A stretch of DNA of 64,000 bases, taken from a virus (taxonomy: Duplodnaviria; Caudoviricetes). Below are positions 1 to 64,000 of the stretch, piece by piece (within the stretch, counting starts at the first letter, position 1; every line of letters begins with the position of its first letter). The stretch is from positions 20,953 to 84,952 of IMG/VR virus record IMGVR_UViG_2565956830_000008; one strand, given 5' to 3'. The notes beneath the pieces are model-generated. The model worked only from the letters and a program-made list of their open reading frames with translations, was not told the origin of the DNA and searched no databases. Made by a program: the position numbers and the translations under genes.

Positions 1-115
1 GGGACAGCCCAAGGTCGACCCATGCCCCAGAGGCGGCCGACCCGAGGTCAACGCCTGCCGGTAGTACGGCGAAGCCATGACCGCCGGTGTCGACACTGGC
101 GGCGGTACCGGTCAT
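1..115 (-). CDS. 5' part of a probable virion protein (MTGTAASVDTGGHGFAVLPAGVDLGSAASGAWVDLGLS...), runs off the window edge
   Basis: ATG overlaps stop of upstream gene (TGATG at 113-117); VDLGSAASGAWV resembles VSLDAAAANTWV of 804..1448. Confidence 0.6.
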   Translation of the reverse strand, partial: MTGTAASVDTGGHGFAVLPAGVDLGSAASGAWVDLGLS

Positions 116-804
116 CAGTCGCTCACCTTTTGCCAGAAGATCCCCTGCTGGGGGATGCCGCCGGTCAGGTAGTGCTGGAGATTGGCGTTGGCCAGCGTTC
201 CCCCGTCGCCGGTGCCCCGCAGCCCTCGGATCTCGTACGTCGTCGGCGCTGTGATGGTGACGAACCCTTCGCACACCGCGTTTCCGCCGATGCTCTTGAG
301 GCCGGTTTCCGGGTTCACCGTGCCGGGTTCGTCGTGGAGGAGCACCCACCGCGGGCTGCCGGGGACAAACGCATTCGTCGCGGTGTTGAACCACAGAGCC
401 GACATGGACGCGATGTGCCGGCCGTTGAAATTCCACGTGGCGAGGCCGAACACGTGGGCGGTGAGCCGGTAGACGCCCGGCTCGGGGAGCAGCACCTGAC
501 TGAACGGCATCACCACCTGCTGGCCCTGAGCCGACGTGCGCAGGTCCGCCTGACCGCCGTTACGGGACCCGAACACCGGCGTTAGCCGGGCCCCCACCGT
601 CCAGTTCTCCGGACACGCCCCGGCGGCCGGGGGTGTCACGTCCACGTCTACCGAGCGCTCGGTCGACACAGCGCCACCTGGGGCGATGCCCGTGACCTCT
701 GTACGCGGCACGAGCAGGCCACTCGCGGTTTCCTTCAGGGCGTTGCACGCCGCCGAATCCAGCTTCGGGTCGATGCGGTACGTACGACCGCAGGCTCCGG
801 CCAT
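115..804 (-). CDS. Putative virion/fibre-like protein, paralog of 804..1448
   Basis: Start MAGACG at 804 overlaps upstream stop; shares ~75 aa N-terminal block and LPEpGvY motif with neighbour. Confidence 0.75.
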   Translation of the reverse strand: MAGACGRTYRIDPKLDSAACNALKETASGLLVPRTEVTGIAPGGAVSTERSVDVDVTPPAAGACPENWTVGARLTPVFGSRNGGQADLRTSAQGQQVVMPFSQVLLPEPGVYRLTAHVFGLATWNFNGRHIASMSALWFNTATNAFVPGSPRWVLLHDEPGTVNPETGLKSIGGNAVCEGFVTITAPTTYEIRGLRGTGDGGTLANANLQHYLTGGIPQQGIFWQKVSD

Positions 805-1448
805 CAGTCGCTCACCTTTTTGAAGCGGAAGTTCGTGGCCCAGACGACTTTCTGTGAGGTGGTTCCGGCGTCGGTACGCCATGACCCGTCAACGCGGATC
901 GTTGTCGGGCCGGCCACCTGGTACAGCGCCGCCGCCGAGGCGTTGGCCTGGATTCCGGTCGTGCCCGTGGCGGTCTGATCGGTGAACAGGATGATTCGCC
1001 GTGCAGTCAGCGGGACCTGGGCGCCGGCGGTGACGTCGAAGACTCGGGCGTCGATGATCGCGTTGCTGACACCGGCCGCCCACCCGATGGACCCCTGAAC
1101 GTCGGCGACCACCTCGTAGATGCCGGCCTCCGGCAGCACCAGCTGCGCCCCGGTGACGGGAACCCACGTGTTGGCGGCAGCAGCGTCAAGGGACACAACC
1201 CCCGAGGTCTGCCCGGATACGGGCGTGAGGCGGGCGCCGACCGTCCACGTCTCCGGGCAGGCCCCCGCCGCGGGGGCCGTCACGTCTACGTCGACTGACC
1301 GCGCAGTGCCGACTGCTGTTCCGGGGGCGATGCCGGCCAGTTCGGTGCGCGGCACCAGCAGTCCTGACGCCGTCTGTTCGAGGGCGTTACAGGGCGCCGG
1401 ATCCAGACGCGGGACGACGCGAGTTGATCCGCAGCAGCTACCGGCCAT
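804..1448 (-). CDS. Putative virion/fibre-like protein
   Basis: 214 aa, TGATG-coupled, in structural operon, beta-rich C-terminus. Confidence 0.75.
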   Translation of the reverse strand: MAGSCCGSTRVVPRLDPAPCNALEQTASGLLVPRTELAGIAPGTAVGTARSVDVDVTAPAAGACPETWTVGARLTPVSGQTSGVVSLDAAAANTWVPVTGAQLVLPEAGIYEVVADVQGSIGWAAGVSNAIIDARVFDVTAGAQVPLTARRIILFTDQTATGTTGIQANASAAALYQVAGPTTIRVDGSWRTDAGTTSQKVVWATNFRFKKVSD

Positions 1449-1660
1449 CAGTCACCGACCGGGGCCGGGGGGAAAGGCGAGGTAGAGGCGTCCGGCAGGC
1501 TCGCGAGATAGGCGGCCTCGTCGACCTCCACATAGCCGAGCTCGAAGTACGGCGCCGGGTCCCTCAGGTTGTAGACGACCTGCACGCCCTCGCCGTCCTT
1601 CATGAAGTAGCGCGGGCCACCCGCCGGGCGCGGCGTGGTCTCGGGGGTCTCGTCGCTCAT
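1448..1660 (-). CDS. Small hypothetical protein (70 aa, MSDETPETT...)
   Basis: Fills gap in coupled operon, GAGG upstream. Confidence 0.7.
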   Translation of the reverse strand: MSDETPETTPRPAGGPRYFMKDGEGVQVVYNLRDPAPYFELGYVEVDEAAYLASLPDASTSPFPPAPVGD

Positions 1661-1667
1661 CAGCGCC

Positions 1668-3656
1668 TCACTTCCAGGTCCAGTTGAGGAGGTAGTTCGC
1701 GGCGGCTGTAGCGCCCGCGAATTCGGCGGCAGCAAGGGCGGTGTCGCTGTCCTGGGCGACGGACCACGTCATGGTCATCCCGGTCGGGATCGTCACGTTC
1801 GTGCCGTCGCTCATCGTGGCCAGGACGCTGCCGCTCAGGACGCTCAGGGTGACGCTCTGCAGGCTCGGGAACGCTGCGGCGATGTCCTGTGCCGTGGTGC
1901 CGGTGACGTTGCGGACGCCCGTACTCAGCGGCGCAGGCAGGACGTCGGCGGTGGTGCACTCAACGGGCGCGGTCGGCGTGTACGGCTTGGTGAGGTCACC
2001 GTCCAGGTAGGTGCCGAGCAGCTCGGGAGCGGCCCCTCCACACGGGTCGACAGCCCACAGTTCGGTGTACGTGGCGTCACCGAGGCCGTCGCCGTCGGTG
2101 TCGTCGCACCCGCAGCGTTCGACGATCTGCCGCGTGCAGGACTGGCAGGCGCCGACAGTCCCGGTCGGCGTGTAGGCGGTGGTCCCGTCGAGAGCGGTGT
2201 CCCCGGCGGCCGTGACCGCGCCGGTGGTGTTGTCGACGGTCCAGTGCCGCAGGAACTGAGTCACTGTGCCGTCCGCCGCCGTATCGCACAGCACCTGCTG
2301 AAGGTGGTCGATCTCCTCGGCTGAGGCGTCGCACACCCCGACCGTGCCGCTCGGCGTATACGCGGCCCCGGCAAGGGTGTAGTCCGAGAAGCCGACGACG
2401 GCGCCGTTCTCGTCGCGCCGGAAGTCGCGGACGAACGGGGTCACGGTGCCGTCCGCCGCGGTGTCGCACAGCTGGACGAGGTCCTGTTCCGGCTGGTCCA
2501 CTCCATCCGGGCACACGCTGACCGTGCCCTGCGGGGTGTACGTGGTGCCGGTGGTGGCGTCGACGAGGCGCACGGAGGCGATCGCGCCGCTCGCGTCGTA
2601 GCTGTACTCGATGAGGACCAGGCCGACGACGTTGCCAGCCGCGTCCACATCACAGAAGGTCCCCGAGACCTGGATGGAGCGGGAGTCGCCGCATGCGAGG
2701 GTCCCGGCCGGCGGAGCCCCTGCGGAGAACGCGCCAGTCGTGAGATTGATCCAGCCCTCGGAGGTGACGGCGCCGGTGCAGTCCCGTACCACGGTGACGG
2801 CGATCGGCGTCCCGTCCGCGAGGCACAGCCCGACCGTGGCCGTCGGAGTGGTCGGAGAGGCGCAGTCGCTGACGGGCAGGCACGCGCCGACGGTGCCGGT
2901 CGGGGTGTAGGCGGTCACGCCATCGAGGAGAGCGTCCGCGGTGGTGGTCGTCGTGCCGTCGCTGGTGAACGTCCGCAGGAACGGCACGCTGCTGCCGTCC
3001 GCCTGGACGTCGCACAGGAGTTGCGTCGAGCGGTCCGCCGCGGCGGGGCACGGGACGATAGCGGGCGCGGTGAGCGTCGCGCCGGTCTCCGCGTCAAGGT
3101 AGGAGACGGCCGGGTCGCCGCACGCAGCGCACTTCAGGACTGCCGCAGTGCGCGTGGCTCCGCCGCCGGCGTCGTAGCAGACCGTTCCCAGGACGACCGG
3201 GGTGTCCGCGGTGGCGTCCGGGCAGTCGGCGGGGGCCGTCGGCGTGTAAGGCTGCGCGAAGTCCCCGTCTCGGTAAGTGCCGAGGAGCTGCGGGGCGCCG
3301 CCGTCGCAGGGGTCGAGCGCCCACACCTCGACGTAGGTGACGTCTCCGGTGCCGTCGGCGTTGGTGTCGTCGCAGCGGGTGCGCGTGCTGATCTGCCGGG
3401 CGCACTGGTCGCTCTGGGGGCCGCAGACGCCGAGCGTGCCGGTCGGCGTGTACGGGGCGCCAGTCGTCGGGTTGACGATCCGTGTCCCGACCCGGGCGCC
3501 GCTGCTCGTGTCGTAGACGGGCTCGACGAGGGCGAGGCCGGCCACGGTGCCGTCCGCGAGGACGTCGCACAGCAGCACCGTTTCCACGTCGACCCGCGCG
3601 GCGGCCGGAGTGGCGCTCATGATGATGGGGGTCTGGCCGCAGCCGCAACCGCTCAC
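1668..3656 (-). CDS. Cys-rich repeat protein, probably virion-associated (662 aa)
   Basis: Repeated LCD..DG...YTP.GTVG.C and CDDT.GDG..D.TY.E.W modules; follows capsid genes. Confidence 0.8.
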   Translation of the reverse strand: MSGCGCGQTPIIMSATPAAARVDVETVLLCDVLADGTVAGLALVEPVYDTSSGARVGTRIVNPTTGAPYTPTGTLGVCGPQSDQCARQISTRTRCDDTNADGTGDVTYVEVWALDPCDGGAPQLLGTYRDGDFAQPYTPTAPADCPDATADTPVVLGTVCYDAGGGATRTAAVLKCAACGDPAVSYLDAETGATLTAPAIVPCPAAADRSTQLLCDVQADGSSVPFLRTFTSDGTTTTTADALLDGVTAYTPTGTVGACLPVSDCASPTTPTATVGLCLADGTPIAVTVVRDCTGAVTSEGWINLTTGAFSAGAPPAGTLACGDSRSIQVSGTFCDVDAAGNVVGLVLIEYSYDASGAIASVRLVDATTGTTYTPQGTVSVCPDGVDQPEQDLVQLCDTAADGTVTPFVRDFRRDENGAVVGFSDYTLAGAAYTPSGTVGVCDASAEEIDHLQQVLCDTAADGTVTQFLRHWTVDNTTGAVTAAGDTALDGTTAYTPTGTVGACQSCTRQIVERCGCDDTDGDGLGDATYTELWAVDPCGGAAPELLGTYLDGDLTKPYTPTAPVECTTADVLPAPLSTGVRNVTGTTAQDIAAAFPSLQSVTLSVLSGSVLATMSDGTNVTIPTGMTMTWSVAQDSDTALAAAEFAGATAAANYLLNWTWK

Positions 3657-6358
3657 AGGTCTACTCCCTCAGTCCAGTTGACGACGACAGCACCCGTCGT
3701 CGCGGTGATCGTCAGTGGCCCGATGAGCCGCACATCCATGTCTCTGGTGATGGACCACTGGGCGGTCTCGCCGTCGAAGAGCGCGCTCGTGCCGTCAGCG
3801 GTGGTGACGGTGCCGGTGCCGCCTCGGGCGGTCGCCTGGATAGCGCGCAGCGTGCCGTACTGGGAGGCGTCCCACACCTTGCCCGGGACGAGCTGTACGC
3901 GGTGTGCCTGGACGCCTGCGGGGCGCTCGACGACCGGGTCCGGCGCGTCGCAGTCGACCGGCGCAACCGGCGTGTACGGCGCCGACAGGTCGCAGGTGTA
4001 CGTGCCGAGCGGGGTGGGCGTGCCCGTGCAGTCGACGCCGAGGAGTTCGACGTACCAGGCGTCGGCGATGCCGTCGCCGTCCGTGTCGTCGCACTTCTCC
4101 GCCTGCACGATGTTCCGTGCCGGGCACGGTGGTTCGGGGCAGCACTCCCCGCCGCCGGCCTGGCACTGGCCGGGCTCGCCGGTGACCGTGTACGGCTGCC
4201 CGTCGAGGGTGGTGTCCGTGACGGTGAGGACGGCGCCGGTCTCGCAGTCCGTGATGACGTTGCGCACGAACTGCGTAGCGCATCCGGTCTGGTCGTAGAC
4301 GACGGTTGCGTGGAACTGGGACAGCTGCCACGAGGTGTGGCGCACCCCCGGGCAGATGCCGCCGCTGTCGTCGTAGGCGTCGAACGCGAGCAGGACGGTG
4401 ATGTTCCCGGCGGCGAGGTCGGCGGCCGGGACGTCGGCCTCGACCGTGAGCGTCCCCGTCCACCCGGCGGGAGTGTTCTTCGGGGCGAGGTCCAGGGCGA
4501 TGCGGTTCGCGTCGCCGGGCCCGTTGTAGAGGCCGATGAAACCGGTGGAGGCGCACCCGTCATCCGGGCCGAGCTGGGCGGCGTCGACCTGCACCGACAC
4601 GTGGGCGGTACCGGCGTCGCAGACCGGCCGCGGCGCCTGGATGGTCGCCGCGGCGGTGCGCACAGTGCCGGTCGTGCCCGGCTGCGGCCCCGCAGCCTGC
4701 GGGAGGGTGAGCGTGCCGCCGTCCCACAGCACTTGGGCGCCGGCCGTGGCCACACCGGTGCTGTACGGGTAGTACGGGCCTGGGTCGTTGTCTGTGACGG
4801 TCGGGGTCGGCGTGCCGTCGGTCGGCAGGTCACACAGGAGGAGCGTGCTGCTGTTGCGGCATGGCTCCGTGGGCGCGCCTTCGCAGACGTCGACGGTGCC
4901 CGTCGGCTGGTAGTTCGCCCCGGCGAGCGTGTAGTCCGTGTGCCCGACGATCTGCCCGTTCTCGTCGCGCCGGTAGTCGCGGATGAACCGGGTCACGGTG
5001 CCGTCCGCTGCGATGTCGCAGAGGACGACGAGGTCTTGTTCCGGCTGGTCGACGCCAGCCGGGCAGGTCGTGATCGTGCCCTGCGCGGTGTAGGTCTGGC
5101 CGGTGGTGGCGTCGACGAGGCGGACGCTCGAGACGCTGCCGTCTGCCGCGTAGGTGTACTCGATCAGGACCAGGCCGACGACGTTCCCGTTCGCGTCGAC
5201 GTCGCAGAAGGTGCCGGTCGTTGTGATGCTGCGGGACTCGCCGCACGCCATGACCCCGGCTGGGGGCTGTCCGGTCGAGTAGGCGCCGGTCGTGAGGTTG
5301 ATCCAGCCCTCTTCGCGGGTGACGCCCTGGCAGTCGCGGGTGACGACGACGGCGATCGGGGTCCCGTCGGCGAGACACAAGCCCACGGTGGCGGCCGGTT
5401 CGCGCGGCTGGTCGCAGTCCGAGGTCTGGGCGCAGTCGCGGATGGTGCCGGACACGATGTGCGGCGTCTCACCGTCGAGCGCGACGTCTACGAAGGACGC
5501 GGTCCCGTCGGACAGGAACGTGAACCGGCGCAGGAAGGGGCCGCCGTCATCGCACAGGAGTTGCGTATGGCATTGCACCGATCCGTACTCGCAGTCGACT
5601 GGCGCAACCGGCGTGTACGGCTTCGACGGGTCGTCCTGGTAGGTGAGGACCAGCTCAGTCGTGCCGTCCTGCTTGACGCACCACAGCTCGCTGTACGTGG
5701 TGTCGGCGGCGCCGTCCCCGGTGGTGTCGTCGCAGCGGGTCACACAGATCGTGTCGACGCAGTCCTGGGTGCACACGCCGACCGTGCCGGTCACGATGTG
5801 CGGGGTCTGCCCGTCCAGGGCGACATCCTCGAACGTCGCCTGTCCGTTCAGGAAGGTGTAGCGGCGCAGGAACGGGCCGCTGGCGTGGCACAGCAGCTGG
5901 GTGTGGCACTCGACGCTGCCGTACTCGCAGTCGACCGGGCTGGTCGGCGTGTAGGGCGTTGAAGGGTCATCCTGGTAGGTGAGGACCAGCTCGGTCGTGC
6001 CGTCCTGCTTGACGCACCACAGCTCGCTGTACGTGGTGTCGGCAGCACCGTCCCCGGTGGTGTCGTCGCAGCGGGTGACACAGATCGTGTCGACACAGCC
6101 GCCGCAGCCGTCACACGGCGCGGCATCGGCCGGGGCGGGGCCCACGGTGAAAGCGCCGGTGGCTGGGTCGACCCAGCCGACGACCTGCGGCTGGGTCGGC
6201 GGCGCGTCGCAACCGGTGCACCCGGACTCGACGACGACGATGATCGTGGTGCAGTCCGGGCGGCACAGCAGCGTCGAGGTGATCGACGGGGCGCAGCACG
6301 CTTCCCCTGTGCCGCCACCGCCGCCGCCACAGGCGCATGGGATGGGCGTTACTGCCAT
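3653..6358 (-). CDS. Cys-rich repeat protein, probably virion-associated (~901 aa)
   Basis: Same modules as 1668..3656, internal 112 aa duplication, one unique ~190 aa insert. Confidence 0.8.
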   Translation of the reverse strand: MAVTPIPCACGGGGGGTGEACCAPSITSTLLCRPDCTTIIVVVESGCTGCDAPPTQPQVVGWVDPATGAFTVGPAPADAAPCDGCGGCVDTICVTRCDDTTGDGAADTTYSELWCVKQDGTTELVLTYQDDPSTPYTPTSPVDCEYGSVECHTQLLCHASGPFLRRYTFLNGQATFEDVALDGQTPHIVTGTVGVCTQDCVDTICVTRCDDTTGDGAADTTYSELWCVKQDGTTELVLTYQDDPSKPYTPVAPVDCEYGSVQCHTQLLCDDGGPFLRRFTFLSDGTASFVDVALDGETPHIVSGTIRDCAQTSDCDQPREPAATVGLCLADGTPIAVVVTRDCQGVTREEGWINLTTGAYSTGQPPAGVMACGESRSITTTGTFCDVDANGNVVGLVLIEYTYAADGSVSSVRLVDATTGQTYTAQGTITTCPAGVDQPEQDLVVLCDIAADGTVTRFIRDYRRDENGQIVGHTDYTLAGANYQPTGTVDVCEGAPTEPCRNSSTLLLCDLPTDGTPTPTVTDNDPGPYYPYSTGVATAGAQVLWDGGTLTLPQAAGPQPGTTGTVRTAAATIQAPRPVCDAGTAHVSVQVDAAQLGPDDGCASTGFIGLYNGPGDANRIALDLAPKNTPAGWTGTLTVEADVPAADLAAGNITVLLAFDAYDDSGGICPGVRHTSWQLSQFHATVVYDQTGCATQFVRNVITDCETGAVLTVTDTTLDGQPYTVTGEPGQCQAGGGECCPEPPCPARNIVQAEKCDDTDGDGIADAWYVELLGVDCTGTPTPLGTYTCDLSAPYTPVAPVDCDAPDPVVERPAGVQAHRVQLVPGKVWDASQYGTLRAIQATARGGTGTVTTADGTSALFDGETAQWSITRDMDVRLIGPLTITATTGAVVVNWTEGVDL
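5461..6095. repeat. Intragenic tandem duplication, period 336 bp
   Basis: ccacagctcgctgtacgtgg at 5681 and 6017; protein block CVDTICVTRCDDTTGDGAADTTYSELWCVKQDG occurs twice. Confidence 0.9.
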
Positions 6359-6798
6359 CACTCCACCTCCGGGTGCGCCTGGCGGCGGTGGGTGTCACGG
6401 CCGCGCGCGGTACCGAACGGCCGGGAGCAGACGTCGCAGACGATGGCCGCGCCCTCCCCCTCTGAGGGCGCGGCACCAGCCGGGGCCGGCCGCTGCTCCG
6501 GCTCCGGCAGCTGAACAGCGTCGGGCCCGTACGCTGCTTCGGGAACCTCGGGCAGAGGCTCGCCCGGGACGCCGGTGTGCCACTGCGACGCGGCGGCGAG
6601 GGCCTCGTCTTCGAGCGGGGACCGGTAGGGATGCCCGTCGACGGTGGCTCCGATGAGGAGCTCCTCGGGCATGTGCGTGAACAGGTGAGGCGGGACCGAG
6701 AACGCGCTCGGGGCGCAGGTGCGGACCTTCGGCGTCTGCCGGACGGCCCACTTGGCGAACTCCACGCGCATGGTGCTCGACGGCTGCACGGTGATCAT
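6358..6798 (-). CDS. Hypothetical protein with C-terminal C2H2-type Zn finger (146 aa)
   Basis: TGATG overlap at 6796-6800; CDVCSRPFGTARGRDTHRRQAH. Confidence 0.75.
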   Translation of the reverse strand: MITVQPSSTMRVEFAKWAVRQTPKVRTCAPSAFSVPPHLFTHMPEELLIGATVDGHPYRSPLEDEALAAASQWHTGVPGEPLPEVPEAAYGPDAVQLPEPEQRPAPAGAAPSEGEGAAIVCDVCSRPFGTARGRDTHRRQAHPEVE

Positions 6799-7640
6799 CA
6801 GCACGGACACAGCGACACCCTTATGGCTGCTGCCTCGCAGCACGCGACTTCGATGACGAAGCTGCGCTCGGCGAGGACGAAACGGTCGTTGGTCGTGATG
6901 CGGAAGCTCTCCGCGTCGGTGCCGGGCACGATCGCGGGCGCCTCGCGGCGGACCCGGAGGGGCCCAGTCACGTACAGCCACGCTTCGCCGTCCGGGGCCT
7001 GCGTGCAGTCCGCACCGCCCACGTTCAGGGCGTAACCGGCCCCGAAGATGACGCCGTTGCCCATGAGGGTCTCCGGGCACTGGGTGTCCCGCGTGCGGGT
7101 GACCACGTTGCAGCAGCCCATCAGGGCTGCGGCGGCGGCCGGGACGTGGAGGAGGCCCTGCCCGCCGTAGTTTTCGGCGAGCCACCCTTCGAGCGCGGCC
7201 ACGCCCTGCGCGACGGGGACTGCGGCACCGGGGGTGAGGTCCACGGACATGTCGCAGAGGACGTCCCGCATGAACCACTCTTCCAGCGCCCGCTGTTCTC
7301 CCATGCGGAGCGTCTCGCGGGCGTGCTGCACGGCCTCGTCGTACGGCCAGCCGACCGTGCCGCAGGTGACGCCGGCGTAGATCGTGATCGGCGAGGCGGA
7401 GCACACGCCGGGCCGCTCGAACGTCTTCATCGTCGGGCCGGGTGTGCTGCTGCCGTCGGGGCACCACTCCCAGTCGTGCGCCGCCGCGCAGGACAGCGGC
7501 ATCCACTCGGTGCCGAGAAGCTCGTGCACGTCGGCCACGTCTTCGATCTCGACGCAACCGCCGAGGATGCCGTACGGCGACGGGTTACCCGGGATCGGGT
7601 CGACGCGCTTACGGAGTCCGGCTGCTGGCATCTGCCTCAC
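6798..7640 (-). CDS. Second capsid protein (major capsid pentamer-like)
   Basis: Directly after MCP, ~280 aa; arrangement resembles cluster B-type actinophages with separate hexamer/pentamer proteins (recalled similarity). Confidence 0.6.
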   Translation of the reverse strand: MRQMPAAGLRKRVDPIPGNPSPYGILGGCVEIEDVADVHELLGTEWMPLSCAAAHDWEWCPDGSSTPGPTMKTFERPGVCSASPITIYAGVTCGTVGWPYDEAVQHARETLRMGEQRALEEWFMRDVLCDMSVDLTPGAAVPVAQGVAALEGWLAENYGGQGLLHVPAAAAALMGCCNVVTRTRDTQCPETLMGNGVIFGAGYALNVGGADCTQAPDGEAWLYVTGPLRVRREAPAIVPGTDAESFRITTNDRFVLAERSFVIEVACCEAAAIRVSLCPC

Positions 7641-7700
7641 CTCCTCTCATCCGGGCAGCCCCGGCAGGGCAGAGGGCCGGGGCTGCGGATGGGGTGGGGG

Positions 7701-9344
7701 TCAGCTGCTGCCTGCGGCGCAGACCAGTTCGAGCTGGGCGCCGGTTGCGCCGTCCGGGCAGACCGGGACGGTGATGAGGCGGGTGTCCACCGAGCGGTCG
7801 ACGAGGGCGACGCACTCCTCCGCGAACAGCGCGGTGTAGTCGTTCGTGACGAACTTCGTGCTGTCGTGAACGACGCCCAAGTTGACCTCCTCGCCACGGC
7901 CGATCTGGATCGAACCGGACGGGTAGACCAGGAAGTTCACGTTGGCCGGCCACTCGGTGGCCGGGGTGGCGGCGCCGATGTCGGACGGGACAGCCGGGGA
8001 CAGGCCGCGCGCGAACTGCACCCGCACACCCAGCGTGGAGAACACGTCCTGGATGCAGGTCGGGGACAGGTCGCAGATGTTGACGCCGTTCTGCCGCGCC
8101 AGGTCGGACAGGAAGAGGTTCCGCGACCACCACGGGAACACGACTTCGAGGGCGATCGTGTCACAGAGGCTGTGGCGCTCGATCATGTCGGCGGCCTGGA
8201 GGGCGACGGCGGCGTAGATCGCCGACAGCGCGCCGAACGTGGGGGCCATGACGACCGGCGTCGCGGTCTGAAGCGCCTGCTGGAACAGGACCTGCTTGAT
8301 GCGGATCTCGTGCGCCACCATCGCGTTGCGCAGGTACCAGGCGACCAGCTCCGGGAAGTGGCGCTGCGTCAGGATGCCCGCCTCCAGGCACACACCGACG
8401 GCGTCACAGCGGACCTCGACCGGGTCCGGGCACGGGATCCGGAAGCACGGCTTGGTGGCGCCGGAGATGTCGTCGGCCTCGGTGTGGACCCACGTCATCG
8501 AGGAAACGTCGAGGCTGAGCGGCTTGTAGTAGCGCAGACCACCGCGCGACAGCTGGATCTCCGGGGCGTCCCACAGCATGTCGGGGCAGGCCACGCCAGT
8601 GATGTCATACAAGGTCTCGCTGGGCGCGCACCAGCCGCCGGAGGCGACGAGGTCACCCTGCGGGAGCCGCGCCTGGTTCTGGGCAGCGAGCGCCACGGTG
8701 GTGCCCTCGGGCGCCGAGCTGGAATCGGTGACGACCAGGTCCTCCGCGAACGGGTGCCGGTAGGAGATGACCTGCCCCACGCCACCGCCGGCCGTCTTCA
8801 GGGCGTTGGCGCGGCTGATGATCCCGGTGACGACCTGCCCGAAGTCGAGCGGAGAACCCGGGGTGTACCCGGGAACGTCCACGGCCGCGGTGATGGTCGT
8901 GCCCGGAGCGGGCGGCTCCGGCAGCACGCGCGGCTGGGAGGCGCGCACGGCACCCAGGTTCAGGACGGTCCGCTTCACGAGGGACGCGGAGGCGGACACC
9001 GCAGGCTCCGCCTCCGGCTCGGGCTCGGCCGGCGTGTCCTCATCGGCCGGGGCGGCGGGTGCCTCCGGCGCTTGCGGAGCCGCCGGGTCGTCGCCGCGAA
9101 CCTTCGCCGCGAGCTGCTCGATCTCCGCAGCGGTGGCCCGCGCAGCGTCGATGCGGTCCTGCTGCTCCTGCCGCATGGCCTCGATACCCGCGGTGAGGGA
9201 GCGCAGCGCCTTGACGTCGTCGGGGGTGACGAGGTTGGACGTGGCCCTGGTGTCGAAGGCCTGAACGGCGCCTTCAAGGGCGGCGGCAAGCTGCTCGTCG
9301 TCCAGGGTGCCGAGGTCTTCGGGAAGCTCGAACGGCTCAGGCAT
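7701..9344 (-). CDS. Major capsid protein (hexamer-type) with N-terminal helical scaffold-like region
   Basis: 547 aa; LVASGGWCAPSETLYD motif; position after protease. Confidence 0.88.
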   Translation of the reverse strand: MPEPFELPEDLGTLDDEQLAAALEGAVQAFDTRATSNLVTPDDVKALRSLTAGIEAMRQEQQDRIDAARATAAEIEQLAAKVRGDDPAAPQAPEAPAAPADEDTPAEPEPEAEPAVSASASLVKRTVLNLGAVRASQPRVLPEPPAPGTTITAAVDVPGYTPGSPLDFGQVVTGIISRANALKTAGGGVGQVISYRHPFAEDLVVTDSSSAPEGTTVALAAQNQARLPQGDLVASGGWCAPSETLYDITGVACPDMLWDAPEIQLSRGGLRYYKPLSLDVSSMTWVHTEADDISGATKPCFRIPCPDPVEVRCDAVGVCLEAGILTQRHFPELVAWYLRNAMVAHEIRIKQVLFQQALQTATPVVMAPTFGALSAIYAAVALQAADMIERHSLCDTIALEVVFPWWSRNLFLSDLARQNGVNICDLSPTCIQDVFSTLGVRVQFARGLSPAVPSDIGAATPATEWPANVNFLVYPSGSIQIGRGEEVNLGVVHDSTKFVTNDYTALFAEECVALVDRSVDTRLITVPVCPDGATGAQLELVCAAGSS

Positions 9345-9458
9345 GACCGGTGTCTCCTAGGGATCAAGGAGACTCGGCCCTAAACCAGCAGTCAGAAACG
9401 AATATTAGCTGCACAGGCGGCCAGCTCAGGCCCAAGAGTGGCCGCCCGTGCCAGGGTG

Positions 9459-9695
9459 TCAGGTAGCGGTGACGCTGGTGGCGTCGGGTGCCGTGCTTTG
9501 GGCTGCGGATGCCTCACCGGGGTCGGGGTCGACGATGCTGCCCGGATAGTTCTTGGCGACCGCCTGTGCCGTGGCCGGGGCGTGGGTTTGGAAGGCGGTC
9601 TTGCCCTTGCCGCCATCGAGGACGACGCGGTACAGGGTGCGTACCGGTGCGGCGGACGCGCTCCTGGGCCGGGGCTTGTTGCAGCCGCACGCCAT
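9459..9695 (-). CDS. Small CxC-start protein (MACGCNKP...)
   Basis: 78 aa, coupled to upstream gene, between protease and MCP. Confidence 0.75.
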   Translation of the reverse strand: MACGCNKPRPRSASAAPVRTLYRVVLDGGKGKTAFQTHAPATAQAVAKNYPGSIVDPDPGEASAAQSTAPDATSVTAT

Positions 9696-9853
9696 CAGTT
9701 ACTTCCCTTGCTGACCTCGCGGACCTGGCGGCCGTCGCCACGCGCGGCCATGGCGTCGGCGGTCGTCTTGTACGGGGTGGGCCCGAACACCCGGTTCCCG
9801 GCAGCGTCAACCACCTCGTACTGCTTCTTGTTCTTCTGGCAGGCACACGGCAT
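9695..9853 (-). CDS. Small CxC-start protein (52 aa, MPCACQKNKKKQYEVVDAAG...)
   Basis: Read from sequence (below ORF-track cutoff); stop overlaps next ATG; resembles 9459..9695. Confidence 0.75.
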   Translation of the reverse strand: MPCACQKNKKQYEVVDAAGNRVFGPTPYKTTADAMAARGDGRQVREVSKGSN

Positions 9854-9856
9854 GGG

Positions 9857-12800
9857 TCAGTTCCCTTCCTGCTGCTGGGCAGCGGTTGCGGCGATCTCGG
9901 CGCGGAGGGGTGCGAGTCGCGCGGTGAGTTCTTCGAGTTCGGCGCGCGCGGCGGCTGCGCGCTCGGCTTCGCGGTCCTGGAGGGCTTGCGCGAACTGGTC
10001 GAGGAATGCGGGCTGGAGGAGTGCGGCGGTGACCTCGTCGACGGTGCTTGCGGTGAGCGCTTCGTCGCGGGCGCGGCCGTGCTCGGGTTCCGGCTCCCCG
10101 GCTGCGGCTCGCGGGGGTTCGCTGGCGGTGACCTCGTCGATGGCTGCCGCAGCCGCGGTGAGGGCGAGGTTCGACCGGTCGATGACCGTGGCAGCGGTCA
10201 GCGGCGAGGAGTGTCCCGGTACCGGCACGGACAGGACAGCGCGGAGCTGCCAACGCCCGTCGCTGCCCTGCGTCATGTGGTACGAGGGCTGGCACGCCTG
10301 GAACACGGTGCGATCCCACGGGGACAGCCAGGGTGCTGCCGCGCCGGAGAACCACAGGCCGCCCTCGTTCATGCCGACGGTGACGACCGCAGCAACGGTG
10401 CGCGTGTCGTCGAACTGGCAGACGGCGCTCTCGCACTCGTAGCCGTCCCGGTGATGGCCGACGTTCATCGTCATCGCACCGGCGCGGACCTCGCTGCCGT
10501 CGTCTAGGCGGAACGCGGCGCGAAGGAAATGGGAGAAGTCCAGTCCCCGCGCGGCGAGCTTCTCGATGGTGACCTTCCGGCCATGCGAGGCATGCGGTAC
10601 ACCCCGCTGCGCCACCCAGCCGTAGGCGCGGCCGTCGACGATGTGGACGCCGCCGCTCCCGGGCGGGAGTTCCTCGGGGGTGGGCTCGCGGAACCATTCG
10701 GCACGCATGGGCTGTTCGGCATGCATCACCTGCCAGGCGGAGGCGACGATCTGGGCTCCGCGCTCGTCGTACAGGGCGTCGAGTGCGGCAGATGCCGTCG
10801 CCTCATCGCTCCACGGCGGTTGGATCGTGTCATCGTCGAAGGCCTTCGCGAGCTTCTGGTACAGCGTCTCGACGCGGGACCTGACGGCCTTGCGGTCGTC
10901 GTCCGGGAGGTCGACGCCGCCCATCGAGCCTTCGAGGACATCGGCTGCCGCGTACACGCCGTCGGCGACGATCTCCAGGCGCTGCGTGTCGCCGTCGGTG
11001 AACACGTCCGCGAAGGGCAGCTTGTAGGCGCCGGCCGTGGCCGGGTCGGCGGCGTCATCGCGGTACAGGAAGCCCTGGCCCAGCTTGTCCGCGTCGACGT
11101 CGCCCTTGTCGTCGGTGGCCCAGGCGAGGATGCGGGACGCCGCCTTGCTGCCGTCCCAGGCTGCTTCCGCATCGTCGTGCACGGGCAGGTCCGAGTCACC
11201 GAACGCGGCGGCCGTGACCTCGCCCTCGGGCAGCGTGGAGGCACCCACGTACAGGCCCCGGGCGAGCCGTACGACGGTGCCAGCCTCGATGGCGCGGGCG
11301 AGATGGCTGTGGACCGTCTCCAGGGCCATGCCGAGCTTGTCGGCGAGGTGGCGGGGGCCGACCGGTGTCGGGGAGGAACGCACGTAGGTGACGAGCCGCT
11401 CGTGACTGTCACCCGAGGCGGCCACCAGTACGGGCGCGGACGCGGTCTGCTCGCCGGGCGGGTCGAGGACGATGCGGGCCTTGTCGTAGGCGGGCATCGA
11501 CACGAGGGTGGCCCCACGCAGGCGGGCGCGGGTGATCCTGACGAGGAAGTCCCCGGACTTCTCCTCGTGGAAGACGACGCCCTCGCCCGGGTCGGATTCG
11601 CCGGCGGCCGCGGTGAGCTGGTTGCCGAACACGCGGCGCGCGGTCGCGGCCGAGATGGTTCCGCCGGGGCTGGTGAACAGCATCGTCGTGCGGGCGCTGT
11701 GCGCCATTTCGACGCCCGACGCGGTCCACTCTGCGCGTTCCCGGCCGCTGATCATCCACGTGCCGTCGTCGAGGCGCATGACGCTGGCCGACGCGAACGA
11801 CGCTGCCAGGACCGGGATGTCGGCCTCGTCTTCGCCGGGGGTGGCGGTCGTGTCGACGAGTTGCACGTCCACGTCGTCCAGGTCCACGGACACACCGAGC
11901 GGGGCTCCCTGCTCCAGCAGGAGGACGGCGTCGAACCCGGCGGGCTGCGTCAGGTACAGGCCGCCGCTGCCGGTGATGTCGTCGCCTCTGCGGCCGAGCT
12001 TCTGGATCGACCCGGCCAGCTCGGCGCCGTCGTGGCCCTGCCCCATGGCTTCCGCGTACTGGAGCGGCCACGGCCCTGCACCGTCCCAGTACAGGGCGCC
12101 GCGGGTGAAGATCCTGCCGTCGCCGGTCTGCTGGTTTTCGAACGCGAGGGCGGCACCGTCGGGGGTGGACCAGGTACGGACCGGCGGCGGGGCTGTTTCT
12201 GCCTCTGCCTGGACGGGGGTGGCCATGGGGGGTTCCTCCTCTGCAGGGCCGAGCGGGATGTCGAAGTGCTCGCCGGCGAATGCGACGCGGACCCGGTCGA
12301 AGGTGACGGGGCCAACGCGCCCGACCAGGTCGTAGAAGCGCTCCGCGGCGGCGCTGTAGATCGCGGTCACGTGGGCATGCCACGGCGTGTGCTGCTCGGG
12401 GATATCGGGCAGCTCCGCGTAGGCGTCGGTCACGGCGTAGAGGGCGGCGACGTGCATGTCGTGCAGCGTCGGCGCGGACGGGTCGCGGTCCTCCCGGTCG
12501 TCGCCCATGTTCCACACCCACACGGGTTCGTCGCCGTGCGGGTTCCAGTGGGCGGCGCCGAACGCCCGCGCCGCCACAGGCGCGGTGCCCGCGTACTCGC
12601 GCATCGCCGCGACGAGGGCGGCGCGCTGCTCCTGGTTCCAGTCGGCGCCCTTGCCGAGGAACACGAGCGTGCAGTGCAGGTCCTCGGCCGACTCGCCACC
12701 ATCCACGGCCAGGCGCTGCGCGTCCTCCTCCGTAGGGAGCAGCGCGATCATCGCCCCCGTGTGCTGGGAGGCAGCGGCGGCCACTTCCCTTGGATTTGAA

Positions 12801-13615
12801 AATCCGGCCGTGGAGGCTTCCTGAGTTCCTGCGGCTGCGGTGCGCCGTTCTGGCGCCAATCGCAGGGTGCATCGGCAGTTGACGGTGAGCTGCGGCGGCG
12901 CAGTGGGGTCGCCGGGATAGTCCATCGCGACGCCGCCGACAGCGAAGGCCTCATCCAGCAGCCGCAGTTGACCGTTGACGTCCTTGTGGGTGTCGCGAAC
13001 CTTCGTGTCACGCCGGGTCAGCCACTGCTTGACGAGGGGCCGGTCCGGGCTGGTGAGGTCCTGCGCTGCGGCCAGCGTGGACGCGTTCCACGCACGAGTG
13101 GATTCGGTACGGGCGATGCGTTCCTCACGGGTCTCGCCGAGCTCGGCACCCGCACGGGAGAACAGGCCACGCAGCCGGGTGCGGAGCTGGTCGATGTCCT
13201 CGCCCGCGTCGCGGCCGGCAGCAAGCTCGGCGACGGCCGCCGCGGTGAGCCGGTCACCGACGGCGCGCAGCAGGTGCTCGGTGTCGGTGACGTACGAGCC
13301 GAGCGAGGCGGGCAGGTCGTCCCCACGGTCGTGCTGGCCTGGGAGGTCTTCCCACCCGTCGGGCAGCTCGGAGTTGACGTCGTCGGCGGCCTGGTGGGCT
13401 GCGGTCTCGGCGATCCCGAGGAGCCGCCGCATGATGCGCGGCACCCTGGCGGTCCACATGCGGCCGATCCGGGAGAGGGAGAACCGAGCGGCAACGATCT
13501 CGCTGGCGTCGCCAAGTCCCCTGCTGATCTCGGCCGCTACCTCGTCGAGGACAGCCCGCACTTCCTCGGCGACCGCCTGCTCGGCGGCCTGGAGCTGCTG
13601 TTCGACGTCAGCCAC
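9857..13615 (-). CDS. Head morphogenesis polyprotein: MuF + 2H phosphoesterase + capsid maturation protease with winged-HTH insertion
   Basis: RIARTE, KQW...VRDTH, NCRC (MuF); HCTL and HVTA (2H); TGDGR, GHDGA, GVSVDLD, GATLVSMPAY (protease-like); HTH LADKLGMALETVHSHL. Confidence 0.85.
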   Translation of the reverse strand: MADVEQQLQAAEQAVAEEVRAVLDEVAAEISRGLGDASEIVAARFSLSRIGRMWTARVPRIMRRLLGIAETAAHQAADDVNSELPDGWEDLPGQHDRGDDLPASLGSYVTDTEHLLRAVGDRLTAAAVAELAAGRDAGEDIDQLRTRLRGLFSRAGAELGETREERIARTESTRAWNASTLAAAQDLTSPDRPLVKQWLTRRDTKVRDTHKDVNGQLRLLDEAFAVGGVAMDYPGDPTAPPQLTVNCRCTLRLAPERRTAAAGTQEASTAGFSNPREVAAAASQHTGAMIALLPTEEDAQRLAVDGGESAEDLHCTLVFLGKGADWNQEQRAALVAAMREYAGTAPVAARAFGAAHWNPHGDEPVWVWNMGDDREDRDPSAPTLHDMHVAALYAVTDAYAELPDIPEQHTPWHAHVTAIYSAAAERFYDLVGRVGPVTFDRVRVAFAGEHFDIPLGPAEEEPPMATPVQAEAETAPPPVRTWSTPDGAALAFENQQTGDGRIFTRGALYWDGAGPWPLQYAEAMGQGHDGAELAGSIQKLGRRGDDITGSGGLYLTQPAGFDAVLLLEQGAPLGVSVDLDDVDVQLVDTTATPGEDEADIPVLAASFASASVMRLDDGTWMISGRERAEWTASGVEMAHSARTTMLFTSPGGTISAATARRVFGNQLTAAAGESDPGEGVVFHEEKSGDFLVRITRARLRGATLVSMPAYDKARIVLDPPGEQTASAPVLVAASGDSHERLVTYVRSSPTPVGPRHLADKLGMALETVHSHLARAIEAGTVVRLARGLYVGASTLPEGEVTAAAFGDSDLPVHDDAEAAWDGSKAASRILAWATDDKGDVDADKLGQGFLYRDDAADPATAGAYKLPFADVFTDGDTQRLEIVADGVYAAADVLEGSMGGVDLPDDDRKAVRSRVETLYQKLAKAFDDDTIQPPWSDEATASAALDALYDERGAQIVASAWQVMHAEQPMRAEWFREPTPEELPPGSGGVHIVDGRAYGWVAQRGVPHASHGRKVTIEKLAARGLDFSHFLRAAFRLDDGSEVRAGAMTMNVGHHRDGYECESAVCQFDDTRTVAAVVTVGMNEGGLWFSGAAAPWLSPWDRTVFQACQPSYHMTQGSDGRWQLRAVLSVPVPGHSSPLTAATVIDRSNLALTAAAAAIDEVTASEPPRAAAGEPEPEHGRARDEALTASTVDEVTAALLQPAFLDQFAQALQDREAERAAAARAELEELTARLAPLRAEIAATAAQQQEGN

Positions 13616-13814
13616 GGTTCACCTCCGGGTCGTCGGGGTCGTCGCATATCTCGCACAGGGCGTACGCGTGGCTCTTCGTCACCCCGGCCGGTGTCAGAAG
13701 GTGCAGGTTCGTGCAGGTGAGGGTGTACGCCTTGCACCTCGGGCACCATTCGGTGCGCGGGGGACCCATCACCGCGGTGATGGTGAGCGGCGTGCTGCGG
13801 GGGCGGGGGCTCAT
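13608..13814 (-). CDS. Small Zn-ribbon protein (68 aa)
   Basis: CPRC...CEIC; ATGA overlap with portal stop. Confidence 0.7.
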   Translation of the reverse strand: MSPRPRSTPLTITAVMGPPRTEWCPRCKAYTLTCTNLHLLTPAGVTKSHAYALCEICDDPDDPEVNRG

Positions 13815-15559
13815 GCCGCCTCCGTGAAGCAGGTCGACAGGCGCAGCAGCTTCTCGGTCTCGTTGTAGGTGTGCGCCATGCGGGCGGCGATCAGGGCGCG
13901 CGCGTAGTCGTCGAGGGCGTCGGTCAGGCAGTCGGCATTCATGCCGTAGCGGGCGGCGACTTCGGGGACACGCACCCAAGCGCCGTCGAGGAGACGCCAC
14001 GTGTCGATCATGTCGGCGTCGACCGGGTACACGGTGTGGACCTCGCCGGGGCGGATGTCCCGGGCTCGGGCACGTTCGGAGCGGGGGCAGGCGGGCTTGT
14101 TGCGGATGCGTTCCCCGGCGGCGGCGAGGGCGGCCCACATGAGGACGTCGACGGCCGCTACGAGGCCGTCGGCGATGCGGGGGCCGGCCGAGGCGGGCAG
14201 GGTGTCGGGGATGCTGGTCGTCTCACCTACTGGCAGCGTCGTCACGTTGCTCGGCGTCTCCTCGTCAGGGTTGTCGGCGGGCGCCTGGTCGGCGCTCTTG
14301 TTGCGGGCGGCCTCTTCGGCGGTGGGGGCGTCGGCCTCGTCGAAGCCGGTCTCTCGGCGGGCGGCGGCAGCGGAGATCAGGCCGGCTTGGAAGGCCTCAA
14401 GGGCGGTCTGGGCGCGGTTGGCCTGGACGCGGAGCTGGCTGGTGTCGTACCAGACGAGCCACTCGTCGGGGTCCTCCACGCCGTCGTCTTCGAGGAGGGG
14501 GCGCAGCCACTGGGTGGTCAGGGCGTGGCAGACGATCGCCAGGCGCGGTTCCACGCCGAGGCGGACGGCTTCCGCGCTGATGGCCCACGCTGACCAGTGG
14601 TTCGCGTCGGACAGGCCCAGCAGGATTTCGGCGGGGACTTCCAGGCCGTTCGCGAAGCGGCGGATCGCCTCATCGCGGAGCTTCAGCGCGAGCTCGTCGA
14701 AGTTCGACTCGAACGACAGCCACTTGATGTCGGCGATGACCTCGGAGGGCACTTCGAGGATGATCGGCACCGTCGCGGCGGCGCTGTCGGGTTCGCGGAT
14801 CGCGGTCGACGCGACGTCGAGGAACACTTCCAGCAGGTCGTCCTCTGCGTCGCCGCCCTGCCCCGGCGAGGTCGGGAAGCGCGTGCCCTTGGGGACGAGG
14901 AGCACACCGCGTCCGGTGATGCGGGAGCGGGCGATGGCGGCAACGGCCGCGTTGAGCAGCTGGAGTTCCTCCAGGAGGCCGAGGCTGGCGCGGACGGGGC
15001 TGTCGGCCTCGATGTGCCGGTCGGGGGACGGCTTCCACACGCGTATCGCGATCGGTGCCGTCGGGTCCGCGTCGGCGTTCGGATCGTACGGGGGGATCGC
15101 TATCTCTTCGCCTTCGATCTCGGCGACGAGTTTCCCTCCGCCCTGCGGCTTCACCTCGCGGGTGGACAGCACCCGCCAGTCGTAGCCATTGACCAGGTTG
15201 GTCTTGTCGACGGTGGGCTGGATGACGATCCAGCCTTCCCCGGCCACGACGAGGTGCGGGCCGAAGTCGCCGAGGATCGTGGACTGCCCGTCGGGGCCGC
15301 CCGCGATCTCTTGGACGATCTCCGACGCCGGGTGGTTGTCGGGGGCGCGTTCGATCGTTCCGTCATCGGCGCGGCGCCCGGCGAACAGGGTCGCGCCGGA
15401 CATGGCGTTGCCGACCCATGTGCCGGAGAAGCGGACTTCGGGGACTTCCTTGAAGAACCGCCACGCCTGTTCCTGCCATGAGGCGTTGGTCGTGCCCCTG
15501 CGAAGGTTGGCCGTCTTGACGCTGTAGCGGGCGGCTGCCGCGGTGAGCTGGCGGGGCAT
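13811..15559 (-). CDS. Phage portal protein
   Basis: 582 aa between terminase and MuF; WQEQAW...VPEVR, PAEILLGL..ANHWSAW motifs typical of actinophage portals. Confidence 0.87.
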   Translation of the reverse strand: MPRQLTAAAARYSVKTANLRRGTTNASWQEQAWRFFKEVPEVRFSGTWVGNAMSGATLFAGRRADDGTIERAPDNHPASEIVQEIAGGPDGQSTILGDFGPHLVVAGEGWIVIQPTVDKTNLVNGYDWRVLSTREVKPQGGGKLVAEIEGEEIAIPPYDPNADADPTAPIAIRVWKPSPDRHIEADSPVRASLGLLEELQLLNAAVAAIARSRITGRGVLLVPKGTRFPTSPGQGGDAEDDLLEVFLDVASTAIREPDSAAATVPIILEVPSEVIADIKWLSFESNFDELALKLRDEAIRRFANGLEVPAEILLGLSDANHWSAWAISAEAVRLGVEPRLAIVCHALTTQWLRPLLEDDGVEDPDEWLVWYDTSQLRVQANRAQTALEAFQAGLISAAAARRETGFDEADAPTAEEAARNKSADQAPADNPDEETPSNVTTLPVGETTSIPDTLPASAGPRIADGLVAAVDVLMWAALAAAGERIRNKPACPRSERARARDIRPGEVHTVYPVDADMIDTWRLLDGAWVRVPEVAARYGMNADCLTDALDDYARALIAARMAHTYNETEKLLRLSTCFTEAA

Positions 15560-15561
15560 GC

Positions 15562-15894
15562 TCAGCCGTCCAGCGTGTCATCGCGCCGGTTCAGCAGGGC
15601 CTGTACGCCGGCCACCGCGAACCACTCGACGCCGTGCACGATCCACGAGGTGTTCCCCCAGCTGCCGGTGGCGCAGAGGTACGCGAGGAGCGTCACGCCG
15701 GACAGCCAGAACCCGAAGCAGTAGACGCAGCTGATGAGCTGGAGGAGGAAGCCGCGGGGCTGGGAGTCGATTTTGCGGGCGTGCCAGGCGGCGAGCCGTG
15801 TCCTGGCCGGGTCGAGGATTGAGTCATGGACGCCGAGCTGTGTCGCCCTGTAGGCGGCAAATCCGAGCACAGCGAGCACGGGCAGAGAGATCAC
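15562..15894 (-). CDS. DUF1360-like membrane protein
   Basis: YRAT.L...D.I..P.R and LISCVYCFGFW; hydrophobic. Confidence 0.75.
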   Translation of the reverse strand: MISLPVLAVLGFAAYRATQLGVHDSILDPARTRLAAWHARKIDSQPRGFLLQLISCVYCFGFWLSGVTLLAYLCATGSWGNTSWIVHGVEWFAVAGVQALLNRRDDTLDG

Positions 15895-15934
15895 AGGCCG
15901 CCTCCATCAAGATCCCAGGTCAGGAACGGCGGCA

Positions 15935-15980
15935 AGGATACTGCGCGCGCACTGACCTTCAGTGCGCGCGCAGTGCGCAG
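15935..15980 (-). promoter_or_regulatory. Candidate late promoter of head operon
   Basis: - strand CTGCGCACTGC starting 40 bp upstream of TATCCT (-10-like); overlaps a 15 bp inverted repeat at 15941-15973; same geometry at 22109-22154. Confidence 0.55.
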
Positions 15981-16302
15981 TAGGCGGGCGGGATCAGAAC
16001 AGGGCGATCGTTTCGATGTCGCCCGCGTCGAGGTCTTCCGCCGTCAGCTCTAGCGCGGCGGCGACGCCCCTCCACCGCAGCGACCTTCAGGCTGTGGGCG
16101 TGCGGGGCGGGACAGATCCAACTGGCAGCACGTCCGCGACGGTGCTTGCATGGAGATTGAGCTATGCCCTCGTGTGAGCACCGAGGAAGGTCCATCTACG
16201 CGCTCACCTGCCCCGGCTTTCGGCGCCCGTTTGCAGCGCACAGCAGCATGCCGGACAGGAGCAGGTCTGCACGACGCAATTCATCAACCAGAGGTGGCAA
16301 CC

Positions 16303-16866
16303 ATGCCCGCGACCGCCACAAAGATCGACTCCACGTGTCATTCACCACTGTTGTTCATCGGGGGCGTGCTCTTGCGCCCGTCGGCCCCGGGAGCCCTCGA
16401 GCAGTTTCCAGACGCGAAATACGTACTCGGCGTGGACATTATCGGCCCGCCCGAGTACAGGGTTGTACTGGATAACCTCATGCTGTTCCTCACCATCACG
16501 GATCCCCCCTTGAACGCGGACGGGACCGGGGTGTTCTTCGTCCAGCATGCGGATACCGGCTGGCTTTGGGGCCTCCCCGTAAGTGACGCCACACCCCCAG
16601 GTATGGACGGCTGGAAGGAAGACCCGCACCAGCCGCATCAGCCCACGAGGCGACTGCGAGGCCGGAAGCTCCATGACGCGATCTGGTCGGGCCCCGCTAA
16701 CGGCTCGACCTACTGGATCGGCGTGAACGGCTTGAAAGACACGCAAACTTTGTCCTTCACCGCCTACCCGATGGCAGAGAAGGCTGTCGCTACCACGAGC
16801 GGATGCACTATCCAGATGACGGGCCTCAGCATCAACGAAAATCTCAACGGGACTTGGGGCGGTTAG
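16303..16866 (+). CDS. Hypothetical protein (moron, 187 aa)
   Basis: Opposite strand, visibly lower GC, GAGG RBS before ATG 16303. Confidence 0.75.
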   Translation: MPATATKIDSTCHSPLLFIGGVLLRPSAPGALEQFPDAKYVLGVDIIGPPEYRVVLDNLMLFLTITDPPLNADGTGVFFVQHADTGWLWGLPVSDATPPGMDGWKEDPHQPHQPTRRLRGRKLHDAIWSGPANGSTYWIGVNGLKDTQTLSFTAYPMAEKAVATTSGCTIQMTGLSINENLNGTWGG

Positions 16867-16887
16867 CCCCCAACAACCCCAGCCCGG

Positions 16888-17133
16888 TCAAAACAAAGAC
16901 ATCGCTTCAACGTCTCCGACATCTCCGTCTTCGGTCTCCACGAGCTGCAGCTGCTCGCCGGGCACCAGCAGGGGCACGATCGAGAGCGAGCCGGGGCAGG
17001 ACACCAGGGAATCGTCGTGCAGGCGGCGCCGACCGGGCGGGTCGTGACGCCACACACGGCCTTTGCCGGGGCGTCCGGCAACCATCCCGGCGGCGACCCC
17101 CCGGCCACAGCTTTCGCACTCGACACGCGGCAT
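16888..17133 (-). CDS. Small Cys/His protein (81 aa, MPRVECESCG...)
   Basis: CxxC...RH...CPGS pattern; downstream of TerL. Confidence 0.6.
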   Translation of the reverse strand: MPRVECESCGRGVAAGMVAGRPGKGRVWRHDPPGRRRLHDDSLVSCPGSLSIVPLLVPGEQLQLVETEDGDVGDVEAMSLF

Positions 17134-17201
17134 CTTCACGCCCACCAGTGTGCCCGGGACGGTGTATGCCGCCGCGCCCCGGACGGCCACGGCCGATGCC
17201 G

Positions 17202-18794
17202 CTACCGGCCGATACGGCGCCCGTACGGGGACGCCGGCCGGTTCGGCTGCACACTGCCCGGTATGCCGCTGCGGGCGCCGCCCTGGGGGGCCTGCGCGAG
17301 CGGGGCGTGGACGATGGCGCCCGCGTTGGCCTCCGGGATCAGCCCGTACACGAGGACACAGGAGGCGTCGATCCGGCCCGGCGAATCGGGGTCCGTGGGC
17401 TGCCAGGTCGACCACTCGCGTTCCATGTCGGGGAACAGGCCACGGAAGCGGACCTTGTCCTGCACCATCTGCTGGGCGATCGGCTCCGCCCGCAGCAACT
17501 TCCCCTGCTTGGCCCGCACCGGCAGGATCGCCGGCATGAGGACGTTCTTGGGTATCTCCTCGTCCCGCTGGAGCTTCTCCCACGACGTCTGGATCGCCAA
17601 CACACACATGTCCCGGCCGAAGTTCCACTCGACGTAGATGATCGACGCGTTCGTGCGGTACGCGAGCCGACAGGCGGCCATGGACCACTCGGCCGACGAC
17701 ATCGGCGCCGACACGTCGTCGGTGATCCACACGCGGCCGTCGTCGCCGAGGAAACCACCGATGACACCGGCAACGTCCCGGCCGCCACCCGACGGGTCGA
17801 TCGACACGGCGATCTTCTGCGGCTCCACGGGCGTGGTGGTGTCACGCAGCAGGCGCAGCAGTTCCTCGGACACAAGCGCTCCTTCACCAGGCTGGGGGTC
17901 GCCCTGGTAGAGGGCGTGCCAGTCCCGGACGATCGACGTTGCCTTCTTCTGCGCCCACCACGCCTTCAACCTGGCGACGGCCCGGCTGGGGATCTTCGGG
18001 TGGGGCAGCGGCTCCCCGGGCTCGCGGCCGAGCGGGTCCTCGCCGAACTTGGGGTCGGCGACCGCGGGGAGGTGGATCACCTTCCACCGGCCGCCGTCCT
18101 CGATGCGGCCCTCTTCCTGGATACGGCGCCCGGCGAAATCGTCGGGGTGCCAGCGGGTCTGGATCGCCACCACGGCGCTGCGGTCGGGCTGGAGGCGGGA
18201 CAGGGCCGCCGAGCTGTACCAGTCGTGCAGGGCACGCCGTGCGGCCTCCGATTCGGCGTCGGCGCGGTCCTTGTGCGGGTCGTCGATGATCAGAAGGTTC
18301 ACGTCGAAGCCGGTGAGGCCCTTGCCGACGGACACTGAGCGGCAGCCGCCGCCCGCGGTGACCTCCCAGTCCTGCATCGCCCCGGAGCCGGGCTTCATCC
18401 GCAGCTCCCACTCGTCGCCGTACTCCTCGACGTAGCCGCGGATCCTCTTGCCGCGCCGGAGCGCCAGGTCGTCGCCGTACGAGGTGACCGCGACCTTGTC
18501 CACGGGGAACGTGCACAGCCACCAGAACGGGAACCACTCCGCGACCGTCGTGCTCTTCCCGACCTGGGGCGGGGTCAGGATCAGCAGCCGGTCGTACTCG
18601 CCCCGCCCCACCTCGGCCAGCGCATCGCCGATGAGCTTCAGGTGCGGGCGCATCCGGAAGTTCCGGTCGAGGCCGCGGGCGAGCGTCACCGGATCCCGCA
18701 GCAGGTCAGCGCTCATCGCCCGGCGTGCCGCCTCCAGCTGCCGGTAGACCTCCTCGTCATCCTGGTGTGCCAGCTCGTCCACGGCCGTCGTCAC
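17202..18794 (-). CDS. terL: Terminase large subunit
   Basis: Walker A PPQVGKST, Walker B LLIIDD, QTRWH..D, nuclease SIDPS and terminal SPGRIDA. Confidence 0.95.
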   Translation of the reverse strand: MTTAVDELAHQDDEEVYRQLEAARRAMSADLLRDPVTLARGLDRNFRMRPHLKLIGDALAEVGRGEYDRLLILTPPQVGKSTTVAEWFPFWWLCTFPVDKVAVTSYGDDLALRRGKRIRGYVEEYGDEWELRMKPGSGAMQDWEVTAGGGCRSVSVGKGLTGFDVNLLIIDDPHKDRADAESEAARRALHDWYSSAALSRLQPDRSAVVAIQTRWHPDDFAGRRIQEEGRIEDGGRWKVIHLPAVADPKFGEDPLGREPGEPLPHPKIPSRAVARLKAWWAQKKATSIVRDWHALYQGDPQPGEGALVSEELLRLLRDTTTPVEPQKIAVSIDPSGGGRDVAGVIGGFLGDDGRVWITDDVSAPMSSAEWSMAACRLAYRTNASIIYVEWNFGRDMCVLAIQTSWEKLQRDEEIPKNVLMPAILPVRAKQGKLLRAEPIAQQMVQDKVRFRGLFPDMEREWSTWQPTDPDSPGRIDASCVLVYGLIPEANAGAIVHAPLAQAPQGGARSGIPGSVQPNRPASPYGRRIGR

Positions 18795-18797
18795 GGG

Positions 18798-19394
18798 CTA
18801 CGCCTCCTCGTCCTCGTCGTCGCTGCCGTCCACGGCCTTGATCCGCTGGTTCACCGACGCCGCCAGCTCACTCAGGCGGGCACGCCGCTGCTCCGGCGGC
18901 ATCTGCGCGAACTCGGCGAACTGGTGCGCCAGCGCGTTGGTGCCCTCGCTGGTGACGGCGATCGTCTCCGTGGGGTCACCGAACAGGACACGCCGGTGCC
19001 GCATCGCGACGTCCATCAGCCGGATGAAGTCACCGGCCGACAACTCGGCCGCGTTCAACGTCGTCAGCCGCTGCGCCAGCTTGCCGATCGCTGCGCCGAG
19101 GATCTTCGCGTCGGTCTCTGCGGCCCTGCGGCGCTCCTCCAGCCACATCGCCTCGTACTGCCGGTCCAGGTGCCGGTCGTAGGCCTCGACGCGCTCACGC
19201 CACCGGTACTGGGCGGCGAGGTTCCTCACGTGCCCGTACGCGAGTGTCAGCCTCCGTGCGGCTTCGGTCAGGGTGCGGGTCCTGCCGAGGTCCCTGTAGG
19301 TGGCGAACTGTCCGTGTTTGTGGGGGGTCTCGTTGGGCTGACGTTCCCACGGGTCGAGTTCGGGGCTCAGGGTGATGGGTGGACGGGTGCTCAT
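18798..19394 (-). CDS. Probable terminase small subunit (198 aa)
   Basis: WERQPNET...F..YRDLG..RTL HTH-like N-terminus, immediately upstream of TerL. Confidence 0.75.
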   Translation of the reverse strand: MSTRPPITLSPELDPWERQPNETPHKHGQFATYRDLGRTRTLTEAARRLTLAYGHVRNLAAQYRWRERVEAYDRHLDRQYEAMWLEERRRAAETDAKILGAAIGKLAQRLTTLNAAELSAGDFIRLMDVAMRHRRVLFGDPTETIAVTSEGTNALAHQFAEFAQMPPEQRRARLSELAASVNQRIKAVDGSDDEDEEA

Positions 19395-19606
19395 GTGGCC
19401 CGTTCCTCCCGTCGTGCGGTGCCTTCGTAGCGGTAGAGCCATAGGGGGCCGTCGTCTGCCGGGTTCACGTGACGCCGGTAGACGAGTCGGTAGCCGTCGG
19501 CGTTGCGGAGCTCGCAGGTGTGGGGCGGGTTCCAGGGGTCTGCGGGGATGGCGAGGAGTTGCCCGTCGACGGGTCCGCCCGCGAACTGGATGCCGACGCT
19601 GCTCAT
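19391..19606 (-). CDS. Small hypothetical protein (71 aa, MSSVGIQFAGGPVDG...)
   Basis: ATGA overlaps at both ends. Confidence 0.7.
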   Translation of the reverse strand: MSSVGIQFAGGPVDGQLLAIPADPWNPPHTCELRNADGYRLVYRRHVNPADDGPLWLYRYEGTARREERAT

Positions 19607-20532
19607 GACGGGTCGCTGGGGACGTGGTTGGGTCCGGAGAGGTATTCGCCGGCGAGGCGTTCGAGGAGCCGCCAGCCCTGCCCCTGCTCGATCTCGCCTC
19701 GGCCTTCTGCGGCTGCGATGGCCTTGTTGATCGTGACGGCCGCGGGTGCGGGCAGGGTGCGGGCGCCGAGGACGGTCTCGAGTCCGACGTGCCCGGAGTG
19801 GAGGTGGGTGCCGTCGGGTGCGGTGTAGCCCTCGGCGAGTTCGTCGAGGTGGCGCTCGACGATGGCGAGGATGGCGTGGAGGGCGGTGGCCACGTTGCCG
19901 ACCTTGTGCGCGGCATGTGTCGAGGCGAGCGTGTCCAGGGTCTGCTCGTAGTCGGCGCGTGCGGCGAGCCAGGACTCGTTCTGCCCGAGGCGCGCCTGGT
20001 TGAAGGCTTCGCGGGCGGCTTCGAGCTCCATGGGCAGGAAGATCAGGCTCACGGTGGCGAAGTCGAGGTTCGCTTCGGAGAGGCCTTCGGGGCTGACCTC
20101 GGCGAGGAGCTGGAGCTGTGCGTCGTCGAGGCCGGAGTAGGCCCGCCAGTCGACGTCTTCGATCTGGTCGTACAGCTGCTGGAGGGTCGCCGGGTCGTCC
20201 TTGCCGGTGATGGCGTTGTGCGACAGCTGCCGGGCGATCAGCTGGTCCTTCTCCTGCGGGTCGTCGATGAGCAGGCAGGTGATCTCGTCGAGTCCGGCTT
20301 CCACGGCCGCGTCGCACCTGTGGTTGCCGGACACGATGAGCTCGGCGCCCTCCGGGTATTCGCCGGCCCCGTAGATGAGCGGGACGGAGGTGAGGCAGCC
20401 GTCGGCCTTGATGTTGGCAACGAGCCGGTCGTACTCCTCCTTGGTCTGGTAGTGCGCGTTGACGGCGAGGCGGGTGAGGGCGCGCGGGTCGCGCTGGACG
20501 AGGCGGGGCCGGATTCGACTGCTGGTGGTCAT
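19603..20532 (-). CDS. ParB/Srx-like N-terminal domain protein (modification/packaging-associated type)
   Basis: NAHY...L..NI..DG...P, IVSGNHR motif. Confidence 0.85.
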   Translation of the reverse strand: MTTSSRIRPRLVQRDPRALTRLAVNAHYQTKEEYDRLVANIKADGCLTSVPLIYGAGEYPEGAELIVSGNHRCDAAVEAGLDEITCLLIDDPQEKDQLIARQLSHNAITGKDDPATLQQLYDQIEDVDWRAYSGLDDAQLQLLAEVSPEGLSEANLDFATVSLIFLPMELEAAREAFNQARLGQNESWLAARADYEQTLDTLASTHAAHKVGNVATALHAILAIVERHLDELAEGYTAPDGTHLHSGHVGLETVLGARTLPAPAAVTINKAIAAAEGRGEIEQGQGWRLLERLAGEYLSGPNHVPSDPS

Positions 20533-21872
20533 CGCATGTCCTTGCCGTGCTTGGTCTTCCAGAGGGTGAGCGCTTCGATCAGGTCGTAGGCGCCGAGGGG
20601 ACCGCCGTACTGGAGCTGGTAGCGGTGGATGCCGTCCGCGCCCGGCTCGGTCCGCTTCTGCAGCTTCACGCCGGGGATGCCCCGCCCGTACTTCGCGCTG
20701 TTGGGCCGGTCGGTGAACGCGGTGGTGGCCCAGCCGTCAATCCGCTTCGACAGCGAGCGTTGGACGAGGAGCTGCGCCTCCTTCGTGGAGGCGGCCATCA
20801 CGATGAGCTTCGACAGGCGCCGGTAGCGGGTCCACGACACCGGGAAGTCCGACATCAGGTAGGCGGTGTTCGGGTCGAACTTGGGCGGCAGGTAGGCGAA
20901 CGCGCCGATCAGCTTCCCGTCGACCGCCACCCCGCACGCGATCAACGGGCTGCCGGGCTTGATCGTCTTCGACATGAACTGGGAGCGGATCGCCGCGAAC
21001 TGCCCGGCGTTGAGGACGTGCAGGCTCATGCGGTCGCCGAGGTCCTCGTTCTGCCCGATCTTCGGCATGGGGATCGGCTCGACGGGCTGCCGGGGGCCGA
21101 CGATGCGGCGCGGCCCGGCCGCCGCGTACACGTAGATCGGCAGGCCGCGGTTCGCGGTCTGGACGACGCCGGCGAGCTTGTCCCGCAGCTCGGGGCGTTC
21201 GATGTGCAGGCCGAGGACCCAGTTGGGCCGGTCCTGGACCTGCTCGATGATGCGTTCCTTGCCGTCCTCGGTGAGCTCGTCGAAGGCTGGCTCGGGCCAG
21301 TTGAACGCGGCGTCGATGGACGCGAACTGCGCCTGGTAGTCCTTCGCGTAGAACGGCGGGAACATCACCACGGGGGCGTCGGCGGGCACCTCCTGGTCGA
21401 GGTAGTCGCGGACGTCGCCGGCGAAGAACGAGCCCAGCTTCGTTTGCAGGCCGCGGAGCTTGCTGGCGGTCTTGTCGTGCATCCGCTCCCACTGGTCGCG
21501 GGTGGCGTCCATCATCCGCCGGTAGTAGGCGCCGTCCTTGCCGACGTACTGGAGGAAGCGGGTGCCGAGCATGAGGGTGGCGAGGAGGTCGGTGCGGTCC
21601 TCCAGGTAGGGCTTGAGCCAGCCGAGGGACTCCTCGTACTCCTCGCGCAGGGTGTAGTTGAGGTCGTCCCCGGCGAGGTACCAGCCGAGGGCGCACGAGT
21701 ACGCCTGGATGTCGTTGCCGTGGACGCGGCGGGAGTCGCCGAACCGGGCGTGCAGCACGCGTTCGATCGTGAAGTTTCCCGAGCAGCCGACGTAGATGTC
21801 TTCGCCGGGCCACGTCCCGGCGTGCTCGTAGATGATCGAACGGAGGGGCGCGGGTATCGAGCCGTGGAACAT
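20529..21872 (-). CDS. Degenerate Dam-like Rossmann domain fused to GNAT (Mom-like) domain; putative DNA-modification/antirestriction protein (447 aa)
   Basis: AGGAG RBS before ATG 21872; YVGCSGNF (motif I), GND (II), FPPFY (altered IV); C-terminal VDGKLIGAFAY...YLMSDF...RRLSKLIV...TTAFTD...SAKY fits a GNAT pattern. Confidence 0.75.
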   Translation of the reverse strand: MFHGSIPAPLRSIIYEHAGTWPGEDIYVGCSGNFTIERVLHARFGDSRRVHGNDIQAYSCALGWYLAGDDLNYTLREEYEESLGWLKPYLEDRTDLLATLMLGTRFLQYVGKDGAYYRRMMDATRDQWERMHDKTASKLRGLQTKLGSFFAGDVRDYLDQEVPADAPVVMFPPFYAKDYQAQFASIDAAFNWPEPAFDELTEDGKERIIEQVQDRPNWVLGLHIERPELRDKLAGVVQTANRGLPIYVYAAAGPRRIVGPRQPVEPIPMPKIGQNEDLGDRMSLHVLNAGQFAAIRSQFMSKTIKPGSPLIACGVAVDGKLIGAFAYLPPKFDPNTAYLMSDFPVSWTRYRRLSKLIVMAASTKEAQLLVQRSLSKRIDGWATTAFTDRPNSAKYGRGIPGVKLQKRTEPGADGIHRYQLQYGGPLGAYDLIEALTLWKTKHGKDMR

Positions 21873-21955
21873 GGGCCGCTCCTGAAGTCCGTCTGCGCAG
21901 GTTGCGCACCTGCGCGTTTGTCGGCCCATTGTCGGCGGTCGCGTGGAATGCGGAA

Positions 21956-21984
21956 GGCCCTCCCCGGGGACTGCGGGGAGGGCC
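21956..21984 (-). terminator. GC-rich hairpin just 3' of the tRNA (processing signal or partial terminator)
   Basis: ggccctccccg...cggggagggcc 11 bp stem, about 8 nt from CCA; no U tract. Confidence 0.45.
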
Positions 21985-21991
21985 AATCGTG

Positions 21992-22066
21992 TGGAGCGCC
22001 GGCCAGGGCTTGCACCTGGATCGCCCGACTGGAAGTCGGGCCGTGTTGCCTTACACGCACCAGCGC
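21992..22066 (-). tRNA. tRNA-Gly (anticodon TCC), atypical T- and D-arms, encoded CCA
   Basis: GCGCTGG TG CGTGT AAGGCA ACACG G CCCGA CTTCCAG TCGGG CGAT CCAGG TGCAAGC CCTGG CCGGCGC T CCA: all four stems pair; G1-C72, C2-G71, G3-C70, U73 Gly identity elements. Confidence 0.93.
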
Positions 22067-22108
22067 GGGTGGCGGTCGCGCCGCTGCTCGAACGACCGGC
22101 CGATCGGG

Positions 22109-22154
22109 ATCTTACCTCAGCTCCACCGGGTGCGCAGTTCGCAGCAGTGCGCAG
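22109..22154 (-). promoter_or_regulatory. Candidate late promoter for tRNA-modification-terminase operon
   Basis: - strand CTGCGCACTGC starting 40 bp upstream of TAAGAT (-10-like), identical geometry to 15935-15980. Confidence 0.55.
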
Positions 22155-22204
22155 CGGGTTTCCCTGTGCCGAGTGGAGAGCACTTCGTGGAGCGCGGCCA
22201 AGGC

Positions 22205-23146
22205 TCAGCCCTGCCAGCAGGCGACGGCTTCGACCCGCGAGGACCGCTCGGCCTCCGCGATGATCTCGGCCATGGACAGGTCGTTGCGGAAGCGGTGCCC
22301 GATCTTCTCCTCGATGCGGGCCAGGCGGGCGGCGGGCTCCGGGTTGAGCTGAGCCGACAGCACGAGCGCCGACTTGGACGCGAGGACGCAGAACATGCAG
22401 GACAACCTTGGCATTCCGGCGAGGTATGCCGGGTGTTTGCGCAGGCCGGACGCTTCGACGGCCGCCCACACGTCGACGGTCGACCAGGTGTGCACCGGAT
22501 ACCAGACGTCGACGTGGCGGAGGGTGTTCGAGGCGCCCCAGCCGGGGCCGACGCCCTTCGGCACGGGCTGCTTGCGCGCCTTGTACTTCTCGGCCTTGGC
22601 CCGACGCGGTACGCACGCATCGCAGGGACATGTCCAGGCGCCTTCGTGGGTGAAGGCGAGCAGTTTGCGGCGGGCCGGGGACTCCTCGGCGCGTATGCCC
22701 ATGACGTTGAGGATGCGGACGCGGCCGGTGTGCCCCGCCTCTCGTGACTCTTGGACGAGGCGGGTCATCAGGGTCCGCACCGGGCCGCGCTTGAAGTCCG
22801 ATGTGCACCAGCGGTTGTCGGCGTCGGGGAACATGCCCCGCTCTTCGATCCGGTCGATGAGGTCGCCGCCCGTGCGGGCGACGACTTCGAACCGCAGCCC
22901 GTAGTAGGCGGCGTGCTCGGCGGCCAGCTCCTTCGTGCCTTCCCACTCGGCGGAACCGAGGTCGGCGTGCACGCACACGATGCGGTCGAGGACGTCGGCG
23001 TCGCGCGCGGCCCAGAACAGCTCGTAGAGCATCGCGATCGAGTCCTTGCCGCCCGAGATGTTCGCGATGATCCAGTCGTACGAGGCGAGGTCGGGGAGGT
23101 CCGACCCGAAGCCGGGCAGGTCGAATGCCAACTGCGCCGTAGACAT
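22205..23146 (-). CDS. PAPS reductase-family (PP-loop) protein
   Basis: ISGGKDS, RWCT..FK..P, GIRAEES..R, RLSCMFC. Confidence 0.9.
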   Translation of the reverse strand: MSTAQLAFDLPGFGSDLPDLASYDWIIANISGGKDSIAMLYELFWAARDADVLDRIVCVHADLGSAEWEGTKELAAEHAAYYGLRFEVVARTGGDLIDRIEERGMFPDADNRWCTSDFKRGPVRTLMTRLVQESREAGHTGRVRILNVMGIRAEESPARRKLLAFTHEGAWTCPCDACVPRRAKAEKYKARKQPVPKGVGPGWGASNTLRHVDVWYPVHTWSTVDVWAAVEASGLRKHPAYLAGMPRLSCMFCVLASKSALVLSAQLNPEPAARLARIEEKIGHRFRNDLSMAEIIAEAERSSRVEAVACWQG

Positions 23147-23278
23147 CGGGAACGCTCCTGGGGGCTGGTGGGCGGGGCGGGAGTGCGCGCCATGGGGCCG
23201 TGTGGATCTCGTGGAGGGCCTGGGGGCTGCCGCTTGGGGTGGTGGAGTGCTCGGGGTGTTGAGGTGCTTAGATCCGCA

Positions 23279-23315
23279 GTGAGGCCGGGGAACGCTGCCT
23301 GTTCCCCGGCCTCAC
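23279..23315 (-). repeat. Hairpin family H copy 1 (15 bp stem, loop AGGCAGC on - strand)
   Basis: gtgaggccggggaac-gctgcct-gttccccggcctcac. Confidence 0.85.
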
Positions 23316-23325
23316 CCCGCGGTGG

Positions 23326-23661
23326 CTACTCGGGTTCCTCGTAGCTGGGGGTGGTGCAAGGCCAGCACGCGGCAAGAGCGTGGGAGGCGTAGACGAGGGC
23401 CTGCGGGCGGGTGTCGAACCGGGCGGCGTCCTCGGGGTTGTGAGCGCAGCGCTCGTGCAGCACACCGACGTTCCTGGTGAGCAGGGTGGTCTCGCTGCCG
23501 CTGCGGATGACGTAGGGGCCGCCGCCGTCGATGTCCTGCACCTCGTAGTGCTCCGGGCCGTCGTCGGACGTCACGATGCGGGACAGGATGGCGATCGCGT
23601 CCGGGGTGAGGACGAGGCTCACGCTCCGGGTGACTTCGACCGCGTACGGGCTGGTGCTCAT
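23326..23661 (-). CDS. Hypothetical protein
   Basis: 111 aa, AAGGGA RBS, possible H/C metal ligands. Confidence 0.75.
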   Translation of the reverse strand: MSTSPYAVEVTRSVSLVLTPDAIAILSRIVTSDDGPEHYEVQDIDGGGPYVIRSGSETTLLTRNVGVLHERCAHNPEDAARFDTRPQALVYASHALAACWPCTTPSYEEPE

Positions 23662-23695
23662 GGCGTTCCCTTTCAGAGCTGGTTGGATGGCGCGA

Positions 23696-23724
23696 GGCCG
23701 GGGAGCGCTGCCTGCTCCCCGGCC
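23696..23724 (-). repeat. Hairpin family H copy 2
   Basis: ggccggggagc-gctgcct-gctccccggcc. Confidence 0.85.
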
Positions 23725-23740
23725 CTCGTCTGCTGCTGGG

Positions 23741-24343
23741 CTATGCCGTGGCCGTCTGCGGCGCGGCCAGGACGTGGACGGCGGACCGCGCGCCGGCCGG
23801 ACGGGGGCCGTAGCACAGGTACTCGCCCCACTCGTCGTTCACGCGCTTGCCGGATGCGTCCCAGATCAGCGGTCGCCCGCACTGGGCGCAGTTCCCGGCG
23901 TCCTCCCCCGGTGTCCCGTGCGGCCGGTCGTCGGCGGCCGGGGCAGCCTCCTGCTCCTGGTTCTGGTCGGGGTCCTCGGGCAGGTCGACTCGGAAGGCGC
24001 CGGGCTGGTCCGGGATCTGCTTCCAGTCGGCCGCCCGGAGCGGGGCAGTGGTCCGGTGGAAGGTGAGCATGTCGAGGAGCGTGTCCCGGACCTCGGCGCG
24101 GATCCGCTCGCTCAGCTTGCCGTTGGTGGTCTCGTCGTTGAACCGCCAGGTCGTGGCCTTGGCGTCGTGCACGGCGGTCAGCACGCTCGCGTTGACGCTG
24201 ATGGCGGTGGCGGTGGGCAGCTCCTCGCGGATCAGGTGGGCGATGAGGAGCAGGGCGCGGTCGATGACCTCGCGCCGCTTCTGGGCGGCTTCGCGGTAGG
24301 CGTCCTCGAAGTACTCGGTCCAGAAGGCCTTGGTAGCGGGCAT
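23741..24343 (-). CDS. Hypothetical protein with C-terminal Zn-finger-like motif; paralog family with 24868 and 25840 genes
   Basis: Start MPATKAF; IAHLIREELPTAT; CAQCG...C. Confidence 0.75.
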   Translation of the reverse strand: MPATKAFWTEYFEDAYREAAQKRREVIDRALLLIAHLIREELPTATAISVNASVLTAVHDAKATTWRFNDETTNGKLSERIRAEVRDTLLDMLTFHRTTAPLRAADWKQIPDQPGAFRVDLPEDPDQNQEQEAAPAADDRPHGTPGEDAGNCAQCGRPLIWDASGKRVNDEWGEYLCYGPRPAGARSAVHVLAAPQTATA

Positions 24344-24473
24344 GCGGGGTGATCCCTTCACGTGTTGGGGTGGGTGGTCGGCACTGGGGTGGCGACCTGG
24401 GCGGGCAGCACGCACCAGGCCGTGGCCCGTCGCGCTGCCCGCTCAAGGGACGGCCAGCTGGCCGTCCGGCCGG

Positions 24474-24749
24474 TCAGGACTTGCGCCGGTTGATGTCGCG
24501 GAGGGTGACGCCCTCGGCGGCCAGTGCCCGGCAGATGTTGCCGCGCACCCAGCCGCCCCAGCCGTCCGACTTGTACTCGGCGAGGAACTGGCGGACCTTC
24601 GGGTGATCCCGGTTGGGGCTGAACGTGCTGGCGAGTTCGTAGGCCAGGGTCGGTGTGCTCCACGGGCCTTCGAACAGCTCCTGGAAGGTCTCGTCGTCCT
24701 CGCGGTCCCAGTACTGGTGGAGGAGGGGCTGCGTGGTGGACTCCGTCAT
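24474..24749 (-). CDS. Hypothetical protein
   Basis: 91 aa, AAGGAG RBS, first gene after repeat R1. Confidence 0.75.
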   Translation of the reverse strand: MTESTTQPLLHQYWDREDDETFQELFEGPWSTPTLAYELASTFSPNRDHPKVRQFLAEYKSDGWGGWVRGNICRALAAEGVTLRDINRRKS

Positions 24750-24779
24750 TTCTCGCTCCTTGGGCTGTTGGTGGCTGGT

Positions 24780-24870
24780 TGAACTACTTCCATTCTTTCC
24801 GAAACAGCTTGCCCTAGCCAGTTAGGGCAAGCTGTTTCAGTAAAAGGACTTCTAAGAAAACCGCAGGTCA
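24780..24870 (-). repeat. ~90 bp intergenic repeat R1 (promoter/hairpin cassette)
   Basis: cattctttccgaaacagcttgccctagccagttagggcaagctgtttcag...ttctaagaaaaccgcaggtca. Confidence 0.92.
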
Positions 24871-25764
24871 GGCGGTCATTTCCGTGAGGAAGGCCAGGGC
24901 TGCGTTCAGGTCGCGCGCGCCCTCCACCGCGATGTCGGGGAACTTGGCGGCCTGGGCGAGCTGCGCTTCGGCGACGATGAACTTGAGGTCGCCGGCGTCG
25001 ATGGCGGCCTGCATGAGGCCGTCGAAGTCGTTGACCGGCAAGACTCGTCCGTCGAGGCCGAGTTGGCCGATCATGACCACGCCTCTGACGGAGCCCGCGG
25101 GGACGTGACCAGATGCGGCGAGCGCTGTACAGGCGAGGGCGAGGTCGGCGGCGGAGCCGCCGCGAGCCGCGGTCCAGCAGGCGGTGACGGTCATGTCGCC
25201 GAGCGGCCACTGGATGCCGCTGTTGACGATGGCCGCGCGAATCCTGTCGCGGGTCTCAAGGGCGTACTTCGGGTTCGGGCCGGTGATCCTCATGGCGTGC
25301 ACTCCCGGCGTGAACTCGGCCTGCACCTTGGCCGGGCCTTCCTGGGTGGGGAAGTAGCTGCTCGCGGTCTTCGGCGGGGTTTTCGGCAGGCGGATCGTGC
25401 GGAGGGGCCGGCCCTGCGGGGCTGCCTTCCAGCCTGCCGCTCCGGCCAGGTTGCCGAAGGGGATCACGTCGCCGAGGGTGCCCTTGACCTCGTCCGTGAT
25501 GCTGTCGGGCAGGCCATGACCCGCGGCGGTCGGGGCGTGCCACAGCACCTTGCCCTTGGCGTCCGCCACCTCGTGCAGCTCCACCTCGCCAGTGTCGAAG
25601 GTGAGCGTTGCGGCTTCGGGCAGGTGCGTGCGGACCAGGTGGGCGACGTACGCGACCGCGCGTGAGTAGAGGGTGCGTCGGGCGACGCTGGCGGCCTGGT
25701 AGGCGTCCTCGAAGGCCTTGGAGTGAACGGCGGTTTCGAGGTCGGTGTGCAGGGTGTCGGCCAT
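24868..25764 (-). CDS. Fusion of phage domain with ChlI/ComM(YifB)-type Lon-like domain, no AAA+ ATPase
   Basis: ETRDRIRAAIVNSG..WP...TV, GSAADLALA, IGQLGLDGRV.PV. Confidence 0.82.
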   Translation of the reverse strand: MADTLHTDLETAVHSKAFEDAYQAASVARRTLYSRAVAYVAHLVRTHLPEAATLTFDTGEVELHEVADAKGKVLWHAPTAAGHGLPDSITDEVKGTLGDVIPFGNLAGAAGWKAAPQGRPLRTIRLPKTPPKTASSYFPTQEGPAKVQAEFTPGVHAMRITGPNPKYALETRDRIRAAIVNSGIQWPLGDMTVTACWTAARGGSAADLALACTALAASGHVPAGSVRGVVMIGQLGLDGRVLPVNDFDGLMQAAIDAGDLKFIVAEAQLAQAAKFPDIAVEGARDLNAALAFLTEMTA

Positions 25765-25797
25765 GGGTCTGTCCTCTCGGTAGGGGTGGGTGTGAGA

Positions 25798-25829
25798 GGG
25801 CCGGGGGACGCTGCCTGTCCCCCGGGCCC
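25798..25829 (-). repeat. Hairpin family H copy 3
   Basis: ccgggggac-gctgcct-gtcccccgg. Confidence 0.85.
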
Positions 25830-25839
25830 GGGGCGTTGG

Positions 25840-26196
25840 TCAGGTGCGGTCGTCCGTCTTGGTGCGCACGGGGAAGCCGGCGAAGGGGAAGGGGTGGGTC
25901 AGCTTCCAGCCGTTGCGGGTGAGGGCCTCGGAGGTCTTGCCGAGGCTGAGGACCTGGTCGAGTACGGCGTGGACCGTGTCGAAGACGTCGTCGGGCAGGT
26001 CGAAATCGTTGAAGCTGACGGGCTGGCCGTCGCTGTCGTAGTAGGAGTCCACGACGCCCTGATCGGTGTCGACGAGGAGCGTGGCGACTGTGGGGAGGTG
26101 ATCGCGAAGGAGATCGCCAATGCGGGCGGAGGCGGCCTCGGTCGCGGCGGTGACGGCCCGGGTCGCGGTCTGGAACTCGGTCTCGAAGCGGTTCAT
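25840..26196 (-). CDS. Hypothetical protein, paralog family
   Basis: Start MNRFETE with GAGGGA RBS; IGDLLRDHLPTVATL. Confidence 0.75.
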   Translation of the reverse strand: MNRFETEFQTATRAVTAATEAASARIGDLLRDHLPTVATLLVDTDQGVVDSYYDSDGQPVSFNDFDLPDDVFDTVHAVLDQVLSLGKTSEALTRNGWKLTHPFPFAGFPVRTKTDDRT

Positions 26197-26230
26197 CTTG
26201 TTCCCTCTTTCAATGCTTGTGGTGGTTTGT

Positions 26231-26320
26231 TGATCTACATTCATTCTTCCAAAATGAGCTTGCCCTAACCAGTTTTGTGAACCCTATTCGGCAAAAGAAC
26301 TTCTAAGAAGCCGCAGGTCA
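26231..26320 (-). repeat. Repeat R2
   Basis: tcattcttcc...cttgccctaaccagtttt...aaaagaacttctaagaagccgcaggtca. Confidence 0.9.
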
Positions 26321-28042
26321 GGCGGCCAGCTCGTATCGGCTGATCGGCTCGCCCGTGATGGCTTCGACCAGCGCGCAGTACAGGACCTCAGCCACGGCCG
26401 GGGTCACCGCGTTGCCGAGCTGGCGGACCTGGTGCCGCTTCGAGCCCATGAGCTTGTACTTCGCCCTGAAGGCCATCGCCCTCGCGATCTCGTGGGGCTG
26501 GAGCATCCTGAACAGCACGTCGTCGATCTTGAAGTCGCGGCGGACCAGTGCGTACCGGTCGCGGGTGGGGAGCGCGCCGATCGGGTCGGTGACCGGCCGG
26601 GCCTGGCCGTTGCCGTAGTACGGGACGAGCAGGTGGTCAGGCTGGGTCACGAGCCCGTGATGGTTGCCGCCGGCCGTGACCGAGTGAAGCGGCATGCCGA
26701 GGTGCCGCGCCTTCTCCTTGTCGCCGCCGCCCCGCATGGGGATCACGAACGGCAGGTAGGCGAGGGCGGTCTCCAGGCGGGCCGTCTGGGTGCGCAGCGG
26801 GTCCTCCAGCCGCATGGGCTTCTTGCCGTCGCGGCCCTCGCACGGAATCAACAGCGGCGGGAACACGATGCCGTCGGTCTCCACGGTCGTCCGGGTGGGC
26901 ATCGGCAGGTCCAGGCCGATGGCCTTCTCCCGCCAGGTCCCGCCGGCCGGGACGAGGAGCGGGCCGCCCGGCATCCCCTGGGGTGCCTCGTCGACGTCGC
27001 CAAAGAGCGAGCCCTGCCCGTCGTCGAAGAAGTCCTCACCCCAGCCCCAATACTTGGCGCCTCCGGCCCGCACGCGGGCGATCGTGGCGGGGGCGAGGCC
27101 CTCGGGGCAGTCGTCGGTCTTGGACCGGTCGCCGATCGGCGTTCCCGCGATCGAGAAGTCGATGGCGGCCGCGGCGGGGAGCACGTAGGGCTCGACGATC
27201 GCGCGGCAGCCCGAGCGCGGGCAACGGAAGTCGTAGCTCTGCCGGTAGCGACCCATGTCCCGCTTCGGGTCGCGGAAGACCTGGACGGCGCGCACCTGTT
27301 CGTCGCAGTCGGCGCACCAGGCGTCGGGGCGCAGGACCCACTTGTCGAAGTCGGGGTCGCGGCCGAGGCTCTCGTGCCAGTACACGAAGTACAGGCGGTC
27401 ACGGCTTTGCGGTACACGGTCCAGGGTGCGCGGGACGACGTGCATCGAGTTGATCGCGAGGAGCTTCGTCCGGTACCCAAGCTTGTGGAACTCGCCGACC
27501 CACCGATCCCATTGGTCCCAGCCCCGGCAGTCTGTGACGTTCTCGACGACTCCGGCCAGGACCAAGCCGCCGCGGTTGATCACGCCCCGCAAATACATGG
27601 GGACTTCTTCCATGAGGGCGCGGCTGCGCTCCTCGGCGGCCCGGCGTTCCTTGTCGCTCTTGAACTCCGGCTCTTCGAAGTCGAAATCGCCCTGCATCGT
27701 GCGGTCGAAGTCGACCTTCACGCCCCGGGCCGCCGACCACTTCGGGCACTCCGGCGACGCCCAGAAGAGCTGGCAGACCGGCCACTTCTCGACCGGGGCC
27801 CGGCGGATGTCGCCCTTCCACAGGTCGCAGTTCGGGTTGTTCCACGCGTGCGTGGCGAGTGCGACGTCCCAGTGGTTCGCGCCTCTGGTGGTCAGCACGC
27901 CGGGGACCGCGTCCGCTCCCTGCGTGTCGCCGCCAGCACCGCAGAACCAGCTCATGGCGGTCAGCACGCTGCCGTCGTGCTTGTAGGCGCGGGCCGGACT
28001 GGCGGATGCCCAGGCGCGCGTGGTGGCGTCGATGTAGGGCAT
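26318..28042 (-). CDS. C5-cytosine DNA methyltransferase
   Basis: FCGAGG (I), SPEC (IV), VENV (VI), QSRDR (VIII), QLGNAV (X). Confidence 0.93.
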   Translation of the reverse strand: MPYIDATTRAWASASPARAYKHDGSVLTAMSWFCGAGGDTQGADAVPGVLTTRGANHWDVALATHAWNNPNCDLWKGDIRRAPVEKWPVCQLFWASPECPKWSAARGVKVDFDRTMQGDFDFEEPEFKSDKERRAAEERSRALMEEVPMYLRGVINRGGLVLAGVVENVTDCRGWDQWDRWVGEFHKLGYRTKLLAINSMHVVPRTLDRVPQSRDRLYFVYWHESLGRDPDFDKWVLRPDAWCADCDEQVRAVQVFRDPKRDMGRYRQSYDFRCPRSGCRAIVEPYVLPAAAAIDFSIAGTPIGDRSKTDDCPEGLAPATIARVRAGGAKYWGWGEDFFDDGQGSLFGDVDEAPQGMPGGPLLVPAGGTWREKAIGLDLPMPTRTTVETDGIVFPPLLIPCEGRDGKKPMRLEDPLRTQTARLETALAYLPFVIPMRGGGDKEKARHLGMPLHSVTAGGNHHGLVTQPDHLLVPYYGNGQARPVTDPIGALPTRDRYALVRRDFKIDDVLFRMLQPHEIARAMAFRAKYKLMGSKRHQVRQLGNAVTPAVAEVLYCALVEAITGEPISRYELAA

Positions 28043-28074
28043 GGGTGTGCTCCTTGCTGTGTGCTGGGGGGAGG

Positions 28075-28836
28075 TCAGAGGGAGGGCTGCGCGTCCGACT
28101 CGGACCAGCGGAGGAAGCGGCCGGTGCGGATGAAGTGGGCGCGGCTCTCAACGGATTCGAGGTCGTACTCGCCCCACACGCCCTGCTTGGGATCGCAGCC
28201 GCAGTCGCACGGCTTCTTCTCCAGCTGGTTGTCGCGGTTCAGCAGGCAGCCGGTGCACTCGAACTCGTGCCAGTCCATGACGGAGCCGCAGGCGCACCGC
28301 CAGGAGGCGAAGTGCCACGTCCATTCCCAGCCGCCGATGCCGTACAGGCCTTCGGCGTTGGGCTCGATGACGTCGGCCGCGTCCTCGTCCTCGGTGGTCT
28401 CCTCCACGTACATCCAGCGGATGTGCAGGACGACGGCCCGGGGCTCGCCCTCGCCGTCGGGTGCGATGGACTCCGGCTGCTCGCCGATGACCAGGTCGCT
28501 GCTGACTGCGGCCTTGGCGCCTTCGTTCAGCTGCTGCCAGCGGATGCGGACGACGACTGCTCGCGGCTCGTGCTCGCTGTCGGTGCCGCCCTCTATGACG
28601 TGGACGCTGGCGGCGCTGTCGGCGCGGCCGTCGATGACGTGGATGGTGTCAACGCTGTCGTGCCCGTACTCGTCGGCCATCTCGATCGTGCGGGCGGCGA
28701 GCTGGCGGGAGGTGTCGAGGGTGAAGTACGGGCTCAGCCAGCCGTTCCACCGGTTGCTGGGGTCGAGCTTGCAGTCATACGGGCCGAGGGTGTCGTCGAT
28801 GCAGACGCGGGTCTCGATCATCTGACGGTCGCTCAT
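28075..28836 (-). CDS. Hypothetical protein with internal duplication and Cys-rich tail
   Basis: Start MSDRQM; EPRAVV..IRW occurs twice; RWNGW..P.F and LYGIGGWEWTW motifs. Confidence 0.75.
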   Translation of the reverse strand: MSDRQMIETRVCIDDTLGPYDCKLDPSNRWNGWLSPYFTLDTSRQLAARTIEMADEYGHDSVDTIHVIDGRADSAASVHVIEGGTDSEHEPRAVVVRIRWQQLNEGAKAAVSSDLVIGEQPESIAPDGEGEPRAVVLHIRWMYVEETTEDEDAADVIEPNAEGLYGIGGWEWTWHFASWRCACGSVMDWHEFECTGCLLNRDNQLEKKPCDCGCDPKQGVWGEYDLESVESRAHFIRTGRFLRWSESDAQPSL

Positions 28837-28916
28837 GGTTCGGTCACTCCATCCGGGCATGGGTGACGGGCGGGACGCGGTGCGTCCCGCCCGTCGAAAA
28901 GGGCTGGTCAGGTGAG

Positions 28917-29336
28917 TTAGAAGAGGGAGGGCGGCGCGGCCTTCGGCTGGGCGCCGAGCTCGGGGATCTCCTCGCCGGTCTGCTCCAGCCACCACTTCGC
29001 GAAGTGCAGCCGGTGGCACCAGGCATCTGCCGGGCGCAGCTTGTCGAGGCGGTCGAAGCAGAGCAGCACCAGGCGGGCGCCGCCGTTCCGCGCGACCAGG
29101 CCGGCCAGCTCGGCGTAGATGCGGTCGATGCCGTGGGCGTTCAGGAGGCGCCGGTAGCTGAACTCGTACGCGTCTTCGGGCAGGTTCTGGGCGAGCAGCT
29201 CGCGGGTCGGCGTGATGAGCGTGGCCTGGCCGACCAGCTGGTAGCCGAGCGGGAAGCGCGGGTGGCCCGCAGTGGTGCGGATCGGAGCGCCCATGTCGGG
29301 CGTGAACTCCTGGTAGGTGCAGGTGGCTAGTTCCAT
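28917..29336 (-). CDS. DUF488-like protein
   Basis: LVLLCFD...WCHR..FA.W. Confidence 0.65.
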   Translation of the reverse strand: MELATCTYQEFTPDMGAPIRTTAGHPRFPLGYQLVGQATLITPTRELLAQNLPEDAYEFSYRRLLNAHGIDRIYAELAGLVARNGGARLVLLCFDRLDKLRPADAWCHRLHFAKWWLEQTGEEIPELGAQPKAAPPSLF

Positions 29337-29403
29337 TCCCGTCCTTTCCGGGTGTGGGTTGGTGGTGGAGTAGGGGGCCGCCTGGGCGGCCCCCTACGGG
29401 GTG

Positions 29404-29631
29404 TCAGCCGTTGCAGATGCAGGTCTCGCGATTGAAGGGCTCGGTGCCGTAGAGCCGGTTCGAGAGCCGCATGATCTTGCTGAAGAGCTGGCAGAGGTCC
29501 GCGTTTTCGTCCTGCCTCTCTTGGGTGGCGAGGGTGTTGCGGAGCCAGGGGAGGATCAGGGCCATTTCCTCTCGGGTGAGGACGAAGAGATCCCCGTTGT
29601 TGATCTTCTGAGTGATGTCCGCGTTTTCCAT
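29404..29631 (-). CDS. Hypothetical protein
   Basis: 75 aa, first gene after repeat R3. Confidence 0.65.
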   Translation of the reverse strand: MENADITQKINNGDLFVLTREEMALILPWLRNTLATQERQDENADLCQLFSKIMRLSNRLYGTEPFNRETCICNG

Positions 29632-29659
29632 GGCCCTGCCCTTTCCTGGGGGTGGTTTG

Positions 29660-29749
29660 TGGCGCTCCTCTCATTCTTTCCGAATCAGCTCAACCTAGCC
29701 AGTTTTGATAACCTGATTAGGCAAAGAAGGGCAAAAGAAGCACTGGTCA
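29660..29749 (-). repeat. Repeat R3 (diverged)
   Basis: tcattctttccgaatcagctcaacctagccagttttgataacctgattagg...ggtca. Confidence 0.85.
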
Positions 29750-30574
29750 GGTGAGGGCGAACAGGTCGAGCTGCCGGGGCTGCCGCTGCCACCAGCCGTG
29801 GGTGGGGAGCGGCCCGCCGGACTCGGCGTCGACGACCAGGAGGACCGTGCGCACGCTCGTTCCGGACGGCGCGAACGACTCGTCGGGCAGCGGGGCGAAC
29901 GTGCCCTCGGCGAGGGCGATCAGCTCGCGGAACTCGACCGTGGCGCGGTCGCTGTGCCACATCACCGACTCGGGCAGGACCGCGACGAGCGTGCCGCCGT
30001 CGTCGAGGAAGCCCATCGCGTGCTTCACGTGCTGCACGGCCGCCGCGAACGGCGGGTTCATCAGCACCCGGCGGTAGCCATGGGGGCAGTCGAGCGGGTC
30101 CAGGTCGAGAAAGTCCGCCTCGACCACGCGACGGGCGGCGCCCTGCTCACGGAGGACGCGGACCCGCCGCTCGTCGATCTCGACGCAGTCGACGACCCCG
30201 CCGCACTCGACGGCCGGCCCCACGATCGAGCCGGTACCAGCCGACGGCTCCAGGACGCTCATGCCCTCGCGGACGCCCGCGTGCGCCAGCATGTCGTCGA
30301 CCACGCGCGGCGGTGTCGGGTACCAGCCCTGTTCGAGCCGGCTGGGGAACTCGCGGGTGGCGAGGCACGCCCGCATGTACTCCTCCACCGGGAACGGGAA
30401 GACGTGGGCGCGCACCGCTTTGCGGCCGTCCCACCGTCCGCCGATCTCCTTCAGGATCTTGTTCACCTGCTCGTACGTGGGGCGGTCCAGGTCGAACGGG
30501 ATCTGCACCCGGTCGTCGGCGATGACCGTACGGGCGTCGGTGAGGACGTCGTAGACGCCGCTTGGGATCTCCAT
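29747..30574 (-). CDS. Amino (N6-adenine-type) DNA methyltransferase
   Basis: YPTP, LEPSAGTG (I), VEID, MNPPF (IV). Confidence 0.9.
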   Translation of the reverse strand: MEIPSGVYDVLTDARTVIADDRVQIPFDLDRPTYEQVNKILKEIGGRWDGRKAVRAHVFPFPVEEYMRACLATREFPSRLEQGWYPTPPRVVDDMLAHAGVREGMSVLEPSAGTGSIVGPAVECGGVVDCVEIDERRVRVLREQGAARRVVEADFLDLDPLDCPHGYRRVLMNPPFAAAVQHVKHAMGFLDDGGTLVAVLPESVMWHSDRATVEFRELIALAEGTFAPLPDESFAPSGTSVRTVLLVVDAESGGPLPTHGWWQRQPRQLDLFALT

Positions 30575-30624
30575 CGGTCTCCTCCTGGAGGGATAGGGGT
30601 CTGGCTGCGTGAACGGGGCTTAGA

Positions 30625-30924
30625 TCAGTAGAGGTGGCCGACGATCTCGGCGACCGCGCGCGCGACGGTGTCGAGGTCGTCGGTCGGCTTGACCGGCAGC
30701 GGCAGGGCGTCGCCGAGCTGGTCGTTGCGGACGAACAGCTCGCCGGTCGGGTTGGCGCCGATCGTGAAGGGGGTGCCGTCCCAGGCCCGGAGGTGGCCGG
30801 TGGTGGCCCACGGGCCGGGCTCGGCGCCCCACTGGTCGCCGCAGTGCTCCAGGGCGGCCTTCGCGACGTCGTACGGGGTGAAGGTCGGCACGGGGTGGTT
30901 GTGGAAGCTGACGGGTCGCTTCAT
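30625..30924 (-). CDS. Hypothetical protein (99 aa)
   Basis: Start MKRPVSF with AAGGAG RBS. Confidence 0.75.
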   Translation of the reverse strand: MKRPVSFHNHPVPTFTPYDVAKAALEHCGDQWGAEPGPWATTGHLRAWDGTPFTIGANPTGELFVRNDQLGDALPLPVKPTDDLDTVARAVAEIVGHLY

Positions 30925-30992
30925 GGCTTGGTCTCCTTGGAGGGTTGAAGGGGGCGCACCGCAGGGCGCGGTGCGCCGTAGAGGGGGCGAGG

Positions 30993-32165
30993 TCAGGCGG
31001 CGGCCTCGGCGTCCGGGTTGACGGTCAGGCCGCTGGCGCGGACCTCGGCGACCATCTCGGCCTTGCGGAGGTTCGCCATCGCCTTGGTCGCGATGTCCTG
31101 GAGGTGCTTGATGCGCAGGCGGTGACCGCCGATGCCGCCGGGGGTCCCGGCGAGCAGCAGGGCCAGCTCTTCCTCGTCGGTGGCCGCGAGCAGCGACAGG
31201 ATCTCTCCGGCCTGGCCCAGCTTGTCGATCTTCCCGACGAGCTTGCTGCGGTCGGCGACGATCCGCTCCCGCTCCTCCTCGGGGAGGTCGAGGGTGCCCG
31301 GCAGGGCGTCCTGCCCGTTGTCCTTGCGGGCTGCGGTCGCCTCCTCGGAGAGGACGAAGAACGATCCCTGGTCCTCCTGGCGCCTCTCCTCGTCGTGGAG
31401 GGCCTGCGCGAAGGCCTCCGCGTCGCGGGCGCTCTTGAAGTCGCCGCGCACCCAGCGGCCGAGGAACCGCACCTGGTTCTGGTTGGACAGCTTCCCGACG
31501 TACCAGGCGAGGCCGACCGGCAGCTGGTTCTTGACGAGGGCTTCCTGGGCCTCCGGGCACAGGCGCAGCAGGTCGATCCGCCACTGGACGTACGCGGCGC
31601 TCTTGCCGACCAGCTCGGAGACCTCGTCGACCGTGTAGTCGGCGTCGACCAGCTTCTTGAAGGCCTTCGCCTCTTCGACGGCCGTCATGTCCGCGCGGCC
31701 GACGTTCTCGGCGACGGCCATGGCAAACGTCTCGCGGCCCTCGCCGACGCCGTGCATGACGACGGCCTTCATCGTGGGGAGCTCGGCGATCTGAGCGGAA
31801 CGCCACCGGCGCTCACCCATGATCAACGTGTACCGCTTCGTCTCCGGTATGTACCGGACGGTGATCGGCTGGAGCTGGCCGAGCTTCTCCATGGACTTGG
31901 CCAGCTCGCGAAGCGCGGCCTCGTCGAAGTGCTCGCGGGGCTGACCCGGGTCGCGGTCGATCTTGTTGGTAGGGATCGTGCGGAGCTGCGTCCGCTGGCC
32001 GTCGCCGGCCTGCTGGGCGGTCTCCTTCTTCGCCGGGGCCGCCTTGGTCGCCTCGGTCGCCTTTCTCGCGGGCTTCTTCGCGGCCGGGGCCTTCCGCGCG
32101 GGCGCCTTCTTCGCGGGGGCCTCGGTGGCGGTCGCGGTGGTGGCCTCAGTGGCGGTGGCGGTCAT
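30993..32165 (-). CDS. ParB/RepB/Spo0J-family protein
   Basis: QPR..FD...L.ELA.S....G.LQPI.VR, GERRWR.A, EN..R.D, HTH; no parA in window. Confidence 0.92.
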   Translation of the reverse strand: MTATATEATTATATEAPAKKAPARKAPAAKKPARKATEATKAAPAKKETAQQAGDGQRTQLRTIPTNKIDRDPGQPREHFDEAALRELAKSMEKLGQLQPITVRYIPETKRYTLIMGERRWRSAQIAELPTMKAVVMHGVGEGRETFAMAVAENVGRADMTAVEEAKAFKKLVDADYTVDEVSELVGKSAAYVQWRIDLLRLCPEAQEALVKNQLPVGLAWYVGKLSNQNQVRFLGRWVRGDFKSARDAEAFAQALHDEERRQEDQGSFFVLSEEATAARKDNGQDALPGTLDLPEEERERIVADRSKLVGKIDKLGQAGEILSLLAATDEEELALLLAGTPGGIGGHRLRIKHLQDIATKAMANLRKAEMVAEVRASGLTVNPDAEAAA

Positions 32166-32196
32166 AGCGCGTCCAATCGCTAGATGTGGGGTGGTT

Positions 32197-32287
32197 TGAA
32201 CTACTTTCATTCTTTCCGAATCAACTTGCCCTAGCCAGTTTTAACAAGCTGATTCAGCAAAAGAACTTCTAAGAAAACCGCAGGTCA
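32197..32287 (-). repeat. Repeat R4
   Basis: tgaactactttcattctttccgaatcaacttgccctagccagttttaacaagctgattcagcaaaagaacttctaagaaaaccgcaggtca. Confidence 0.92.
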
Positions 32288-32782
32288 GCAGCCACATTCG
32301 CCGCTCGCGGCGGGCACCTGGAAGCACTTCGTGCAGGTGTTAGCGCGGACTGCAGCGGCCTTCACCTCGTTGCGGGCCCGGCCGCGCTCGCGGTTCACGA
32401 ACTCGACCTTCCCGTTGTAGTCGCTCACGCGCTCCTCGAACCGCTGCTGTGCGACCCACTCCTGGGCGCTGCGCTCGCGGCGCTCCGCAGGCGCCATCGC
32501 GGCGTCGGCCGCCAGGGCGGCGCGCAGGCCGGCCTCCACGTCGGCGAGCTGGTCGGCGAACAGCCCCCAGTCGACCGTCGGCCGGGCGGCTGCGGCGATC
32601 CGGCCCGCGACCGCACGGAGCACGTTCCGGTCGAGTACGTCGCGCGTCACGGCCCGGCGGACGTCGATCGCCCAGGCGGTGTCGCCCTGGCCGACCAGGC
32701 GCCGAGAGAGGTCGAGCACGTCGCCGGCCTCGCCGATCTCGGCAATCAGCTCGATCTCCTCGATGATGCTCGCGACGTTCAC
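32285..32782 (-). CDS. Hypothetical protein with C-terminal CxxC...C-C motif
   Basis: Single gene between R4 and R5; CTKCFQVPAASGECGC. Confidence 0.78.
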   Translation of the reverse strand: MNVASIIEEIELIAEIGEAGDVLDLSRRLVGQGDTAWAIDVRRAVTRDVLDRNVLRAVAGRIAAAARPTVDWGLFADQLADVEAGLRAALAADAAMAPAERRERSAQEWVAQQRFEERVSDYNGKVEFVNRERGRARNEVKAAAVRANTCTKCFQVPAASGECGC

Positions 32783-32817
32783 TGCGCTCTCCTCTGGCCG
32801 TAGCTTGTGGGATGGTT

Positions 32818-32907
32818 TGAACTACTTTCATTCTGTCCGAAATGGCTTGCCCTAGCCAGTTTTGACAAGCCAATTCGGCAAAGGAACTTCTAAGAAACCC
32901 CAGGTCA
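32818..32907 (-). repeat. Repeat R5
   Basis: Same consensus; arms ccgaaatggcttg/caagccaattcgg. Confidence 0.92.
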
Positions 32908-32968
32908 GAGGCGATGCATGTCCTCTACTACCCCGGCTTTTCGGCGAGCATCGCCGCCATCTCCTAGA

Positions 32969-34015
32969 TCAGGCGGCCTTGGAGGCGGTGCTCACGAGTT
33001 GCTCGACGCGGCCGATGGCGTACGCGATCGCCGCGTTGGCCTGGACGTCGTCTCGCCGCTCGACCATGGCCCTGCGGTGCTCGATGGCCCGGGGCCACAG
33101 GTCGCCCTCATGGAGGGTGTCGCCGCAGGCGACCATGGCCTTCGCACCGAGGCCCCAGACGATCATGTTGACGGCGCACCCGGCCGCAGCGATGGGGTCG
33201 ATCTCCTGCGCGAACCACGTGTAGTTCGCGGGGTCCAAGCCCATGGAGCGCAGGTGCTGGGCACCGGACCGGAACATGCCGCCGGTGCCCGCGCACGGGT
33301 CGAGGAACGAGTAGCCGTCGTGGATCTCGCCCGGGTCCCGGCCGATGATCTGAGCGGCCATCATGTCGCAGACCTCCGGCGGGGTGTGGTACTCGCCGAG
33401 GCCCTCGCGGGCCGACTTGTGCCGCAGGTTGGTGACCGTCCAGGACATGAGGTCAACCCAGGTGTTCATCTCGGGGTCTGCGTGGCCGGTGTGGTCGAGG
33501 GCGTTGGCATCCAGGGCCGCGTGGAACGTGTCGCGTACGGCGTTCAGCTCCTGCCTGGTGATGTCCCCTTCCGCCCAGGAGAACAGTGCCGAGGCGGTGT
33601 CGATGAGGTCGGGGCGGCGCAACCACCAGTAGGCGGCGACCTCGCGGACACACTGGAGCAGTTGGGGGGCGTCAAGGCCGCGGAAGAACTCGGCCAGGGT
33701 GCGCGCGTAGCCCTTCTGCGGCCACAGGGCGAGGGTGGCGACGACGCCCATAGGGATCTCCATCCGTGTGCCGCCGTAAGCGCGGTACCAGGCGGACGAG
33801 ACGGCCTCACCGAAGGTGGCGCCATCGGCGGGGTTCAGCGTGTACTCAAGACGGCGTCGGCGCTCGGGACGCTCCGGGGTGCTGGCCGGCTGCGGGGGCT
33901 TGGGCGGGGCAGGCGCCCACTGGCCCGCCGTCGGCTTGGGGAGAGTGATCGAGGCCTGGGGCTTGGGGGGTTCCGGCTCGTTGCCGAGCTCGGCGAACAG
34001 GTCGAGTTGCTCCAC
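32969..34015 (-). CDS. N-6 DNA methylase-like protein lacking visible catalytic motif IV
   Basis: GEYHTP, DPCAGTG, QEID, GDTL, then ends without NPPY/F. Confidence 0.82.
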   Translation of the reverse strand: MEQLDLFAELGNEPEPPKPQASITLPKPTAGQWAPAPPKPPQPASTPERPERRRRLEYTLNPADGATFGEAVSSAWYRAYGGTRMEIPMGVVATLALWPQKGYARTLAEFFRGLDAPQLLQCVREVAAYWWLRRPDLIDTASALFSWAEGDITRQELNAVRDTFHAALDANALDHTGHADPEMNTWVDLMSWTVTNLRHKSAREGLGEYHTPPEVCDMMAAQIIGRDPGEIHDGYSFLDPCAGTGGMFRSGAQHLRSMGLDPANYTWFAQEIDPIAAAGCAVNMIVWGLGAKAMVACGDTLHEGDLWPRAIEHRRAMVERRDDVQANAAIAYAIGRVEQLVSTASKAA

Positions 34016-34133
34016 GGGTACCTCCGTCGGGGATGGGACCGGCCCGGTACCAGGCGCGCTCGGGGGGCGCTCGGTACCGGGCCGGGGTGGGTTGGGTTGG
34101 GTGGCCCGGCGGTTACCGCCGGGCCGGGATGGG

Positions 34134-34655
34134 TCAGGGGCGGGGCATGCGGGCGCGTACCTCTTCGGCCGTCATGCGGGCGGTGATCTGGTCCACGACC
34201 GACTGGATGTCGTCGAGGTCGACGACGGGGTGCCAGGCGCCGAGGAGGTACACCCAGTCACCGAGGCTCAGGCCGTGCTCGTACGTCTTGGCGGGCGCCT
34301 CCTCGAAGGCCTCGGTGGCGTCCAGAAAGGCGCGGCAGCCCGCGTATTCGAGACGCTCGGCCTCGTTGGTGAAGGGGCAGGAGCTGGAGCCGGGGCCGGT
34401 CTTGCGGACCTTGGCTTCGAGCCGCTTGCGGAGAGTGGTGAAGGCCTTCCCGAAGTCGCCGCCTTCGGCGTCCTCCAGGAGCATCCGGTACGGGAGGGCG
34501 TTCGCGGCCTCGTCCACGACCTTGCGCATTGCGCTGGGCTGGACGCCCTGGGCCATGTCGCGGAGGGACTCGGCAAGGGTGTCGCGTGCGGCCTTCTCTC
34601 GGGCGATCGCCTTGTTCGCGAGGGTCGTGAGGGTCTGGATGGTCTCGGCGTTCAT
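34134..34655 (-). CDS. Hypothetical protein
   Basis: 173 aa, first gene after R6. Confidence 0.75.
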   Translation of the reverse strand: MNAETIQTLTTLANKAIAREKAARDTLAESLRDMAQGVQPSAMRKVVDEAANALPYRMLLEDAEGGDFGKAFTTLRKRLEAKVRKTGPGSSSCPFTNEAERLEYAGCRAFLDATEAFEEAPAKTYEHGLSLGDWVYLLGAWHPVVDLDDIQSVVDQITARMTAEEVRARMPRP

Positions 34656-34687
34656 TTCGCTGCCTTTCGCGGCTTGTTGGTGCGTTT

Positions 34688-34778
34688 TGAACTACTTTCA
34701 TTCTTTCCTAAATGATTTTCCCTAGCCAGTTTTAACAATCTAATTCAGCAAAAGAACTTCTAAGAAACCAGCAGGTCA
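34688..34778 (-). repeat. Repeat R6
   Basis: Same consensus, weaker hairpin. Confidence 0.9.
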
Positions 34779-34783
34779 GAGGC

Positions 34784-34975
34784 CTATATGCGGTACCCCT
34801 TCCTCCGCAGGTCGGCGAGCTTGTTGTCGAGGCCCTGCCCTGCCGGGTCCGAGGTGGGGAGCCAGGCCAGAGGCTTGCCCGGCTCGGTGACGCGCCACCG
34901 GCTTCCCCTCTTGATCACCTCCGCGCCCTGCCCTCGCAGCTTGGCCACCAGGGCGTCCACCTTCTTCGACGTCAT
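34784..34975 (-). CDS. Small basic protein, HicA-like pattern
   Basis: 63 aa; L...L..QG..V...GSRW.V...G pattern; GAAGGA RBS. Confidence 0.6.
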   Translation of the reverse strand: MTSKKVDALVAKLRGQGAEVIKRGSRWRVTEPGKPLAWLPTSDPAGQGLDNKLADLRRKGYRI

Positions 34976-35016
34976 GTGCTGATTCCTTCCTTCATGGGTT
35001 GCGGGCGGTTCGGGGG

Positions 35017-36540
35017 TCAGACGGCGAGCTGCTGGGGGGCGCGGCGCGCGCGCTCAGCGGCGACGATCACCGCTGCGCGGGGCTCGTAGCAGGAGACGCA
35101 GAGGGACTCGTACCGCGGCTTCCTGCGCGTGCCTGTGTTCAGGCAGCGGGTCCGCTCGTGCCGCGGGGCGTTGCACTCGGTGTCGGTGCAGGCCGCCTTG
35201 CGGGGCTCCTGGTAGCCGATCGCCCGGTGGTGGTGCGCCTGCCAGGCCTCGAAGTCCATCGGCGAGAACCAGCCGTCGGTGTCGGCCAGGCCGTCGGACA
35301 CGTACCTGCCGTACGCGGCGCGCTCCTCGGCTTCGTCGCAGACATGGCCGGCCGCAGGCCAAGTGCCCGCCACGGCGGGGCTCGCCCCGAACAGGTCGAG
35401 CTGCTCGGGGGCCTCCGTGTTCGCGTCCAGCGGCGGCAGCTCCTCCGGCGGGTTGCAGCGCACCGACGGCAGCTCGGGCCTTGGCTGCGGATTCGCGGCG
35501 TCGGCGCGGAGCTCGGCGACCACGTCCGGGGCGAGGTGGTGTTCCGCGATCTCCTCCTCGGTGGGCACCCATCCGGCGGGCCGACGCCGGCCGAGGCGGT
35601 AGGTCATGCCCTGCACCCCCGCCCACACATCCGACAGCCGCTCGTCCCGCTCCTCCCACGCATGCAGCTCGTCCAGGACGGCGTAGAACCTGTCCCGGTC
35701 CGCGCGCCGCCGTGCTTCCTCCTCGCGGAGGGCTTTGGCACGCCGTACGGCTTCCTCGCCACCGATGAGCGGCTGGAGCCGGTCGAACAGCTCCTCCTTG
35801 CGGTTCTTGGGGACCGGCTTCGGCTGTACCCGCTTCCAGACCGTGACCGCGCGACGGCCGTCCGCAGTGACGTTCACGGGTCGCCGTCCGAGAACGTCGA
35901 GGGCGCCCACGACGACGAACCCGGCCTGCACGAGCGGCTTGAGGCGGTAGTCGGCGAGGCGCTGGCCAGCGCGCCCAGGCACGGGGACGTGCCGCAGCGA
36001 GCCGTCCGGGTCGATGCGGAGCTGGCCGGCCGCCGCACTGACCGCAAGCTCGGCCTGGCCCGGCGACCAGCCGAGGGCGAACGCCTGCGCTTCCTGGAGG
36101 CGCCGCTCCTTAGGGTCGAGGTCCTGCGGCGCGGCCGGGGTCGGCGGCGCGGCGACCGGCGGGGCGGCATCTTCGACCGGTTCCGGCTGCGCCGCTTCCT
36201 CGAGGACCGCCGGTGCGGCGGGCGGCGTCTCGCGGATGCGCTCGCCGGGCCCGTTGGAGACGTCGACCCAGGGCCGCGGTTTGTCGTCGCAGTACCGGAT
36301 GGACACGCGGACCGCCCAGCCGCCGTCTTCGCTGACCCAGCGCTCGACGTCGTCGGCGTGCTCGGCGATCGTCTCGTCGGCGTGCTGGGTGAGGGTTACG
36401 ACGTACGTGCAGATGCGCTCACCGTTGCGGTACTCGCCGGTGACGCGGAAGTCGCCGCCCCTCCCTTGGTCCAGGCCGAGGCGGCGAAGGGCTCGCGCGA
36501 TAGCGACGCTCGGGCTTGTGGCGGTGGACTGTGTGGCCAT
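35017..36540 (-). CDS. Hypothetical multi-domain protein (507 aa)
   Basis: Start MATQST with AGGAG RBS; C-terminal Cys/His motif; QLDLF. Confidence 0.75.
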   Translation of the reverse strand: MATQSTATSPSVAIARALRRLGLDQGRGGDFRVTGEYRNGERICTYVVTLTQHADETIAEHADDVERWVSEDGGWAVRVSIRYCDDKPRPWVDVSNGPGERIRETPPAAPAVLEEAAQPEPVEDAAPPVAAPPTPAAPQDLDPKERRLQEAQAFALGWSPGQAELAVSAAAGQLRIDPDGSLRHVPVPGRAGQRLADYRLKPLVQAGFVVVGALDVLGRRPVNVTADGRRAVTVWKRVQPKPVPKNRKEELFDRLQPLIGGEEAVRRAKALREEEARRRADRDRFYAVLDELHAWEERDERLSDVWAGVQGMTYRLGRRRPAGWVPTEEEIAEHHLAPDVVAELRADAANPQPRPELPSVRCNPPEELPPLDANTEAPEQLDLFGASPAVAGTWPAAGHVCDEAEERAAYGRYVSDGLADTDGWFSPMDFEAWQAHHHRAIGYQEPRKAACTDTECNAPRHERTRCLNTGTRRKPRYESLCVSCYEPRAAVIVAAERARRAPQQLAV

Positions 36541-36596
36541 CGGTCTTCTCCTCTCGGGAAGGTGACCGGCGGGGCCGGAGCCCCGCCGGGTGGTGG

Positions 36597-36881
36597 TCAG
36601 ATGCGGGCGGCGGCCAGAGCGGCGTCGACGATGCCGATCGTCTGACCCCAGGTGGCTTCGACGTCGGTGAGCTCGGTGCCGCCGTAGCCCTCGCTGCCGG
36701 TGATCCGCGCCCTGGTCGGCGTGGCCTGGCCGGCCTCGTCGGTGCCCATGCCGGGCAGGAGGACCGTCCAGGTCTGACCCTCGTGATTGACCTCGGTGAC
36801 CTTGCCGAGGTTCGTCTGAATCCACGTGGTGGAGGTGGCTGCGGCGGCGAACACGGCGGTGGTGGTGGTGGTGGCGTCCAT
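36597..36881 (-). CDS. Hypothetical protein (94 aa)
   Basis: First gene after R7, GGGAG RBS. Confidence 0.7.
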   Translation of the reverse strand: MDATTTTTAVFAAAATSTTWIQTNLGKVTEVNHEGQTWTVLLPGMGTDEAGQATPTRARITGSEGYGGTELTDVEATWGQTIGIVDAALAAARI

Positions 36882-36915
36882 GGCGGGCTCCCGTTCTCTG
36901 CTGGTTGGTGTGTTT

Positions 36916-37005
36916 TGAACTATTTTCATTCTTTCCGAAACGACTTGCCCTAGCCAGTTTTAACAAGCCGTTTCGGCAAAAGAACTTCTAAGAAACCGCA
37001 GGTCA
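36916..37005 (-). repeat. Repeat R7
   Basis: Same consensus; arms ccgaaacgacttg/caagccgtttcgg. Confidence 0.92.
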
Positions 37006-37024
37006 GGAGCCCATCAGGCGGTCG

Positions 37025-37216
37025 TCAGGCAGTGCGCCTCATGTCGATTTCCGGCCGCCGCAGCTCTTCGGTGACCTCCTCGACGGTCGGTCCGCCCTGC
37101 CAGGTGAGGGACGGCCTCACGTCCTGCGGCTCGCGCAGCACCCACCCGGCGTCCGGCCAGATCAGCCGCACCCGGTACAGGATCCGGTCGAGGGGCACCG
37201 GGCCCTTCGCGGTCAC
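37025..37216 (-). CDS. Hypothetical protein (63 aa)
   Basis: GTGA overlap with upstream stop. Confidence 0.5.
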   Translation of the reverse strand: MTAKGPVPLDRILYRVRLIWPDAGWVLREPQDVRPSLTWQGGPTVEEVTEELRRPEIDMRRTA

Positions 37217-37740
37217 TGGCCGAGCTCCGCATGACCGTTGAGGCCCGCCAGCCTGCGGACCATCGGCCAGGCGTCGGCCTCGTACTTGCTCACGACCCCG
37301 TCCACGTGGCCGTGCCGGTCCGGCAGGGCGTCGCCGTCCGCGTCGACGTGGCCGGTCACGGCCTCCTCGTACTCGTGGACCAGTTCGGCGGCCTGGTCCG
37401 CGAGGTCGTCGAGGTCGCGCTGCCGCTGATACTCGGTCCGCAGGTCGCTCCAGTGGATTCCCCGCTCGCCGTCCGGCAGGCCCTCGTGGGACTCGTCGGC
37501 GATGACGTAGCAGTCGATCGTCTCGTCGGCCACCATGTGCCAGGCGAGGGCCTTCACCCAGGCCTTCTCGGTGGAGCACTCGTCGACCACGTACGTGGTG
37601 GGCCGCGTGCCGTCGTAGCGCTCGGGTCCGGCGACGGTGACGGTGAACGGCCGAACGGTCTGCCGGTAGTCGAGGGGCAGGTTGCCGTACACGGGCTCGC
37701 CGCCGAAGCGCTCGGGGGTCTGGATGTCGTGCTGGCTCAT
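37213..37740 (-). CDS. Hypothetical protein
   Basis: 175 aa, protein-like composition. Confidence 0.75.
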   Translation of the reverse strand: MSQHDIQTPERFGGEPVYGNLPLDYRQTVRPFTVTVAGPERYDGTRPTTYVVDECSTEKAWVKALAWHMVADETIDCYVIADESHEGLPDGERGIHWSDLRTEYQRQRDLDDLADQAAELVHEYEEAVTGHVDADGDALPDRHGHVDGVVSKYEADAWPMVRRLAGLNGHAELGQ

Positions 37741-37768
37741 GCTCGTCGTCCTGTTCTGTGCGAGGTGG

Positions 37769-38650
37769 TCAGTCTGCGAGGTGCGCGCGGAGTGCTTCGC
37801 CGGCGGCCCTCACGCGCTCGGCGGTCCAGCCGGACCCGGACAGGGTCAGCCGGGCCCGCTCGTTCCTCGGACCGTCGACGGCGACGATCTTCACGCTCAT
37901 CGTCGCCACGTCGACGCCGAACCAGAGGTCGCCGACGGCCGGAGGCGTCATCTCCCGCGCCTGCCGCCAGTGGACCGGCACCCGTTCCTCGTCGGCGCCG
38001 TCCGGGCCGGGACATGCTTGGGAGATCGCGTTCAGCAGCTCGTCGCCGTGCGCGCAGTCGCCGTGGTGGTGGAGGAGGGCGACCCCGGTCCTGGCCACTC
38101 GGAAGGCGTGCCGGGTGAACGACGGCCAGGTCTTCGTGACGATGGAGCAGCCCCAGGCGGGGACGCGGGCTGTGCGTTCCAGCCAGAAGCCCTCACCGTG
38201 CTCGTCGATGTACGGGCGGCCGAGGTCCCAGCCGCGCACGCGGGCCATGGCGTCCCAGCCCAGTGGCGGCCGGTTGCGGTAGTCGCGGTCGTCGGGGCCG
38301 GTCGTCAGCCACAGGCGCCAGCCGTCCGGGCCGGTGAACATCGTGTCGGCCGCGAAGACCGGCTCGATGCGGACCAGGACCCGGGGGACGTTCACCGGAA
38401 TGACGGTCCACTGCTCGTCGACGGCCTGTCGCACCGGGCAGTCGTTGCAGTCACCGCGGTTGACGCAGGGCCCGAACCCTCCCCAGCGGGCCCGCCGGGT
38501 GTCGTGGGACTCCAGCAGCGACCCCCAGCGTCGGGGCCGCAGGGCGCACTGATTCGGCAGGCCGAAGTGAGCGTTGAGGCTCAGCCTGTTCCACCCCTTC
38601 CCGTCCGGTCCGCCGGCCGGGGCCTCGGGTGCACGCAGGAAGATCGGCAT
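37769..38650 (-). CDS. Hypothetical protein (293 aa, Cys/His-containing)
   Basis: Start MPIFLR, adjacent to upstream stop. Confidence 0.7.
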   Translation of the reverse strand: MPIFLRAPEAPAGGPDGKGWNRLSLNAHFGLPNQCALRPRRWGSLLESHDTRRARWGGFGPCVNRGDCNDCPVRQAVDEQWTVIPVNVPRVLVRIEPVFAADTMFTGPDGWRLWLTTGPDDRDYRNRPPLGWDAMARVRGWDLGRPYIDEHGEGFWLERTARVPAWGCSIVTKTWPSFTRHAFRVARTGVALLHHHGDCAHGDELLNAISQACPGPDGADEERVPVHWRQAREMTPPAVGDLWFGVDVATMSVKIVAVDGPRNERARLTLSGSGWTAERVRAAGEALRAHLAD

Positions 38651-38651
38651 C

Positions 38652-39302
38652 TCAGCTCTCTCCCTCTTCCCGGCTGAAGCGGCTGGCGTTCGCGACGAGC
38701 CAGCAGGCGAGGGACAGAGCGGTGGTCGCGCACTCCTCGGTGAGCGGCAGGCCCGGCCGCGCGACGAACAGCTCGTTGACGTACTCGCCGTCGGCCGCGT
38801 ACAGGGACGCCGCCCACGGCTCGTCGTGCTGCTCGGCGGGCCGACCCGCGTCCTCGCCGGAGTGCAGGAACACTCTGGGCCCGGTGTGGGCGGCGCCCTC
38901 GTCGGCTGTGCGGTTGGCGGCGACCAGGACGTAGGAGACCCCCCTGTCCTCGACGTAGAACGAGGGGATCCCGAACGTGGACAGGGCGGCGCGCAGCATC
39001 CCGCCCTCGGTGGGGCCGCCGGTGACTGCGGCGTCGATCGCCGCCTGGAACATGGCATCCAGCCCGGTGGTGAGACCGGCCGAGAAGAACACGGCCCGCA
39101 GCCCGTCCTCGTCATAGCCGGTGAGCGTGCGCATCACCCGCTCTGTGGTCTCCAGGTGGGCGGGGCACGTGGCGAGGCCCAGTCCGCTCGTGGCTTCGAC
39201 AGAGATGACGGCCTTGCCGTTGCTGCCGAGGATCTCGCAGGCGACGCACGGCATCTGCCACCAGCTCGGGAAGCTGTGCACGCGGGTATCGAACGTGATC
39301 AT
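38652..39302 (-). CDS. Hypothetical protein
   Basis: 216 aa, AGGAG RBS, N-terminal CxxC...CxxH. Confidence 0.75.
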   Translation of the reverse strand: MITFDTRVHSFPSWWQMPCVACEILGSNGKAVISVEATSGLGLATCPAHLETTERVMRTLTGYDEDGLRAVFFSAGLTTGLDAMFQAAIDAAVTGGPTEGGMLRAALSTFGIPSFYVEDRGVSYVLVAANRTADEGAAHTGPRVFLHSGEDAGRPAEQHDEPWAASLYAADGEYVNELFVARPGLPLTEECATTALSLACWLVANASRFSREEGES

Positions 39303-39331
39303 GCGGGGTCTCCTGTGTGGGTGCGGGCCGG

Positions 39332-39859
39332 TCAGAGCGTGGCGAGGTCGGCGGGCGCCTTGCCGCGGTTGCAGGGCCGGTTGTTGTCGACGGCGACGGC
39401 AGCGGCCAGGCGCTCGTGCTTGCGGTGCAGGGCGATCAGCCCGGTGAGGGCCGCGTTCAGGACCTCGTCGTCGCGGGAGTTGAGGTGCCCGTGCTCGATC
39501 AGGGCGATCCGGCGGGCGCGCAGGTCAGCGTCCTCGCGGGCGAGCTGCATGCTGACCGCGTTGAGCGGCTGCATCGTCGGCGTCTCGCCGGTGACCGGCG
39601 CGGTGGCGTAGCCGACGATCACCGCCGGGGTCATGAAGTCGTTCTGCGTGAGCAGCTCGGCCGCCTCGCGCAGGGCGTCCACGGCGGGCTGAGGGAGCTG
39701 GCCGGGCTCGTCGACCGGGTACGACTGGATGGCGATCGCGGCGTCCTCGATGGCCCCGGCGAGCGTCTCGATCATGTAGCGCTGCGGGTGGTGGGCCCTG
39801 CCGCGTACGACGGCGGCGAGGTGGTTGAGGCGGCGGGCGGTGGCGAGGTAGGCGGACAT
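39332..39859 (-). CDS. Hypothetical protein
   Basis: 175 aa, AAGGAG RBS. Confidence 0.75.
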   Translation of the reverse strand: MSAYLATARRLNHLAAVVRGRAHHPQRYMIETLAGAIEDAAIAIQSYPVDEPGQLPQPAVDALREAAELLTQNDFMTPAVIVGYATAPVTGETPTMQPLNAVSMQLAREDADLRARRIALIEHGHLNSRDDEVLNAALTGLIALHRKHERLAAAVAVDNNRPCNRGKAPADLATL

Positions 39860-39878
39860 CGGTGTGTCTCCTTCGTGA

Positions 39879-40220
39879 TCAGGCGGCGGCCACGTACTGC
39901 GCGGCCACGGCGTGGTAGCAGCGGACGGAGCGCAGGCCGGCCGGGCAGTTGCACTGGCCGGTGGCGGCGGTCCGGTAGACCTCCGTGCCGTCGTCGGCGA
40001 CGACGAGGAAGATCCGGTTCTGGCGGAGCGGGATGACGGCGCCGAGCTCCAGGAGTTCGAGGGCCTTGGCGACCTGCCATTTCGGGCTGGCCGTGTCGGT
40101 CCGCGCGTTGCGGCGGACCTTCAGGCGGCACTTCGGGCCGTAGCCGTCGGGCGACGGCTTGCGGAGCGGGCGGCGGCACTTCAGGCACCTGCCGTGCTCG
40201 GTGGCCTTCTTTGCGCGCAT
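39879..40220 (-). CDS. Zn-finger protein (DUF6011-like + SWIM-like)
   Basis: C..C.R.L......GYGP.C and CNCPA....CYH. Confidence 0.75.
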   Translation of the reverse strand: MRAKKATEHGRCLKCRRPLRKPSPDGYGPKCRLKVRRNARTDTASPKWQVAKALELLELGAVIPLRQNRIFLVVADDGTEVYRTAATGQCNCPAGLRSVRCYHAVAAQYVAAA

Positions 40221-40250
40221 GTCCCGCTCCCGTCTCGGTTGGTGGTGGTT

Positions 40251-40341
40251 TGAACTACTTTCATTCTTTCCAAATCGACTTGCCCTATCCAGTTTTAACA
40301 AGTCAATTCATTAAAGGTGGCGCAAAGAAAACCGCAGGTCA
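40251..40341 (-). repeat. Repeat R8
   Basis: Same consensus; arms aaatcgacttg/caagtcaattc. Confidence 0.9.
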
Positions 40342-40361
40342 CAGGCCTGCGGCTCCCTCGG

Positions 40362-40703
40362 CTACTGGTCGGCGGGCCGGGTGCACTCGTCATGTCGGTC
40401 GCAGTTGCAGCGCCCGCATGCGGCGCACATCTGGTCGGCTTCCAGCCCGCAGGCACCGCACCCTCCCGTCAGCTCCAGTTCGAGGTCGTCGAGGAAGATC
40501 TGCCGGTCGATCGCGGCTTGCTGGTGCGTCGTGCGGCGAAAGCGGCGGACAACGGTCCAGAACTCGTCCGGCGCGTTCGTGTGCTGGTCCTCGGCGAGGT
40601 AGGAGGCGGCAGCGCTCACGTCGCACCACTCGTGCGGGTCCACGCCGCACGCGGACAACGCCCGCTCGATCTCGCCTTTGAAGGTCTCGAAGCTCTGCGT
40701 CAC
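40362..40703 (-). CDS. Hypothetical protein with Cys-rich C-terminus
   Basis: 113 aa; CGAC..CAACGRCNC..H..C. Confidence 0.72.
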   Translation of the reverse strand: MTQSFETFKGEIERALSACGVDPHEWCDVSAAASYLAEDQHTNAPDEFWTVVRRFRRTTHQQAAIDRQIFLDDLELELTGGCGACGLEADQMCAACGRCNCDRHDECTRPADQ

Positions 40704-40736
40704 GTTCGCTCGGCCCTTTCGCGTCGTCTGTTCTGG

Positions 40737-41432
40737 TCAGGCGCCCGGGGTGGGAAGGACCCGCTCGACGGTCACGACGTCCCAGGCCGCGTTCGCGACG
40801 GGCACGGCGAACGCCCACTGGCCGCGGTAGGTGCGCCGCTGGTCGTCCTCGGTGGCTCCCTCGACGAGCGCCCACCATTCGCCCTGGCTGGTGGCCGGGT
40901 TGATCCGCACGCCGGTGTCGAGGACGGTCAGGCGGGTGCCGAAGGCGTGCAGGACGTCGGCGGACTCGACGAGCATGCGCGGGGTCTCGAAGGCGACGGG
41001 CAGGCCGGCCGTGATCCGGGCCGTCTGTGCGGCGGACGGGTCGGCGAGTTTGTAGCCCAGCTCGATCGCCACCTGCTCGGCCCGGTCGACGCTGGGGATG
41101 TAGTCGCCCTTGCAGTATTCGCGGGCCGGCTTGCCGAGCTTGCTGTACGCGTGGAAGGCGCCGAACTGCTCGGTGATCGCGACGGGCCATGCGACGACAA
41201 CGAAGCCGACGATGCGCTCGGACTCGACGACCACCACGTTCCCGTCGGCCACGTGCTCCCGGTCGACGGCCGCGCAGACGTCGGCGCTGCTCGCGAAGTG
41301 CCAGACCTTCGGCTTGGCCTCCTTGGCGGCGGCGCGCGCCGTGTCGACGGCTTCGATGAGCTGGCCGAGCTGGAAGGCAGCGGCGGCCTGCGGGTTTCCC
41401 TGGGCCAGGCGCTCCGCGTAGGTCTCACTCAT
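40737..41432 (-). CDS. Hypothetical protein (231 aa)
   Basis: First gene after R9; start MSETYA. Confidence 0.75.
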   Translation of the reverse strand: MSETYAERLAQGNPQAAAAFQLGQLIEAVDTARAAAKEAKPKVWHFASSADVCAAVDREHVADGNVVVVESERIVGFVVVAWPVAITEQFGAFHAYSKLGKPAREYCKGDYIPSVDRAEQVAIELGYKLADPSAAQTARITAGLPVAFETPRMLVESADVLHAFGTRLTVLDTGVRINPATSQGEWWALVEGATEDDQRRTYRGQWAFAVPVANAAWDVVTVERVLPTPGA

Positions 41433-41466
41433 GATCAGGCCCTCTCCTTCTGTCTGGGGCGGTTTG

Positions 41467-41550
41467 TGGTGCTGCTTCCATTCTTTCCAAATCAACTTGC
41501 CCTAGCCAGTTTTCACAACTGTATTCGGTAAAGTGATCGCAAAGGTTGAC
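41467..41550 (-). repeat. Repeat R9 (most upstream; lacks gcaggtca end)
   Basis: ccattctttccaaatcaacttgccctagccagttttcacaa. Confidence 0.88.
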
Positions 41551-41596
41551 CCGCTTCAACCGGTTTGCCCAAACCCTCTCGTGAAAGACTGGTGCC

Positions 41597-41884
41597 ATGC
41601 CCGAGCTCTTCAACCGGGGCGGCAAGCCGCTGCCCGAGTACAAGCCCAGCGACGCCGTCCTCGACGCCCTCGCCGCATGGAAGAAAGCCCTCGAAGAAGA
41701 GGAGAGGACGCGCCATGCGGCGCGCAAGGCGCTGGCCGATGAGCTGAAGGCTGACACCGATCTGCCGTACGCGTCCGTCGCCGCGCACCCGCTCGTGCCG
41801 TGGACCGAGGCGACCCTGCGCATCATCGGCACCGAGTACGGCGTCCCGCCCCGGCAGCCCAACAAGGCCAAGAAGCAGGACTAG
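41597..41884 (+). CDS. Small helical protein, possible DNA-binding regulator
   Basis: 95 aa, divergent from R9; long helix then HTH-like segment. Confidence 0.7.
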   Translation: MPELFNRGGKPLPEYKPSDAVLDALAAWKKALEEEERTRHAARKALADELKADTDLPYASVAAHPLVPWTEATLRIIGTEYGVPPRQPNKAKKQD

Positions 41885-41900
41885 CCCCGACAGCACGACG

Positions 41901-41932
41901 AGGGCCCCGCACCGGATCCGGTGCGGGGCCCT
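41901..41932. terminator. Probable bidirectional terminator between convergent genes
   Basis: agggccccgcaccggatccggtgcggggccct perfect palindrome. Confidence 0.8.
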
Positions 41933-41938
41933 TGCGCG

Positions 41939-42118
41939 TCAGCTCCGGTCGGCCTTCAACGCCACCGCCACTTCCTTGATCTTCTGGCTTGTCGACAACT
42001 CGGCGCGCACCGGGTTGTCACCCGGGACGCCGGCCTGGCGCGCGTCCTCTACGAACTGCGCCAGCTCGTCGAGGGTCATGTCCTTGTCGTCACCGTGGAA
42101 CGTCAGGGAGGCGGGCAT
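41939..42118 (-). CDS. Small hypothetical protein (59 aa, MPASLTFHG...)
   Basis: Read from sequence, below ORF-track cutoff. Confidence 0.6.
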   Translation of the reverse strand: MPASLTFHGDDKDMTLDELAQFVEDARQAGVPGDNPVRAELSTSQKIKEVAVALKADRS

Positions 42119-42122
42119 GAGC

Positions 42123-42899
42123 TCAGGATGCCTGATCCCCGAGGATGTTGAGGGCGTCTTCGGTGTGCTCCTCGAACGCCTCTTGCCTGGATCGTTCGAC
42201 GCGGTTCACGAGGTCCTGGAGCCTCTGCCGCTCGGCCTCCTCGTCGGCTGACCGATGCTGTGCCGCGGTTGCCTGAACGCGCCCCTGAACTCGCCACCGC
42301 ACGTGCGTACGCGCCGGGTTCTGTTCGTCCGGCACCGTCTCGAAGCCGTTGTTGCTGTTGTTGTTGCTGGTCAACGCCCCTGCAACAGGGGCGCCCTGGG
42401 CGGAAGGGGGGAGGGGCGGGAAGTCGCTTTTCTTGACGCCCGGGGATACGGCCACCTTCCGCCCCTTCATGCGCACTCCACCCGAGCGGGGGATGCCGGC
42501 GGCGTCGAGGGCCTGGCGTACGTGGTCGGCGGTGGTGTTGAGGTGCTCGGCGAGCGCGCTGGTGTGGGCGTGCGGGGCGCCGACGGCGTGCAGGGCGCGG
42601 GTGAGGCGGGCGCGGGTCAGCTCGTGTGCGGCAGCCTCGTCGTCGGGCTGTTCTTCGTCGTCCTCGTTGTCCTTGCGCCGCTTCTCAAGCCAGCTGCGCG
42701 CTTTCTGCCAGCCGAGGGTGCAGAGGATCCCGGCCACGAAGTACGCCACGTACGGGTACGCGGTGACAACTACCTTCAAGACCAGGAAAGCCACGCCGGT
42801 CAGGATCAGCACGACGACCCCGCCCGCGATCAGGTTTGACTCCCCTGTCTCCTCCCCCGCCTCTTTGCTGGTCTCTGGCTCCGTGGTCTCTTCGGCCAT
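42123..42899 (-). CDS. Membrane protein (2 TM) with HTH-like soluble part
   Basis: Hydrophobic N-terminal segments; coupled operon. Confidence 0.72.
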   Translation of the reverse strand: MAEETTEPETSKEAGEETGESNLIAGGVVVLILTGVAFLVLKVVVTAYPYVAYFVAGILCTLGWQKARSWLEKRRKDNEDDEEQPDDEAAAHELTRARLTRALHAVGAPHAHTSALAEHLNTTADHVRQALDAAGIPRSGGVRMKGRKVAVSPGVKKSDFPPLPPSAQGAPVAGALTSNNNSNNGFETVPDEQNPARTHVRWRVQGRVQATAAQHRSADEEAERQRLQDLVNRVERSRQEAFEEHTEDALNILGDQAS

Positions 42900-43408
42900 C
42901 AGATCGCCCCGTAGACCTTGTCGCCGAGCCAGTTCGCGGCCTGCGCGATCGGCGCCGCCGCGAACCCCGCCACGCCCGCGCTAGTGCCCAGGGTGATACC
43001 GCACCATGTGCCCCACTTCAGGTCGCGGCCGTACTTGGTGGACTTCTTTACCGCGGTGATCATCCCGGCGCTCAGGATCAGCACCACTCCCCCGCCGGTC
43101 TGCGACAGGGGCACGTAGGCGGCTCCGGAGCCATGCTGGCCGGACTGCCCGCCTACACCCCACACCAGGGCGACGTCGCCGAGCCAGTTCGTGATCCACA
43201 GGGTCGTGTCGGCGATCCAGCCGATGAGGCCGCCGACGCCAAGGGTGACCAGGCATCCGTACGTCCAGGCGGCGAGGAATGGCAGCAGGCGTCCGGCCTG
43301 TCGTAGCGGGTCGGAGCGGAGGGTTTTGAGGCCGGGCCACCACTGGACGAGGGTGGCGACGAGGATGCAGACGCCGACGGTGACGCCTCCGATGGTCACG
43401 TAGGTCAT
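42899..43408 (-). CDS. Multi-pass membrane protein
   Basis: 169 aa, ~4 hydrophobic segments. Confidence 0.78.
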   Translation of the reverse strand: MTYVTIGGVTVGVCILVATLVQWWPGLKTLRSDPLRQAGRLLPFLAAWTYGCLVTLGVGGLIGWIADTTLWITNWLGDVALVWGVGGQSGQHGSGAAYVPLSQTGGGVVLILSAGMITAVKKSTKYGRDLKWGTWCGITLGTSAGVAGFAAAPIAQAANWLGDKVYGAI

Positions 43409-43411
43409 GGC

Positions 43412-43573
43412 TTAGCGGCTCCAGATGGCCGTCACGTACAGGACGGCGATGGTGATGAGGGCGGCAGTGCAGGCGGCCGGGCCGAGGTACAGGCCGGGCG
43501 CGCGGCGCGGCGCGATGACGCAGAGGCCTGCCGCGCTGAGGAGCACAGCCAGGGGCCAGACGACGGCAGACAT
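43412..43573 (-). CDS. Small 2-TM protein (53 aa)
   Basis: TGATG overlap; MSAVVWPLAVLLSAAGLC... Confidence 0.6.
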   Translation of the reverse strand: MSAVVWPLAVLLSAAGLCVIAPRRAPGLYLGPAACTAALITIAVLYVTAIWSR

Positions 43574-44412
43574 CACGCGCCCCGGAGGTAGCGCTCGACG
43601 GTGGCGAGCTTGGCGTTAGCGTCGGCGACCTGGTGGACGTAGCGCAGGACCGCATCCGGATCCCGGATCCCGGAATCCAACGCAGTCCGGACCGCGTCCT
43701 TCACGGTCATCGGCCCAGTGCGGGCAGGCGGCGGACTGGCGGATCCGGACTGCGGATCCGGTCCGGATTGGTCCGGATCCGCGGATCCGGACGCTGCTTC
43801 CAGCGCAATCCGCTCGGCGGTCACCTGGCCACGGGCCCGGGTCAGCTCGCGGTTGATCGCCACCATGGCCAGCTCCCCGCCGGCCTCAGCGCGCTGCTTG
43901 TCCACCCACTGCTGGGTCTTCTCATCGAGCGGCTTGGCATAGTGGCGCAGCACGACGGTCCACAGCGCCTTGACGATGCCGGAGACGACGGCGCCGATCA
44001 CGCCGATCGCCTGCTGCCCGGCGAGCCAGCCGTGCGCGCCGACCGCGAGCATGGCGATGACGAGCGCGCCGTGCCCCATGTTCCGTGGGAGGGCGGCGCG
44101 GGCGGGGTCGTAGCGGGAGAGCCACTCGACCGCCATGCACAGGATCCACGCCAGGTCGAAGGCGATCGCTGCGGCGTAGGCGGCGGGGGAGATCGTGACG
44201 CGGGCAAGGAGGTCGCCGATGGACGCGGTGGACCATACGACGGCGACGGCAACGAGGACGCCAGCGGCGATGGTGACGGCAGTGAGTACCGTGCGGTCCC
44301 AGTCGCGGGGCGGGACGGGCACATCGACGTTGTAACGCTCCAGGACCAACTCGGTCTTGCCGTTGATGGTGTGCGGGACGAGGCGGGTGCGCTCGATCTG
44401 GCGGGTCTTCAC
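43573..44412 (-). CDS. SpdB/DUF2637-like 4-TM protein
   Basis: VVWST.SIG.LL...AY..A..FDLAW..C...EW..RYD pattern recalled from Streptomyces spread-like proteins. Confidence 0.65.
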   Translation of the reverse strand: MKTRQIERTRLVPHTINGKTELVLERYNVDVPVPPRDWDRTVLTAVTIAAGVLVAVAVVWSTASIGDLLARVTISPAAYAAAIAFDLAWILCMAVEWLSRYDPARAALPRNMGHGALVIAMLAVGAHGWLAGQQAIGVIGAVVSGIVKALWTVVLRHYAKPLDEKTQQWVDKQRAEAGGELAMVAINRELTRARGQVTAERIALEAASGSADPDQSGPDPQSGSASPPPARTGPMTVKDAVRTALDSGIRDPDAVLRYVHQVADANAKLATVERYLRGA

Positions 44413-44473
44413 GGTGCTCTCCTGGGAGCAGATGAGGCCGCCCCCTCATCGGGGGCGGCCGGTCTGGGGCAGG

Positions 44474-44713
44474 TCAGGAGCGGCGGCGCCAGCCGCGCTT
44501 CTGCTCGAACGCGAACTTCGTGCCGTCTCCGGCGTCGCCGTTCTTCAGGACGGAGGCGCGGTGTCGGGCACGGCGGCCCTCCGCCTGGTCCAGCTCACGG
44601 CCGCGTTTACGTCCGTTCTTCTCCTGGTCGCGGGTCGAGGCGTGCGGGCCGACGGCGGGCGTGTAGCGCGGCCCGCCGGTCAGCGCCTCGCGGAGACGGC
44701 CGAGGGCGCTCAT
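44474..44713 (-). CDS. Small basic hypothetical protein
   Basis: 79 aa, coupled. Confidence 0.6.
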   Translation of the reverse strand: MSALGRLREALTGGPRYTPAVGPHASTRDQEKNGRKRGRELDQAEGRRARHRASVLKNGDAGDGTKFAFEQKRGWRRRS

Positions 44714-44904
44714 GCGGTCCGCCTCCCGCCGCAGGACTCCGCGCTGGCCTTCGCGTGGAATTTCGCCGACTCCAGCTGCCCGAGAGCTTCCTCCGCGCGG
44801 GCGGCCTGGTCCTGGACGTTGCCCCGGTCCTTGCTACACGCCCGCACGGTGGCGGGCTGGGCGACGGTCTCGTTCGGCGTCCTCGTGCTGATCCGGCGCG
44901 TCAT
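44710..44904 (-). CDS. Small hypothetical protein
   Basis: 64 aa, ATGA overlap. Confidence 0.5.
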   Translation of the reverse strand: MTRRISTRTPNETVAQPATVRACSKDRGNVQDQAARAEEALGQLESAKFHAKASAESCGGRRTA

Positions 44905-45190
44905 CGGCGTCCCCCCGTGGTGTTCCGGGCAGGGATGCCGCGGGTCTGCTCCGAGGCCGGCTCCTTCTCGCCGCGAAGGATCACGGACTGGTAGGTCGAT
45001 CCGGCGTTGCTCGTCTGCCCGCCAGGGGGATTACCCGGGCGCGCGTTAGTACCCTTTGGCATGCGTCAGCTCCATCTGACGTGGCCCCCGGTCGGCGTTT
45101 CCTAGGCCCCGACCGGGGGCCGACTTATAGGCGCAACATCGCGTTGCTTGCCCGACTGTATGGGACTCCCATACAGTCGGGCAAGCGGCC

Positions 45191-45553
45191 ATGGCAGATA
45201 GGAACCGGATGGCCGAGGAACAGGCAGGCGGCGGAGGGGAGGCTCAGCGCGTGTTCGACGCCCTGCAAGCCCTCAAGGCAATCGAGGACGAGCTAGCCAG
45301 AGCCCGGGAGATCAGCGTGTTCCTCCGGGCGTACGGCCCGGCAATCAAGGAACTCAGTGATCTACGCCGGGACTACGTCCTCGACCAGCGGCAACAGCAG
45401 GGGGTTTCCGTCAGGAAGCTCGCAGCGAAGCTCAACGTCTCCCCGTCGACCATTCAGGACATCGAGCGCGGATACTCCGGGTCTGGCAAGACCCGGCCGC
45501 GAAAGGCGAACGATGACGAGGGAGGCAAGCGCGACGACCACACCGGCGCCTGA
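45191..45553 (+). CDS. XRE-type HTH transcriptional regulator
   Basis: SVRKLAAKLNVSPSTIQDIERG; divergent from membrane cluster. Confidence 0.85.
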   Translation: MADRNRMAEEQAGGGGEAQRVFDALQALKAIEDELARAREISVFLRAYGPAIKELSDLRRDYVLDQRQQQGVSVRKLAAKLNVSPSTIQDIERGYSGSGKTRPRKANDDEGGKRDDHTGA

Positions 45554-45604
45554 GACGAGCAGGGCGCGATCACCCGCCCTGCACTCGATCATGACCCAAG
45601 GTCG

Positions 45605-46495
45605 CTACCCACGCGGCGGGTACTGCGCCTGCGCGATCGGGCTGACCAACAACATCGCGATGGCGTTCACCATGTCGGTGCCGATGTTGTTGAAGTGATC
45701 GTCAAGGTTCTGCTCGCGGAACAAGCCCGCGAAGGGGCCGACTGCTTGCGCGGCTAGACCTGGGCGCAGATCCTCATACCAGTGCTTGGTCTGTAGGTAG
45801 AGGGCCCGAGCGCGGATCAGCAGTTCTTCGTCCACCTTGTTGTCGCGGACGGCCTGCATGGCGGTGGTGATGGAGTCGATCCGGTAGAGCAGCATCTCCA
45901 GGGTCCATGGCGCGCTCGCGGGGCCCACGGCACGAGCCAGGCCGCTGGTCGCGAAGATGCTCGGCGGCTCGAACACCGCGCGCGCCGCGTCCTCAAGCTC
46001 ATTCCGGAGCTCAGGGGTGGTGCCACCCTGGTAGCTCACTTCCGTGAAGAAACGGACGAACCGGTTGCGGGCGGTGTCGGTGGCGGCGGGGTGGTCGATC
46101 TGCTCCAGCGTGGCCCGCGCCGCCTCCAAGCACACCTGTTTGCGGCGCAGCCCATCGCCGAACCAGGTTCGGAAAGCCTTGACCGCCTGCCGGGTCGGCA
46201 CCCACTCCTCGCCCCACCACAACCAGATCCCGAACGGCACCAGTGCCAGCGACGGGATCTTCGGCATCTCCACGCGCTTGCTCAGCAGGAGGAGGAACAA
46301 CTTGCGTTGGTTCGCCGAGTGCAGCCCCGGCCGGGATCCGCGGCCGGCCCCGCACCGCTGGGGATTGTTGAGCAGCCCAAGCGAGATCCAGTCGTGGATC
46401 GTCCGCCTGCTGATCTCATAGCCGGCCTTGGACGCATCTTCCAGCAGGTCATCCAAGGTGCCCGGTTCGTGCACCTGCTCCCAAGGGCGTTCCAC
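45605..46495 (-). CDS. Hypothetical protein with N-terminal MerR-like HTH
   Basis: ISRRTIHDWISLGLL..P. Confidence 0.72.
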   Translation of the reverse strand: MERPWEQVHEPGTLDDLLEDASKAGYEISRRTIHDWISLGLLNNPQRCGAGRGSRPGLHSANQRKLFLLLLSKRVEMPKIPSLALVPFGIWLWWGEEWVPTRQAVKAFRTWFGDGLRRKQVCLEAARATLEQIDHPAATDTARNRFVRFFTEVSYQGGTTPELRNELEDAARAVFEPPSIFATSGLARAVGPASAPWTLEMLLYRIDSITTAMQAVRDNKVDEELLIRARALYLQTKHWYEDLRPGLAAQAVGPFAGLFREQNLDDHFNNIGTDMVNAIAMLLVSPIAQAQYPPRG

Positions 46496-47113
46496 GCTCA
46501 GAAATTACACCAACTCCGCAGCAGCGTGGGGCCGTTGGCGGCGGACACAAGAAGCGTTCGCGGTCTAGCGTCGAAGACGGGATAACCCCGCAGGCCAGAT
46601 GCTTGGCGGCCCGGCTCTGCGGAGTGCTCCCGCACGTCCTGACCCGTCTCAGCAACGGAGCCTTCCATGCACATCGACTCTAAGCCGTCTGTTCCTGATC
46701 AGTACCGTTCCCGGGCCCGCCGGTATCGGCGGGTCCTCACCATGAAGGTGATCGGAGGGGCGTGCACGGCACTCGGCGGCGTCGCGGTGCAACTCCTGCT
46801 TCACTCCGTCATCGGTCGCCGCTGAGCCGCGCCGCCGGCCTGGGGAGACGTCCGACCGTCTCCTGATCTCGGCGGTTCCGAGGGGCAGGGGCACTGTGCC
46901 CCTGCACTCCCAGCTCGGACAGCGGGTTGGTACCGCGTCGACTGTGACTTCCACCGATGTCTGGCCGGCTCACTCGACGACAAGGCAGGTCACAGCTTCA
47001 CACTCAACGCCAGTTGGCCAGCTTGCTCAGCAATAGTTGGCCAGCGGCAATCAGGTCGATCCAGAATCTGCCGCAGGACGCTCACAGCAGAGTGCTTGGA
47101 GTCGGCGGTGTCG

Positions 47114-47734
47114 TCAGCGTTCGGGAGGAAAGTCAAGGTCCGGGCCCCCAGCCTCGAAGCGCATGAAGAGGTCTCGCCTTGCCCAGGCGTCCGGGTTGGC
47201 GTACTCGACGAGAGGCGCCTGCTCGGGCCCCCACACCTGAGAGCCGTCGGGATTGTCCCTTCGACACTGGAGCACACCGCTCCCCAGGCGGCGCCATCGA
47301 AGACCTGCGGCATCGGTGAATTCGACGATCGTGGCCTCATGCAGTGGCCGCGGTTCCGCAAGCCTTGACGGGATCCGGGCCTCGCGCATAACGCCAGGGC
47401 TCAGGTGGCCGGTCGGCGAATCAAACTCCAGGCGCTCTCCGCCATAGAACGAGACCAGATCCCTCATCGGCTGGCTGCTGTAGTTGATGACCCTCAGCAC
47501 CCAGGTATCAAGGTTGGTCAGCGGCGACTGAGTAGCCATGAACCCGACGTGCAGCCGAGATGCGTGCACCAGAGTGTTGCGCTCGTCGGCCGCACGCTCC
47601 CGCTCTGCGACAAGCTGCTCCCTCTCGGCCAGACGTTCGGCCTGGCCTACTTGGTGACGGTGCGCTGCATAGCTGATTGCAAGCCCACCGAGCCCAACGA
47701 GGCATCCAACGGCGGCAATTACAAGCTCGACCAC
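47114..47734 (-). CDS. Membrane-anchored hypothetical protein (moron)
   Basis: N-terminal TM, lower GC; start uncertain. Confidence 0.65.
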   Translation of the reverse strand: MVELVIAAVGCLVGLGGLAISYAAHRHQVGQAERLAEREQLVAERERAADERNTLVHASRLHVGFMATQSPLTNLDTWVLRVINYSSQPMRDLVSFYGGERLEFDSPTGHLSPGVMREARIPSRLAEPRPLHEATIVEFTDAAGLRWRRLGSGVLQCRRDNPDGSQVWGPEQAPLVEYANPDAWARRDLFMRFEAGGPDLDFPPER

Positions 47735-47865
47735 GCTGCCAGTGTGATCGCAGCCTGTGAAGGTGTCGAGTGCCAATGCGGAACTGGCCAGGTACCGCTG
47801 CGAGTGGCCACCAACCATTGCACGTCACATCGACGTGTCGCGGACGGGATGCTTGAATCGAACAC

Positions 47866-48276
47866 ATGAACGAGCTGCCGCCGGACCCTCCTCGCCTTCG
47901 GGCGATCCTCGGGTACCTCGAAAAGCAGCTCGCCGAGGAAGAGACCGTGATGACGTACCTGCGGCTCCAGCGTGATGCCGTACGAGACGCCCTCACCCGC
48001 GCCGAGGCCCCACCCCCGCGGCGGTCGCGGATCCCCAAGGGCGGCTCCGGCCTCGGCCCGATGGCGCAGGCCTCGCCTCGGCCGCAGTTCGTTGTTCAGC
48101 AGAAGCGCACGCCCCGCGGGCCCGAGCCCGCGATCATTCACCTTGGCGACTGCACGATGATCGAGGGCACACCCCATCGGATCACCGAGCATGACGCGCG
48201 TGTCTCCCTCTCGGACCCGAACATCGAGGCGTGCGCGTTCTGTCGGCCGGACACCGAGCTGGGGATCCTGGACTGA
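47866..48276 (+). CDS. DUF6233-like protein
   Basis: MNELPPDPPRLR.I, IH.GDC, AC.FCRPDTELG. Confidence 0.85.
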   Translation: MNELPPDPPRLRAILGYLEKQLAEEETVMTYLRLQRDAVRDALTRAEAPPPRRSRIPKGGSGLGPMAQASPRPQFVVQQKRTPRGPEPAIIHLGDCTMIEGTPHRITEHDARVSLSDPNIEACAFCRPDTELGILD

Positions 48277-48290
48277 CCCAGACACAACGA

Positions 48291-48318
48291 AACCCCCGCA
48301 CGATCGTGTGCGGGGGTT
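48291..48318 (+). terminator. Hairpin terminator after DUF6233-like gene
   Basis: aacccccgcac-gatcgt-gtgcgggggtt. Confidence 0.7.
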
Positions 48319-48641
48319 CATCGTTCATGCGGACGCCGACTGCTGGGGATGGCGTCCTCTGGCGGAGGCGGGCTCGGCGGCGGAAACACGAGGTCCTCGA
48401 ACGCTTCCATCGCGAGGAGGAGCAGTAGCAACAGGGCCGGTAGAAACAGCGCGATCAAGACCACGGCACCTCCCAGGGGGAGAGTGGGCGGGCTTTCTCA
48501 GATCGGTTCGTCTGACTCTGTGGGATGGCTACGTCGCATTCAGTGTGCGTCCGAATGGAGTAGCACGCATGTCGATCACAGGACCGAGCGCGGGCTAAGC
48601 CCTCCATTAACCCCTGCCCCGAAGGCCTTGGCCGAGCTGAG

Positions 48642-48986
48642 CTAGCAGAGAATCCGGCCGAGCCGCTGAAGCTCGGCGTCTCGCTGTTCGGCAGTCACCA
48701 TCGGGTAACCGCGACACGAGGCTTCGTGCCCCTCACCGTCATCCCATATCGAGACAACCCCACCGTGATGGCTACAGGCGCCCCGGTGGCCGATCGAGGT
48801 CGAGGGCCAACCATCCGCGCAGCTACTGCCCTGGTACGTCCAGTGCAGTAGGGGCGCAGTCGGCGCGGGCTTCTCTGGCGGCGCCTCTTCGGGGTCCGAC
48901 GAACTACAGCTACTCACCCCCGTGTAGAGCCATACCGCCACCACGAACGCCACGATGCACCCGCAGCCCCCATCGTTCCTCGCCAC
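48642..48986 (-). CDS. Exported/lipoprotein-like protein with DUF3761-like motif
   Basis: CADGWPSTS..HRGACSHHGGV; N-terminal hydrophobic segment. Confidence 0.7.
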   Translation of the reverse strand: MARNDGGCGCIVAFVVAVWLYTGVSSCSSSDPEEAPPEKPAPTAPLLHWTYQGSSCADGWPSTSIGHRGACSHHGGVVSIWDDGEGHEASCRGYPMVTAEQRDAELQRLGRILC

Positions 48987-49067
48987 GAAACCCCCTCTAG
49001 CCCCTCCCGTGAGGGCGCATCCTACGGCCAACGAAGAAGGCCCCCGCCGGCCGAGGGTTTCGCGTTG

Positions 49068-51727
49068 TCAGTCGCAGGTCGGCCGCTCGGCCGGTGGCTG
49101 TGTCTCTTGGTGGATGATGTCGAAGGCCTCGGCAATGGCGGCGCCGAGAAGGTGTCGGGGCACGGTGGCCCGGTACTCGATGCGGACGCCATCGCGGGGT
49201 GGGTCGTCGTCGGCTCGCGGCCGGGCGGGCGGGTTGGGGCTGTCGTTCATGCGGCGGCTTCTGTCCCTGCGTTGGCGGCGGCGCACCACAGGCACCGGTC
49301 GGTCGCTTCGGTCGCTTCTGCGGGCGCGGCGTCGGGGTCGTCGATGGTGCTCGTCGTGACCCGCTGGACGAGACGGAACTCGCTGTTGGGGTGCTCCCTG
49401 CGGCGCCGGCGGTAGGAGTCGACGGCGCGGTCCCGCTCGGCGACGTCCCGGAGGAGGGTGCCCCAGCGGCCGTTCACCCGGCCTTCCACCTGCCACCGTC
49501 GGGCCGGTGGCGCTGCCTCCGGGCCGGTGATGCCGAGGCGTTCGACGAGGGCGCGGAGCCGGTCCAGCTCGTCGTACAGGTTGTCGAGGTCGGCGCTGTT
49601 CAGGTCGTCGAGGCGGATGCGCGCGGTCATCGGTGTCCCTTCAGGGCAGGGCCGTATGGGCTGGCCCAGGCCGGCCGGTCGGTGCGGACCCGGGCGCGCG
49701 TCCTGGCCGCGAATCGTACGAGGTGCCGGGTGGTCTCGGCGACTCGCTTTGCGAGGGCGGCGAGTTGCTCGCGCAGTTGCCGCCACCAGATGGCGATGCG
49801 CTGGAGGGCGGCGCCGACGGCGCGCGCCAGCTCGGGGGTCAGGAGGGTGTTACGCATGGGCTACTCCGATGGGTCAGGCCCGGCCGCCTGGTGGCGGCCG
49901 GGCCGGTGGCTATTCGGCGTCGAGGGCGTACCGCCCGGTCTTGGGCACGTACGTGAGGCCGAAGCGGATGGGCAGGTTCTTGTGGTCGGCGCCGGTGCGC
50001 TCCAGGTACGGCGAGCAGCAGCAGCCGCAGCCCTCGATCAAGATGCCGTGCTTCGCGGTGAGGGCGGCCAGCTCCTCGAGGAACTCTTCAATCCCGGACA
50101 TCACAGCTCCCCGTACGAGACGAGGAACCAGCGGGGGCGCTCCTGGATCGGTGTGAGGCCGAGCGCTTCGAGGGCACGCGCGAGCCGCGCGTCCCACTTC
50201 TCCGTGGGCGGCTTCCACAGCAGGTCTTGCGGGTCGATGTACTCGACGTGCCCGCGGTGCACTGTCGTTGAGTGCGCGGCCAGGGCGTAGGCGGGCACGG
50301 AGTGCGAGCAGTACGTCTCCAGCTTCACGCCGATCTGCTTCTCGGCTTCGCGGCGCCGATCCCAGTAGCCGGTCTCGCGGGCGTCGCGCGTCCACGTCTC
50401 GGTGAACCCGGCGACCTCGGTCAGGAGCCGGTTCTCGACGGCCGTACCGATGTCGTCCCCGTCCTCGTCCTCGTCGTCGCCGGTGGGCTCGTACCAGGGC
50501 GTCGGCAGCAGGTAGCCGTACTCGTCGACCTCCTGCACCTTCCAGCCGTCGTCGGCGCCGCCCAGGTCGTAGCCGTAGACGAGGATCGCGTCCGAAGCCT
50601 GTCCCATGTCAGCTGTCTCCGTTCGTGTCGGTGCGGCGGGCCTGCGCCGAGGTGAGGCCCCGCCGGAAGCCCTCGACGGCATCCCGGCCGAACTGTTCGA
50701 GGGCGGCGCGGCGTCCGGCGGCACGCTCCCGCTTCGACGCCGAGGAGAGGACGACGCTGCCGAAGACGAAGCAGACGACGGGCACGATGTAGCCGCCGTC
50801 GTCGACGCCGAACGTCACGGCGGACCAGACGGCGACAGCGACGGCGGCGAAGGCGAGGCAGAACGCGCCCGTGGCGAGGGCACGGGCGTAGCGGCGGTGC
50901 GTGTTCACAGGTCGATCTCGATCTCATGCGGCGGGACACCGGCAGCAAGCTCCCGGTGAAGGATCTGCAGGCGGGCTATCGCGATGTCGTCGCGGCTGCC
51001 GAGGGCTAGGCGGGTCGGCCTGGGCAGGGTGTCCCAGCAGTCCCAGCACAGGTACTGGCCCGTCCTGCGCTTGGCCTCACAGACGGGGTTGGGGCAGTTC
51101 AGTGCGGTCATGTGCTTGTTATCCCTGTGCGTGCGGAGCCGCCGGACGAGGGCCCCGCCCGCAGCGGCGCCCGCGAGGGGCACCGCTGCGGCAAGGGCGG
51201 TGAGCGGCGCCAGGACGCCGAGGAGCCGTCCGCCAGTCACGTCCTCACCAAGCCGCGGAAGGCGCTGTTGACCATGCTGATGAGCCACATCAAGGCGACC
51301 TGTTCGGCTGCCTCCGGGGACCAGCCGCGCCGGGTGAGGTCGGTACGGATGCCGTCGGCGTGGTCGAAGATCGGCGACATCAGCTCGGTGAACGCCAGCA
51401 GGCTGTTGCTGAGTTCGTTCCGGGTGTCGTCGATCTCTTCGCGGCTGGGCATCTTCGGCTTGTCCTCGGTGCTGTCCTCGTCGGGGATGCGGCCGGCCAC
51501 GTAGCCGAGGAGGCGGTCGAGTCCGGTGGGGCGCTGGGTCATTGGGGCTTCCTTCGGGGTCGTTCGGGGTGGCGGTCCCAGATGTGGGCGGCGTCGTTCC
51601 AGGCGCGGACGCGGCACCAGGTGGGGACGGGGGCGCAGTTGAAGGCAAAGACTTCGATCTTTCGCCATACGCGGGCGTGCCTCCGCCGCTTCCAGTGGCG
51701 GCGGACACGCATCGGGATCAGGCGCAT
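49068..51727 (-). other. Run of small translationally coupled hypothetical genes (49068-49250, 49247-49630, 49627-49857, 49910-50101, 50101-50607, 50609-50908, 50905-51111, 51237-51542, 51539-51727)
   Basis: Overlapping start/stop codons and protein-like C-terminal parts of the listed ORFs. Confidence 0.65.
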
Positions 51728-51728
51728 G

Positions 51729-52625
51729 TCACTGGCCTGCCTGGGGCAGGTCGGCCTTGTCCGGCCAGTGCGGTTCGGGCTCCACGGCCGGGTCCAGAGG
51801 GGCGCCGCAGTCGGCGCACTTCCGGGACTTCACCCACATGCGCCGAACGTTGCGGTACTCGCTGGTGACCTCCCAGGCGATGTGCGCGCACTCGGTGTCG
51901 TCGTCGACCTGGTCGAGGACGGCGAGCGCCTCACGCCGGCCGTCGCCGCACATCTCCGCGAACCTCATGCCGGGCCAGCAGATGCCGCACTTCGCGGCGT
52001 GTGCCACCGCGGCGTCGTGCGCGACCTTGACCGCCTCCATCAGCGGTATCGACCGGCGCTGGGTGGGCGTGGGCTTCGGCTCGTCGGGGGCGACGCATGG
52101 TCCGCCGTCGGCGGCGAGCAGCTCGTCCCGCACCTTGCGGCAGTGCTCTTCGGTCGCGTTCTCCACGACCAGGCGGTGCTCCTGCCAGTCGTACAGGGTC
52201 GCGAACACGCCGCTCCGGCCGATGACGTACCGCTCGCCTTGGAATTGGTCACAGGTGCACTCGCCGAGCCCGCACCTGCCCCCCTTGATATGCCAGTTCA
52301 CGTTGTGGTGGCAGTCGTAGCAACTGGCGAGCGACAAGGGCGCCCGCTTCGGCTCCTCGTCGTGGATCCACGCGGCGAGCGCGTCGGCGTACGCGCCGTG
52401 CGCGTCCTTGGCGCGGTTCTGCGCTGCCTTGGCCTGCTCGTCGACGGCCTGCGCGACATGCCGGAGCCCGCCGACGTGCGGGGAGAACTCGGCGACCTTC
52501 CGGGCGAGCGGCTCGGGCAGCACCTCAGCCAACCGGACCGGGGTCCGCTTGATGCCGTGGCCCGGGTCGAGGCACAGCTTCAGGAAGCTGCGCAGCGCCT
52601 CGGGGTTGGCGTAGTCCTGGTGCAC
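51729..52625 (-). CDS. Hypothetical multi-Zn-motif protein (298 aa)
   Basis: GAAGGAG RBS; several CxxC/CxC/H motifs. Confidence 0.72.
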   Translation of the reverse strand: MHQDYANPEALRSFLKLCLDPGHGIKRTPVRLAEVLPEPLARKVAEFSPHVGGLRHVAQAVDEQAKAAQNRAKDAHGAYADALAAWIHDEEPKRAPLSLASCYDCHHNVNWHIKGGRCGLGECTCDQFQGERYVIGRSGVFATLYDWQEHRLVVENATEEHCRKVRDELLAADGGPCVAPDEPKPTPTQRRSIPLMEAVKVAHDAAVAHAAKCGICWPGMRFAEMCGDGRREALAVLDQVDDDTECAHIAWEVTSEYRNVRRMWVKSRKCADCGAPLDPAVEPEPHWPDKADLPQAGQ

Positions 52626-52648
52626 TGGGGTTTCTCCTTCGTGGTGGA

Positions 52649-54007
52649 TCAGAACGGCGCGGGGCCGCGCTGGTGGGTGGTCTGGGAGACGGCGGCGCGC
52701 TGCGCGCGACGGCGGGCAGCCTCGACCTCGAGTTCGTCCGCCTCCGCGCGGGCGGCGTCCTCGGCGGCCCAGCGCGCCATGAGCACGGCCACGGCCTCGG
52801 CGGGGGTCTGGCAGCACCGACGGCACATCCCGTCGTCGGGGACGTCGCCGACGAGCGGGCGCCCGCAGTCGACGCACTCGGGCCGCGGGGCGGAGGCGCC
52901 GCCGGTCCGGCGCGGGTCCTCGCCGCGGCTGAAGGCGGCCCGCCGGTACGCCCGGCGCTCCACGCAAGCCCGGCACTCGTCGCCCGTGTCGACCATGACG
53001 CCGTCCTCGCACGACGGGTCAGGGCAGTACGGCGTCGGCCCGATCAGGGCCATGGCCGCGCCGATCGGGTTGCGGATCTGGCCGTCGTGGAAGGCGGGCT
53101 CGAAGCCCCAGCCGACCCAGCGGCGGCCGATGCGTCCGGCGATCTGCTCGGGCGTCCGGGCATCCAGGGCAGCGAGCGCCGCACGGTGGTTGTTGCCCGG
53201 GATCCGCTGGCCGGGCAGCTGGGCGAGCAGCGGGCGGGGAAGCGCCCCCTCGACGACCCGCAGGGCCGCCCTCTGCTCACTGGTCAGGCTCAGCGTCTTG
53301 CTCGCGGCGGAGCCGCCGCCTGCTCGCGCGCTACTACCTGCACCAGTCCTACGGACGTCAGCGGCGCTACGCGCCGAAGGCGCCAGCTCGGAAGGTATCT
53401 CGGAAGGTGTCTTAGAAGGTTGGGGGACTGTCAGTCCCTGGGCCAGGGACTCAGAGTCCGGGGGGTGGGGACTCTCAGTCCCTGGGTTACCTCCGGTAGG
53501 CCAGGGACTCTCAGTCCCTGACCCCCAGGGACTCTCAGTCCCTGGGTCGGCGCCCTGGTCGTCCTGCTTCGGGCGCTTCCTTCCCTTGTCGGACCGGGCG
53601 GTCTTGGGCGGCGCCTCAGCAAGATCGGGGCGCGTCTGCCGGGTGATGGGCGGGCGGCCGAGCGACTCCCGCTGGTGATTGATCTCGGCGAGCTGAGCAC
53701 GGCTGTACCAGGACGCCGGGATCATGACCTCCCACGGCACCGGCCGCTGCGCCTCCGGGATCCGCAGCCAGACCTCCGACAGGTGCTCTGTCTGGCGCCG
53801 CAGGATGCCCCGCTGCTCCATCTCCCGGCACTTCCGACCTGCGGTCTTCGGGTCCACGCGCGCGACCTTCGCGAGGGTCGGGTACGAGCGGAAGCAGTTC
53901 ATCCCGTCGAAGTCACCCTTGACGACCAGGGCCATGAGGATGGCGCGCTCCTCGGCGTCGCGCACTGGTGCGTGCTCGACGGCCCACAAGATCGGATACA
54001 GGCTCAC
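52649..54007 (-). CDS. Phage replication initiator (N-terminal wHTH, lambda O-like organisation)
   Basis: ERAILMAL...CFRSYPTLAKVARV..KT......ME..G.L; low-complexity linker containing iterons. Confidence 0.8.
   Translation of the reverse strand: MSLYPILWAVEHAPVRDAEERAILMALVVKGDFDGMNCFRSYPTLAKVARVDPKTAGRKCREMEQRGILRRQTEHLSEVWLRIPEAQRPVPWEVMIPASWYSRAQLAEINHQRESLGRPPITRQTRPDLAEAPPKTARSDKGRKRPKQDDQGADPGTESPWGSGTESPWPTGGNPGTESPHPPDSESLAQGLTVPQPSKTPSEIPSELAPSARSAADVRRTGAGSSARAGGGSAASKTLSLTSEQRAALRVVEGALPRPLLAQLPGQRIPGNNHRAALAALDARTPEQIAGRIGRRWVGWGFEPAFHDGQIRNPIGAAMALIGPTPYCPDPSCEDGVMVDTGDECRACVERRAYRRAAFSRGEDPRRTGGASAPRPECVDCGRPLVGDVPDDGMCRRCCQTPAEAVAVLMARWAAEDAARAEADELEVEAARRRAQRAAVSQTTHQRGPAPF
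53424..53542. repeat. Five palindromic iterons GGGACT-NNN-AGTCCC; candidate replication origin
   Basis: Copies at 53424, 53446 (1 mismatch), 53468, 53504, 53528 inside initiator gene. Confidence 0.85.
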
Positions 54008-54164
54008 GGGGTGGGGCTCACTCTCGGATTCATGCTGGTCAGGGCGGGTGTGCGGCACCGGGATGGGGGCCAGCACCTTGGGGCGATCATCCCGCTTTCT
54101 TTAAAGAACTGCAAGTTCTTGACACAATTCGAAAGAAGGCAGAGGGAGCGGCTATCCTTCGAAC

Positions 54165-54383
54165 ATGGCTAAGGAACCGACCAAACTTGAAGTGGCCGAG
54201 GACGGCGTCCAGGAGGCGCCCATGGCCGACGCGCGGGCACTGCTGACGCAGCTCGTCGACGACGCCTCGATCGACGGCAAGGTCTCCGCCTTCACCACCC
54301 GAGGCCGACGCCGCGCCTACGTGATCCCGCCCGCCGTCTACGACGAGCTGCTGAGGCTGCGCGCCGAAGTGGCAGCTAAGTGA
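54165..54383 (+). CDS. Phd/YefM-like protein (orphan)
   Basis: MADARA.L..LVD.A......FT.RGR..A.VIP...YDEL. Confidence 0.72.
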   Translation: MAKEPTKLEVAEDGVQEAPMADARALLTQLVDDASIDGKVSAFTTRGRRRAYVIPPAVYDELLRLRAEVAAK

Positions 54384-54391
54384 CCGCGCGC

Positions 54392-56857
54392 TCACAGGTC
54401 ACCCCGCAGCCAGGTCAGCAGGTCCTCGTCCGACCCGTGCGTGTGCGCCTGGTCGAAGTTGATGAACCCGCCCCGCTCTTCGGCGGTCGTCGCTGACTCG
54501 TGGCAGCTGCCGCACAGGTTCCGCACCAGTCCGTCCCGCTTCGACTTGTGCGGCCACAGGTGCTTGTTGTGGCGGCACAGCTGGCAGTCGCCGAGGGGTG
54601 GAGGCGTCGCCGGCGTCATCGCCTGCCCCCTTTCCGGGCCCACGACGGCACGGGCCGCACGGGCGCCCTGTGTCGGCCGCGGGCAGCCCACTGGAGGGCC
54701 CAGACGACCGCCCGGTGGGTCATGGGGGCCACGACCGGCGGATGCCCGAGGAACCCCGCAGAGCCGGTCAGGACGACGAACAGGTACAGGCCGACGAGGA
54801 TCATGCGGCGGCTCCCGGGAACGGCGGGAAGCCGGGCGCGGGAGGCACGACGTTGGTGACTCCCATGACCAGCTGCGTGCCGGGGCTCGGGTTGTGCGGG
54901 CTGGGGAACGGGCCCGGCTCGGGCCAGGCGTAGCCGTCGACCGTGAGGCACTCACCGAGCGCGTAAGCGCGGTGCTCGGGCAACTCCTTCAGCGGCCACT
55001 GCTCCGGGTCCGCCATGTAGCGCCACCAGGGGACGATGGCGTACCACCACGTCCCCGGCTCGTACTCGGCCCACCCTTCGACCGCGACGCCGGTCCGGCG
55101 GCGCTGCCAGATGCCCTGCGCGATCGCGCCGATGTCGCGGTACTGCGGGTGCTCGAACTCGGCGACGAGGGCGCCCACGATGCTGCGCCGGATGCTGATG
55201 GTGATGTGCGTGTACTCGCGCGTGAACGTCGGCAGAGGCTCCACGGTGCCGATGCCGAACATGACCGGCTCGTCCAGGTGATAGGTCATGGCCCACTGGT
55301 GGTCCGGGCTGCCGTCCTCGTCCAGCGGGGTGACCCGCAGGACCGTGACGCCCATGTAGCGGGGGGCGGTGATCTCCTCGTCCTTCACCGGTCACCCCCG
55401 GCGCGCTCATCTCGGTTGCGTCGGTGCTCGTCGAGGCGGATGACGCCGAGGCAGCGGGTCAACGGCTCGTCGTCCTGCCGCCCCTTGCATGTGGCCACGT
55501 GCGGCTTGTGGAGCTTCTCCCAGGGATCGGCGGGCAGTTCCTCGGTCGGTCGCCGCGAGAGCCATGTGCCGCGCCCGTCCCGGGACACGGCCGTGTTGCC
55601 CTCCGGGTGCGGCTCGTAGTCGACGGCGAGCCGCTTCCTGCCCTCGGTGACGGTCCACCGGATGGGGGCGCCGCAGGCCCCGCAGTACGAGGGGCGGGGC
55701 ATCACGCCACAGCCTTCCGGGGCCGGCCGTGCCGGTCGCGAAGCTCGACACCGGCCGCGAGGAGACGCGTCCGTACGAAGTCGTTCGTGTAGCCCGTTCG
55801 CTCCGCGATGGCGCGGATACTCAGGCCGCGCCCGAACTGCCCGGCCCGGTACAGGGTGGCAAGGTACTCGGCGACCTGATCGGCCTCCATAGGGCGGCCG
55901 CCACTGGGGCGGAGCTCCACGCCGGCGGCTATCAGTCGCCGTCGAGCGGTCGAGTAACTACGGCCGATCTCCTCGGCCACGCTGCGGATACCCAGGCCCT
56001 CGTCATAGAGGGCCGCGACGTCCACGGACACGGACGAACCTTTCTGCACTGGTGGATCCGGGGCCGGAGCCGCACAGGTGCGGCCCCGGCCAGGGGGAAG
56101 GGGTCAGGCCCAGAGGACGAGGGCGACGGCCAGCCCGAGCACGGGCGACCACGGGGCGACGACCGGTATGAACGCGGTCCCGGCCCAGGTCACGGCGCCG
56201 AACGACAGGCCGACCATGAACTTGCGGGCCATCAGTCGTCGCACTCCAGCCAGTCGTCGTCGTGGCCGTGGTGCCCGCGCGAGCCGTGGACCTTGCCGGT
56301 CGGCTTCGGCGCGGCCTTCCGGTCGGGCTTCTTCAGGTCGGCGCGCGGATTCTTCTTCGCCTTGCTGCCGCTCGACTTGCTGCCGCCCGACTTGCTGCCG
56401 CCGCGACCGCTGCCCGCGGGGGCGGCCACCAGCTCGACGGCGAGCGCGCCGCCCTGGTCCTGCTGCACGACGCCGATCGCGTCATCGCAGTCGTCGTCCG
56501 CTGGCCGGTCACAGCCGACCGCTACCAGCGAGCCGACGAGCACCAGGACGGCCGCCACTCCGATCAACTTGTTCATCAATCCGCTCCGCTTGTGTCGTGC
56601 GCGTCTAGTTCGCGCTGGTCTCCGAGTTGGGCCCGCTGCGCGTACACCTGCACGGCGTGCGCCTGCTTCCGGGCCCGGTGCGTCTCAGCACAGGTCTTGT
56701 GGGAGGGGCGCCCTCCCTCGTCGCGGAGGCTTGTCGGCCCCTTGCAGAACCGGCACGGCCGAAGCCACTGAGACCAGTGCCGACTCGCGTTGGACCAGTC
56801 CAGGACCCCGCTCGCGGGGAGGTACTCATCCGGTCCCGGCCGCCGCTTCCGCGCCAT
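54392..56857 (-). other. Run of small coupled genes (54392-54619, 54801-55388, 55385-55705, HTH-repeat protein 55702-56049, lipoprotein-like 56232-56579, Zn-finger-like 56576-56857)
   Basis: Overlapping starts/stops; two HTH-like repeats in 55702 gene; VAVGC lipobox-like motif in 56232 gene. Confidence 0.65.
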
Positions 56858-57176
56858 CGCCACCCCCCGATCTCCGGGAGGTCCGGCGGCGTCGCCTCTG
56901 CTGCCGCCGCCGGAACGCCTTCCGCTCGTCCTTGTCCAAGCCGCCCCACACCCCGTTCGGCTCCGGGCGCTCGAGTGCGGCCTCAAGGCACGCCGCGATC
57001 ACCGGGCACAGGGCGCACACCGCTTTCGCTTCCTTGCTGACGAGCAGCACCAGCCCCTTGGGGAAGTCCTCGGGGAAGAAGATCGAGCGGTCCTCCAACT
57101 CGCGGCAGGCGCCCTGGTCGGACCAGTGCGCGGCACGCGAGAGGGTGTCGGGCGCGTGGCGGCTTGGACGAGGCAT
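56826..57176 (-). CDS. WhiB-family transcriptional regulator
   Basis: W...GAC, FFP, AKAVC..CPV...CL, GVWGGL...ER. Confidence 0.95.
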   Translation of the reverse strand: MPRPSRHAPDTLSRAAHWSDQGACRELEDRSIFFPEDFPKGLVLLVSKEAKAVCALCPVIAACLEAALERPEPNGVWGGLDKDERKAFRRRQQRRRRRTSRRSGGGDGAEAAAGTG

Positions 57177-57415
57177 CAGCCGTCTGCCTCCACGCCCGGG
57201 TACGCCACCCGCTGAAAGGTGATCGTGTCCTCGTCGACGGCGGGCGCCGCCACCATTACCGGCTGCTCGGCCGCGTCGGTGCGCGGCCGACGGTGCTTGC
57301 CCGTCGGCCGCAGCCCCAGCCACGCCCACACGGCCGCGCCCGGGACGAGGAGCAGCAGCCACCACCAGCTGACGTTCTCGGCGATCCAGATCAGGACGTC
57401 CAGGGCCGTCTTCAT
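57176..57415 (-). CDS. Small membrane protein
   Basis: WWWLLLLVPGAAVWAWL. Confidence 0.65.
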   Translation of the reverse strand: MKTALDVLIWIAENVSWWWLLLLVPGAAVWAWLGLRPTGKHRRPRTDAAEQPVMVAAPAVDEDTITFQRVAYPGVEADG

Positions 57416-57624
57416 CCCGCAGCCTCCCGCCAGTTCATGACGGTCTTCTCCGTGACGCCGAGGAGCTTCGCGACGCTGCGCGCCGACTCCTTCGAGCGCT
57501 TCGCCGCGTACCGGAGCTCTTCCGGCTCCAGCACCGTGTGCGGCAACGACCCCTTCAGGACCCGCTCAACGGCCACCACGTCGACGCCCCGGTCCCAGGT
57601 GGCGAACTCCTTCAGGGTGTTCAC
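57412..57624 (-). CDS. Small HTH protein
   Basis: SARSVAKLLGVTEKTVMNWR. Confidence 0.75.
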   Translation of the reverse strand: MNTLKEFATWDRGVDVVAVERVLKGSLPHTVLEPEELRYAAKRSKESARSVAKLLGVTEKTVMNWREAAG

Positions 57625-58064
57625 GCCGCCTCACCGGCCTTCGCCGCCTCGCGCATCACCCGGTCCCGCTGGTGCTCGCCAGCGACGCAGCCCGGGATCT
57701 CACACGACTGCGACACCTTCCCCTCGGGCTCACGCCCGTTGTGCAGCCGGAACGCCACCCGGTACGCGGTCTGGATGCTCGTGCGGTGCCGGACCACGGG
57801 CGTCCCGCACCTCTCCCGCGTGCCGGTCCACCGGCGGTGACCGCCCTCGACGGGCTCCGACTGCTCGGTGAACGCCTCCAGCCACGAGCCGTACGCCGGA
57901 CGACGTCCACGCACGTACGAGGGCAACCCGACCCGCTTACGCACCTCGTCGACCCTCCGGTCACCGATACCGAGCTTCAGGGCGACGGCCCGGTTCGAAA
58001 CGTCCTCCTCAGCGAGCAGGGCACGCAGTATCTGCTCGTCGCTGACCTCGACGACCGTGGTCAT
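57621..58064 (-). CDS. HTH + degenerate HNH/His-Me-like protein
   Basis: SNRAVALKLGI; WTG...AYRVAF...G..SCEIPGCV..EH. Confidence 0.7.
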   Translation of the reverse strand: MTTVVEVSDEQILRALLAEEDVSNRAVALKLGIGDRRVDEVRKRVGLPSYVRGRRPAYGSWLEAFTEQSEPVEGGHRRWTGTRERCGTPVVRHRTSIQTAYRVAFRLHNGREPEGKVSQSCEIPGCVAGEHQRDRVMREAAKAGEAA

Positions 58065-58660
58065 TGCTTCACCTCCGGCCATGTGGCTTTCTCGACGGCG
58101 GCACGGTGCGCCTTGGGCATGCCAGCGATGGGGGCGAGCAGCCAGTCCCGGCCAGCTGCCATGAGCGTCACGGCGTCGGCGGCGTTGTCGTTGCCGCCGG
58201 TCAGCCACTGCGGCCACCGGCGGGCGACGGCGTCCACCACGGCCGTCTTCGGACCCGACCCCTTGCCGGTCGCGTACAAGATCCGCTGGTTCGGGGACAT
58301 GAGACCGACGGGGATCTCGGCGTCCGTCAGCCGCTCGAAGATCCGCCACCACAGCCAGCCCCGCTCGTGCGCGCCGCCGCCGGACCTGGACAGGGCAGCG
58401 GCCTCAATGACGGCAAGGTCGGGGCGGCCGATCGCCTCCGTCACCGCGTCCAGGACGCGCCGCATGTGGACGAGCCGCTCACCGTGCGGGAGCTTGGTGA
58501 TCGGGTTCTTCTTGTCCTCGTAGCCGATCACCCGGCACCACCCCATCGAGGAGGCGAGACCGGTAGCCGACAGTGAGAGGTCGATCCCGACAACGCTTGG
58601 GCCAGGAGGGATCTCGGCCTCTGGCGCCGGATCCGACGCGAACAGCTGGATGCTCTTCAT
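58061..58660 (-). CDS. RuvC-like Holliday junction resolvase
   Basis: GIDLSL..TG, AVIE, ATGKG...K, DNAADA. Confidence 0.85.
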   Translation of the reverse strand: MKSIQLFASDPAPEAEIPPGPSVVGIDLSLSATGLASSMGWCRVIGYEDKKNPITKLPHGERLVHMRRVLDAVTEAIGRPDLAVIEAAALSRSGGGAHERGWLWWRIFERLTDAEIPVGLMSPNQRILYATGKGSGPKTAVVDAVARRWPQWLTGGNDNAADAVTLMAAGRDWLLAPIAGMPKAHRAAVEKATWPEVKQ

Positions 58661-59944
58661 CCTTCGCCGCCCTCCTCGCCCTGGCCGCCGCTGAGCCACT
58701 CGGCGGGTATGGGCGGGGCAAGCTGGAGTTCGGGCCACTCCAGCCGCTCGCCGTTCGTGTCTTCGTTGTCGGGCGGGTTGTCGAGGTCGAGCCGCGCGGT
58801 GAAGTGCTCGCCGGCGAGGGCAGCGGCCTCCTTGCCTGACGCGGCGATGAACGGGGCCGCGCCGGTCAGGAATGCCCGCCGCGGTGACCAGCCGAGGACC
58901 GTCACCCACACGTGCGCGGTGTCCTCGTCGCAGCAGTCGAGGCGACCGCCTTCCTCAACGGCGATGACCGACACGACTGTTGGAAACCACTTCTTCGTCA
59001 CCGGGCACCGCCATCCGCGAGCCACAGCGGGCGCACCGCGACGTAGTCCTCGGTGATCTGCTCGGGCATCTGGATCCGGGTGAGCACCAGGTCGTCGGGA
59101 TCGGCCGCGACGAGGTTCACCTTCACGTCCAGATAGCGGCCGGGCAGCTCGGTGAGCGGCAGGTCCACTGCGTTGCCGAGCTGGTCGGCAAGGACGGTGA
59201 CCTCCTTCTCCATGTGCCAGCCGAGGACGACGACCTTCGCTGTCCGCGTCTTCACGTCGACCGAGTTCACATGGACCGCGCTGGTGTAGCGGGGCTCGTC
59301 GAGTGCGGCCAGGTACCGGCGGCCCAGCAGCGTGATCCGCCACGCCTCGTCGTTGCCGTCCGCGTACCGGCGGGCGCGCAGTCCGCGCAGCTCTTCGGTG
59401 GGGTCCTGGAACGACTCGCCGCCGGCCAGGGCCCGCAGCACGACCTCGGCCGCCTTCGGCAGCGGCTGCTCGGTCGCGTGCTTCACCACGCGGATCTGCG
59501 CGAGCCGCCAGGCGTGCGTGCCGCGCGTCGTCTCCGCCGAGCAGGGGCACGCCGACACGGTGGGTATCGACTCGGGGTCAGACACGTGGCCGTGGCACTG
59601 CATCGCGCTGGCCGCGCCCCTCTCGCACAAGCTGGCTGAGCAGCACGGGCAGTTGGGGCAGGGAGCCTGGGCCGGGCGCAGATACTCGGGCCCGAACGGC
59701 TCGTCGTATGTGATCGTCATGAGTCCTGTCCTGGGGTCTCGTGTCCGCAGCGGAAGCACTTCCGGGAGCCGTCCGCGCGCATCGCGTGCGGGGTCCGGCG
59801 CTGCTCGCGCGGGCAGTCAGCGAAGTCGGCTATGTCGGCGTGGCCTTCCGCCCACAGGGCGGGTAGCGCCAGTACGGAGGGGGCCGGGGCGGGGGCCGGG
59901 CCCGCGAGCAGTGCGCGGGCCCGGCTCAACCAGGCGGCGGGCAC
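58657..59944 (-). other. Three coupled hypothetical genes (58657-59001, 58998-59720, 59717-59944)
   Basis: 4 bp overlaps; the first two share a V.VLGW segment. Confidence 0.65.
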
Positions 59945-59946
59945 GC

Positions 59947-60894
59947 CTACCGCCTCTTGTTCCTGTCGCGGTTGCGGCGCCTCGGCTTCGCCCGGCCCCG
60001 CGTCTTAACCGCGAGACGGGCCACCGGCCGGTCCTGCGACGCTTCGGCCGCCCGCGCTGCCTGCCGCGCTTCCGCCTCCAGCGCGGCCGTCTCCGGGTCG
60101 ACGGCCGCGAGGATCTGCGGCTTGCCGTCCTCAGCGGACTGCTCCACCTCGACCAGGGCCCGCAGCTCAGCCGACTTCGGCACGAGCTTCGCCATGCGCC
60201 GGATCGCCGTCTTCAGGTGCATGTCGTCGAAGCGGGTGTGCCACAGCGAGTCTTTGCTGCCGCTCGACTCCGCCCGCTGGTAGGCGCGGCTGAACTCGTC
60301 GCGGATGTCCTCCGCTTCCTCGACGGTGACGGTCGCGACCGCCGACCGGGCGCCGCCCTCCAGCCACGCGAACGCGTACGCGAACAGCACCTGCCGGTCC
60401 TTCTTCGGCGCCAGCAGGTTCGGCTTGTGCACGAAGTCCTCGCCGACCCGGGCCGTCGGCACGTAGTCCCACTCGTCGCCGTCGTAGACCAGGCCGGTCA
60501 CCACCGACTTCACCAGGCCCGACCGGTACATCAGCTCGATGTAGCCGTGGTACGTGGCGAGGAAGGTCGCGATCCTGTCGTCGGCGGTGATGACCGCCTG
60601 CTGGCCGTCCGGGATCAGTCCGAACCGGGCGCAGGTGATGACGCTCTGCAGAACGCTCGCCGGGGTGCAGTTCCGCAGCTTCGGCAGGACCGGGCGGAGC
60701 GCCGTGAGGAACAGGTCCACGCTGACGTGCTTCGGCAACGCGGCCTCGATGTCGGCCCGGTACTGCTCGATGTCGTGGCCGTGCCCGGCGGGCGTCACTT
60801 CGACGTCCTCGCCTCGGTCGTGACGGACGGTCTCAGTGCTGGCGACTGCTGCCGCTCGCTGCTGGACGCGTTCCTTCAGGGTGGTCAGGGCCAT
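59947..60894 (-). CDS. recT: RecT-family single-strand annealing recombinase
   Basis: CTP.S......CA..GL.P, YHGYIEL..RSG, VY.GDE, W...FD.M..KT.IRR..K..P.S. Confidence 0.92.
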   Translation of the reverse strand: MALTTLKERVQQRAAAVASTETVRHDRGEDVEVTPAGHGHDIEQYRADIEAALPKHVSVDLFLTALRPVLPKLRNCTPASVLQSVITCARFGLIPDGQQAVITADDRIATFLATYHGYIELMYRSGLVKSVVTGLVYDGDEWDYVPTARVGEDFVHKPNLLAPKKDRQVLFAYAFAWLEGGARSAVATVTVEEAEDIRDEFSRAYQRAESSGSKDSLWHTRFDDMHLKTAIRRMAKLVPKSAELRALVEVEQSAEDGKPQILAAVDPETAALEAEARQAARAAEASQDRPVARLAVKTRGRAKPRRRNRDRNKRR

Positions 60895-62081
60895 CACAGC
60901 TCCTTCGCGGGCACGCGCAGCACCCGGGCGAGGCACGCCTCGTACTCGGCGGGGTACTTCTCCTTGATCAGGTCCATGTCGAGGACCTCGACCGTCTTCC
61001 GGCACTCGGCCGCGATGGCCGGGTAGTCCTTCTCGAACCGCTTCGGCGAGAACGTGCCGTTCCGGATGTACGACCAGGCCTTCTTGCCCTCGACCTCCGC
61101 GACACCGGCCGCGCCGCACGCGAGGCGCATCTCGTTCTCGACCGTGGTCTTCTGCTCGTCCAGTTCCTTGATCTGGGCGGTCAGCGCCGCGCGCCGCTTC
61201 CGCAGCTTCTCCGCCTTCAGGCGGGGCACCTCGATGACGTCCTTCGGCTGGACCTTCCACAGCCGGCCGAGGAGTTCCTTCGTGGCTTCCAGCCCGTCAG
61301 CGGGCGGCGGGTAGCCCTCGACGACGTGCCGCTGGAACCACTTCCCGCAGACGTCGATCAGGGTTCCGATCAGCTCCTCGTCCCGCTCGATGCGGTGGTA
61401 GCGGAGCGTGTTCCCGCCGACGAGGGCGACGGCCCAGCCGTACGGCCAGCCGCCAACCGCCATGTTCCAGTGGACCTGGAGCGCGGGCGCGTCGGGCACC
61501 CCGTCTTCCCAGTCGTCCAGTTGGTACGCGCTGCGGTTCTTCAACTCGACCGGGGCAACGACCGCGCCCGTCTCCGGGTCGAGCGCGTACCGGTCGACGT
61601 TCGAGCGCATCCACGGCCGGTCGATGTTCGCGAGCGTTCCCGGCGTCGGCACGGCCGGGATACCGGTCCGCTTCGTGAACATGTACGCAATGAAGTCCTC
61701 GATCTCCTGACCGACTTCGGCGTACTCGCTCAGCTGGTCGTCCATCGGTACGGGACGGCCGTGCTTCTCCTCGTACACGTGGCGAGGGCCCGCGTACTTG
61801 TTGAGGCCGAGGATCTTCGCGACCTCGGACCCGCCGATGCCACCGCGCCGGACCTCTTCCCACTGGCGGCGGTACACGCGGTCGTTCAGGTCACCGCCGA
61901 GCAGCAGCAAGCGCGCGGTCGGCGCCCCGTACGCGAGGTCATCCGAAGCGTCCTCTGGCGGAGTCCACGGTTGGGTAGCCTGTTGGGGCAACGTTCCTTC
62001 TCCTTCGTTGGATCGTGCGGAAGATCGAGGCCGTCGAGCTGTGCTGAGCTCGGCGGCCTCGCTGTGCGTGGGCGTCGTCAC
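60894..62081 (-). CDS. YqaJ-family (lambda exonuclease-like) protein
   Basis: RR.GIGGSE...ILG...Y, G...E, NVD, ELKN, Q....M.V.G. Confidence 0.92.
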   Translation of the reverse strand: MTTPTHSEAAELSTARRPRSSARSNEGEGTLPQQATQPWTPPEDASDDLAYGAPTARLLLLGGDLNDRVYRRQWEEVRRGGIGGSEVAKILGLNKYAGPRHVYEEKHGRPVPMDDQLSEYAEVGQEIEDFIAYMFTKRTGIPAVPTPGTLANIDRPWMRSNVDRYALDPETGAVVAPVELKNRSAYQLDDWEDGVPDAPALQVHWNMAVGGWPYGWAVALVGGNTLRYHRIERDEELIGTLIDVCGKWFQRHVVEGYPPPADGLEATKELLGRLWKVQPKDVIEVPRLKAEKLRKRRAALTAQIKELDEQKTTVENEMRLACGAAGVAEVEGKKAWSYIRNGTFSPKRFEKDYPAIAAECRKTVEVLDMDLIKEKYPAEYEACLARVLRVPAKEL

Positions 62082-62377
62082 GACGCCTGTCGCTCCGTGG
62101 CCATGGGCGGCTCGTCGTCGAGCGGGGTCACGCCGGAGCTGGGTTGCAGGTCTGCGACCGGGCAGCCGATGACGCGCGCCATTGCGCGCAGCCGCTCGGG
62201 GGTCGCGTTGCGTCGGCCGGCCTCGATGTCACAGAGCAGTTGGAAGCTGAATCCGCACTGCTCAGCCAGGGCCTTCTGTGTCAGTCCGGCGTTCTCGCGC
62301 GCTCGTGTCACCGCCTCGGGCGAGTGGTGAAAGGGCGAGCCATTGCGGCGTCGCATCCGGGTGTTGTTCATACGCAC
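62078..62377 (-). CDS. Cro-like XRE HTH protein
   Basis: ARENAGLTQKALAE.CG.S...CDIEAGRRN; first gene of leftward operon. Confidence 0.88.
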   Translation of the reverse strand: MRMNNTRMRRRNGSPFHHSPEAVTRARENAGLTQKALAEQCGFSFQLLCDIEAGRRNATPERLRAMARVIGCPVADLQPSSGVTPLDDEPPMATERQAS

Positions 62378-62505
62378 AGCCTATGCGTAGTGACGCGTAG
62401 TTTGAACATTTCGCGCGTAGTTTGCAGCAGTTGTGACGTCAGTCACACAACTGCGCGCCGGAATTCGCCAGATCCTGCCGTCGCGTAGCGCACTACTGCG
62501 TAGTT
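62371..62505. promoter_or_regulatory. Divergent cro/cI control region with repeated GCGTAG operator-like boxes
   Basis: GCGTAG at 62385, 62395, 62415, 62483, 62498; CGCGTAGTTTG repeated at 20 bp spacing. Confidence 0.7.
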
Positions 62506-62522
62506 ATGCGAACCTTCGCTGT

Positions 62523-62996
62523 ATGGACGCGCAGACACCACAGCCCCCCGCGGAGGCTGTACTCATCAAGGAGGCTCTCCGCCGAGCCCGCCTATCAGGG
62601 CGCGAAGCGGCACGGAGAGCCGGACTAAGCGAGACCCGATGGCGACAGATCGTCAACGGCTATCAGGACGTCAGTGGCGTACGGATCCCCGTGATCGCAC
62701 CCGACGAGACACTCGTCCGCATGGCGCAAGTCGTCAGCCTCACGTCAGACCAGCTCCGCCAGGCCGGCCGCAGCCCCGCCGCCGAACTCTTCGACGAACT
62801 CGCCGCACCGCCGACGGCTGCGAGCCCGCCGGAAACATTTGCGAGCAATGCCCAGGTCGAGGCGATCAGCGCACTCCTGGCCACCCTCACCCCCGAGGCG
62901 CGAGACCAGGTACTCAGCCGGTTCGCACAGCAGGCAGCCAACGGGGCCGCCCCGGCGGACACCCCGGAGGAGACCCGGCGCCGCCGAGCTGGGTAA
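62523..62996 (+). CDS. cI-like XRE repressor (157 aa)
   Basis: LSGREAARRAGLSETRWRQIVNG; divergent from cro-like gene. Confidence 0.82.
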   Translation: MDAQTPQPPAEAVLIKEALRRARLSGREAARRAGLSETRWRQIVNGYQDVSGVRIPVIAPDETLVRMAQVVSLTSDQLRQAGRSPAAELFDELAAPPTAASPPETFASNAQVEAISALLATLTPEARDQVLSRFAQQAANGAAPADTPEETRRRRAG

Positions 62997-63115
62997 CTGT
63001 CAGTAGCCATACATCACGTTAAGGTTACGAACCTGCCATGCGCGTAGAAACCGGTTACGCACACGAATGATCATTACCCCTCACGGCAACACAAACGTTA
63101 CGTAAGGGGGCGCAC

Positions 63116-64000
63116 GTGGCTGAAGTGGTATTGGCAGGCGTGCTCGGCGCAGCAGTCCTGGCGATCGTCCTGCTCTACCAGAACGGCCAGAGACAGGCGA
63201 CTCGTCTGACCAAGCTCGAAGCCGAGCTCGCCGCCGAGAAGATCGCCCGCATCACACAGCAAGCGGTTCCCCTCGCCCCGCTGGTAGAGGACGAGGAGCC
63301 CGCGCGCCGGAAGCGGCACCTGGCGCTCTACATAGGCGGCGGCGTGGCCGCCTTCCTCACTTCCCTCGGCCCACGCCTCCGTAATCTCGTGCGCAGACGC
63401 CGAACAGCGGTAGTCACCGCAGCCGCGAGCACCGTCCTCGTCGCCACCAGCGCTGTCGCCTACTACGCGAACGCAGGCAGTAACGCGACACCGGACTCCA
63501 CCGGGCACACCCCGGCGGCGACCGTCCCCGACCTCAGCGACAGCGACGACCAGGTCCCGGAGCGGGGCGCACACGACAAGGACGGCACGGGCGACGCGAG
63601 CGGCACGACACAGGGGGGCAGCTACACCGGATCCGGCGCAGAGCTCGCGCTCGTCGGTCAGAACGGCATCACCGACGACGAGCACTCAGGAGCAGGCCAG
63701 CCGGACGACGGCGGCCAGGGAGCCCACAGCGCCCAGGAGGACCCCGGCAACGACACTGCGGGCTCGGCAACACCCACCGCTCCGGCCGAGCAGCCCCCCG
63801 CTCAGAGCCCGGCTCCGGCGCCACCGTCTACGACCGAGCCGGAGCCCAGCCAGCCGTCTACGACCGAGCCAGAGCCCAGCCAGCCGCCGGCCACGGAGCC
63901 GCCCGGCGACGACAAGCCCGGCGACGACGACGGAGACGACGGCCTGTGTATCGGCCTCCCGCCGATCCTCGAACTCTGCCTTCCCGGCAACTCGAAGTAG
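63116..64000 (+). CDS. Membrane protein with Pro/Thr/Asp-rich tail
   Basis: Hydrophobic segments, PSTTEPEPSQ repeats; stop at 64000. Confidence 0.75.
   Translation: MAEVVLAGVLGAAVLAIVLLYQNGQRQATRLTKLEAELAAEKIARITQQAVPLAPLVEDEEPARRKRHLALYIGGGVAAFLTSLGPRLRNLVRRRRTAVVTAAASTVLVATSAVAYYANAGSNATPDSTGHTPAATVPDLSDSDDQVPERGAHDKDGTGDASGTTQGGSYTGSGAELALVGQNGITDDEHSGAGQPDDGGQGAHSAQEDPGNDTAGSATPTAPAEQPPAQSPAPAPPSTTEPEPSQPSTTEPEPSQPPATEPPGDDKPGDDDGDDGLCIGLPPILELCLPGNSK

Follow-up and report, generated by a model that had tools for sequence, protein, structure and literature searches.

The window analysed here is the whole 64,000-nucleotide stretch of viral DNA (IMGVR_UViG_2565956830_000008:20953-84952), which belongs to a prophage of a Streptomyces-like bacterium. 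No RNA run was found to contain the stretch. Read along its minus strand, the locus comprises a tRNA-Gly(UCC) gene with an encoded CCA (21992..22066), a G+C-rich hairpin directly 3' of the tRNA (21956..21984), a gene for a two-domain enzyme of 447 aa (20529..21872), a gene for a ParB/Srx-like protein of 309 aa with an SGNHR motif (19603..20532), a small gene of 70 aa from the ORF list (19391..19603), and the genes for the terminase small subunit TerS (18798..19352; phrog_6299, E 3.5e-21) and the terminase large subunit TerL (17202..18794; phrog_38, E 1e-83; Pfam Terminase_6N). The stop of the enzyme gene overlaps the start of the ParB-like gene in an ATGA. ARAGORN made one tRNA call in the window, separated from the enzyme gene by 119 nt, and the coordinates together with the PHROG and Pfam matches reproduced the layout of the original prediction, namely a sole tRNA-Gly(TCC) about 120 bp ahead of the enzyme, followed by the ParB-like gene, a small ORF, TerS and TerL. 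The 70-aa ORF, detected by tblastn in 6 of 171 homologous loci, is not a conserved part of this arrangement, and the 3-kb flanks included TerS in only 72 and TerL in only 58 of the same 171 loci.

The enzyme (AlphaFold2 model, mean pLDDT 91.3) is a fusion of two domains. Residues 2-272 (21057..21869, minus strand) matched PF22555 DAM-like-phage1 (E 5.5e-106, 354.3 bits, cut-off 27) and residues 280-443 (20544..21035, minus strand) matched PF22559 GNAT-phage-like (E 4.7e-57, 192.8 bits, cut-off 27), in that order, and both domains are carried by 120 of 120 relatives among the matches listed. The N-terminal domain has a class I methyltransferase fold with the inserted domain of Dam-type enzymes, and VIA-align superposed it on DpnM (Z 12.0, 197 residues aligned), T4 Dam (Z 11.8, 185) and EcoDam (Z 11.7, 190), with Z scores tied with those of generic methyltransferases aligning about 145-155 residues. 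What it has in common with these alpha-class Dam enzymes (2dpm, 1q0s and 2ore, respectively) is the general fold with its inserted helical domain, a G-x-G resembling motif I and, in motif IV, the P-P-aromatic core; it differs from them by the absence of a match to Pfam MethyltransfD12 and by the change of the catalytic D/N of (D/N)PP(Y/F) to F or Y. The catalytic motif IV of Dam-type enzymes reads (D/N/S)-P-P-(Y/F/W); the window enzyme carries FPPF there, without the catalytic D/N, and across 37 sampled family members the first residue was F in 25, Y in 10, S in 1 and H in 1, and never D or N, in line with the degenerate Dam domain that had been proposed.

Other parts of this domain are strictly kept, with G29, C30, G32, E37, D54 and D153 invariant. 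Because a set resembling a SAM pocket (G-C-S-G-N, E37, D54, D153) is strongly conserved, the N-terminal domain could, as judged from its sequence, still bind SAM and methylate. The invariance of motif I, E37, D54 and D153, as in a working SAM pocket, and the name given by NCBI to relatives, 'putative antirestriction adenine methyltransferase', would fit an adenine methyltransferase (of anti-restriction type) that also carries a CoA-dependent acetyltransferase domain for a protein or small molecule. The neighbouring tRNA gene, kept by synteny, would then act in cis, for instance as a promoter, as a site for RNase P/Z processing or as the boundary of a transcript; the hairpin after the tRNA would suit such a role. 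We consider this reading improbable, given that motif IV begins with F or Y in 35 of 37 members and with D or N in none, and the tRNA genes described below speak against it as well.

The C-terminal domain (domain model pLDDT 94.1) is a GNAT fold, as had been anticipated: its best Foldseek matches were all GNATs, with probability 1.0, and Mu Mom (8bv8_B) ranked second among 48,161 chains compared with the model (Z 11.1, rmsd 3.0 Å, 140 residues aligned), a Z score tied with those of many ordinary acetyltransferases. The structure comparison with Mom that had been proposed was positive at the level of the fold, and did not set Mom apart from other GNATs. Membership of the Mom family itself was rejected, since the window enzyme had no match to PF25680, to which Mu Mom scores 253 bits, and when the C-domain profile was aligned with Mu Mom by hhalign the probability was 2.7%, too low for reliable residue pairing with the catalytic residues R111, S124, D149 and R151 and the HTH-like insertion of Mom that were sought. 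Invariant R, D, K, S and Y residues particular to the family (alignment A5) lie within the set R296, G323, Y338, D342, K355, L356, T383, S392, K394, Y395, R397, G398, Y422 and W438. The glycine-rich acyl-CoA loop Q/R-x-x-G-x-G/A, which acetylating toxins need, is absent from the GNAT domain in this alignment.

Downstream, the 309-aa protein found its best match in phrog_7405 (E 3e-61) and weaker ones in other ParB-like PHROGs (E 1e-9 to 1e-4), the matches including a ParB-like nuclease and a ParB-methyltransferase family; Pfam gave no match for it. Its S-G-x-H-R motif is invariant in the ParB-like proteins (alignment A6), and the gene immediately follows that of the enzyme in 139 of 153 assessable loci. 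As in the ParB-methylase fusions described in the available part of PMC5512222, a ParB/Srx-fold protein is here coupled to an adenine-directed DNA enzyme on a mobile element; unlike in those fusions, the ParB-like gene is separate, translationally coupled to the enzyme gene and without a Pfam match.

Homologues of the enzyme gene were gathered blind to tRNAs from soil, gut and isolate genomes, yielding 207 loci and 171 distinct gene sequences of 33-96% identity. For 124 of the 171, the 500 nt upstream contain a tRNA-Gly or tRNA-Gly-like gene of the same strand, an adjacency far beyond chance and specific to glycine, so that the enrichment beside homologues, a check set in advance, was borne out. 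The gap to the enzyme gene has a median of 72 nt and is no longer than 200 nt in 119 of these 124 cases. When the genes are binned by how identical their proteins are to the window enzyme, the tRNA is adjacent in 45/50 at 70% or more, 8/9 at 50-70%, 12/28 at 40-50% and 59/84 below 40%, and in 25 of 45 clusters formed at 70% identity. In the remaining 47 genes, tRNA-Gly was elsewhere in the locus in 10, was not found in 32 and was not assessable in 5; the 32 without tRNA-Gly within about 3 kb correspond to 14 of the 45 clusters. As these 32 genes keep every invariant residue of the enzyme, the tRNA is dispensable or supplied by the host in such phages. In one variant (L123/L124) the GNAT domain is missing and the Dam-like domain stands alone, and the tRNA-like gene is still there. 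The only typed non-Gly call in 1,412,834 bases of these loci was a tRNA-Leu 2.8 kb away.

The window tRNA scored 43.1 bits with the Rfam tRNA model (gathering score 29) and 73.1 bits with our own covariance model R1. Its minimum-energy fold is a cloverleaf and its GlyRS identity set is complete (G1-C72, C2-G71, G3-C70, U73, C35 and C36), as in a canonical elongator tRNA-Gly, from which it departs at the canonical T54-U55-C56: the T-loop has UGC in place of UUC, so position 55 is G. Since U33 and A37 are present and G55 is the sole departure from the decoding and elbow features, the window copy could still decode. A UGC T-loop with GlyRS identity retained is at the same time the sequence signature of the staphylococcal non-proteogenic tRNAGly, of which this T-loop is reported as a hallmark (PMC7826273, available text). 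In the same text, the S. aureus NP1-3 tRNAGly are products of extra genes, chargeable by GlyRS, with a TGC or TGT T-loop and weak use by EF-Tu and the ribosome, and serve the GNAT-type transferases FmhB, FemA and FemB outside translation; this agrees with the use of Gly-tRNA by Fem-type ligases named in the original prediction. The parallel with our tRNA lies in the same UGC T-loop, the difference in that the staphylococcal tRNAs are cellular, with a peptidoglycan precursor as acceptor, whereas here the tRNA is viral and the presumed acceptor is DNA. By that article's account, non-proteogenic tRNAGly had been known from S. aureus and S. epidermidis only. The hairpin that follows the window tRNA has an 11-bp stem without a U-tract, the whole spacer (21873-21991, minus strand) folding with a z of -3.07, and a scan for consensus terminators found no match; the hairpin may be a terminator or a processing signal.

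The alignment of 103 linked tRNA elements revealed a contrasted pattern of constraint, in which the nucleotides read by bacterial GlyRS are retained while decoding positions drift. The first group comprises G1 (103 of 103), C2 (103), G3 (101), C70 (102), G71 (103), C72 (103), the discriminator U73 (103), C35 (103) and C36 (102), with G10 (93), C50 (91) and G64 (97) also frequent, and it matches the bacterial Gly identity set as published in the accessible portion of PMC9976931. Compensatory changes maintain the stems at 15 of 19 pairs. Wobble position 34, on the other hand, is T in 71, A in 18, C in 12 and G in 2, and changes from one row of the protein tree to its sister row. Position 33 is U in 82 elements and another base in 21, position 37 is a purine in 71, a pyrimidine in 30 and a gap in 2, and position 55 is other than U in 30 (G in 25), UUC being kept in 73; in the host's own tRNAs, by comparison, U33 and a purine at 37 each occur in 80 of 83. 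A Watson-Crick 32:38 pair is common (C32 in 89 and G38 in 90 of 103), but is not diagnostic, because a proteogenic staphylococcal tRNAGly is drawn with an even longer anticodon stem (PMC7826273, in the part available).

This pattern bears on the simplest role for such a gene, an ordinary tRNA decoding GGA/GGG in phage genes whose adjacency would come from shared regional ancestry. Single tRNA genes are common in actinophages, most copies have a canonical T-loop and U33, and the window copy is above the Rfam threshold. We nevertheless hold this role to be very improbable. Of the Gly codons, GGA accounts for 7.0% in 35 ORFs of the window and 8.3% in 201 ORFs of the host, so codon usage gives no rationale for a phage tRNA-Gly; the first anticodon base takes all four identities, with ACC, to our knowledge no normal bacterial anticodon, in 20 of 124 adjacent copies; U33, purine 37 or U55 is frequently lost; and the linkage, restricted to glycine but for the distant tRNA-Leu call, extends over the whole identity range, over all three kinds of source and over at least 25 clusters. 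The same constraint counts against the cis-element reading, as a processing signal needs no invariant C35, C36, U73 and first three acceptor pairs while position 34 drifts.

Genuine Mom genes provide a second line of comparison. Mu Mom (PF25680; PDB 8bv8; Silva et al., Nat Commun 2026; bioRxiv 10.1101/2023.03.24.534169) belongs to the GNATs and moves glycine from Gly-tRNAGly onto the N6 of adenine in double-stranded DNA, in the service of restriction evasion (PMC13219725, partial text), in agreement with the donor named in the original prediction. Among 80 IMG/VR loci with Mom-family genes (PF25680, 84-159 bits in Pfam), R1 detected a tRNA-Gly-like neighbour in 9 and ARAGORN a tRNA-Gly neighbour in 2, and no other tRNA type was called beside them in 384 kb. 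In one actinobacterial genome locus, a Mom-family gene likewise adjoins a tRNA-Gly-like gene, together with a ParB-like ORF. ARAGORN found no tRNA in a sample of 10 actinobacterial Mom-family loci nor in 43 Mu-like loci. Where present, the tRNA lies downstream of the Mom gene, so that the adjacency recurs in reversed order in genes unrelated to our enzyme, which the cis-element reading would not predict. Both Mu Mom and the window enzyme are phage-encoded GNAT folds, and some true Mom-family genes share the tRNA-Gly-like neighbour, but there is no sequence-level relationship between the two enzymes. Mom has a single domain, forms dimers, carries an HTH-like insertion and uses host tRNAGly isoacceptors (PMC13219725, partial text), whereas the window enzyme has its GNAT domain fused to a Dam-like domain, with a ParB-like partner and usually its own tRNA gene.

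A GNAT fold alone cannot separate a donor from an acceptor role of the tRNA, which could therefore be a target or decoy: the GNAT domain would act on Gly-tRNAGly, as in TacT-like acetylation, with the phage copy as a resistant or sacrificial tRNA, or the enzyme would modify the tRNA itself, or the tRNA would counter host toxins directed at tRNAGly. According to the available parts of the respective reports, TacT reads exactly U73 and G71 of tRNAGly (PMC9976931), both invariant here, and the toxSAS FaRel2 picks tRNAGly through its acceptor stem (PMC11245113). We regard this explanation as unlikely, although less so than the two others. It leaves unexplained the fused domain of DNA-adenine-methylase type, the ParB-like partner and the siting ahead of packaging genes; the GNAT domain is devoid of the acyl-CoA loop; and the tRNA-Gly linkage is also seen at true Mom genes, in the prototype of which the tRNA is the donor for a reaction on DNA (PMC13219725, partial text).

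Altogether, the locus holds a kit of three parts, a private tRNA-Gly gene, a Dam-like/GNAT fusion enzyme and a ParB-like protein, which travel together across very divergent phages and, by analogy with Mom, probably put tRNA-carried glycine onto phage DNA. We found no published description of such a kit of tRNA-Gly and enzyme in the literature. The original prediction is supported in part, each of its points accessible to in silico checks having been confirmed. We think it likely that host GlyRS charges the private, weakly or non-decoding tRNA, that the GNAT domain uses it as a Mom-like glycyl donor and that the Dam-like domain presents the adenine. In this sequence of events, the GNAT domain would take glycine from the 3' end of the charged tRNA, and the Dam-like domain would bind DNA and flip the target adenine, to be glycylated at N6, with N6-carbamoylmethyl-dA as the product if the on-base rearrangement of Mom occurs here too. 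The tRNA-Gly linkage lends this proposed transfer indirect support. With its translational features weakened, a private tRNA would offer a supply of glycyl groups undrained by EF-Tu and the ribosome, in parallel with the staphylococcal tRNAGly for cell-wall synthesis; the ParB-like protein would help the enzyme onto phage DNA, or direct it there, close to packaging, and the outcome would be protection from restriction. We infer the dedicated donor role with good support, and word it so because the tRNA is absent beside 32 of 171 genes and the enzyme lies outside the Mom family; the tRNA is not obligatory.

More broadly, and more tentatively, with the chances slightly against the proposal in its full extent, phages of multiple lineages may encode a glycine-carrying tRNA with its main task outside translation, and at least two unrelated GNAT families may aminoacylate adenine in phage DNA. 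If so, this tRNA would stay chargeable by host GlyRS while drifting from use by EF-Tu and the ribosome, and the GNAT families exploiting it would be the Dam-like/GNAT fusion and part of the Mom family. A preference of the enzyme for its private tRNA would have arisen by co-evolution, in a viral parallel to the staphylococcal cell-wall tRNAs; the Dam domain, disabled as an enzyme, would act as an adaptor that flips the base, and the link between the reaction and packaging-bound DNA would be made by the ParB-like protein.

The tRNA-Gly locus belongs to a block of minus-strand genes spanning ~1.7 to 46 kb of the window (G+C ~70%), inside contig C119 of an 11.76 Mb genome assembled in 202 contigs. 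The sole tRNA called by ARAGORN in the 64 kb, a tRNA-Gly with anticodon tcc at 21992-22066 (minus strand), reaches 43.1 bits with the Rfam tRNA model (gathering score, 29) and has a cloverleaf as predicted fold. It lies 119 nt upstream of the start of the 447-aa enzyme gene (20529-21872, minus strand), which combines the Pfam domains PF22555 DAM-like-phage1 (E 5.5e-106) and PF22559 GNAT-phage-like (E 4.7e-57) and corresponds in PHROGs to phrog_7858, a family of unknown function. On the 3' side, and still on the minus strand, a gene for a 309-aa ParB-like protein, whose start overlaps the enzyme stop, is followed by a 70-aa ORF, TerS and TerL. The gene order of the original prediction was thus accurate according to ARAGORN, Pfam and PHROGs. 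The tRNA is directly preceded by a PAPS-reductase-like gene (22205-23146, minus strand; Pfam PAPS_reduct, phrog_424), also described as PAPS-reductase/DndC-like. A promoter and terminator consensus scan of 21700-22400 returned 0 sites, and the candidate promoters preceding the tRNA and the enzyme gene are by-eye suggestions only.

Two possible origins of this tRNA were rejected: an att-site remnant, as the tRNA is complete and placed between the PAPS-reductase-like and enzyme genes, upstream of the packaging genes, and a recent acquisition from the host, as its best match to any host tRNA-Gly has 73% identity. The early region of the prophage appears by eye to carry more DNA-modification genes, including a 574-aa ORF (26318-28042, minus strand) resembling C5-cytosine methyltransferases.

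The original prediction proposed that the phage tRNA-Gly is a dedicated glycyl donor for DNA base modification, and that such tRNAs would recur beside homologues of 20529..21872. Enzyme homologues were gathered blind to tRNAs from 15 GenBank phage records (10 Mycobacterium and 5 Gordonia phages, 42-54% identity), from IMG/VR (13 then 80 loci), from 31 loci of species-representative genomes (including Streptomyces, Kitasatospora, Embleya, Nonomuraea, Streptosporangium, Planomonospora and Kutzneria) and from 80 metagenome loci, human-gut assemblies among them. Removal of duplicates reduced 207 loci to 171 distinct gene sequences, window included. Because ARAGORN at 80% thresholds was too noisy, tRNAs were detected with ARAGORN at default settings and with R1, a covariance model built here on 87 unique ARAGORN calls. 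A tRNA-Gly or tRNA-Gly-like element was located within 500 nt upstream and on the same strand in 124 of the 171 genes, revealing the expected enrichment; it was further upstream in 4 and downstream in the locus in 6 (two of them weak matches), none was found for 32, and 5 had less than 200 nt of upstream sequence. The median gap between tRNA-Gly and enzyme gene was 72 nt, and the only call typed as other than Gly in 1.41 Mb of loci was a tRNA-Leu, 2.8 kb off in a single locus (L128).

Since relatives share ancestry, 70%-identity clusters were counted as well (n=45), with an adjacent tRNA in 25, one elsewhere in the locus in 6 and none in 14. Across a FastTree phylogeny of 150 full-length proteins, tRNA presence was spread over the whole tree, requiring at least 13 gains or losses, and genes lacking it fell mainly into a clade of 12 members and into basal clades (31-35% identity). 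A separate later sample of 13 more distant loci contained the element in 4 (2 by ARAGORN, 4 by R1). Among cultured phages, Mycobacterium phage Jeon (43% identity) has a tRNA-Gly(tcc) annotated in its GenBank record, 36 nt upstream of the enzyme homologue; in Gordonia phage Jollymon, R1 detected a degenerate tRNA-Gly copy (54.6 bits), absent from ARAGORN calls and from the GenBank record. In many tRNA-less loci (L076-L087, L134, L163, L167, L198), the gene immediately upstream ends in a conserved C-H-R...W-W motif resembling DUF488, and one short protein (P0184) combines PF22559 with PF04343 (DUF488).

Counts of neighbouring genes delineate a conserved kit made of tRNA-Gly, the enzyme and the ParB-like gene. 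The latter was directly 3' of the enzyme gene in 139 of 153 assessable loci; TerS and TerL were within the locus flanks in 72/171 and 58/171, respectively. The PAPS-reductase-like gene was upstream in only 18 of 144 assessable loci, and therefore probably has a separate function.

Alignment of 103 enzyme-linked tRNA elements by covariance model revealed strong but selective constraints. G1, C2, G3, C70, G71, C72, U73, C35 and C36 were each present in 101-103 of the 103 elements, and G10, C50 and G64 were kept in 93, 91 and 97, respectively; these positions are the bacterial glycylation determinants, including the extras reported for Thermus GlyRS (PMC9976931). By contrast, the wobble position 34 varied (T 71, A 18, C 12, G 2), U33 was absent in 21/103 and U55 in 30/103, and position 37 was a pyrimidine in 30/103, against 80/83 host tRNAs (ARAGORN calls) with U33 and 80/83 with a purine at 37. 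The 124 adjacent copies carried the anticodons TCC (77), CCC (23), ACC (20) and GCC (1), 3 being unclear, with switches between sister rows of the tree (e.g. L165/L166, L062/L128, L184/L189). Compensatory changes maintain 15 of the 19 predicted stem pairs, indicating that the enzyme-linked tRNAs are not decaying pseudogenes.

An ordinary decoding tRNA is a less likely reading of these elements: most copies look translationally competent, which counts against a glycyl donor, but the extra tRNA-Gly(UCC) is without rationale in codon use, GGA accounting for 7.0% of the Gly codons of 35 ORFs in the window vs 8.3% of those of 201 host ORFs. The window tRNA retains U33 and A37, and its T-loop reads UGC, a hallmark of the staphylococcal non-proteogenic tRNAGly, in which TGC or TGT replaces TTC and EF-Tu binding is weak (Rietmeyer et al., PMC7826273). 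According to these authors, S. aureus and S. epidermidis were the sole species from which such tRNAs were known (PMC7826273). A frequent C32:G38 pair was given no weight, since the same source has extended anticodon stems even for a proteogenic tRNAGly.

The host chromosome carries a second odd tRNA-Gly(UCC) (G000:C156:77231-77301, equivalent to L207:6232-6302), whose T-loop reads UGC and whose anticodon loop is C..G-closed. It is flanked, by eye, by saccharopine-dehydrogenase-like and endonuclease V-like genes, and its surroundings contain no homologue of the enzyme. Almost identical copies are present in 8 of 18 genomes of the genus, and G006:C32 holds three within 3 kb, two of them partial, in what looks like an island integration into the tRNA. 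This gene could represent a non-staphylococcal example of the non-proteogenic, cell-wall type of tRNAGly.

The enzyme family is catalogued but uncharacterised, judging from Pfam and NCBI names, and NCBIfam has no model for it. At least 498 of its proteins were matched at E <= 0.001, from soil actinophages to human-gut phages. Among candidates for stand-alone GNAT-phage-like proteins, 74 short matches are mostly fragments on short contigs; one of them (P0135) belongs to a full-length gene, of which it forms the C-terminal part. Members of ~700 aa (P0023-P0027, P0037; loci L041 and L069) bear a Hint/intein insertion inside the Dam-like domain and are named 'Hint domain-containing protein' by NCBI. 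A 352-aa variant from IMG/VR (L123/L124) joins the Dam-like domain to an unrelated short C-terminus, without the GNAT domain, with a tRNA-Gly-like element upstream (52.6 bits) and terminase-like ORFs downstream.

AlphaFold2 modelled the whole enzyme with a pLDDT of 91.3, and the C-domain alone with 94.1. The N-domain adopts a class I methyltransferase fold by structure comparison of the model, with the longest alignments to the Dam family (185-197 residues, Z 11.7-12.0), and a low-threshold Pfam scan of this domain yielded no second family. Its motif IV position reads F/Y-P-P-F and never contains D or N. Motif I and the residues E37, D54 and D153 do not vary, suggesting that an adenosine-binding pocket may persist. 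That the enzyme is a genuine methylase and the tRNA gene a cis element is a less likely reading: the invariant residues favour it, the altered motif IV does not. The tRNA still present beside one Dam-only variant counts against the donor reading.

The C-domain is a GNAT, as first proposed, judging from Foldseek on the model; its invariant residues include R296, D342, K355, S392, K394 and R397. In an exhaustive VIA-align comparison of the C-domain model with 48,161 chains, Mu Mom (8bv8_B) ranked second (Z 11.1, with 140 residues at an rmsd of 3.0 A). Many acetyltransferases tied with it, scoring within 1 Z unit. Foldseek with the whole model and with the C-domain gave generic GNATs and methyltransferases, Mom being absent from the best 50 matches listed. 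Membership of the Mom family was rejected (hhalign probability against Mu Mom, 2.7%): Pfam, profile search and hhalign gave no sequence-level link to Mom, and the family profile matched only spurious kinase segments among solved-structure sequences (E 0.16 or worse). The CoA-pyrophosphate loop of GNATs, a glycine-rich motif, is absent at its usual place in the enzyme family (C-domain alignment A5).

To our knowledge, tRNA-dependent DNA hypermodification is a recent finding, limited to one enzyme, Mu Mom, which uses host tRNA. The Mom chemistry cited in the original prediction agrees with Silva et al. (PMC13219725): Mu Mom is a GNAT that takes glycine from Gly-tRNAGly and places it on adenine N6 in dsDNA, the resulting adduct rearranging afterwards to N6-carbamoylmethyl-dA, and every E. 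coli tRNAGly isoacceptor serves it. Phage tRNA genes, fusions, ParB and gene neighbourhoods are all absent from the main text of PMC13219725. Literature searches, together with term look-ups in that main text, gave no account of tRNA genes accompanying such enzymes; the supplement of PMC13219725 (for example the gene contexts of the mined Mom homologues) may bear on this.

The true Mom family (PF25680) was represented in 401 actinobacterial genomes by 10 loci, 5 of them above the Pfam cut-off. ARAGORN called 0 tRNAs in the 10 loci, and R1 identified 1 tRNA-Gly-like gene (62.9 bits, missed by ARAGORN) in the 5 above cut-off, at L256 (G145:C24:38290-41880), between a ParB-like ORF and, downstream on the same strand, the Mom-family gene (Pfam 140 bits). 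With this Mom-family protein as query, 80 IMG/VR loci were collected, in which ARAGORN called a tRNA in 2, both tRNA-Gly(tcc) on the same strand and abutting the Mom gene 3' end, and R1 detected 9 (7 distinct sequences, 28.5-55.9 bits), all at the Mom gene 3' end. These elements carry G1/C2 together with the matching 3' strand and U73, and their loop reads TCC or ACC; G3 is present in all except the L292/L293 sequence, which begins G-C-C. Eight Mom-locus proteins tested were all Pfam Mom members (84-159 bits), and ARAGORN found a tRNA in 0 of 43 Mu-like loci. Two sequence-unrelated GNAT families thus share the same specific neighbour.

A tRNA-Gly-like gene lies downstream of the Mom-family gene in the IMG/VR loci L292-L299 and L307-L310; the L293 contig bears the metagenome id given for the active 'Mom Homolog A' in PMC13219725, the match being of the metagenome id alone. 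Elsewhere in the host genome are two PF25680 matches (G000:C172:180177-180557, 115 bits; G000:C123:18585-19124, 85 bits), with no tRNA within 1.5 kb of either by ARAGORN and R1.

Taken together, we consider it likely that the kit supplies its own glycyl-donor tRNA so that adenine in DNA can be modified in a Mom-like way, with a disabled Dam domain as adaptor. The private tRNA would donate the glycyl group, and the Dam domain would serve as adaptor for DNA and adenine. Intact enzymes in tRNA-less clades count against such a donor; that the tRNA is instead a target or decoy appears less likely, next to the tRNA-Gly genes beside Mom.

If true, a much larger and different enzyme family would perform chemistry related to that of Mom, in phages that bring their own donor tRNA. 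It would then be the first tRNA of a virus reserved for a reaction outside translation, and would add a second case to the one known so far for 'non-proteogenic' tRNAs. The solitary, unusual tRNA-Gly genes that form a class in phage genomes would thereby be explained. Cultured carriers of the kit, Mycobacterium phage Jeon and relatives (M. smegmatis) and Gordonia phages Jollymon and Clawz, make the question testable. Natural enzyme-tRNA pairs would become available for site-directed DNA labelling, and unrecognised adenine adducts would be predicted in many phage DNAs, bearing on restriction, sequencing and host-range studies.

What the first reader, a model, noticed from the sequence alone, without database searches (positions are those of the whole stretch)
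21992..22066. tRNA-Gly with hallmarks of non-proteinogenic tRNA
Seen: GlyRS identity elements are intact (G1-C72, C2-G71, G3-C70, CC of the anticodon, U73, encoded CCA) and all stems pair, so it is not decayed. However, the T loop is UGCAAGC (G55 instead of U55), pair 51-63 is A-U, and the D arm can form 5 bp with a 6 nt loop. Established: translational tRNA-Gly typically has G51-C63 for tight EF-Tu binding, whereas staphylococcal cell-wall tRNA-Gly species have A51-U63 and GUGC in place of GUUC. Inference: chargeable but poorly bound by EF-Tu, leaving Gly-tRNA free for a transferase. Standard tRNA finders may score it low.
Basis: partly seen in the sequence, partly recalled or inferred. Interest (0 to 1): 0.8.

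Follow-up and report, generated by a model that had tools for sequence, protein, structure and literature searches.

The report
Phage's private glycine tRNA for DNA-modifying enzyme
A Streptomyces prophage carries an odd glycine tRNA just ahead of a two-part enzyme, so the tRNA probably hands glycine to that enzyme, perhaps to decorate phage DNA, rather than to ribosomes.

Summary
Window 21992-22066 (minus strand) is an intact tRNA-Gly(UCC) with T loop UGCAAGC (G55), A51-U63 and C49-G65.

It lies in a prophage of about 100 kb in an 11.8-Mb Streptomyces genome. It sits 119 nt upstream of a 447-aa fusion protein (Pfam DAM-like-phage1 + GNAT-phage-like), which is followed by a ParB-like gene and the terminase.

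Among 80 related viral loci (33-96% protein identity):
- 57 carry a tRNA-like gene at the fusion gene. Every one that ARAGORN typed is Gly or Gly-like.
- 78 carry the ParB-like gene.

The 51 distinct tRNAs all keep G1-C72, C2-G71, G3-C70 and U73, and nearly all keep C35-C36. Features needed for translation are relaxed:
- G51-C63 occurs in 1 of 51 and G49-U65 in none.
- Position 55 is not U in 12.
- 32-38 can pair in 44 of 45 seven-nt loops.
- Six loops are 6 or 8 nt.

These traits parallel the staphylococcal cell-wall tRNAs. GGA is not enriched in the prophage, and the prophage is flanked by tRNA-Lys genes, not tRNA-Gly.

Best reading: a private glycyl donor for the GNAT enzyme, acting like Mu Mom. 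No experiment has tested this. The scan's own notes list the same kit in at least 25 other genomes.

The parts
21992..22066 (-). tRNA-Gly(UCC), 75 nt with encoded CCA. T loop UGCAAGC (G55); C49-G65, C50-G64, A51-U63; C32 and G38 (and U33 and A37) can pair.
   Evidence: ARAGORN; Rfam tRNA 43.1 bits; own model R1 77.3 bits; single-strand fold closes the anticodon arm to a 3-nt loop.
22073..22098 (-). Leader hairpin just upstream of the tRNA (arms CGGUCG/CGACCG) with a conserved loop. A TAAGAT hexamer lies at 22109-22114.
   Evidence: Alignment of 17 upstream regions. Pairs counted: 88.1% paired, 2 of 6 pairs with changes on both sides. The simple consensus scan found no sigma-70-type promoter.
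21956..21984 (-). 11-bp G+C-rich hairpin between the tRNA and the fusion gene. It could be a terminator, attenuator or processing site. It has no U tract.
   Evidence: Sequence; present in the centroid fold; not called by the terminator scan. Similar hairpins are visible in relatives with gaps of 115 nt or more.
20529..21872 (-). 447-aa fusion protein. The N-terminal methylase-like domain has FPPF where Dam has [DNS]PP[YFW]. The C-terminal domain has a GNAT fold.
   Evidence: Frame set by GC3 of about 1.0. Pfam PF22555 at 5.5e-106 and PF22559 at 4.7e-57. Models with pLDDT 95.7 and 95.5. GNAT fold matches.
19603..20532 (-). ParB-like gene. Its start overlaps the stop of the fusion gene.
   Evidence: phrog_7405 at 3.2e-61, with weaker ParB-like PHROG matches. 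A homologue lies directly downstream of the fusion gene in 78 of 80 viral loci.
17202..18794 (-). Terminase large subunit (context: the kit lies just upstream of the packaging genes).
   Evidence: phrog_38 at 1.1e-83; Pfam Terminase_6N.

Best explanation
This is a real, intact tRNA-Gly(UCC) gene carried by a Streptomyces prophage of about 100 kb. It is the first element of a conserved kit: an odd tRNA-Gly, a Dam-like/GNAT fusion enzyme and a ParB-like protein, placed just ahead of the terminase.

Proposed mechanism:
1. The host glycyl-tRNA synthetase charges the tRNA. All identity positions are kept (shown by sequence).
2. EF-Tu and the ribosome use it poorly, because the T stem is weak, U55 is missing and the anticodon loop can close up (inferred).
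3. The Gly-tRNA therefore stays available as glycyl donor for the neighbouring GNAT domain (inferred from conserved gene order).
4. By analogy with phage Mu Mom, the methylase-like domain would present a DNA adenine and the GNAT domain would transfer the glycyl group to it, marking phage DNA before packaging (inferred; target and product are unknown).
For: Gene linkage:
- The fusion protein matches PF22555 + PF22559.
- Among the best 80 of 158 viral relatives (33-96% identity), my model R1 finds a tRNA-like gene in 56 loci and ARAGORN in 54. The union is 57 of 80.
- 55 of these lie upstream on the same strand, within about 360 nt.
- Every ARAGORN call is Gly (tcc, ccc, acc, gcc) or an untypable loop that holds CC or GC. 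No other isotype occurs.
- More distant homologues also have one: two viral contigs at 32% identity (L189; L190, two tandem copies); Mycobacterium phage Jeon at 43%, with an annotated tRNA-Gly 36 nt upstream; Gordonia phage Jollymon, unannotated, R1 45.4 bits; and a genome of another actinobacterial family, G493, R1 40.7 bits.
- A ParB-like gene lies downstream in 78 of 80 loci.

Selection pattern in the 51 distinct tRNAs:
- GCG...CGC plus U73 is kept in all 58 matches.
- G51-C63 occurs in 1 of 51 and G49-U65 in 0 of 51.
- Position 55 is U in 39, G in 9 and C in 3.
- 32-38 can form a Watson-Crick pair in 44 of 45 seven-nt loops.
- Position 33 is not U in 7 of 45.
- Loops of 6 or 8 nt occur in 6; a 4-nt loop in G493 and a 5-nt loop in L189.
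- GG is present in the D loop in only 21 of 51, and position 8 is not U in 10.

Other points:
- Predicted EF-Tu binding is -9.2 kcal/mol, against -11.2 for the host's canonical tRNA-Gly(UCC).
- Mu Mom, a GNAT, transfers glycine from Gly-tRNA-Gly to N6 of adenine in dsDNA (PMC13219725, abstract and passages).
- Mom (8bv8_B) ranks 3 of 48,161 chains against the GNAT-domain model, with Z 11.1, rmsd 2.9 A and 139 residues aligned.
- The loop between strand 336-344 and helix 353-361 reads VSWTRYRR. It has no glycine. The Q/RxxGxG/A acyl-CoA motif of classical GNATs is recalled, not tested.
Against: - This copy keeps a 7-nt loop, U33, U8 and G18-G19, so it may still decode GGA and GGG.
- The GNAT domain shows no sequence relation to Mom. 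Pfam at E up to 10 lists only PF22555 and PF22559, although PF25680 is in the library and scores Mu Mom at 253 bits. hhalign against Mu Mom gives a probability of 0.6%.
- In the fold search Mom is tied with generic acetyltransferases at Z 10 to 11.4, and Foldseek's list shows no Mom.
- 23 of the 80 loci show no tRNA. Two of them have under 120 nt of upstream sequence, and one has its tRNA 786 nt upstream, seen in L187. The enzyme therefore does not need a private tRNA.
- A strong hairpin lies between the tRNA and the enzyme gene here, so co-transcription is not certain.
- A similar G55/A51-U63 tRNA-Gly family sits in Streptomyces chromosomes in 46 of 101 species. None of the 10 other same-genus genomes sampled has PF22559, and one search found the chromosomal tRNA in six of them. 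These tRNA features are thus not tied to the enzyme alone.
- The EF-Tu table comes from E. coli and T. thermophilus factors and covers three base pairs only. -9.2 lies within this host's overall tRNA range of -8.6 to -11.2.
- There are no expression data.
Confidence: 0.6

Rival explanations
1. An ordinary phage tRNA that supplements decoding of the rare GGA (and GGG) codons during lytic growth.
For: The cloverleaf is intact, with a 7-nt loop, U33 and an encoded CCA. Phage-borne tRNAs are common.
Against: GGA is not enriched. It makes up 114 of 1701 Gly codons (6.7%) in prophage ORFs, 14402 of 186012 (7.7%) in host ORFs, and 25 of 434 (5.8%) on the packaging and head side (ORFs were filtered for GC3 above 0.85 in both sets). 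The host has a canonical tRNA-Gly(UCC). Relatives at the same position have loops of 4, 5, 6 or 8 nt or lack U33. The position next to one enzyme gene is conserved.
Confidence: 0.12
2. The tRNA relates to the GNAT enzyme in another way. It could be the enzyme's substrate, as Gly-tRNA-Gly is for TacT-type acetyltransferases. Or it could be a decoy or replacement that protects the phage from host tRNA-targeting defences.
For: GNAT toxins that act on aminoacyl-tRNA exist: TacT with Gly-tRNA-Gly is cited in PMC13219725 (passages). Altered anticodon loops would fit escape from anticodon nucleases (recalled idea, no call).
Against: Fusion to a DNA-methylase-like domain and an invariable ParB-like partner (78 of 80 loci) point to DNA. 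Loops of 4 to 6 nt could not replace a decoding tRNA. No toxin-antitoxin-like small partner was seen.
Confidence: 0.12
3. A glycyl donor for a host or phage cell-wall (Fem-type) transferase, as in staphylococci.
For: The tRNA traits match those of the staphylococcal cell-wall tRNAs. The host has two FemAB-family genes. Streptomyces peptidoglycan carries a glycine bridge (recalled; VanK and FemX references are listed in PMC7826273).
Against: No Fem gene lies near the tRNA. The conserved neighbour is the Dam-like/GNAT fusion, also in Mycobacterium and Gordonia phages.
Confidence: 0.05
4. A cis-acting RNA structure (a processing or stability signal for the enzyme's mRNA) that merely looks like a tRNA.
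For: It is always upstream on the same strand. Some copies are too deviant for tRNA finders.
Against: G1-C72, C2-G71, G3-C70 and U73 are invariant and C35-C36 nearly so. CCA is encoded in 37 of 51. A mere processing signal would not need these.
Confidence: 0.05
5. A tRNA kept for tRNA-dependent lysogeny (it would replace a host tRNA destroyed by integration), or a relic of an attachment site.
For: The phenomenon is documented in actinobacteriophages (PMC10865867, passages).
Against: The prophage region is bounded by two full tRNA-Lys(UUU) genes about 99.5 kb apart, which differ at three aligned positions. The tRNA-Gly lies mid-prophage, between phage genes. The host's canonical tRNA-Gly(UCC) at C102 and the odd one at C156 are both intact.
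Confidence: 0.03

Closest known systems
[quoted passage not shown]
   Same: UCC anticodon with GlyRS identity kept. Lacks the strong EF-Tu pairs G49-U65 and G51-C63 and has A51-U63. Lacks U55. A possible extra pair shortens the anticodon loop. Coexists with a canonical tRNA-Gly(UCC) (sequence).
   Different: It is phage-borne. This copy keeps G18-G19 and a 4-bp D stem. It has C49-G65 and C50-G64 rather than A49-U65 and U50-A64. The linked enzyme is a Dam-like/GNAT fusion, not a Fem transferase. No biochemistry exists.
Mom of bacteriophage Mu (Pfam PF25680, PDB 8bv8): Gly-tRNA-Gly-dependent modification of N6-adenine in dsDNA
   Same: A phage-encoded GNAT-fold enzyme. Mom is among the best fold matches (Z 11.1, rmsd 2.9 A). 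Glycine tRNA is implicated. Late or packaging-side position.
   Different: No sequence similarity. Mom is a single domain with an HTH-like insertion and uses any host tRNA-Gly isoacceptor. Here the GNAT is fused to a methylase-like domain, always has a ParB-like partner and usually has its own tRNA. The activity is untested.
Aminoacyl-tRNA-dependent transferases in general (FemX of Weissella, L/F-transferase, MprF, PacB)
   Same: They use charged tRNA outside the ribosome. PMC13219725 groups them among GNAT-superfamily enzymes that use charged tRNA.
   Different: Their acceptors are peptidoglycan precursors, proteins, lipids or natural products. I am not aware of any with a dedicated phage tRNA (recalled; no call tested this). 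None appeared in the fold-search rows shown.
Ordinary phage-encoded tRNAs (codon supplementation; tRNA-dependent lysogeny, PMC10865867)
   Same: A single tRNA gene in a temperate actinobacteriophage.
   Different: No codon enrichment. The attachment site is tRNA-Lys. The family has lost translation features.

Membership tests
tRNA (Rfam RF00005) | Cloverleaf that scores above the curated threshold | tested here: met
   43.1 bits against a gathering score of 29; ARAGORN call. Covariation in 19 relatives: 15 of 21 pairs with compensatory changes.
tRNA-Gly (acceptor identity) | G1-C72, C2-G71, G3-C70, U73, C35, C36 (identity set recalled from the literature) | tested here: met
   All are present in the sequence and invariant in 19 of 19 aligned relatives. 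Charging itself cannot be tested with these tools.
Non-proteogenic tRNA-Gly (staphylococcal type) | Lacks the strong EF-Tu determinants G49-U65 and G51-C63 | tested here: met
   C49-G65 and A51-U63. Predicted -9.2 kcal/mol against -11.2 for the host's canonical tRNA. The feature is as stated.
Non-proteogenic tRNA-Gly (staphylococcal type) | Lacks U55 | tested here: met
   G55. The feature is as stated.
Non-proteogenic tRNA-Gly (staphylococcal type) | Lacks G18-G19 | tested here: not met
   The D loop UAAGGCAA keeps GG. In the family, 21 of 51 keep GG.
Non-proteogenic tRNA-Gly (staphylococcal type) | [quoted passage not shown] | tested here: met
   C32 and G38 (and U33 and A37) can pair. The fold gives a 3-nt loop. 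44 of 45 seven-nt loops in the family allow a 32-38 pair.
Non-proteogenic tRNA-Gly (staphylococcal type) | Excluded from translation; used by a Fem transferase | not testable with these tools
   This needs EF-Tu binding, decoding and transferase assays. The linked gene here is a GNAT fusion, not a Fem gene.
Mom family (Pfam PF25680) | Sequence match to the Mom profile | tested here: not met
   No PF25680 match at E up to 10. Control: Mu Mom scores 253 bits. hhalign probability 0.6%.
Mom family (Pfam PF25680) | GNAT fold | tested here: met
   Model pLDDT 95.7. 8bv8_B has Z 11.1 and rmsd 2.9 A, tied with other GNATs.
Mom family (Pfam PF25680) | Transfers glycine from Gly-tRNA-Gly to N6-adenine of dsDNA | not testable with these tools
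   Only gene order and the methylase-like domain bear on this.
Dam-like/GNAT phage fusion (PF22555 + PF22559) | Both domains present in one protein | tested here: met
   E 5.5e-106 and 4.7e-57. 844 cluster representatives at E up to 0.001.

The most novel reading that the evidence does not exclude
The kit is a self-contained system for writing on DNA. A phage supplies its own tRNA, insulated from translation, so that a methylase-derived reader domain and a GNAT domain can attach a tRNA-borne amino acid to adenines of phage DNA before packaging, independently of the host's translational tRNA pool. If the tRNA's identity sets which amino acid is written, related kits could write different marks. 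Earlier notes of this scan mention Lys-, Arg- and Pro-type tRNAs in such kits; I did not test that.
Probability: 0.45. Interest if true: 0.9.

Novelty: new variant of a known kind. Interest (0 to 1): 0.78.

Why it matters
Two things are known separately. Staphylococci keep glycine tRNAs out of translation for cell-wall synthesis. Phage Mu's Mom uses host Gly-tRNA to modify DNA.

A virus that carries its own non-translational tRNA as cofactor for a DNA-modifying enzyme would join the two. It would give phage tRNA genes a function other than decoding. It would also point to an uncharacterised DNA modification in many actinobacteriophages, some of them easy to grow, such as the Mycobacterium smegmatis phage Jeon and Gordonia phages.

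The idea is directly testable by nucleoside mass spectrometry and tRNA deletion.

My literature searches found no paper that describes this tRNA-enzyme pairing.

Tried and rejected
- Similar DNA in phages: blastn of the tRNA against the phage collection found no match.
- Rfam sensitivity: the gathering-threshold scan of the whole window listed nothing. Rfam also missed the deviant tRNA-like genes of L170, L181, L190 and L166 at E up to 1. My own model R1 found them.
- First genome pattern: the pattern was too loose. Many hits were chance matches in coding DNA and the reversed control also hit, so I use the stricter pattern (controls 0).
- Flanks of chromosomal copies: the genes next to 10 chromosomal copies of the odd tRNA showed no integrase and no shared neighbour.
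- Phylum survey: PF22559 was found in only 2 of 401 genomes, one of them G000. That was too few for a neighbourhood count.
The genomic contexts of the 150 listed cluster representatives were therefore not examined.
- Solved structures: a sequence search with the fusion protein found nothing meaningful.
- Full-length fold search: the list is dominated by GNATs, with only weak Rossmann methyltransferase matches for the N-terminal half. The 'Dam-like' label therefore rests on Pfam.
- Promoter and terminator scan: nothing found.
- RNA runs: no RNA holder was listed.
- DUF488: named in earlier notes, but not found among the window ORFs I scanned. I did not scan every ORF.

Full report
**Observation.**
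- ARAGORN finds a single tRNA in the window, tRNA-Gly(tcc) at 21992-22066 on the minus strand.
- Rfam's tRNA model gives 43.1 bits in a 500-nt scan. The host's canonical tRNA-Gly(UCC) gets 75 bits. The gathering scan of the whole window missed this tRNA altogether. It does score low.

**Setting.**
- The window is C119:72082-136081 of an 11.76-Mb, 70% G+C genome.
- Nearly all genes run on the minus strand and are phage genes: terminase large subunit, portal, a MuF-type fusion, DNA methyltransferases and ParB-like proteins.
- Two full tRNA-Lys(UUU) genes, about 99.5 kb apart and differing at three aligned positions, bracket the region. The prophage therefore sits at a tRNA-Lys site, and the tRNA-Gly is internal to it.
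- The genus is Streptomyces. A pattern scan for a related chromosomal tRNA returned records titled Streptomyces in 78 of the 80 rows listed.

**The genome's glycine tRNAs.**
- The canonical genes are UCC (C102), GCC (three genes) and CCC.
- There is also a second odd tRNA-Gly(UCC), at C156:77231-77301. It has T loop UGCGAGG, A51-U63 and a 3-bp D stem, and it lies among housekeeping genes.
- Among well-formed tRNAs of this genome, only these two odd genes lack U55.

**The neighbour.**
- A note from the first stage on this same window pointed me to the gene downstream.
- GC3 analysis fixes its frame: 20529-21872, 447 aa, starting 119 nt after the tRNA, with its stop overlapping the start of a ParB-like gene.
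- Pfam gives PF22555 (phage DNA adenine methylase-like domain 1, 5.5e-106) and PF22559 (phage GNAT-like domain, 4.7e-57).
- The family is large: 844 cluster representatives at E up to 0.001.
- In the alignment, the motif that corresponds to Dam's [DNS]PP[YFW] (motif recalled) reads FPPF, with both prolines nearly invariant.

**Conserved gene order.**
- In the phage collection the protein has homologues in 15 records: 5 Gordonia and 10 Mycobacterium.
- Mycobacterium phage Jeon (43% identity) has an annotated tRNA-Gly(tcc) 36 nt upstream.
- Gordonia phage Jollymon has an unannotated tRNA-like gene there, found by my covariance model (45.4 bits), followed by an annotated ParB-like gene.
- In IMG/VR, 24 loci from two scans give 21 with a tRNA-like gene upstream: ARAGORN finds 18 and model R1 adds 3.
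- A scan with a diverse alignment found 158 relatives, of which the best 80 were kept.
  - R1 matches 56 of these loci (58 matches) and ARAGORN 54. The union is 57 of 80.
  - 55 are upstream on the same strand, one is on the opposite strand and one lies after the ParB-like gene.
  - Every typed tRNA is Gly (tcc, ccc, acc, gcc). The rest are untypable, with odd loops that contain CC or GC.
  - Of the 23 loci without a hit, two have under 120 nt of upstream sequence, and one has its tRNA 786 nt upstream (seen in L187).
- The ParB-like gene follows in 78 of 80 loci. The PAPS-reductase-like gene that lies upstream in this window occurs in only 5 of 80.
- These contigs are not independent. Several are near-duplicates, and the 58 matches give 51 distinct tRNA sequences.
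- In a sample of 401 genomes of the phylum, only G000 and one genome of another family carry PF22559. That one also has a tRNA-like gene upstream, with a 4-nt loop CCCC and T loop UGCGAAU.

**What selection keeps and what it lets go.**
- In the structure-guided alignment, GCG...CGC and U73 are present in 58 of 58 matches, C35-C36 in nearly all, and CCA is encoded in 37 of 51.
- Features needed by EF-Tu, the ribosome or the tRNA elbow are relaxed:

| Feature | Count in the distinct sequences |
|---|---|
| G51-C63 | 1 of 51 |
| G49-U65 | 0 of 51 |
| Position 55 | U 39, G 9, C 3 |
| GG in the D loop | 21 of 51 |
| Position 8 not U | 10 of 51 |
| Loops of 6 or 8 nt | 6 of 51 |
| U33 replaced (7-nt loops) | 7 of 45 |
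| 32-38 can form a Watson-Crick pair (7-nt loops) | 44 of 45 |

[quoted passage not shown] This is the same list.
- With the published T-stem table (PMC3239215, Table 2), the predicted values compare as follows:

| tRNA | Predicted value (kcal/mol) | Source |
|---|---|---|
| Window tRNA | -9.2 | |
| Chromosomal odd tRNA-Gly (C156) | -9.6 | |
| Host canonical tRNA-Gly | -10.7 to -11.2 | |
| Staphylococcal NP tRNAs | -9.6 to -9.7 | PMC7826273, |
| Bacterial tRNA-Gly mean | -10.8 | PMC7826273, |

**The enzyme.**
- The GNAT-domain model is confident (pLDDT 95.7), and so is the full-length model (95.5).
- Foldseek lists generic GNATs at E about 1e-6.
- The exhaustive aligner puts Mu Mom (8bv8_B) third of 48,161 chains: Z 11.1, with the lowest rmsd (2.9 A) among the ten best rows and 139 residues aligned. 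Rows between Z 10 and 11.4 are ties.
- By sequence it is not a Mom family member.
- Mom was shown to move glycine from Gly-tRNA-Gly to N6 of adenine in dsDNA, with any E. coli isoacceptor (PMC13219725, abstract and passages).

**Rivals.**
- Codon supply: GGA makes up 6.7% of Gly codons in the prophage and 7.7% in the host.
- tRNA-dependent lysogeny (PMC10865867): the flanking repeats are tRNA-Lys, and the host's tRNA-Gly genes are intact.
- tRNA as substrate or decoy, a cell-wall donor, or a cis-acting RNA cannot be excluded, but they fit the Dam-like fusion, the ParB-like partner and the fixed identity positions less well.

**Weak points.**
- This particular copy keeps U33, a 7-nt loop, U8 and G18-G19.
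- A strong hairpin separates it from the enzyme gene.
- About a quarter of homologous loci have no tRNA.
- A similar G55/A51-U63 tRNA-Gly family lives in Streptomyces chromosomes without the enzyme.
- The EF-Tu table was not made with an actinobacterial factor.
- No RNA data were available.

**Novelty.**
- Four full-text searches found no description of a phage tRNA-Gly paired with this fusion enzyme. The Mom paper's passages discuss isoacceptor use but no dedicated tRNA. Supplements were closed.
- The scan's own notes hold the same reading for at least 25 other genomes. They are AI notes, not independent evidence, but my counts agree with them.

**Verdict.** The likely partner transferase is identified. 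The function remains inferred.

Noticed in passing
G000:C156:77231-77301 (outside the window); loci L001, L021-L032, L033 onward: A highly conserved chromosomal tRNA-Gly(UCC) family in Streptomyces. It has G55, G49-C65, C50-G64 and A51-U63 (predicted -9.6 kcal/mol), a 3-bp D stem and a C32/G38 pair. It is found in 46 of 101 species genomes, with 1 to 6 copies where present (reversed-pattern control 0). The flanks are varied and non-mobile. It occurs without the GNAT gene. Its function is unknown. The host has two FemAB-family genes, so a role as cell-wall donor is conceivable, but the patchy distribution argues against an essential role.
   Followed up: partly
C119:36761-36835 and C119:136287-136362 (the second lies about 200 nt beyond the window's end): Two full tRNA-Lys(UUU) genes in direct orientation, about 99.5 kb apart, bracket the phage genes. 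They differ at three aligned positions and look like attL and attR hybrids. A tyrosine-integrase match at C119:33793-34335 lies just outside the left copy.
   Followed up: partly
window 22073-22098 (-), and the matching stretch in L153-L185: A conserved leader hairpin with a conserved loop (consensus CUGAGCAGCGGCG) lies between a TAnnnT hexamer and the tRNA. In 17 sequences 88.1% of cells pair, and 2 of 6 pairs show compensatory changes. Its role is unknown.
   Followed up: partly
L190:1312-1470; L237:982-1130; L248:961-1124: Some relatives carry two tandem tRNA-Gly-like genes ahead of the fusion gene.
   Followed up: no
L220, L221, L244, L248, L260, L261, L263 and others: Eight distinct kit-linked tRNAs have anticodon ACC (A34), which as far as I recall is not used by bacterial tRNA-Gly. 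One has GCC and seven have CCC.
   Followed up: no
window 22205-23146, 26318-28042, 30993-32210, 32969-34015 (all -): The prophage carries further DNA-modification-type genes: a PAPS-reductase-like gene, a C-5 cytosine methylase, a second ParB (ParB_N + HTH_ParB) and an N6_Mtase-domain protein.
   Followed up: no
window 9857-13615 (-): A 1252-aa protein combines a portal/MuF-type head-morphogenesis region with PHROG matches labelled RNA ligase and head maturation protease. It may be a large multi-domain virion protein.
   Followed up: no
L022 (G076:C4:89425-92454): Two copies of the chromosomal odd tRNA-Gly, 1.1 kb apart, flank a gene with a Methyltransf_11 domain.
   Followed up: no
window 1-64000: Tool note: the Rfam gathering-threshold scan of the 64-kb window listed no tRNA, yet the same model scores this gene 43.1 bits in a 500-nt scan. 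Odd tRNAs can be lost to the speed filters.
   Followed up: yes

Follow-up and report, generated by a model that had tools for sequence, protein, structure and literature searches.

The window (the full 64,000-nucleotide stretch analysed here) carries on its minus strand, between positions 24750 and 41558, nine co-oriented copies of an AT-rich module of about 120 bases. The same array had been proposed by a first-pass annotation, and it is confirmed here: with up to three mismatches, the core AAAACTGGCTAGGG matches the window 10 times, compared with 1.52 matches expected and 0/100 shuffles reaching 10; nine of these matches are the sites named in that annotation, all on the minus strand, and a repeat search of the window returns a single family of nine 93-nt copies at the same positions. 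Across the whole genome (11.76 Mb), a 22-base gapped pattern allowing up to three mismatches finds nine reverse matches, none forward and none with the control, all on the same contig; the nine copies are the only ones in this 11.8 Mb Streptomyces genome, and all lie within the prophage. The closest sequenced relative of the latter is Streptomyces phage TurkishDelight, whose major capsid protein is 81% identical. Nine related prophages contain 7–11 co-oriented copies apiece, and the elements are restricted to this phage lineage.

In most copies, the module begins at its upstream end with a stop codon, next to which lie a small hairpin and a T-run; these are followed by an inverted repeat of 13–15 bp that encloses the conserved core AAACTGGCTAGG. 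AGAAT, which is invariant, lies 17–18 bp past the core, the spacing of −35 and −10 boxes, and behind it come an A/C-rich leader, also conserved, then a Shine-Dalgarno site and finally the start codon. The elements are listed below in minus-strand order, with arm pairing counted on that strand, together with the neighbouring reading frames.

41597..41884, plus strand: divergent 95-aa gene directly upstream of R9, a possible regulator by context only
41433..41545, minus strand: R9, first of the array; left arm 41514–41528, core/loop 41502–41513, right arm 41487–41501, AAGAAT 41480–41485, start codon ATG 41430–41432; without the TGACCTGCGG/T-run part; pairing 11/15
40221..40341, minus strand: R8; TGA 40339–40341, left arm 40297–40311, loop 40285–40296 (AAAACTGGATAG), right arm 40270–40284, AAGAAT 40263–40268, start ATG 40218–40220; pairing 14/15
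36882..37005, minus strand: R7; TGA 37003–37005, left arm 36962–36976, loop 36950–36961, right arm 36935–36949, AAGAAT 36928–36933, start ATG 36879–36881; pairing 15/15
34656..34778, minus strand: R6; TGA 34776–34778, left arm 34734–34748, loop 34722–34733, right arm 34707–34721, AAGAAT 34700–34705, start ATG 34653–34655; weak pairing, 10/15; RNA hairpin −3.5 kcal/mol
32783..32907, minus strand: R5; TGA 32905–32907, left arm 32864–32878, loop 32852–32863, right arm 32837–32851, CAGAAT 32830–32835, start GTG 32780–32782; pairing 14/15
32166..32287, minus strand: R4; TGA 32285–32287, left arm 32243–32257, loop 32231–32242, right arm 32216–32230, AAGAAT 32209–32214, start ATG 32163–32165 of a ParB-like gene; pairing 15/15
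29632..29749, minus strand: R3; TGA 29747–29749, left arm 29707–29721, loop 29695–29706, right arm 29680–29694, AAGAAT 29673–29678, start ATG 29629–29631; pairing 12/15
26197..26320, minus strand: R2; TGA 26318–26320, left arm 26277–26291, loop 26265–26276 (AAAACTGGTTAG), right arm 26250–26264, AAGAAT 26243–26248, start ATG 26194–26196; weak pairing, 10/15
24750..24870, minus strand: R1, last element; TGA 24868–24870, left arm 24826–24840, loop 24814–24825 (CTAACTGGCTAG), right arm 24799–24813, AAGAAT 24792–24797, start ATG 24747–24749; pairing 15/15
32285..32782: ORF ending at the TGA of R4
29747..30574: ORF ending at the TGA of R3
26318..28042: C5-methylase-like ORF ending at the TGA of R2
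24868..25764: ORF ending at the TGA of R1

As these four ORFs indicate, the TGA of R1–R4 is the stop codon of the preceding gene, which is what the first-pass annotation had stated; in R5–R8 the upstream gene stops 6–62 nt before the TGA of the element, and R9, which has no TGA part, has in common with the other copies only the arm–core–AGAAT–leader portion. The small upstream hairpin is most evident in R8, as CCGCAGG/CCTGCGG with TTTTCTTT after it, and a TGACCTG-like motif occurs in 63/90 copies. An intrinsic terminator would call for a stable, GC-rich hairpin and a U-run immediately behind it. The T-run is conserved (mean 4.4 T per 10 nt), with the 3′ end paired in 76/90 folds; the energy of the hairpin is not unusual relative to shuffles (mean z ~0.1 over 90 copies), and a terminator scan did not flag the upstream hairpins on the minus strand.

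The downstream part stands in a fixed relation to start codons. In all nine copies, the start codon has its first base 45–51 nt beyond the G of GAATG, with 40–46 nt in between, within one base of the 41–47 nt given earlier; among 10 prophages, a start codon stands behind 89/90 elements, mostly at 44–51 nt, and 77 of these 89 also have a Shine-Dalgarno-like motif. The invariant columns are AACTGG.TAGG and AGAATG, with 17–18 bp between them, and a right-hand AAAGAA that is conserved as sequence and not as a pair, since its possible left partner varies without compensation. Both arms carry symmetric AA/TT positions that do not vary. AGAAT is replaced by AGGAT in G009, a distant relative, and both forms fit TAG(A/G)(A/G)T, which we take to be a Streptomyces −10 form. 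Changes to the consensus are genome-specific and hit all copies of one genome, as in column 46, which is A in 10/10 copies of prophage G003.

The divergent gene keeps its position and orientation in seven prophages and precedes the first element in the window and six relatives (seven regions), across a gap of 165 bp; because R9 lies behind it, the downstream unit needs a promoter of its own within this gap. An AlphaFold2 model of the 95-aa protein (mean pLDDT 72) consists of one long and two short helices, and its sequence and model gave no Pfam, PHROG or significant Foldseek match. Among the genes of the window, none was recognised as a sigma factor, an RNA polymerase (including the giant virion type), a recombinase or an integrase, and no activator was identified. 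RecE-, RecT- and RuvC-like genes are present in the phage at 58–62 kb.

Pairing and covariation of the inverted repeat

The arms are complementary in R1, R3, R4, R5, R7 and R8 and pair weakly in R2, R6 and R9, in agreement with the first-pass annotation, R3 being intermediate; in R1 the stem reaches into the loop (−32 kcal/mol as RNA). It had also been noticed that G-T mismatches in R1, R4, R7 and R8 pair on the minus strand, and this is true in the window, where the minus/plus counts are 15/14, 15/11, 15/12 and 14/9, respectively. That signal comes for the most part from the two ends of the stem, where three near-constant Y:G positions stay paired on the sense strand only and are the sole one-sided positions; at the variable stem positions of 100 copies, there are 68 G:T and 69 A:C mismatches.

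Eight of the 15 pairs have changed on both sides, and the arms covary in the correct register, as the first-pass annotation had anticipated. The covariation score is 0.235, compared with 0.175 in shuffles (0/500 reach it) and 0.04–0.10 with the partner slid; 70 cells are changed on both sides versus 33 in shuffles, none of 500 reaching 70; and sliding the partner out of register reduces pairing from 84% to 37–57%. By mutual information, eight predicted pairs rank 1, 5, 10, 18, 25, 39, 42 and 81 among 826 long-range pairs (p = 3e-10). These values support a covariation of the arms beyond what subfamily structure explains, and covariation is also seen within a genome at pair 22–53 (T:A vs A:T).

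Folded as RNA, the sense hairpin has a mean energy of −14.8 kcal/mol (z −3.1) versus −11.7 kcal/mol (z −2.5) for the antisense one and is the more stable of the two in 78/100 copies, whereas DNA parameters give z ~ −2.9 on both strands. At the variable pairs, 20–34% of cells are unpaired; RNAalifold, run on 71 copies, does not return the arm–arm helix but another six-pair structure (−1.5 kcal/mol). Of the earlier idea of selection on a single-stranded structure, the register-true covariation stands, but the balance of G:T and A:C, the RNAalifold result and the only partial compensation in the left arm of genome-wide switches in the right arm speak against it; given the first two, the data argue little for a strand-specific structure. 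A plain promoter would need neither the register-specific covariation nor the stabler sense hairpin, which leaves room for an RNA role.

Cassette content and breakpoints among related prophages

The content of the cassettes varies among the 10 prophages, with cassette synteny largely kept. Based on rough gene calls, 29/180 alignment endpoints fall in element zones, corresponding to 22 per kb versus 6 per kb within genes (p = 4e-5), but other gene junctions have 30 per kb; 12 endpoints coincide with the exact edges of an element, as five starts at −46/−45 and seven ends at +56/+57. The suggestion that synteny breaks at the repeats is in part matched by these edge-exact endpoints, whereas a special recombination hotspot is not established, because breakpoint density at the elements does not exceed that of other gene junctions. 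Copies are 0.794 identical within a genome, 0.800 between orthologous positions of different genomes and 0.767 between non-orthologous ones, a pattern that would agree with exchange among copies.

A candidate promoter module and competing explanations

The layout of the element (stop, T-run, promoter-like core, −10-like box and leader, co-oriented and gene-proximal) fits the portable promoter or processing unit suggested by the first-pass annotation, and from it we infer promoter activity and the position of the transcription start. We consider it about an even bet (probability roughly 0.5) that the element is a repeated, regulated, non-canonical promoter cassette acting like the promoter-early stem-loops (PeSLs) of T4 or the extended start-associated sequences (ESAS) of Cluster K phages. 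In the early/accessory arm of this temperate Streptomyces phage, one transcription unit would begin at each copy, the upstream unit being closed by the TGA stop, the short hairpin ending in CCTGCGG and the T-run. The promoter itself would be weak and of a non-canonical sigma-70 type, with the cTGGCTa core at the −35 position and, 17–18 bp downstream, the invariant nAGAAT, preceded by GG, in the −10 position; a conserved, unstructured A/C-rich leader of ~40 nt would then lead to the Shine-Dalgarno site and start codon. The 13–15 bp inverted repeat, which spans the −35-position core and fills the spacer, may be a control site that turns the nine units on or off jointly, either by binding a phage regulator or as a structure. 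Finally, the ~100 bp of sequence common to the copies would make homologous recombination between them possible, and cassettes may be swapped, added or deleted in this manner.

A sigma-70-type (HrdB-like) promoter has a −35 hexamer akin to TTGACA and, 16–18 bp further on, a −10 hexamer akin to TATAAT/TAGAAT, with transcription beginning 5–9 nt past the latter. The proposed spacing agrees with this, nAGAAT standing 18 bp after cTGGCT or 17 bp after TGGCTA, but the boxes match the consensus at only ~8/12 positions, the first −10 position being A or C and not T; a simple sigma-70 scan of 24000–42500, with a threshold of 9/12 and at least 4 per hexamer, reports no promoters. Neither the arm motif nor the core motif recurs in the vicinity of the Cro-like immunity region, and the elements are therefore not demonstrably tied to the prophage repressor.

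Some of these features would also suit an RNA element in a long polycistronic transcript, a tentative alternative that we regard as rather unlikely. Here the sense RNA would form a hairpin with a conserved loop that is processed by an RNase III- or RNase E-type enzyme or by a nuclease of the phage, stabilises an RNA end, or is bound by an RNA-binding or antitermination factor; the message would be cut or tuned at cassette boundaries, much as in the early region of T7, and the AGAAT–leader block would be a translation-initiation region instead of containing a −10 box. The covariation in register, the stabler sense hairpin and the stem-end Y:G positions that pair on the sense strand only all point this way, but selection on RNA should favour G:U, which is no more frequent than A:C, and both the absence of the arm helix from the RNAalifold output and the unpaired cells at variable pairs weigh against it. 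Rfam 15, at gathering score, has no match across the window, upstream of the first element there is no gene in the same orientation from which transcription could read through, and the loop, the best conserved part, stands exactly at −35 spacing from AGAAT. Equal numbers of G:T and A:C are instead what a double-stranded site would show, and the elements could be a pure operator array, not promoters, whose inverted repeat and/or asymmetric core binds a silencing phage protein, transcription being silenced or blocked at many intergenic points as with L5 stoperators or phiC31 conserved inverted repeats. That the copies are intergenic, co-oriented and phage-restricted, with symmetric AA/TT positions and genome-wide consensus shifts as expected from co-evolution with a trans-acting protein, agrees with this, as do helix-turn-helix genes nearby at 45191–45553 (plus strand) and 55702–56049 (minus strand). 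We nevertheless find it unlikely: half-sites ~29 bp apart, centre to centre, are unusual for a simple dimer, protein binding does not explain covariation at uncontacted positions such as pair 22–53, the immunity region has no motif copy, the first unit would still require a promoter, and the invariant AGAAT and conserved leader at fixed distance from the start codon would go unexplained.

Complementarity kept without wobble bias, similar DNA folding scores on both strands and cassette content that differs between relatives would be in line with a hairpin formed in single-stranded or extruded DNA, acting as a structured promoter, a priming signal or an integron attC-like recombination site for cassette capture. 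The probability of this is small, considering that a 12–16 nt loop disfavours cruciform extrusion, that the −35-like box is in the loop and the −10-like box outside the hairpin, unlike in Frpo-type promoters, that neither a recombinase nor a giant virion RNA polymerase is seen in the window, and that other gene junctions hold breakpoints at least as densely as the elements do, with cassette synteny largely kept. Equally improbable in our judgement is a hairpin-dependent actinophage promoter, loosely comparable to those of the N4 virion polymerase, whose arms would pair on negatively supercoiled or transiently single-stranded phage DNA and present the core as a single-stranded loop; that the loop, and not a duplex −35 box, would be recognised by RNA polymerase or a phage factor, and that the element would also bound exchangeable cassettes, is likewise a very slim prospect.

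If the promoter-cassette reading is right, nine near-identical, co-regulated modules control ~17 kb of genes (methylase, ParB-like and unknown) in one lineage of large temperate Streptomyces phages. It would explain the swapping of accessory cassettes between related prophages, provide a compact, portable expression and control element for Streptomyces, and offer a natural set of ~100 variants with which the role of the inverted repeat could be dissected.

Relation to known phage systems

In a Frpo-type promoter, a long hairpin of single-stranded DNA restores both boxes, −35 and −10, as double helix within its stem. The analogy drawn to it by the first-pass annotation fails, the −35-position core being in the loop and AGAAT 3′ of the hairpin. 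Integron attC sites are imperfect inverted repeats at the 3′ end of promoterless cassettes, accompanied by an integron integrase and attI; the elements do not fit this, being located 5′ of genes at a fixed start-codon distance, and no integrase was detected in the window. L5-type stoperators of Cluster A mycobacteriophages are stand-alone asymmetric motifs of ~13 bp bound by the immunity repressor; like the elements, they are present in many copies, co-oriented with transcription, in short intergenic gaps, but they have no arms, −10-like box or conserved leader. In intergenic regions of phiC31, Ingham and colleagues (1993/1994) and Wilson and colleagues (1995) reportedly described early promoters that are conserved and operators in the form of conserved inverted repeats (CIRs). 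As in our case, phiC31 is a temperate Streptomyces phage, and many near-identical non-canonical promoters are said to split its early region, accompanied by intergenic inverted repeats. CIRs are 17-bp operators for the immunity repressor, whereas the arms described here are 13–15 bp long, 12–16 nt apart and sequence-variable, and nothing was found that ties them to the immunity region.

PeSLs of T4-type phages are small repeated composites of stem-loop and promoter that, like the elements, lie between non-essential genes of a variable region, and indels or replacements end at these repeats (Arbiol et al. 2010, PMC2839356; Comeau et al. 2014, PMC4122927), which the edge-exact endpoints seen here may parallel. 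PeSLs have strong canonical sigma-70 early promoters with effective terminators and occur in lytic T4-like myoviruses (PMC2839356, PMC4122927); the elements, by contrast, have non-canonical boxes, a weak upstream hairpin, a temperate actinophage host and an extra covarying inverted repeat around the −35-position core. The composite layout behind the T4-type analogy of the first-pass annotation is present, but its promoter boxes are non-canonical and its hairpin is weak, and the elements are not classed as PeSLs.

Cluster K mycobacteriophages carry start-associated sequences (SAS) and ESAS; the SAS is a 13-bp motif, GGGATAGGAGCCC, 3–8 bp before the start codon and overlapping the ribosome-binding region, and about half of the sites are preceded by imperfect inverted repeats of 17 bp, the spacer of which varies (Pope et al. 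2011, PMC3203893). Both systems belong to actinophages and combine an asymmetric, conserved, co-oriented motif close to start codons with one better conserved arm and a consensus that differs by sub-lineage (PMC3203893). The core of the elements is, however, ~80 nt upstream, within the repeat loop, with a −10-like box in between; since motif and distances differ and the sequences are unrelated, the architecture is analogous only (PMC3203893). Punctuation of phage gene cassettes is already known in other forms, and this would be a Streptomyces case, joining a short list made up of T4 PeSLs, Cluster K ESAS and phiC31 early promoters; it would form a new category only if the hairpin proves mechanistically required.

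TurkishDelight (NC_073473), on which a literature search found no paper, lacks the core AAACTGGCTAGG but contains, in the part of its genome syntenic to the array, eight modules that recur between genes and consist of a canonical TTGAC(A/T), 17 nt and a (C)AGTAT-like box. These modules occupy the same genome region as the elements and are likewise co-oriented and ahead of start codons (by 60–90 nt in TurkishDelight); they differ in having GC-rich hairpins before and after the box and no arm–core–arm structure. The first of them follows a reverse-oriented gene annotated as helix-turn-helix, the counterpart of which in the window has no identified fold or family. The protein encoded downstream of R7 is homologous to that of TurkishDelight gene 112, itself preceded by the repeated promoter of that phage.

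The repeated element and its carriers

Searching the window with the core of the element at up to three mismatches returned 10 matches against 1.5 expected, nine of which coincide with the sites proposed in the first-pass annotation, all on the minus strand; a repeat search of the window likewise yielded a single nine-copy family, consisting of the same elements. Genome-wide, a gapped 22-base pattern (up to three mismatches) gave nine reverse, no forward and no control matches. Aligned on the minus strand, the copies are conserved over about 100 bases, TGACCTGCGG-TTT(T)CTTAGAAGTTCTTTT-[G/A]CC GAAnnnGCTTGTT-AAAACTGGCTAG-GGCAAGnnnnTTCGG-AAAGAATGAAAGTAGTTCAAAACACACCAAC, followed 3' by a variable stretch that includes a Shine-Dalgarno site and then by the start codon. 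As the annotation had it, GAATG lies at a near-fixed distance from this codon (45-51 nt, measured from its G to the codon's first base), and the TGA of the element is the stop codon of the upstream gene in R1-R4 only, R1 being the last and R9 the first copy of the array. Rfam contained no match for the element.

The upstream part, made of TGACCTGCGG and the T-run, resembles a small terminator, most clearly in R8. Among 90 copies, 63 have a TGACCTG-like motif and 76 fold with their 3' end paired. Its hairpin energy is not better than that of shuffles (z ~0.1), a terminator scan flagged none of the upstream parts on the minus strand, and the part is terminator-like only. A second repeated kind, probably terminator hairpins, is a GC-rich palindrome of 31 nt, GAGGCCGGGGAACGCTGCCTGTTCCCCGGCC, whose three copies are 84-100% alike and lie in short gaps separating minus-strand genes:

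23281-23311: GAGGCCGGGGAACGCTGCCTGTTCCCCGGCC copy
23694-23724: GAGGCCGGGGAACGCTGCCTGTTCCCCGGCC copy
25797-25827: GAGGCCGGGGAACGCTGCCTGTTCCCCGGCC copy

Beyond the window, a pattern of conserved columns matched 47 times at 42 loci on nine contigs of eight named Streptomyces assemblies, as well as 17 times in IMG/VR, in four proviruses of 88-99 kb; together with the window, these sources provided 71 distinct copies. Relaxing the pattern gave 7-11 copies in each of five of the genomes and of the four proviruses, all co-oriented and spread over ~20-25 kb in each, with no control matches. A search of viral contigs for the AGRATG-leader motif returned 33 loci, with more than one copy per contig only in the four proviruses above; single matches in other viral contigs may be chance.

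Covariation between the arms

The arms had been described as differing between copies while staying complementary in R1, R3, R4, R5, R7 and R8, with weak pairing in R2, R6 and R9. Pairing is complete in R1, R4 and R7 (15/15 each), nearly so in R5 and R8 (14/15) and less extensive in R3 (12/15) and in R2, R6 and R9 (10-11/15), in agreement with that description. Over the 71 copies, the 15-pair helix (alignment columns 18-33 with 46-60) is paired in 86.6% of cells, and eight of its pairs have changed on both sides. Doubly changed cells number 70, a count that none of 500 column shuffles attained (33 in shuffles). The covariation score, 0.235, falls to 0.175 with shuffling and to 0.04-0.10 with the partner displaced by 1-3 columns. 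Because shuffles ignore relatedness, corrected mutual information was also computed for all variable columns of 100 copies, comprising 70 of the 71 (one with an insertion was dropped) and 30 relaxed copies. Among 826 long-range pairs, the eight predicted pairs open to testing take ranks 1, 5, 10, 18, 25, 39, 42 and 81 (Mann-Whitney p=3e-10), and the anti-diagonal cell of the left-arm by right-arm matrix is the maximum in six of eight rows; arm complementarity is thus maintained, not merely inherited, and the covariation is in register.

The two arms do not move in full step. In the genomes of two related prophages, G003 and G009, column 46 of the right arm is A in 10 of 10 and five of eight copies, whereas its left partner is T in only four and one, respectively, so that the right arm changes in concert genome-wide and the left arm follows partly only. 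All 10 copies of G003 (L073/L074) also have GGTAAAGC instead of GGGCAAGC directly after the core, a replacement throughout the genome's copies that suggests concerted evolution or co-evolution with a trans factor. The arm data are compatible alike with selection for pairing, with a symmetric protein site co-evolving with its protein, or with template-switch correction of a quasi-palindrome. Inspection of the sequence on both strands revealed no U-run after the arm hairpin, which was accordingly rejected as a terminator.

A proposed promoter cassette and its alternatives

Judged from sequence features, the element would best be explained as a repeated, regulated, non-canonical promoter cassette, a reading to which we assign a probability of about one half. 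Its invariant blocks AACTGG.TAGG and AGAATG lie 17-18 bp apart, which is -35/-10 spacing, and the -10-like box is preceded by GG; in G009 AGGAT takes the place of AGAAT. The AAAGAA block is also invariant, and since its possible left partner varies without compensation it is conserved as sequence; an outer TTCTTT/AAAGAA helix lengthening the stem, although 77% paired, was discarded as a conserved pairing for the same reason. In seven regions (the window and six relatives) the first element comes immediately after an oppositely oriented gene, so that readthrough from upstream cannot reach its unit, and R9, the first copy in the window, has only the arm-core-AGAAT-leader part in common with the others. 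Against a promoter, the boxes agree with consensus at only ~8 of 12 positions; a simple promoter scan found none in the element region, and the window showed no gene for a sigma factor or polymerase. Sequencing runs listed as matching window 24000-33900 numbered six, all of DNA with small shares and none of RNA. Other placements (TAAAAC with an upstream TG, TAGGGC, TTAGAA and an ECF-like AAC) were dismissed on the alignment by eye, as key positions vary or the spacing fails.

That the hairpin acts instead at the RNA level, in processing or stability, is a tentative alternative. In 78 of 100 copies the hairpin is more stable on the sense than on the antisense strand (-14.8 versus -11.7 kcal/mol; z -3.1 versus -2.5), which speaks for a sense-strand RNA structure; DNA parameters give z ~-2.9 for both strands. 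Against such a structure, G:T and A:C mismatches are equally frequent at variable stem positions (68 and 69), 14-24 of 71 copies are unpaired at the variable pairs, and RNAalifold did not recover the arm-arm helix. The overall excess of G:T (181 versus 52 over all 15 pairs) comes from the ends of the stem, where three Y:G positions are near-constant. An element working as single-stranded DNA is very improbable; the defining features of an Frpo-type promoter or an attC site are lacking. A pure operator array also appears improbable, albeit less so. Two genes lie upstream of the array:

41597-41884 (+): conserved 95-aa protein gene, divergent from the first element in seven prophages
45191-45553 (+): reverse-oriented HTH regulator gene; shares 59% identity with TurkishDelight gene 91 over 83 aa

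The AlphaFold2 model of the 95-aa protein, a possible regulator, has a pLDDT of 72 and consists of one long and two short helices; the protein gave no Foldseek match at E <=0.001 (best E 3.4) and no Pfam or PHROG family.

Among known systems, the promoter-early stem-loops (PeSLs) of T4-type phages are closest to the element in function and the start-associated sequences (SAS/ESAS) of Cluster K mycobacteriophages in form, while phiC31, with its early promoters and conserved inverted repeat (CIR) operators, offers a further comparison. By analogy, the promoter cassette would work like PeSLs and SAS/ESAS, although it is without the defining features of either. SAS/ESAS motifs are co-oriented, lie close to start codons, have imperfect inverted repeats of 17 bp and no known function (PMC3203893); in Cluster O phages a 17-bp dyad repeat occurs in over 30 copies (PMC4351075). 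No account of the element was found in the literature on early promoters (Streptomyces phages, phiC31), conserved inverted repeats (Streptomyces phages) and intergenic repeats (actinobacteriophages), most subscription journals lying outside the search.

Possible exchange of units and the surrounding prophage

Gene content between elements, based on rough gene calls, is largely syntenic across 10 prophages and differs in places: a single-gene unit (cluster 19) is present in five regions and absent from five, and middle units are reordered. Alignments of at least 300 nt between the window and nine relatives have 180 endpoints: 29 in element zones, a density of 22 per kb, against 57 (30 per kb) at other gene junctions and 94 (6 per kb) in the remaining sequence. 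Endpoint density at the elements thus does not exceed that at ordinary gene boundaries, and of the earlier interpretation as a portable promoter unit and recombination hotspot, the promoter-cassette layout is supported and a special hotspot is not. What speaks for exchange is that 12 endpoints sit on element edges, with five alignment starts at -46/-45 and seven ends at +56/+57, the pattern expected if neighbouring cassettes are replaced through the shared repeat. Copy identity is 0.794 within genomes, 0.800 between orthologous copies of different genomes and 0.767 for non-orthologous pairs; the G003 copies, at 0.81 within the genome versus ~0.74 with others, are clearly homogenised.

The window (G000:C119:72082-136081, in a genome of 11.76 Mb) is a piece of a prophage, with ~70% G+C and nearly all genes on the minus strand:

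1668-3656 and 3653-6361 (-): adjacent paralogous large proteins of 662 and 902 aa, both phrog_18824, with many internal repeats (spacing 180-2552 nt)
7701-9344: major capsid protein (PHROG match)
9857-13615: portal/MuF/protease fusion (PHROG match)
13811-15559: portal (PHROG match)
17202-18794: terminase large subunit (PHROG match)
21992-22066 (-): tRNA-Gly (anticodon TCC), within the prophage, between terminase and accessory region
55702-56049 (-): HTH protein gene
58-62.4 kb: RecE-like exonuclease, RecT-like, RuvC-like and Cro-like HTH genes (matches)

Near-identical DNA in the phage collection amounted to four short matches (54-76 bp, 4 records). The closest sequenced phage is TurkishDelight (NC_073473), a temperate Streptomyces phage of 93.6 kb on which the literature search found no paper; the capsid proteins of the two share 81% identity over 77% of the query, and a group of ~57 kb Streptomyces phages comes next at ~53%. 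The core was not found in TurkishDelight, which in the same part of its genome carries about eight repeated intergenic modules, each with a canonical promoter, TTGAC(A/T) - 17 nt - (C)AGTAT-like box, flanked by GC-rich hairpins, a parallel that counts among the points for the promoter reading:

L082 24477-36788 (record positions ~74.5-86.8 kb): TurkishDelight module family

The first module comes after a reverse-oriented HTH gene, and another precedes gene 112, a homologue of the protein encoded after R7 (42% over 363 aa). Two modules lie inside the annotated starts of coding sequences, of genes 106 and 112/113, whose start codons have thus probably been placed too far upstream. Behind R7 itself, a frame at 35017-36966 (-) is open for ~650 codons, and its start is overlapped by another frame of high GC3 (36597-36929); the locus may hold one long gene or two. 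At 63824-63883 (+), a 30-bp unit occurs as a tandem duplicate with 97% identity, in an ORF that runs past the end of the window.
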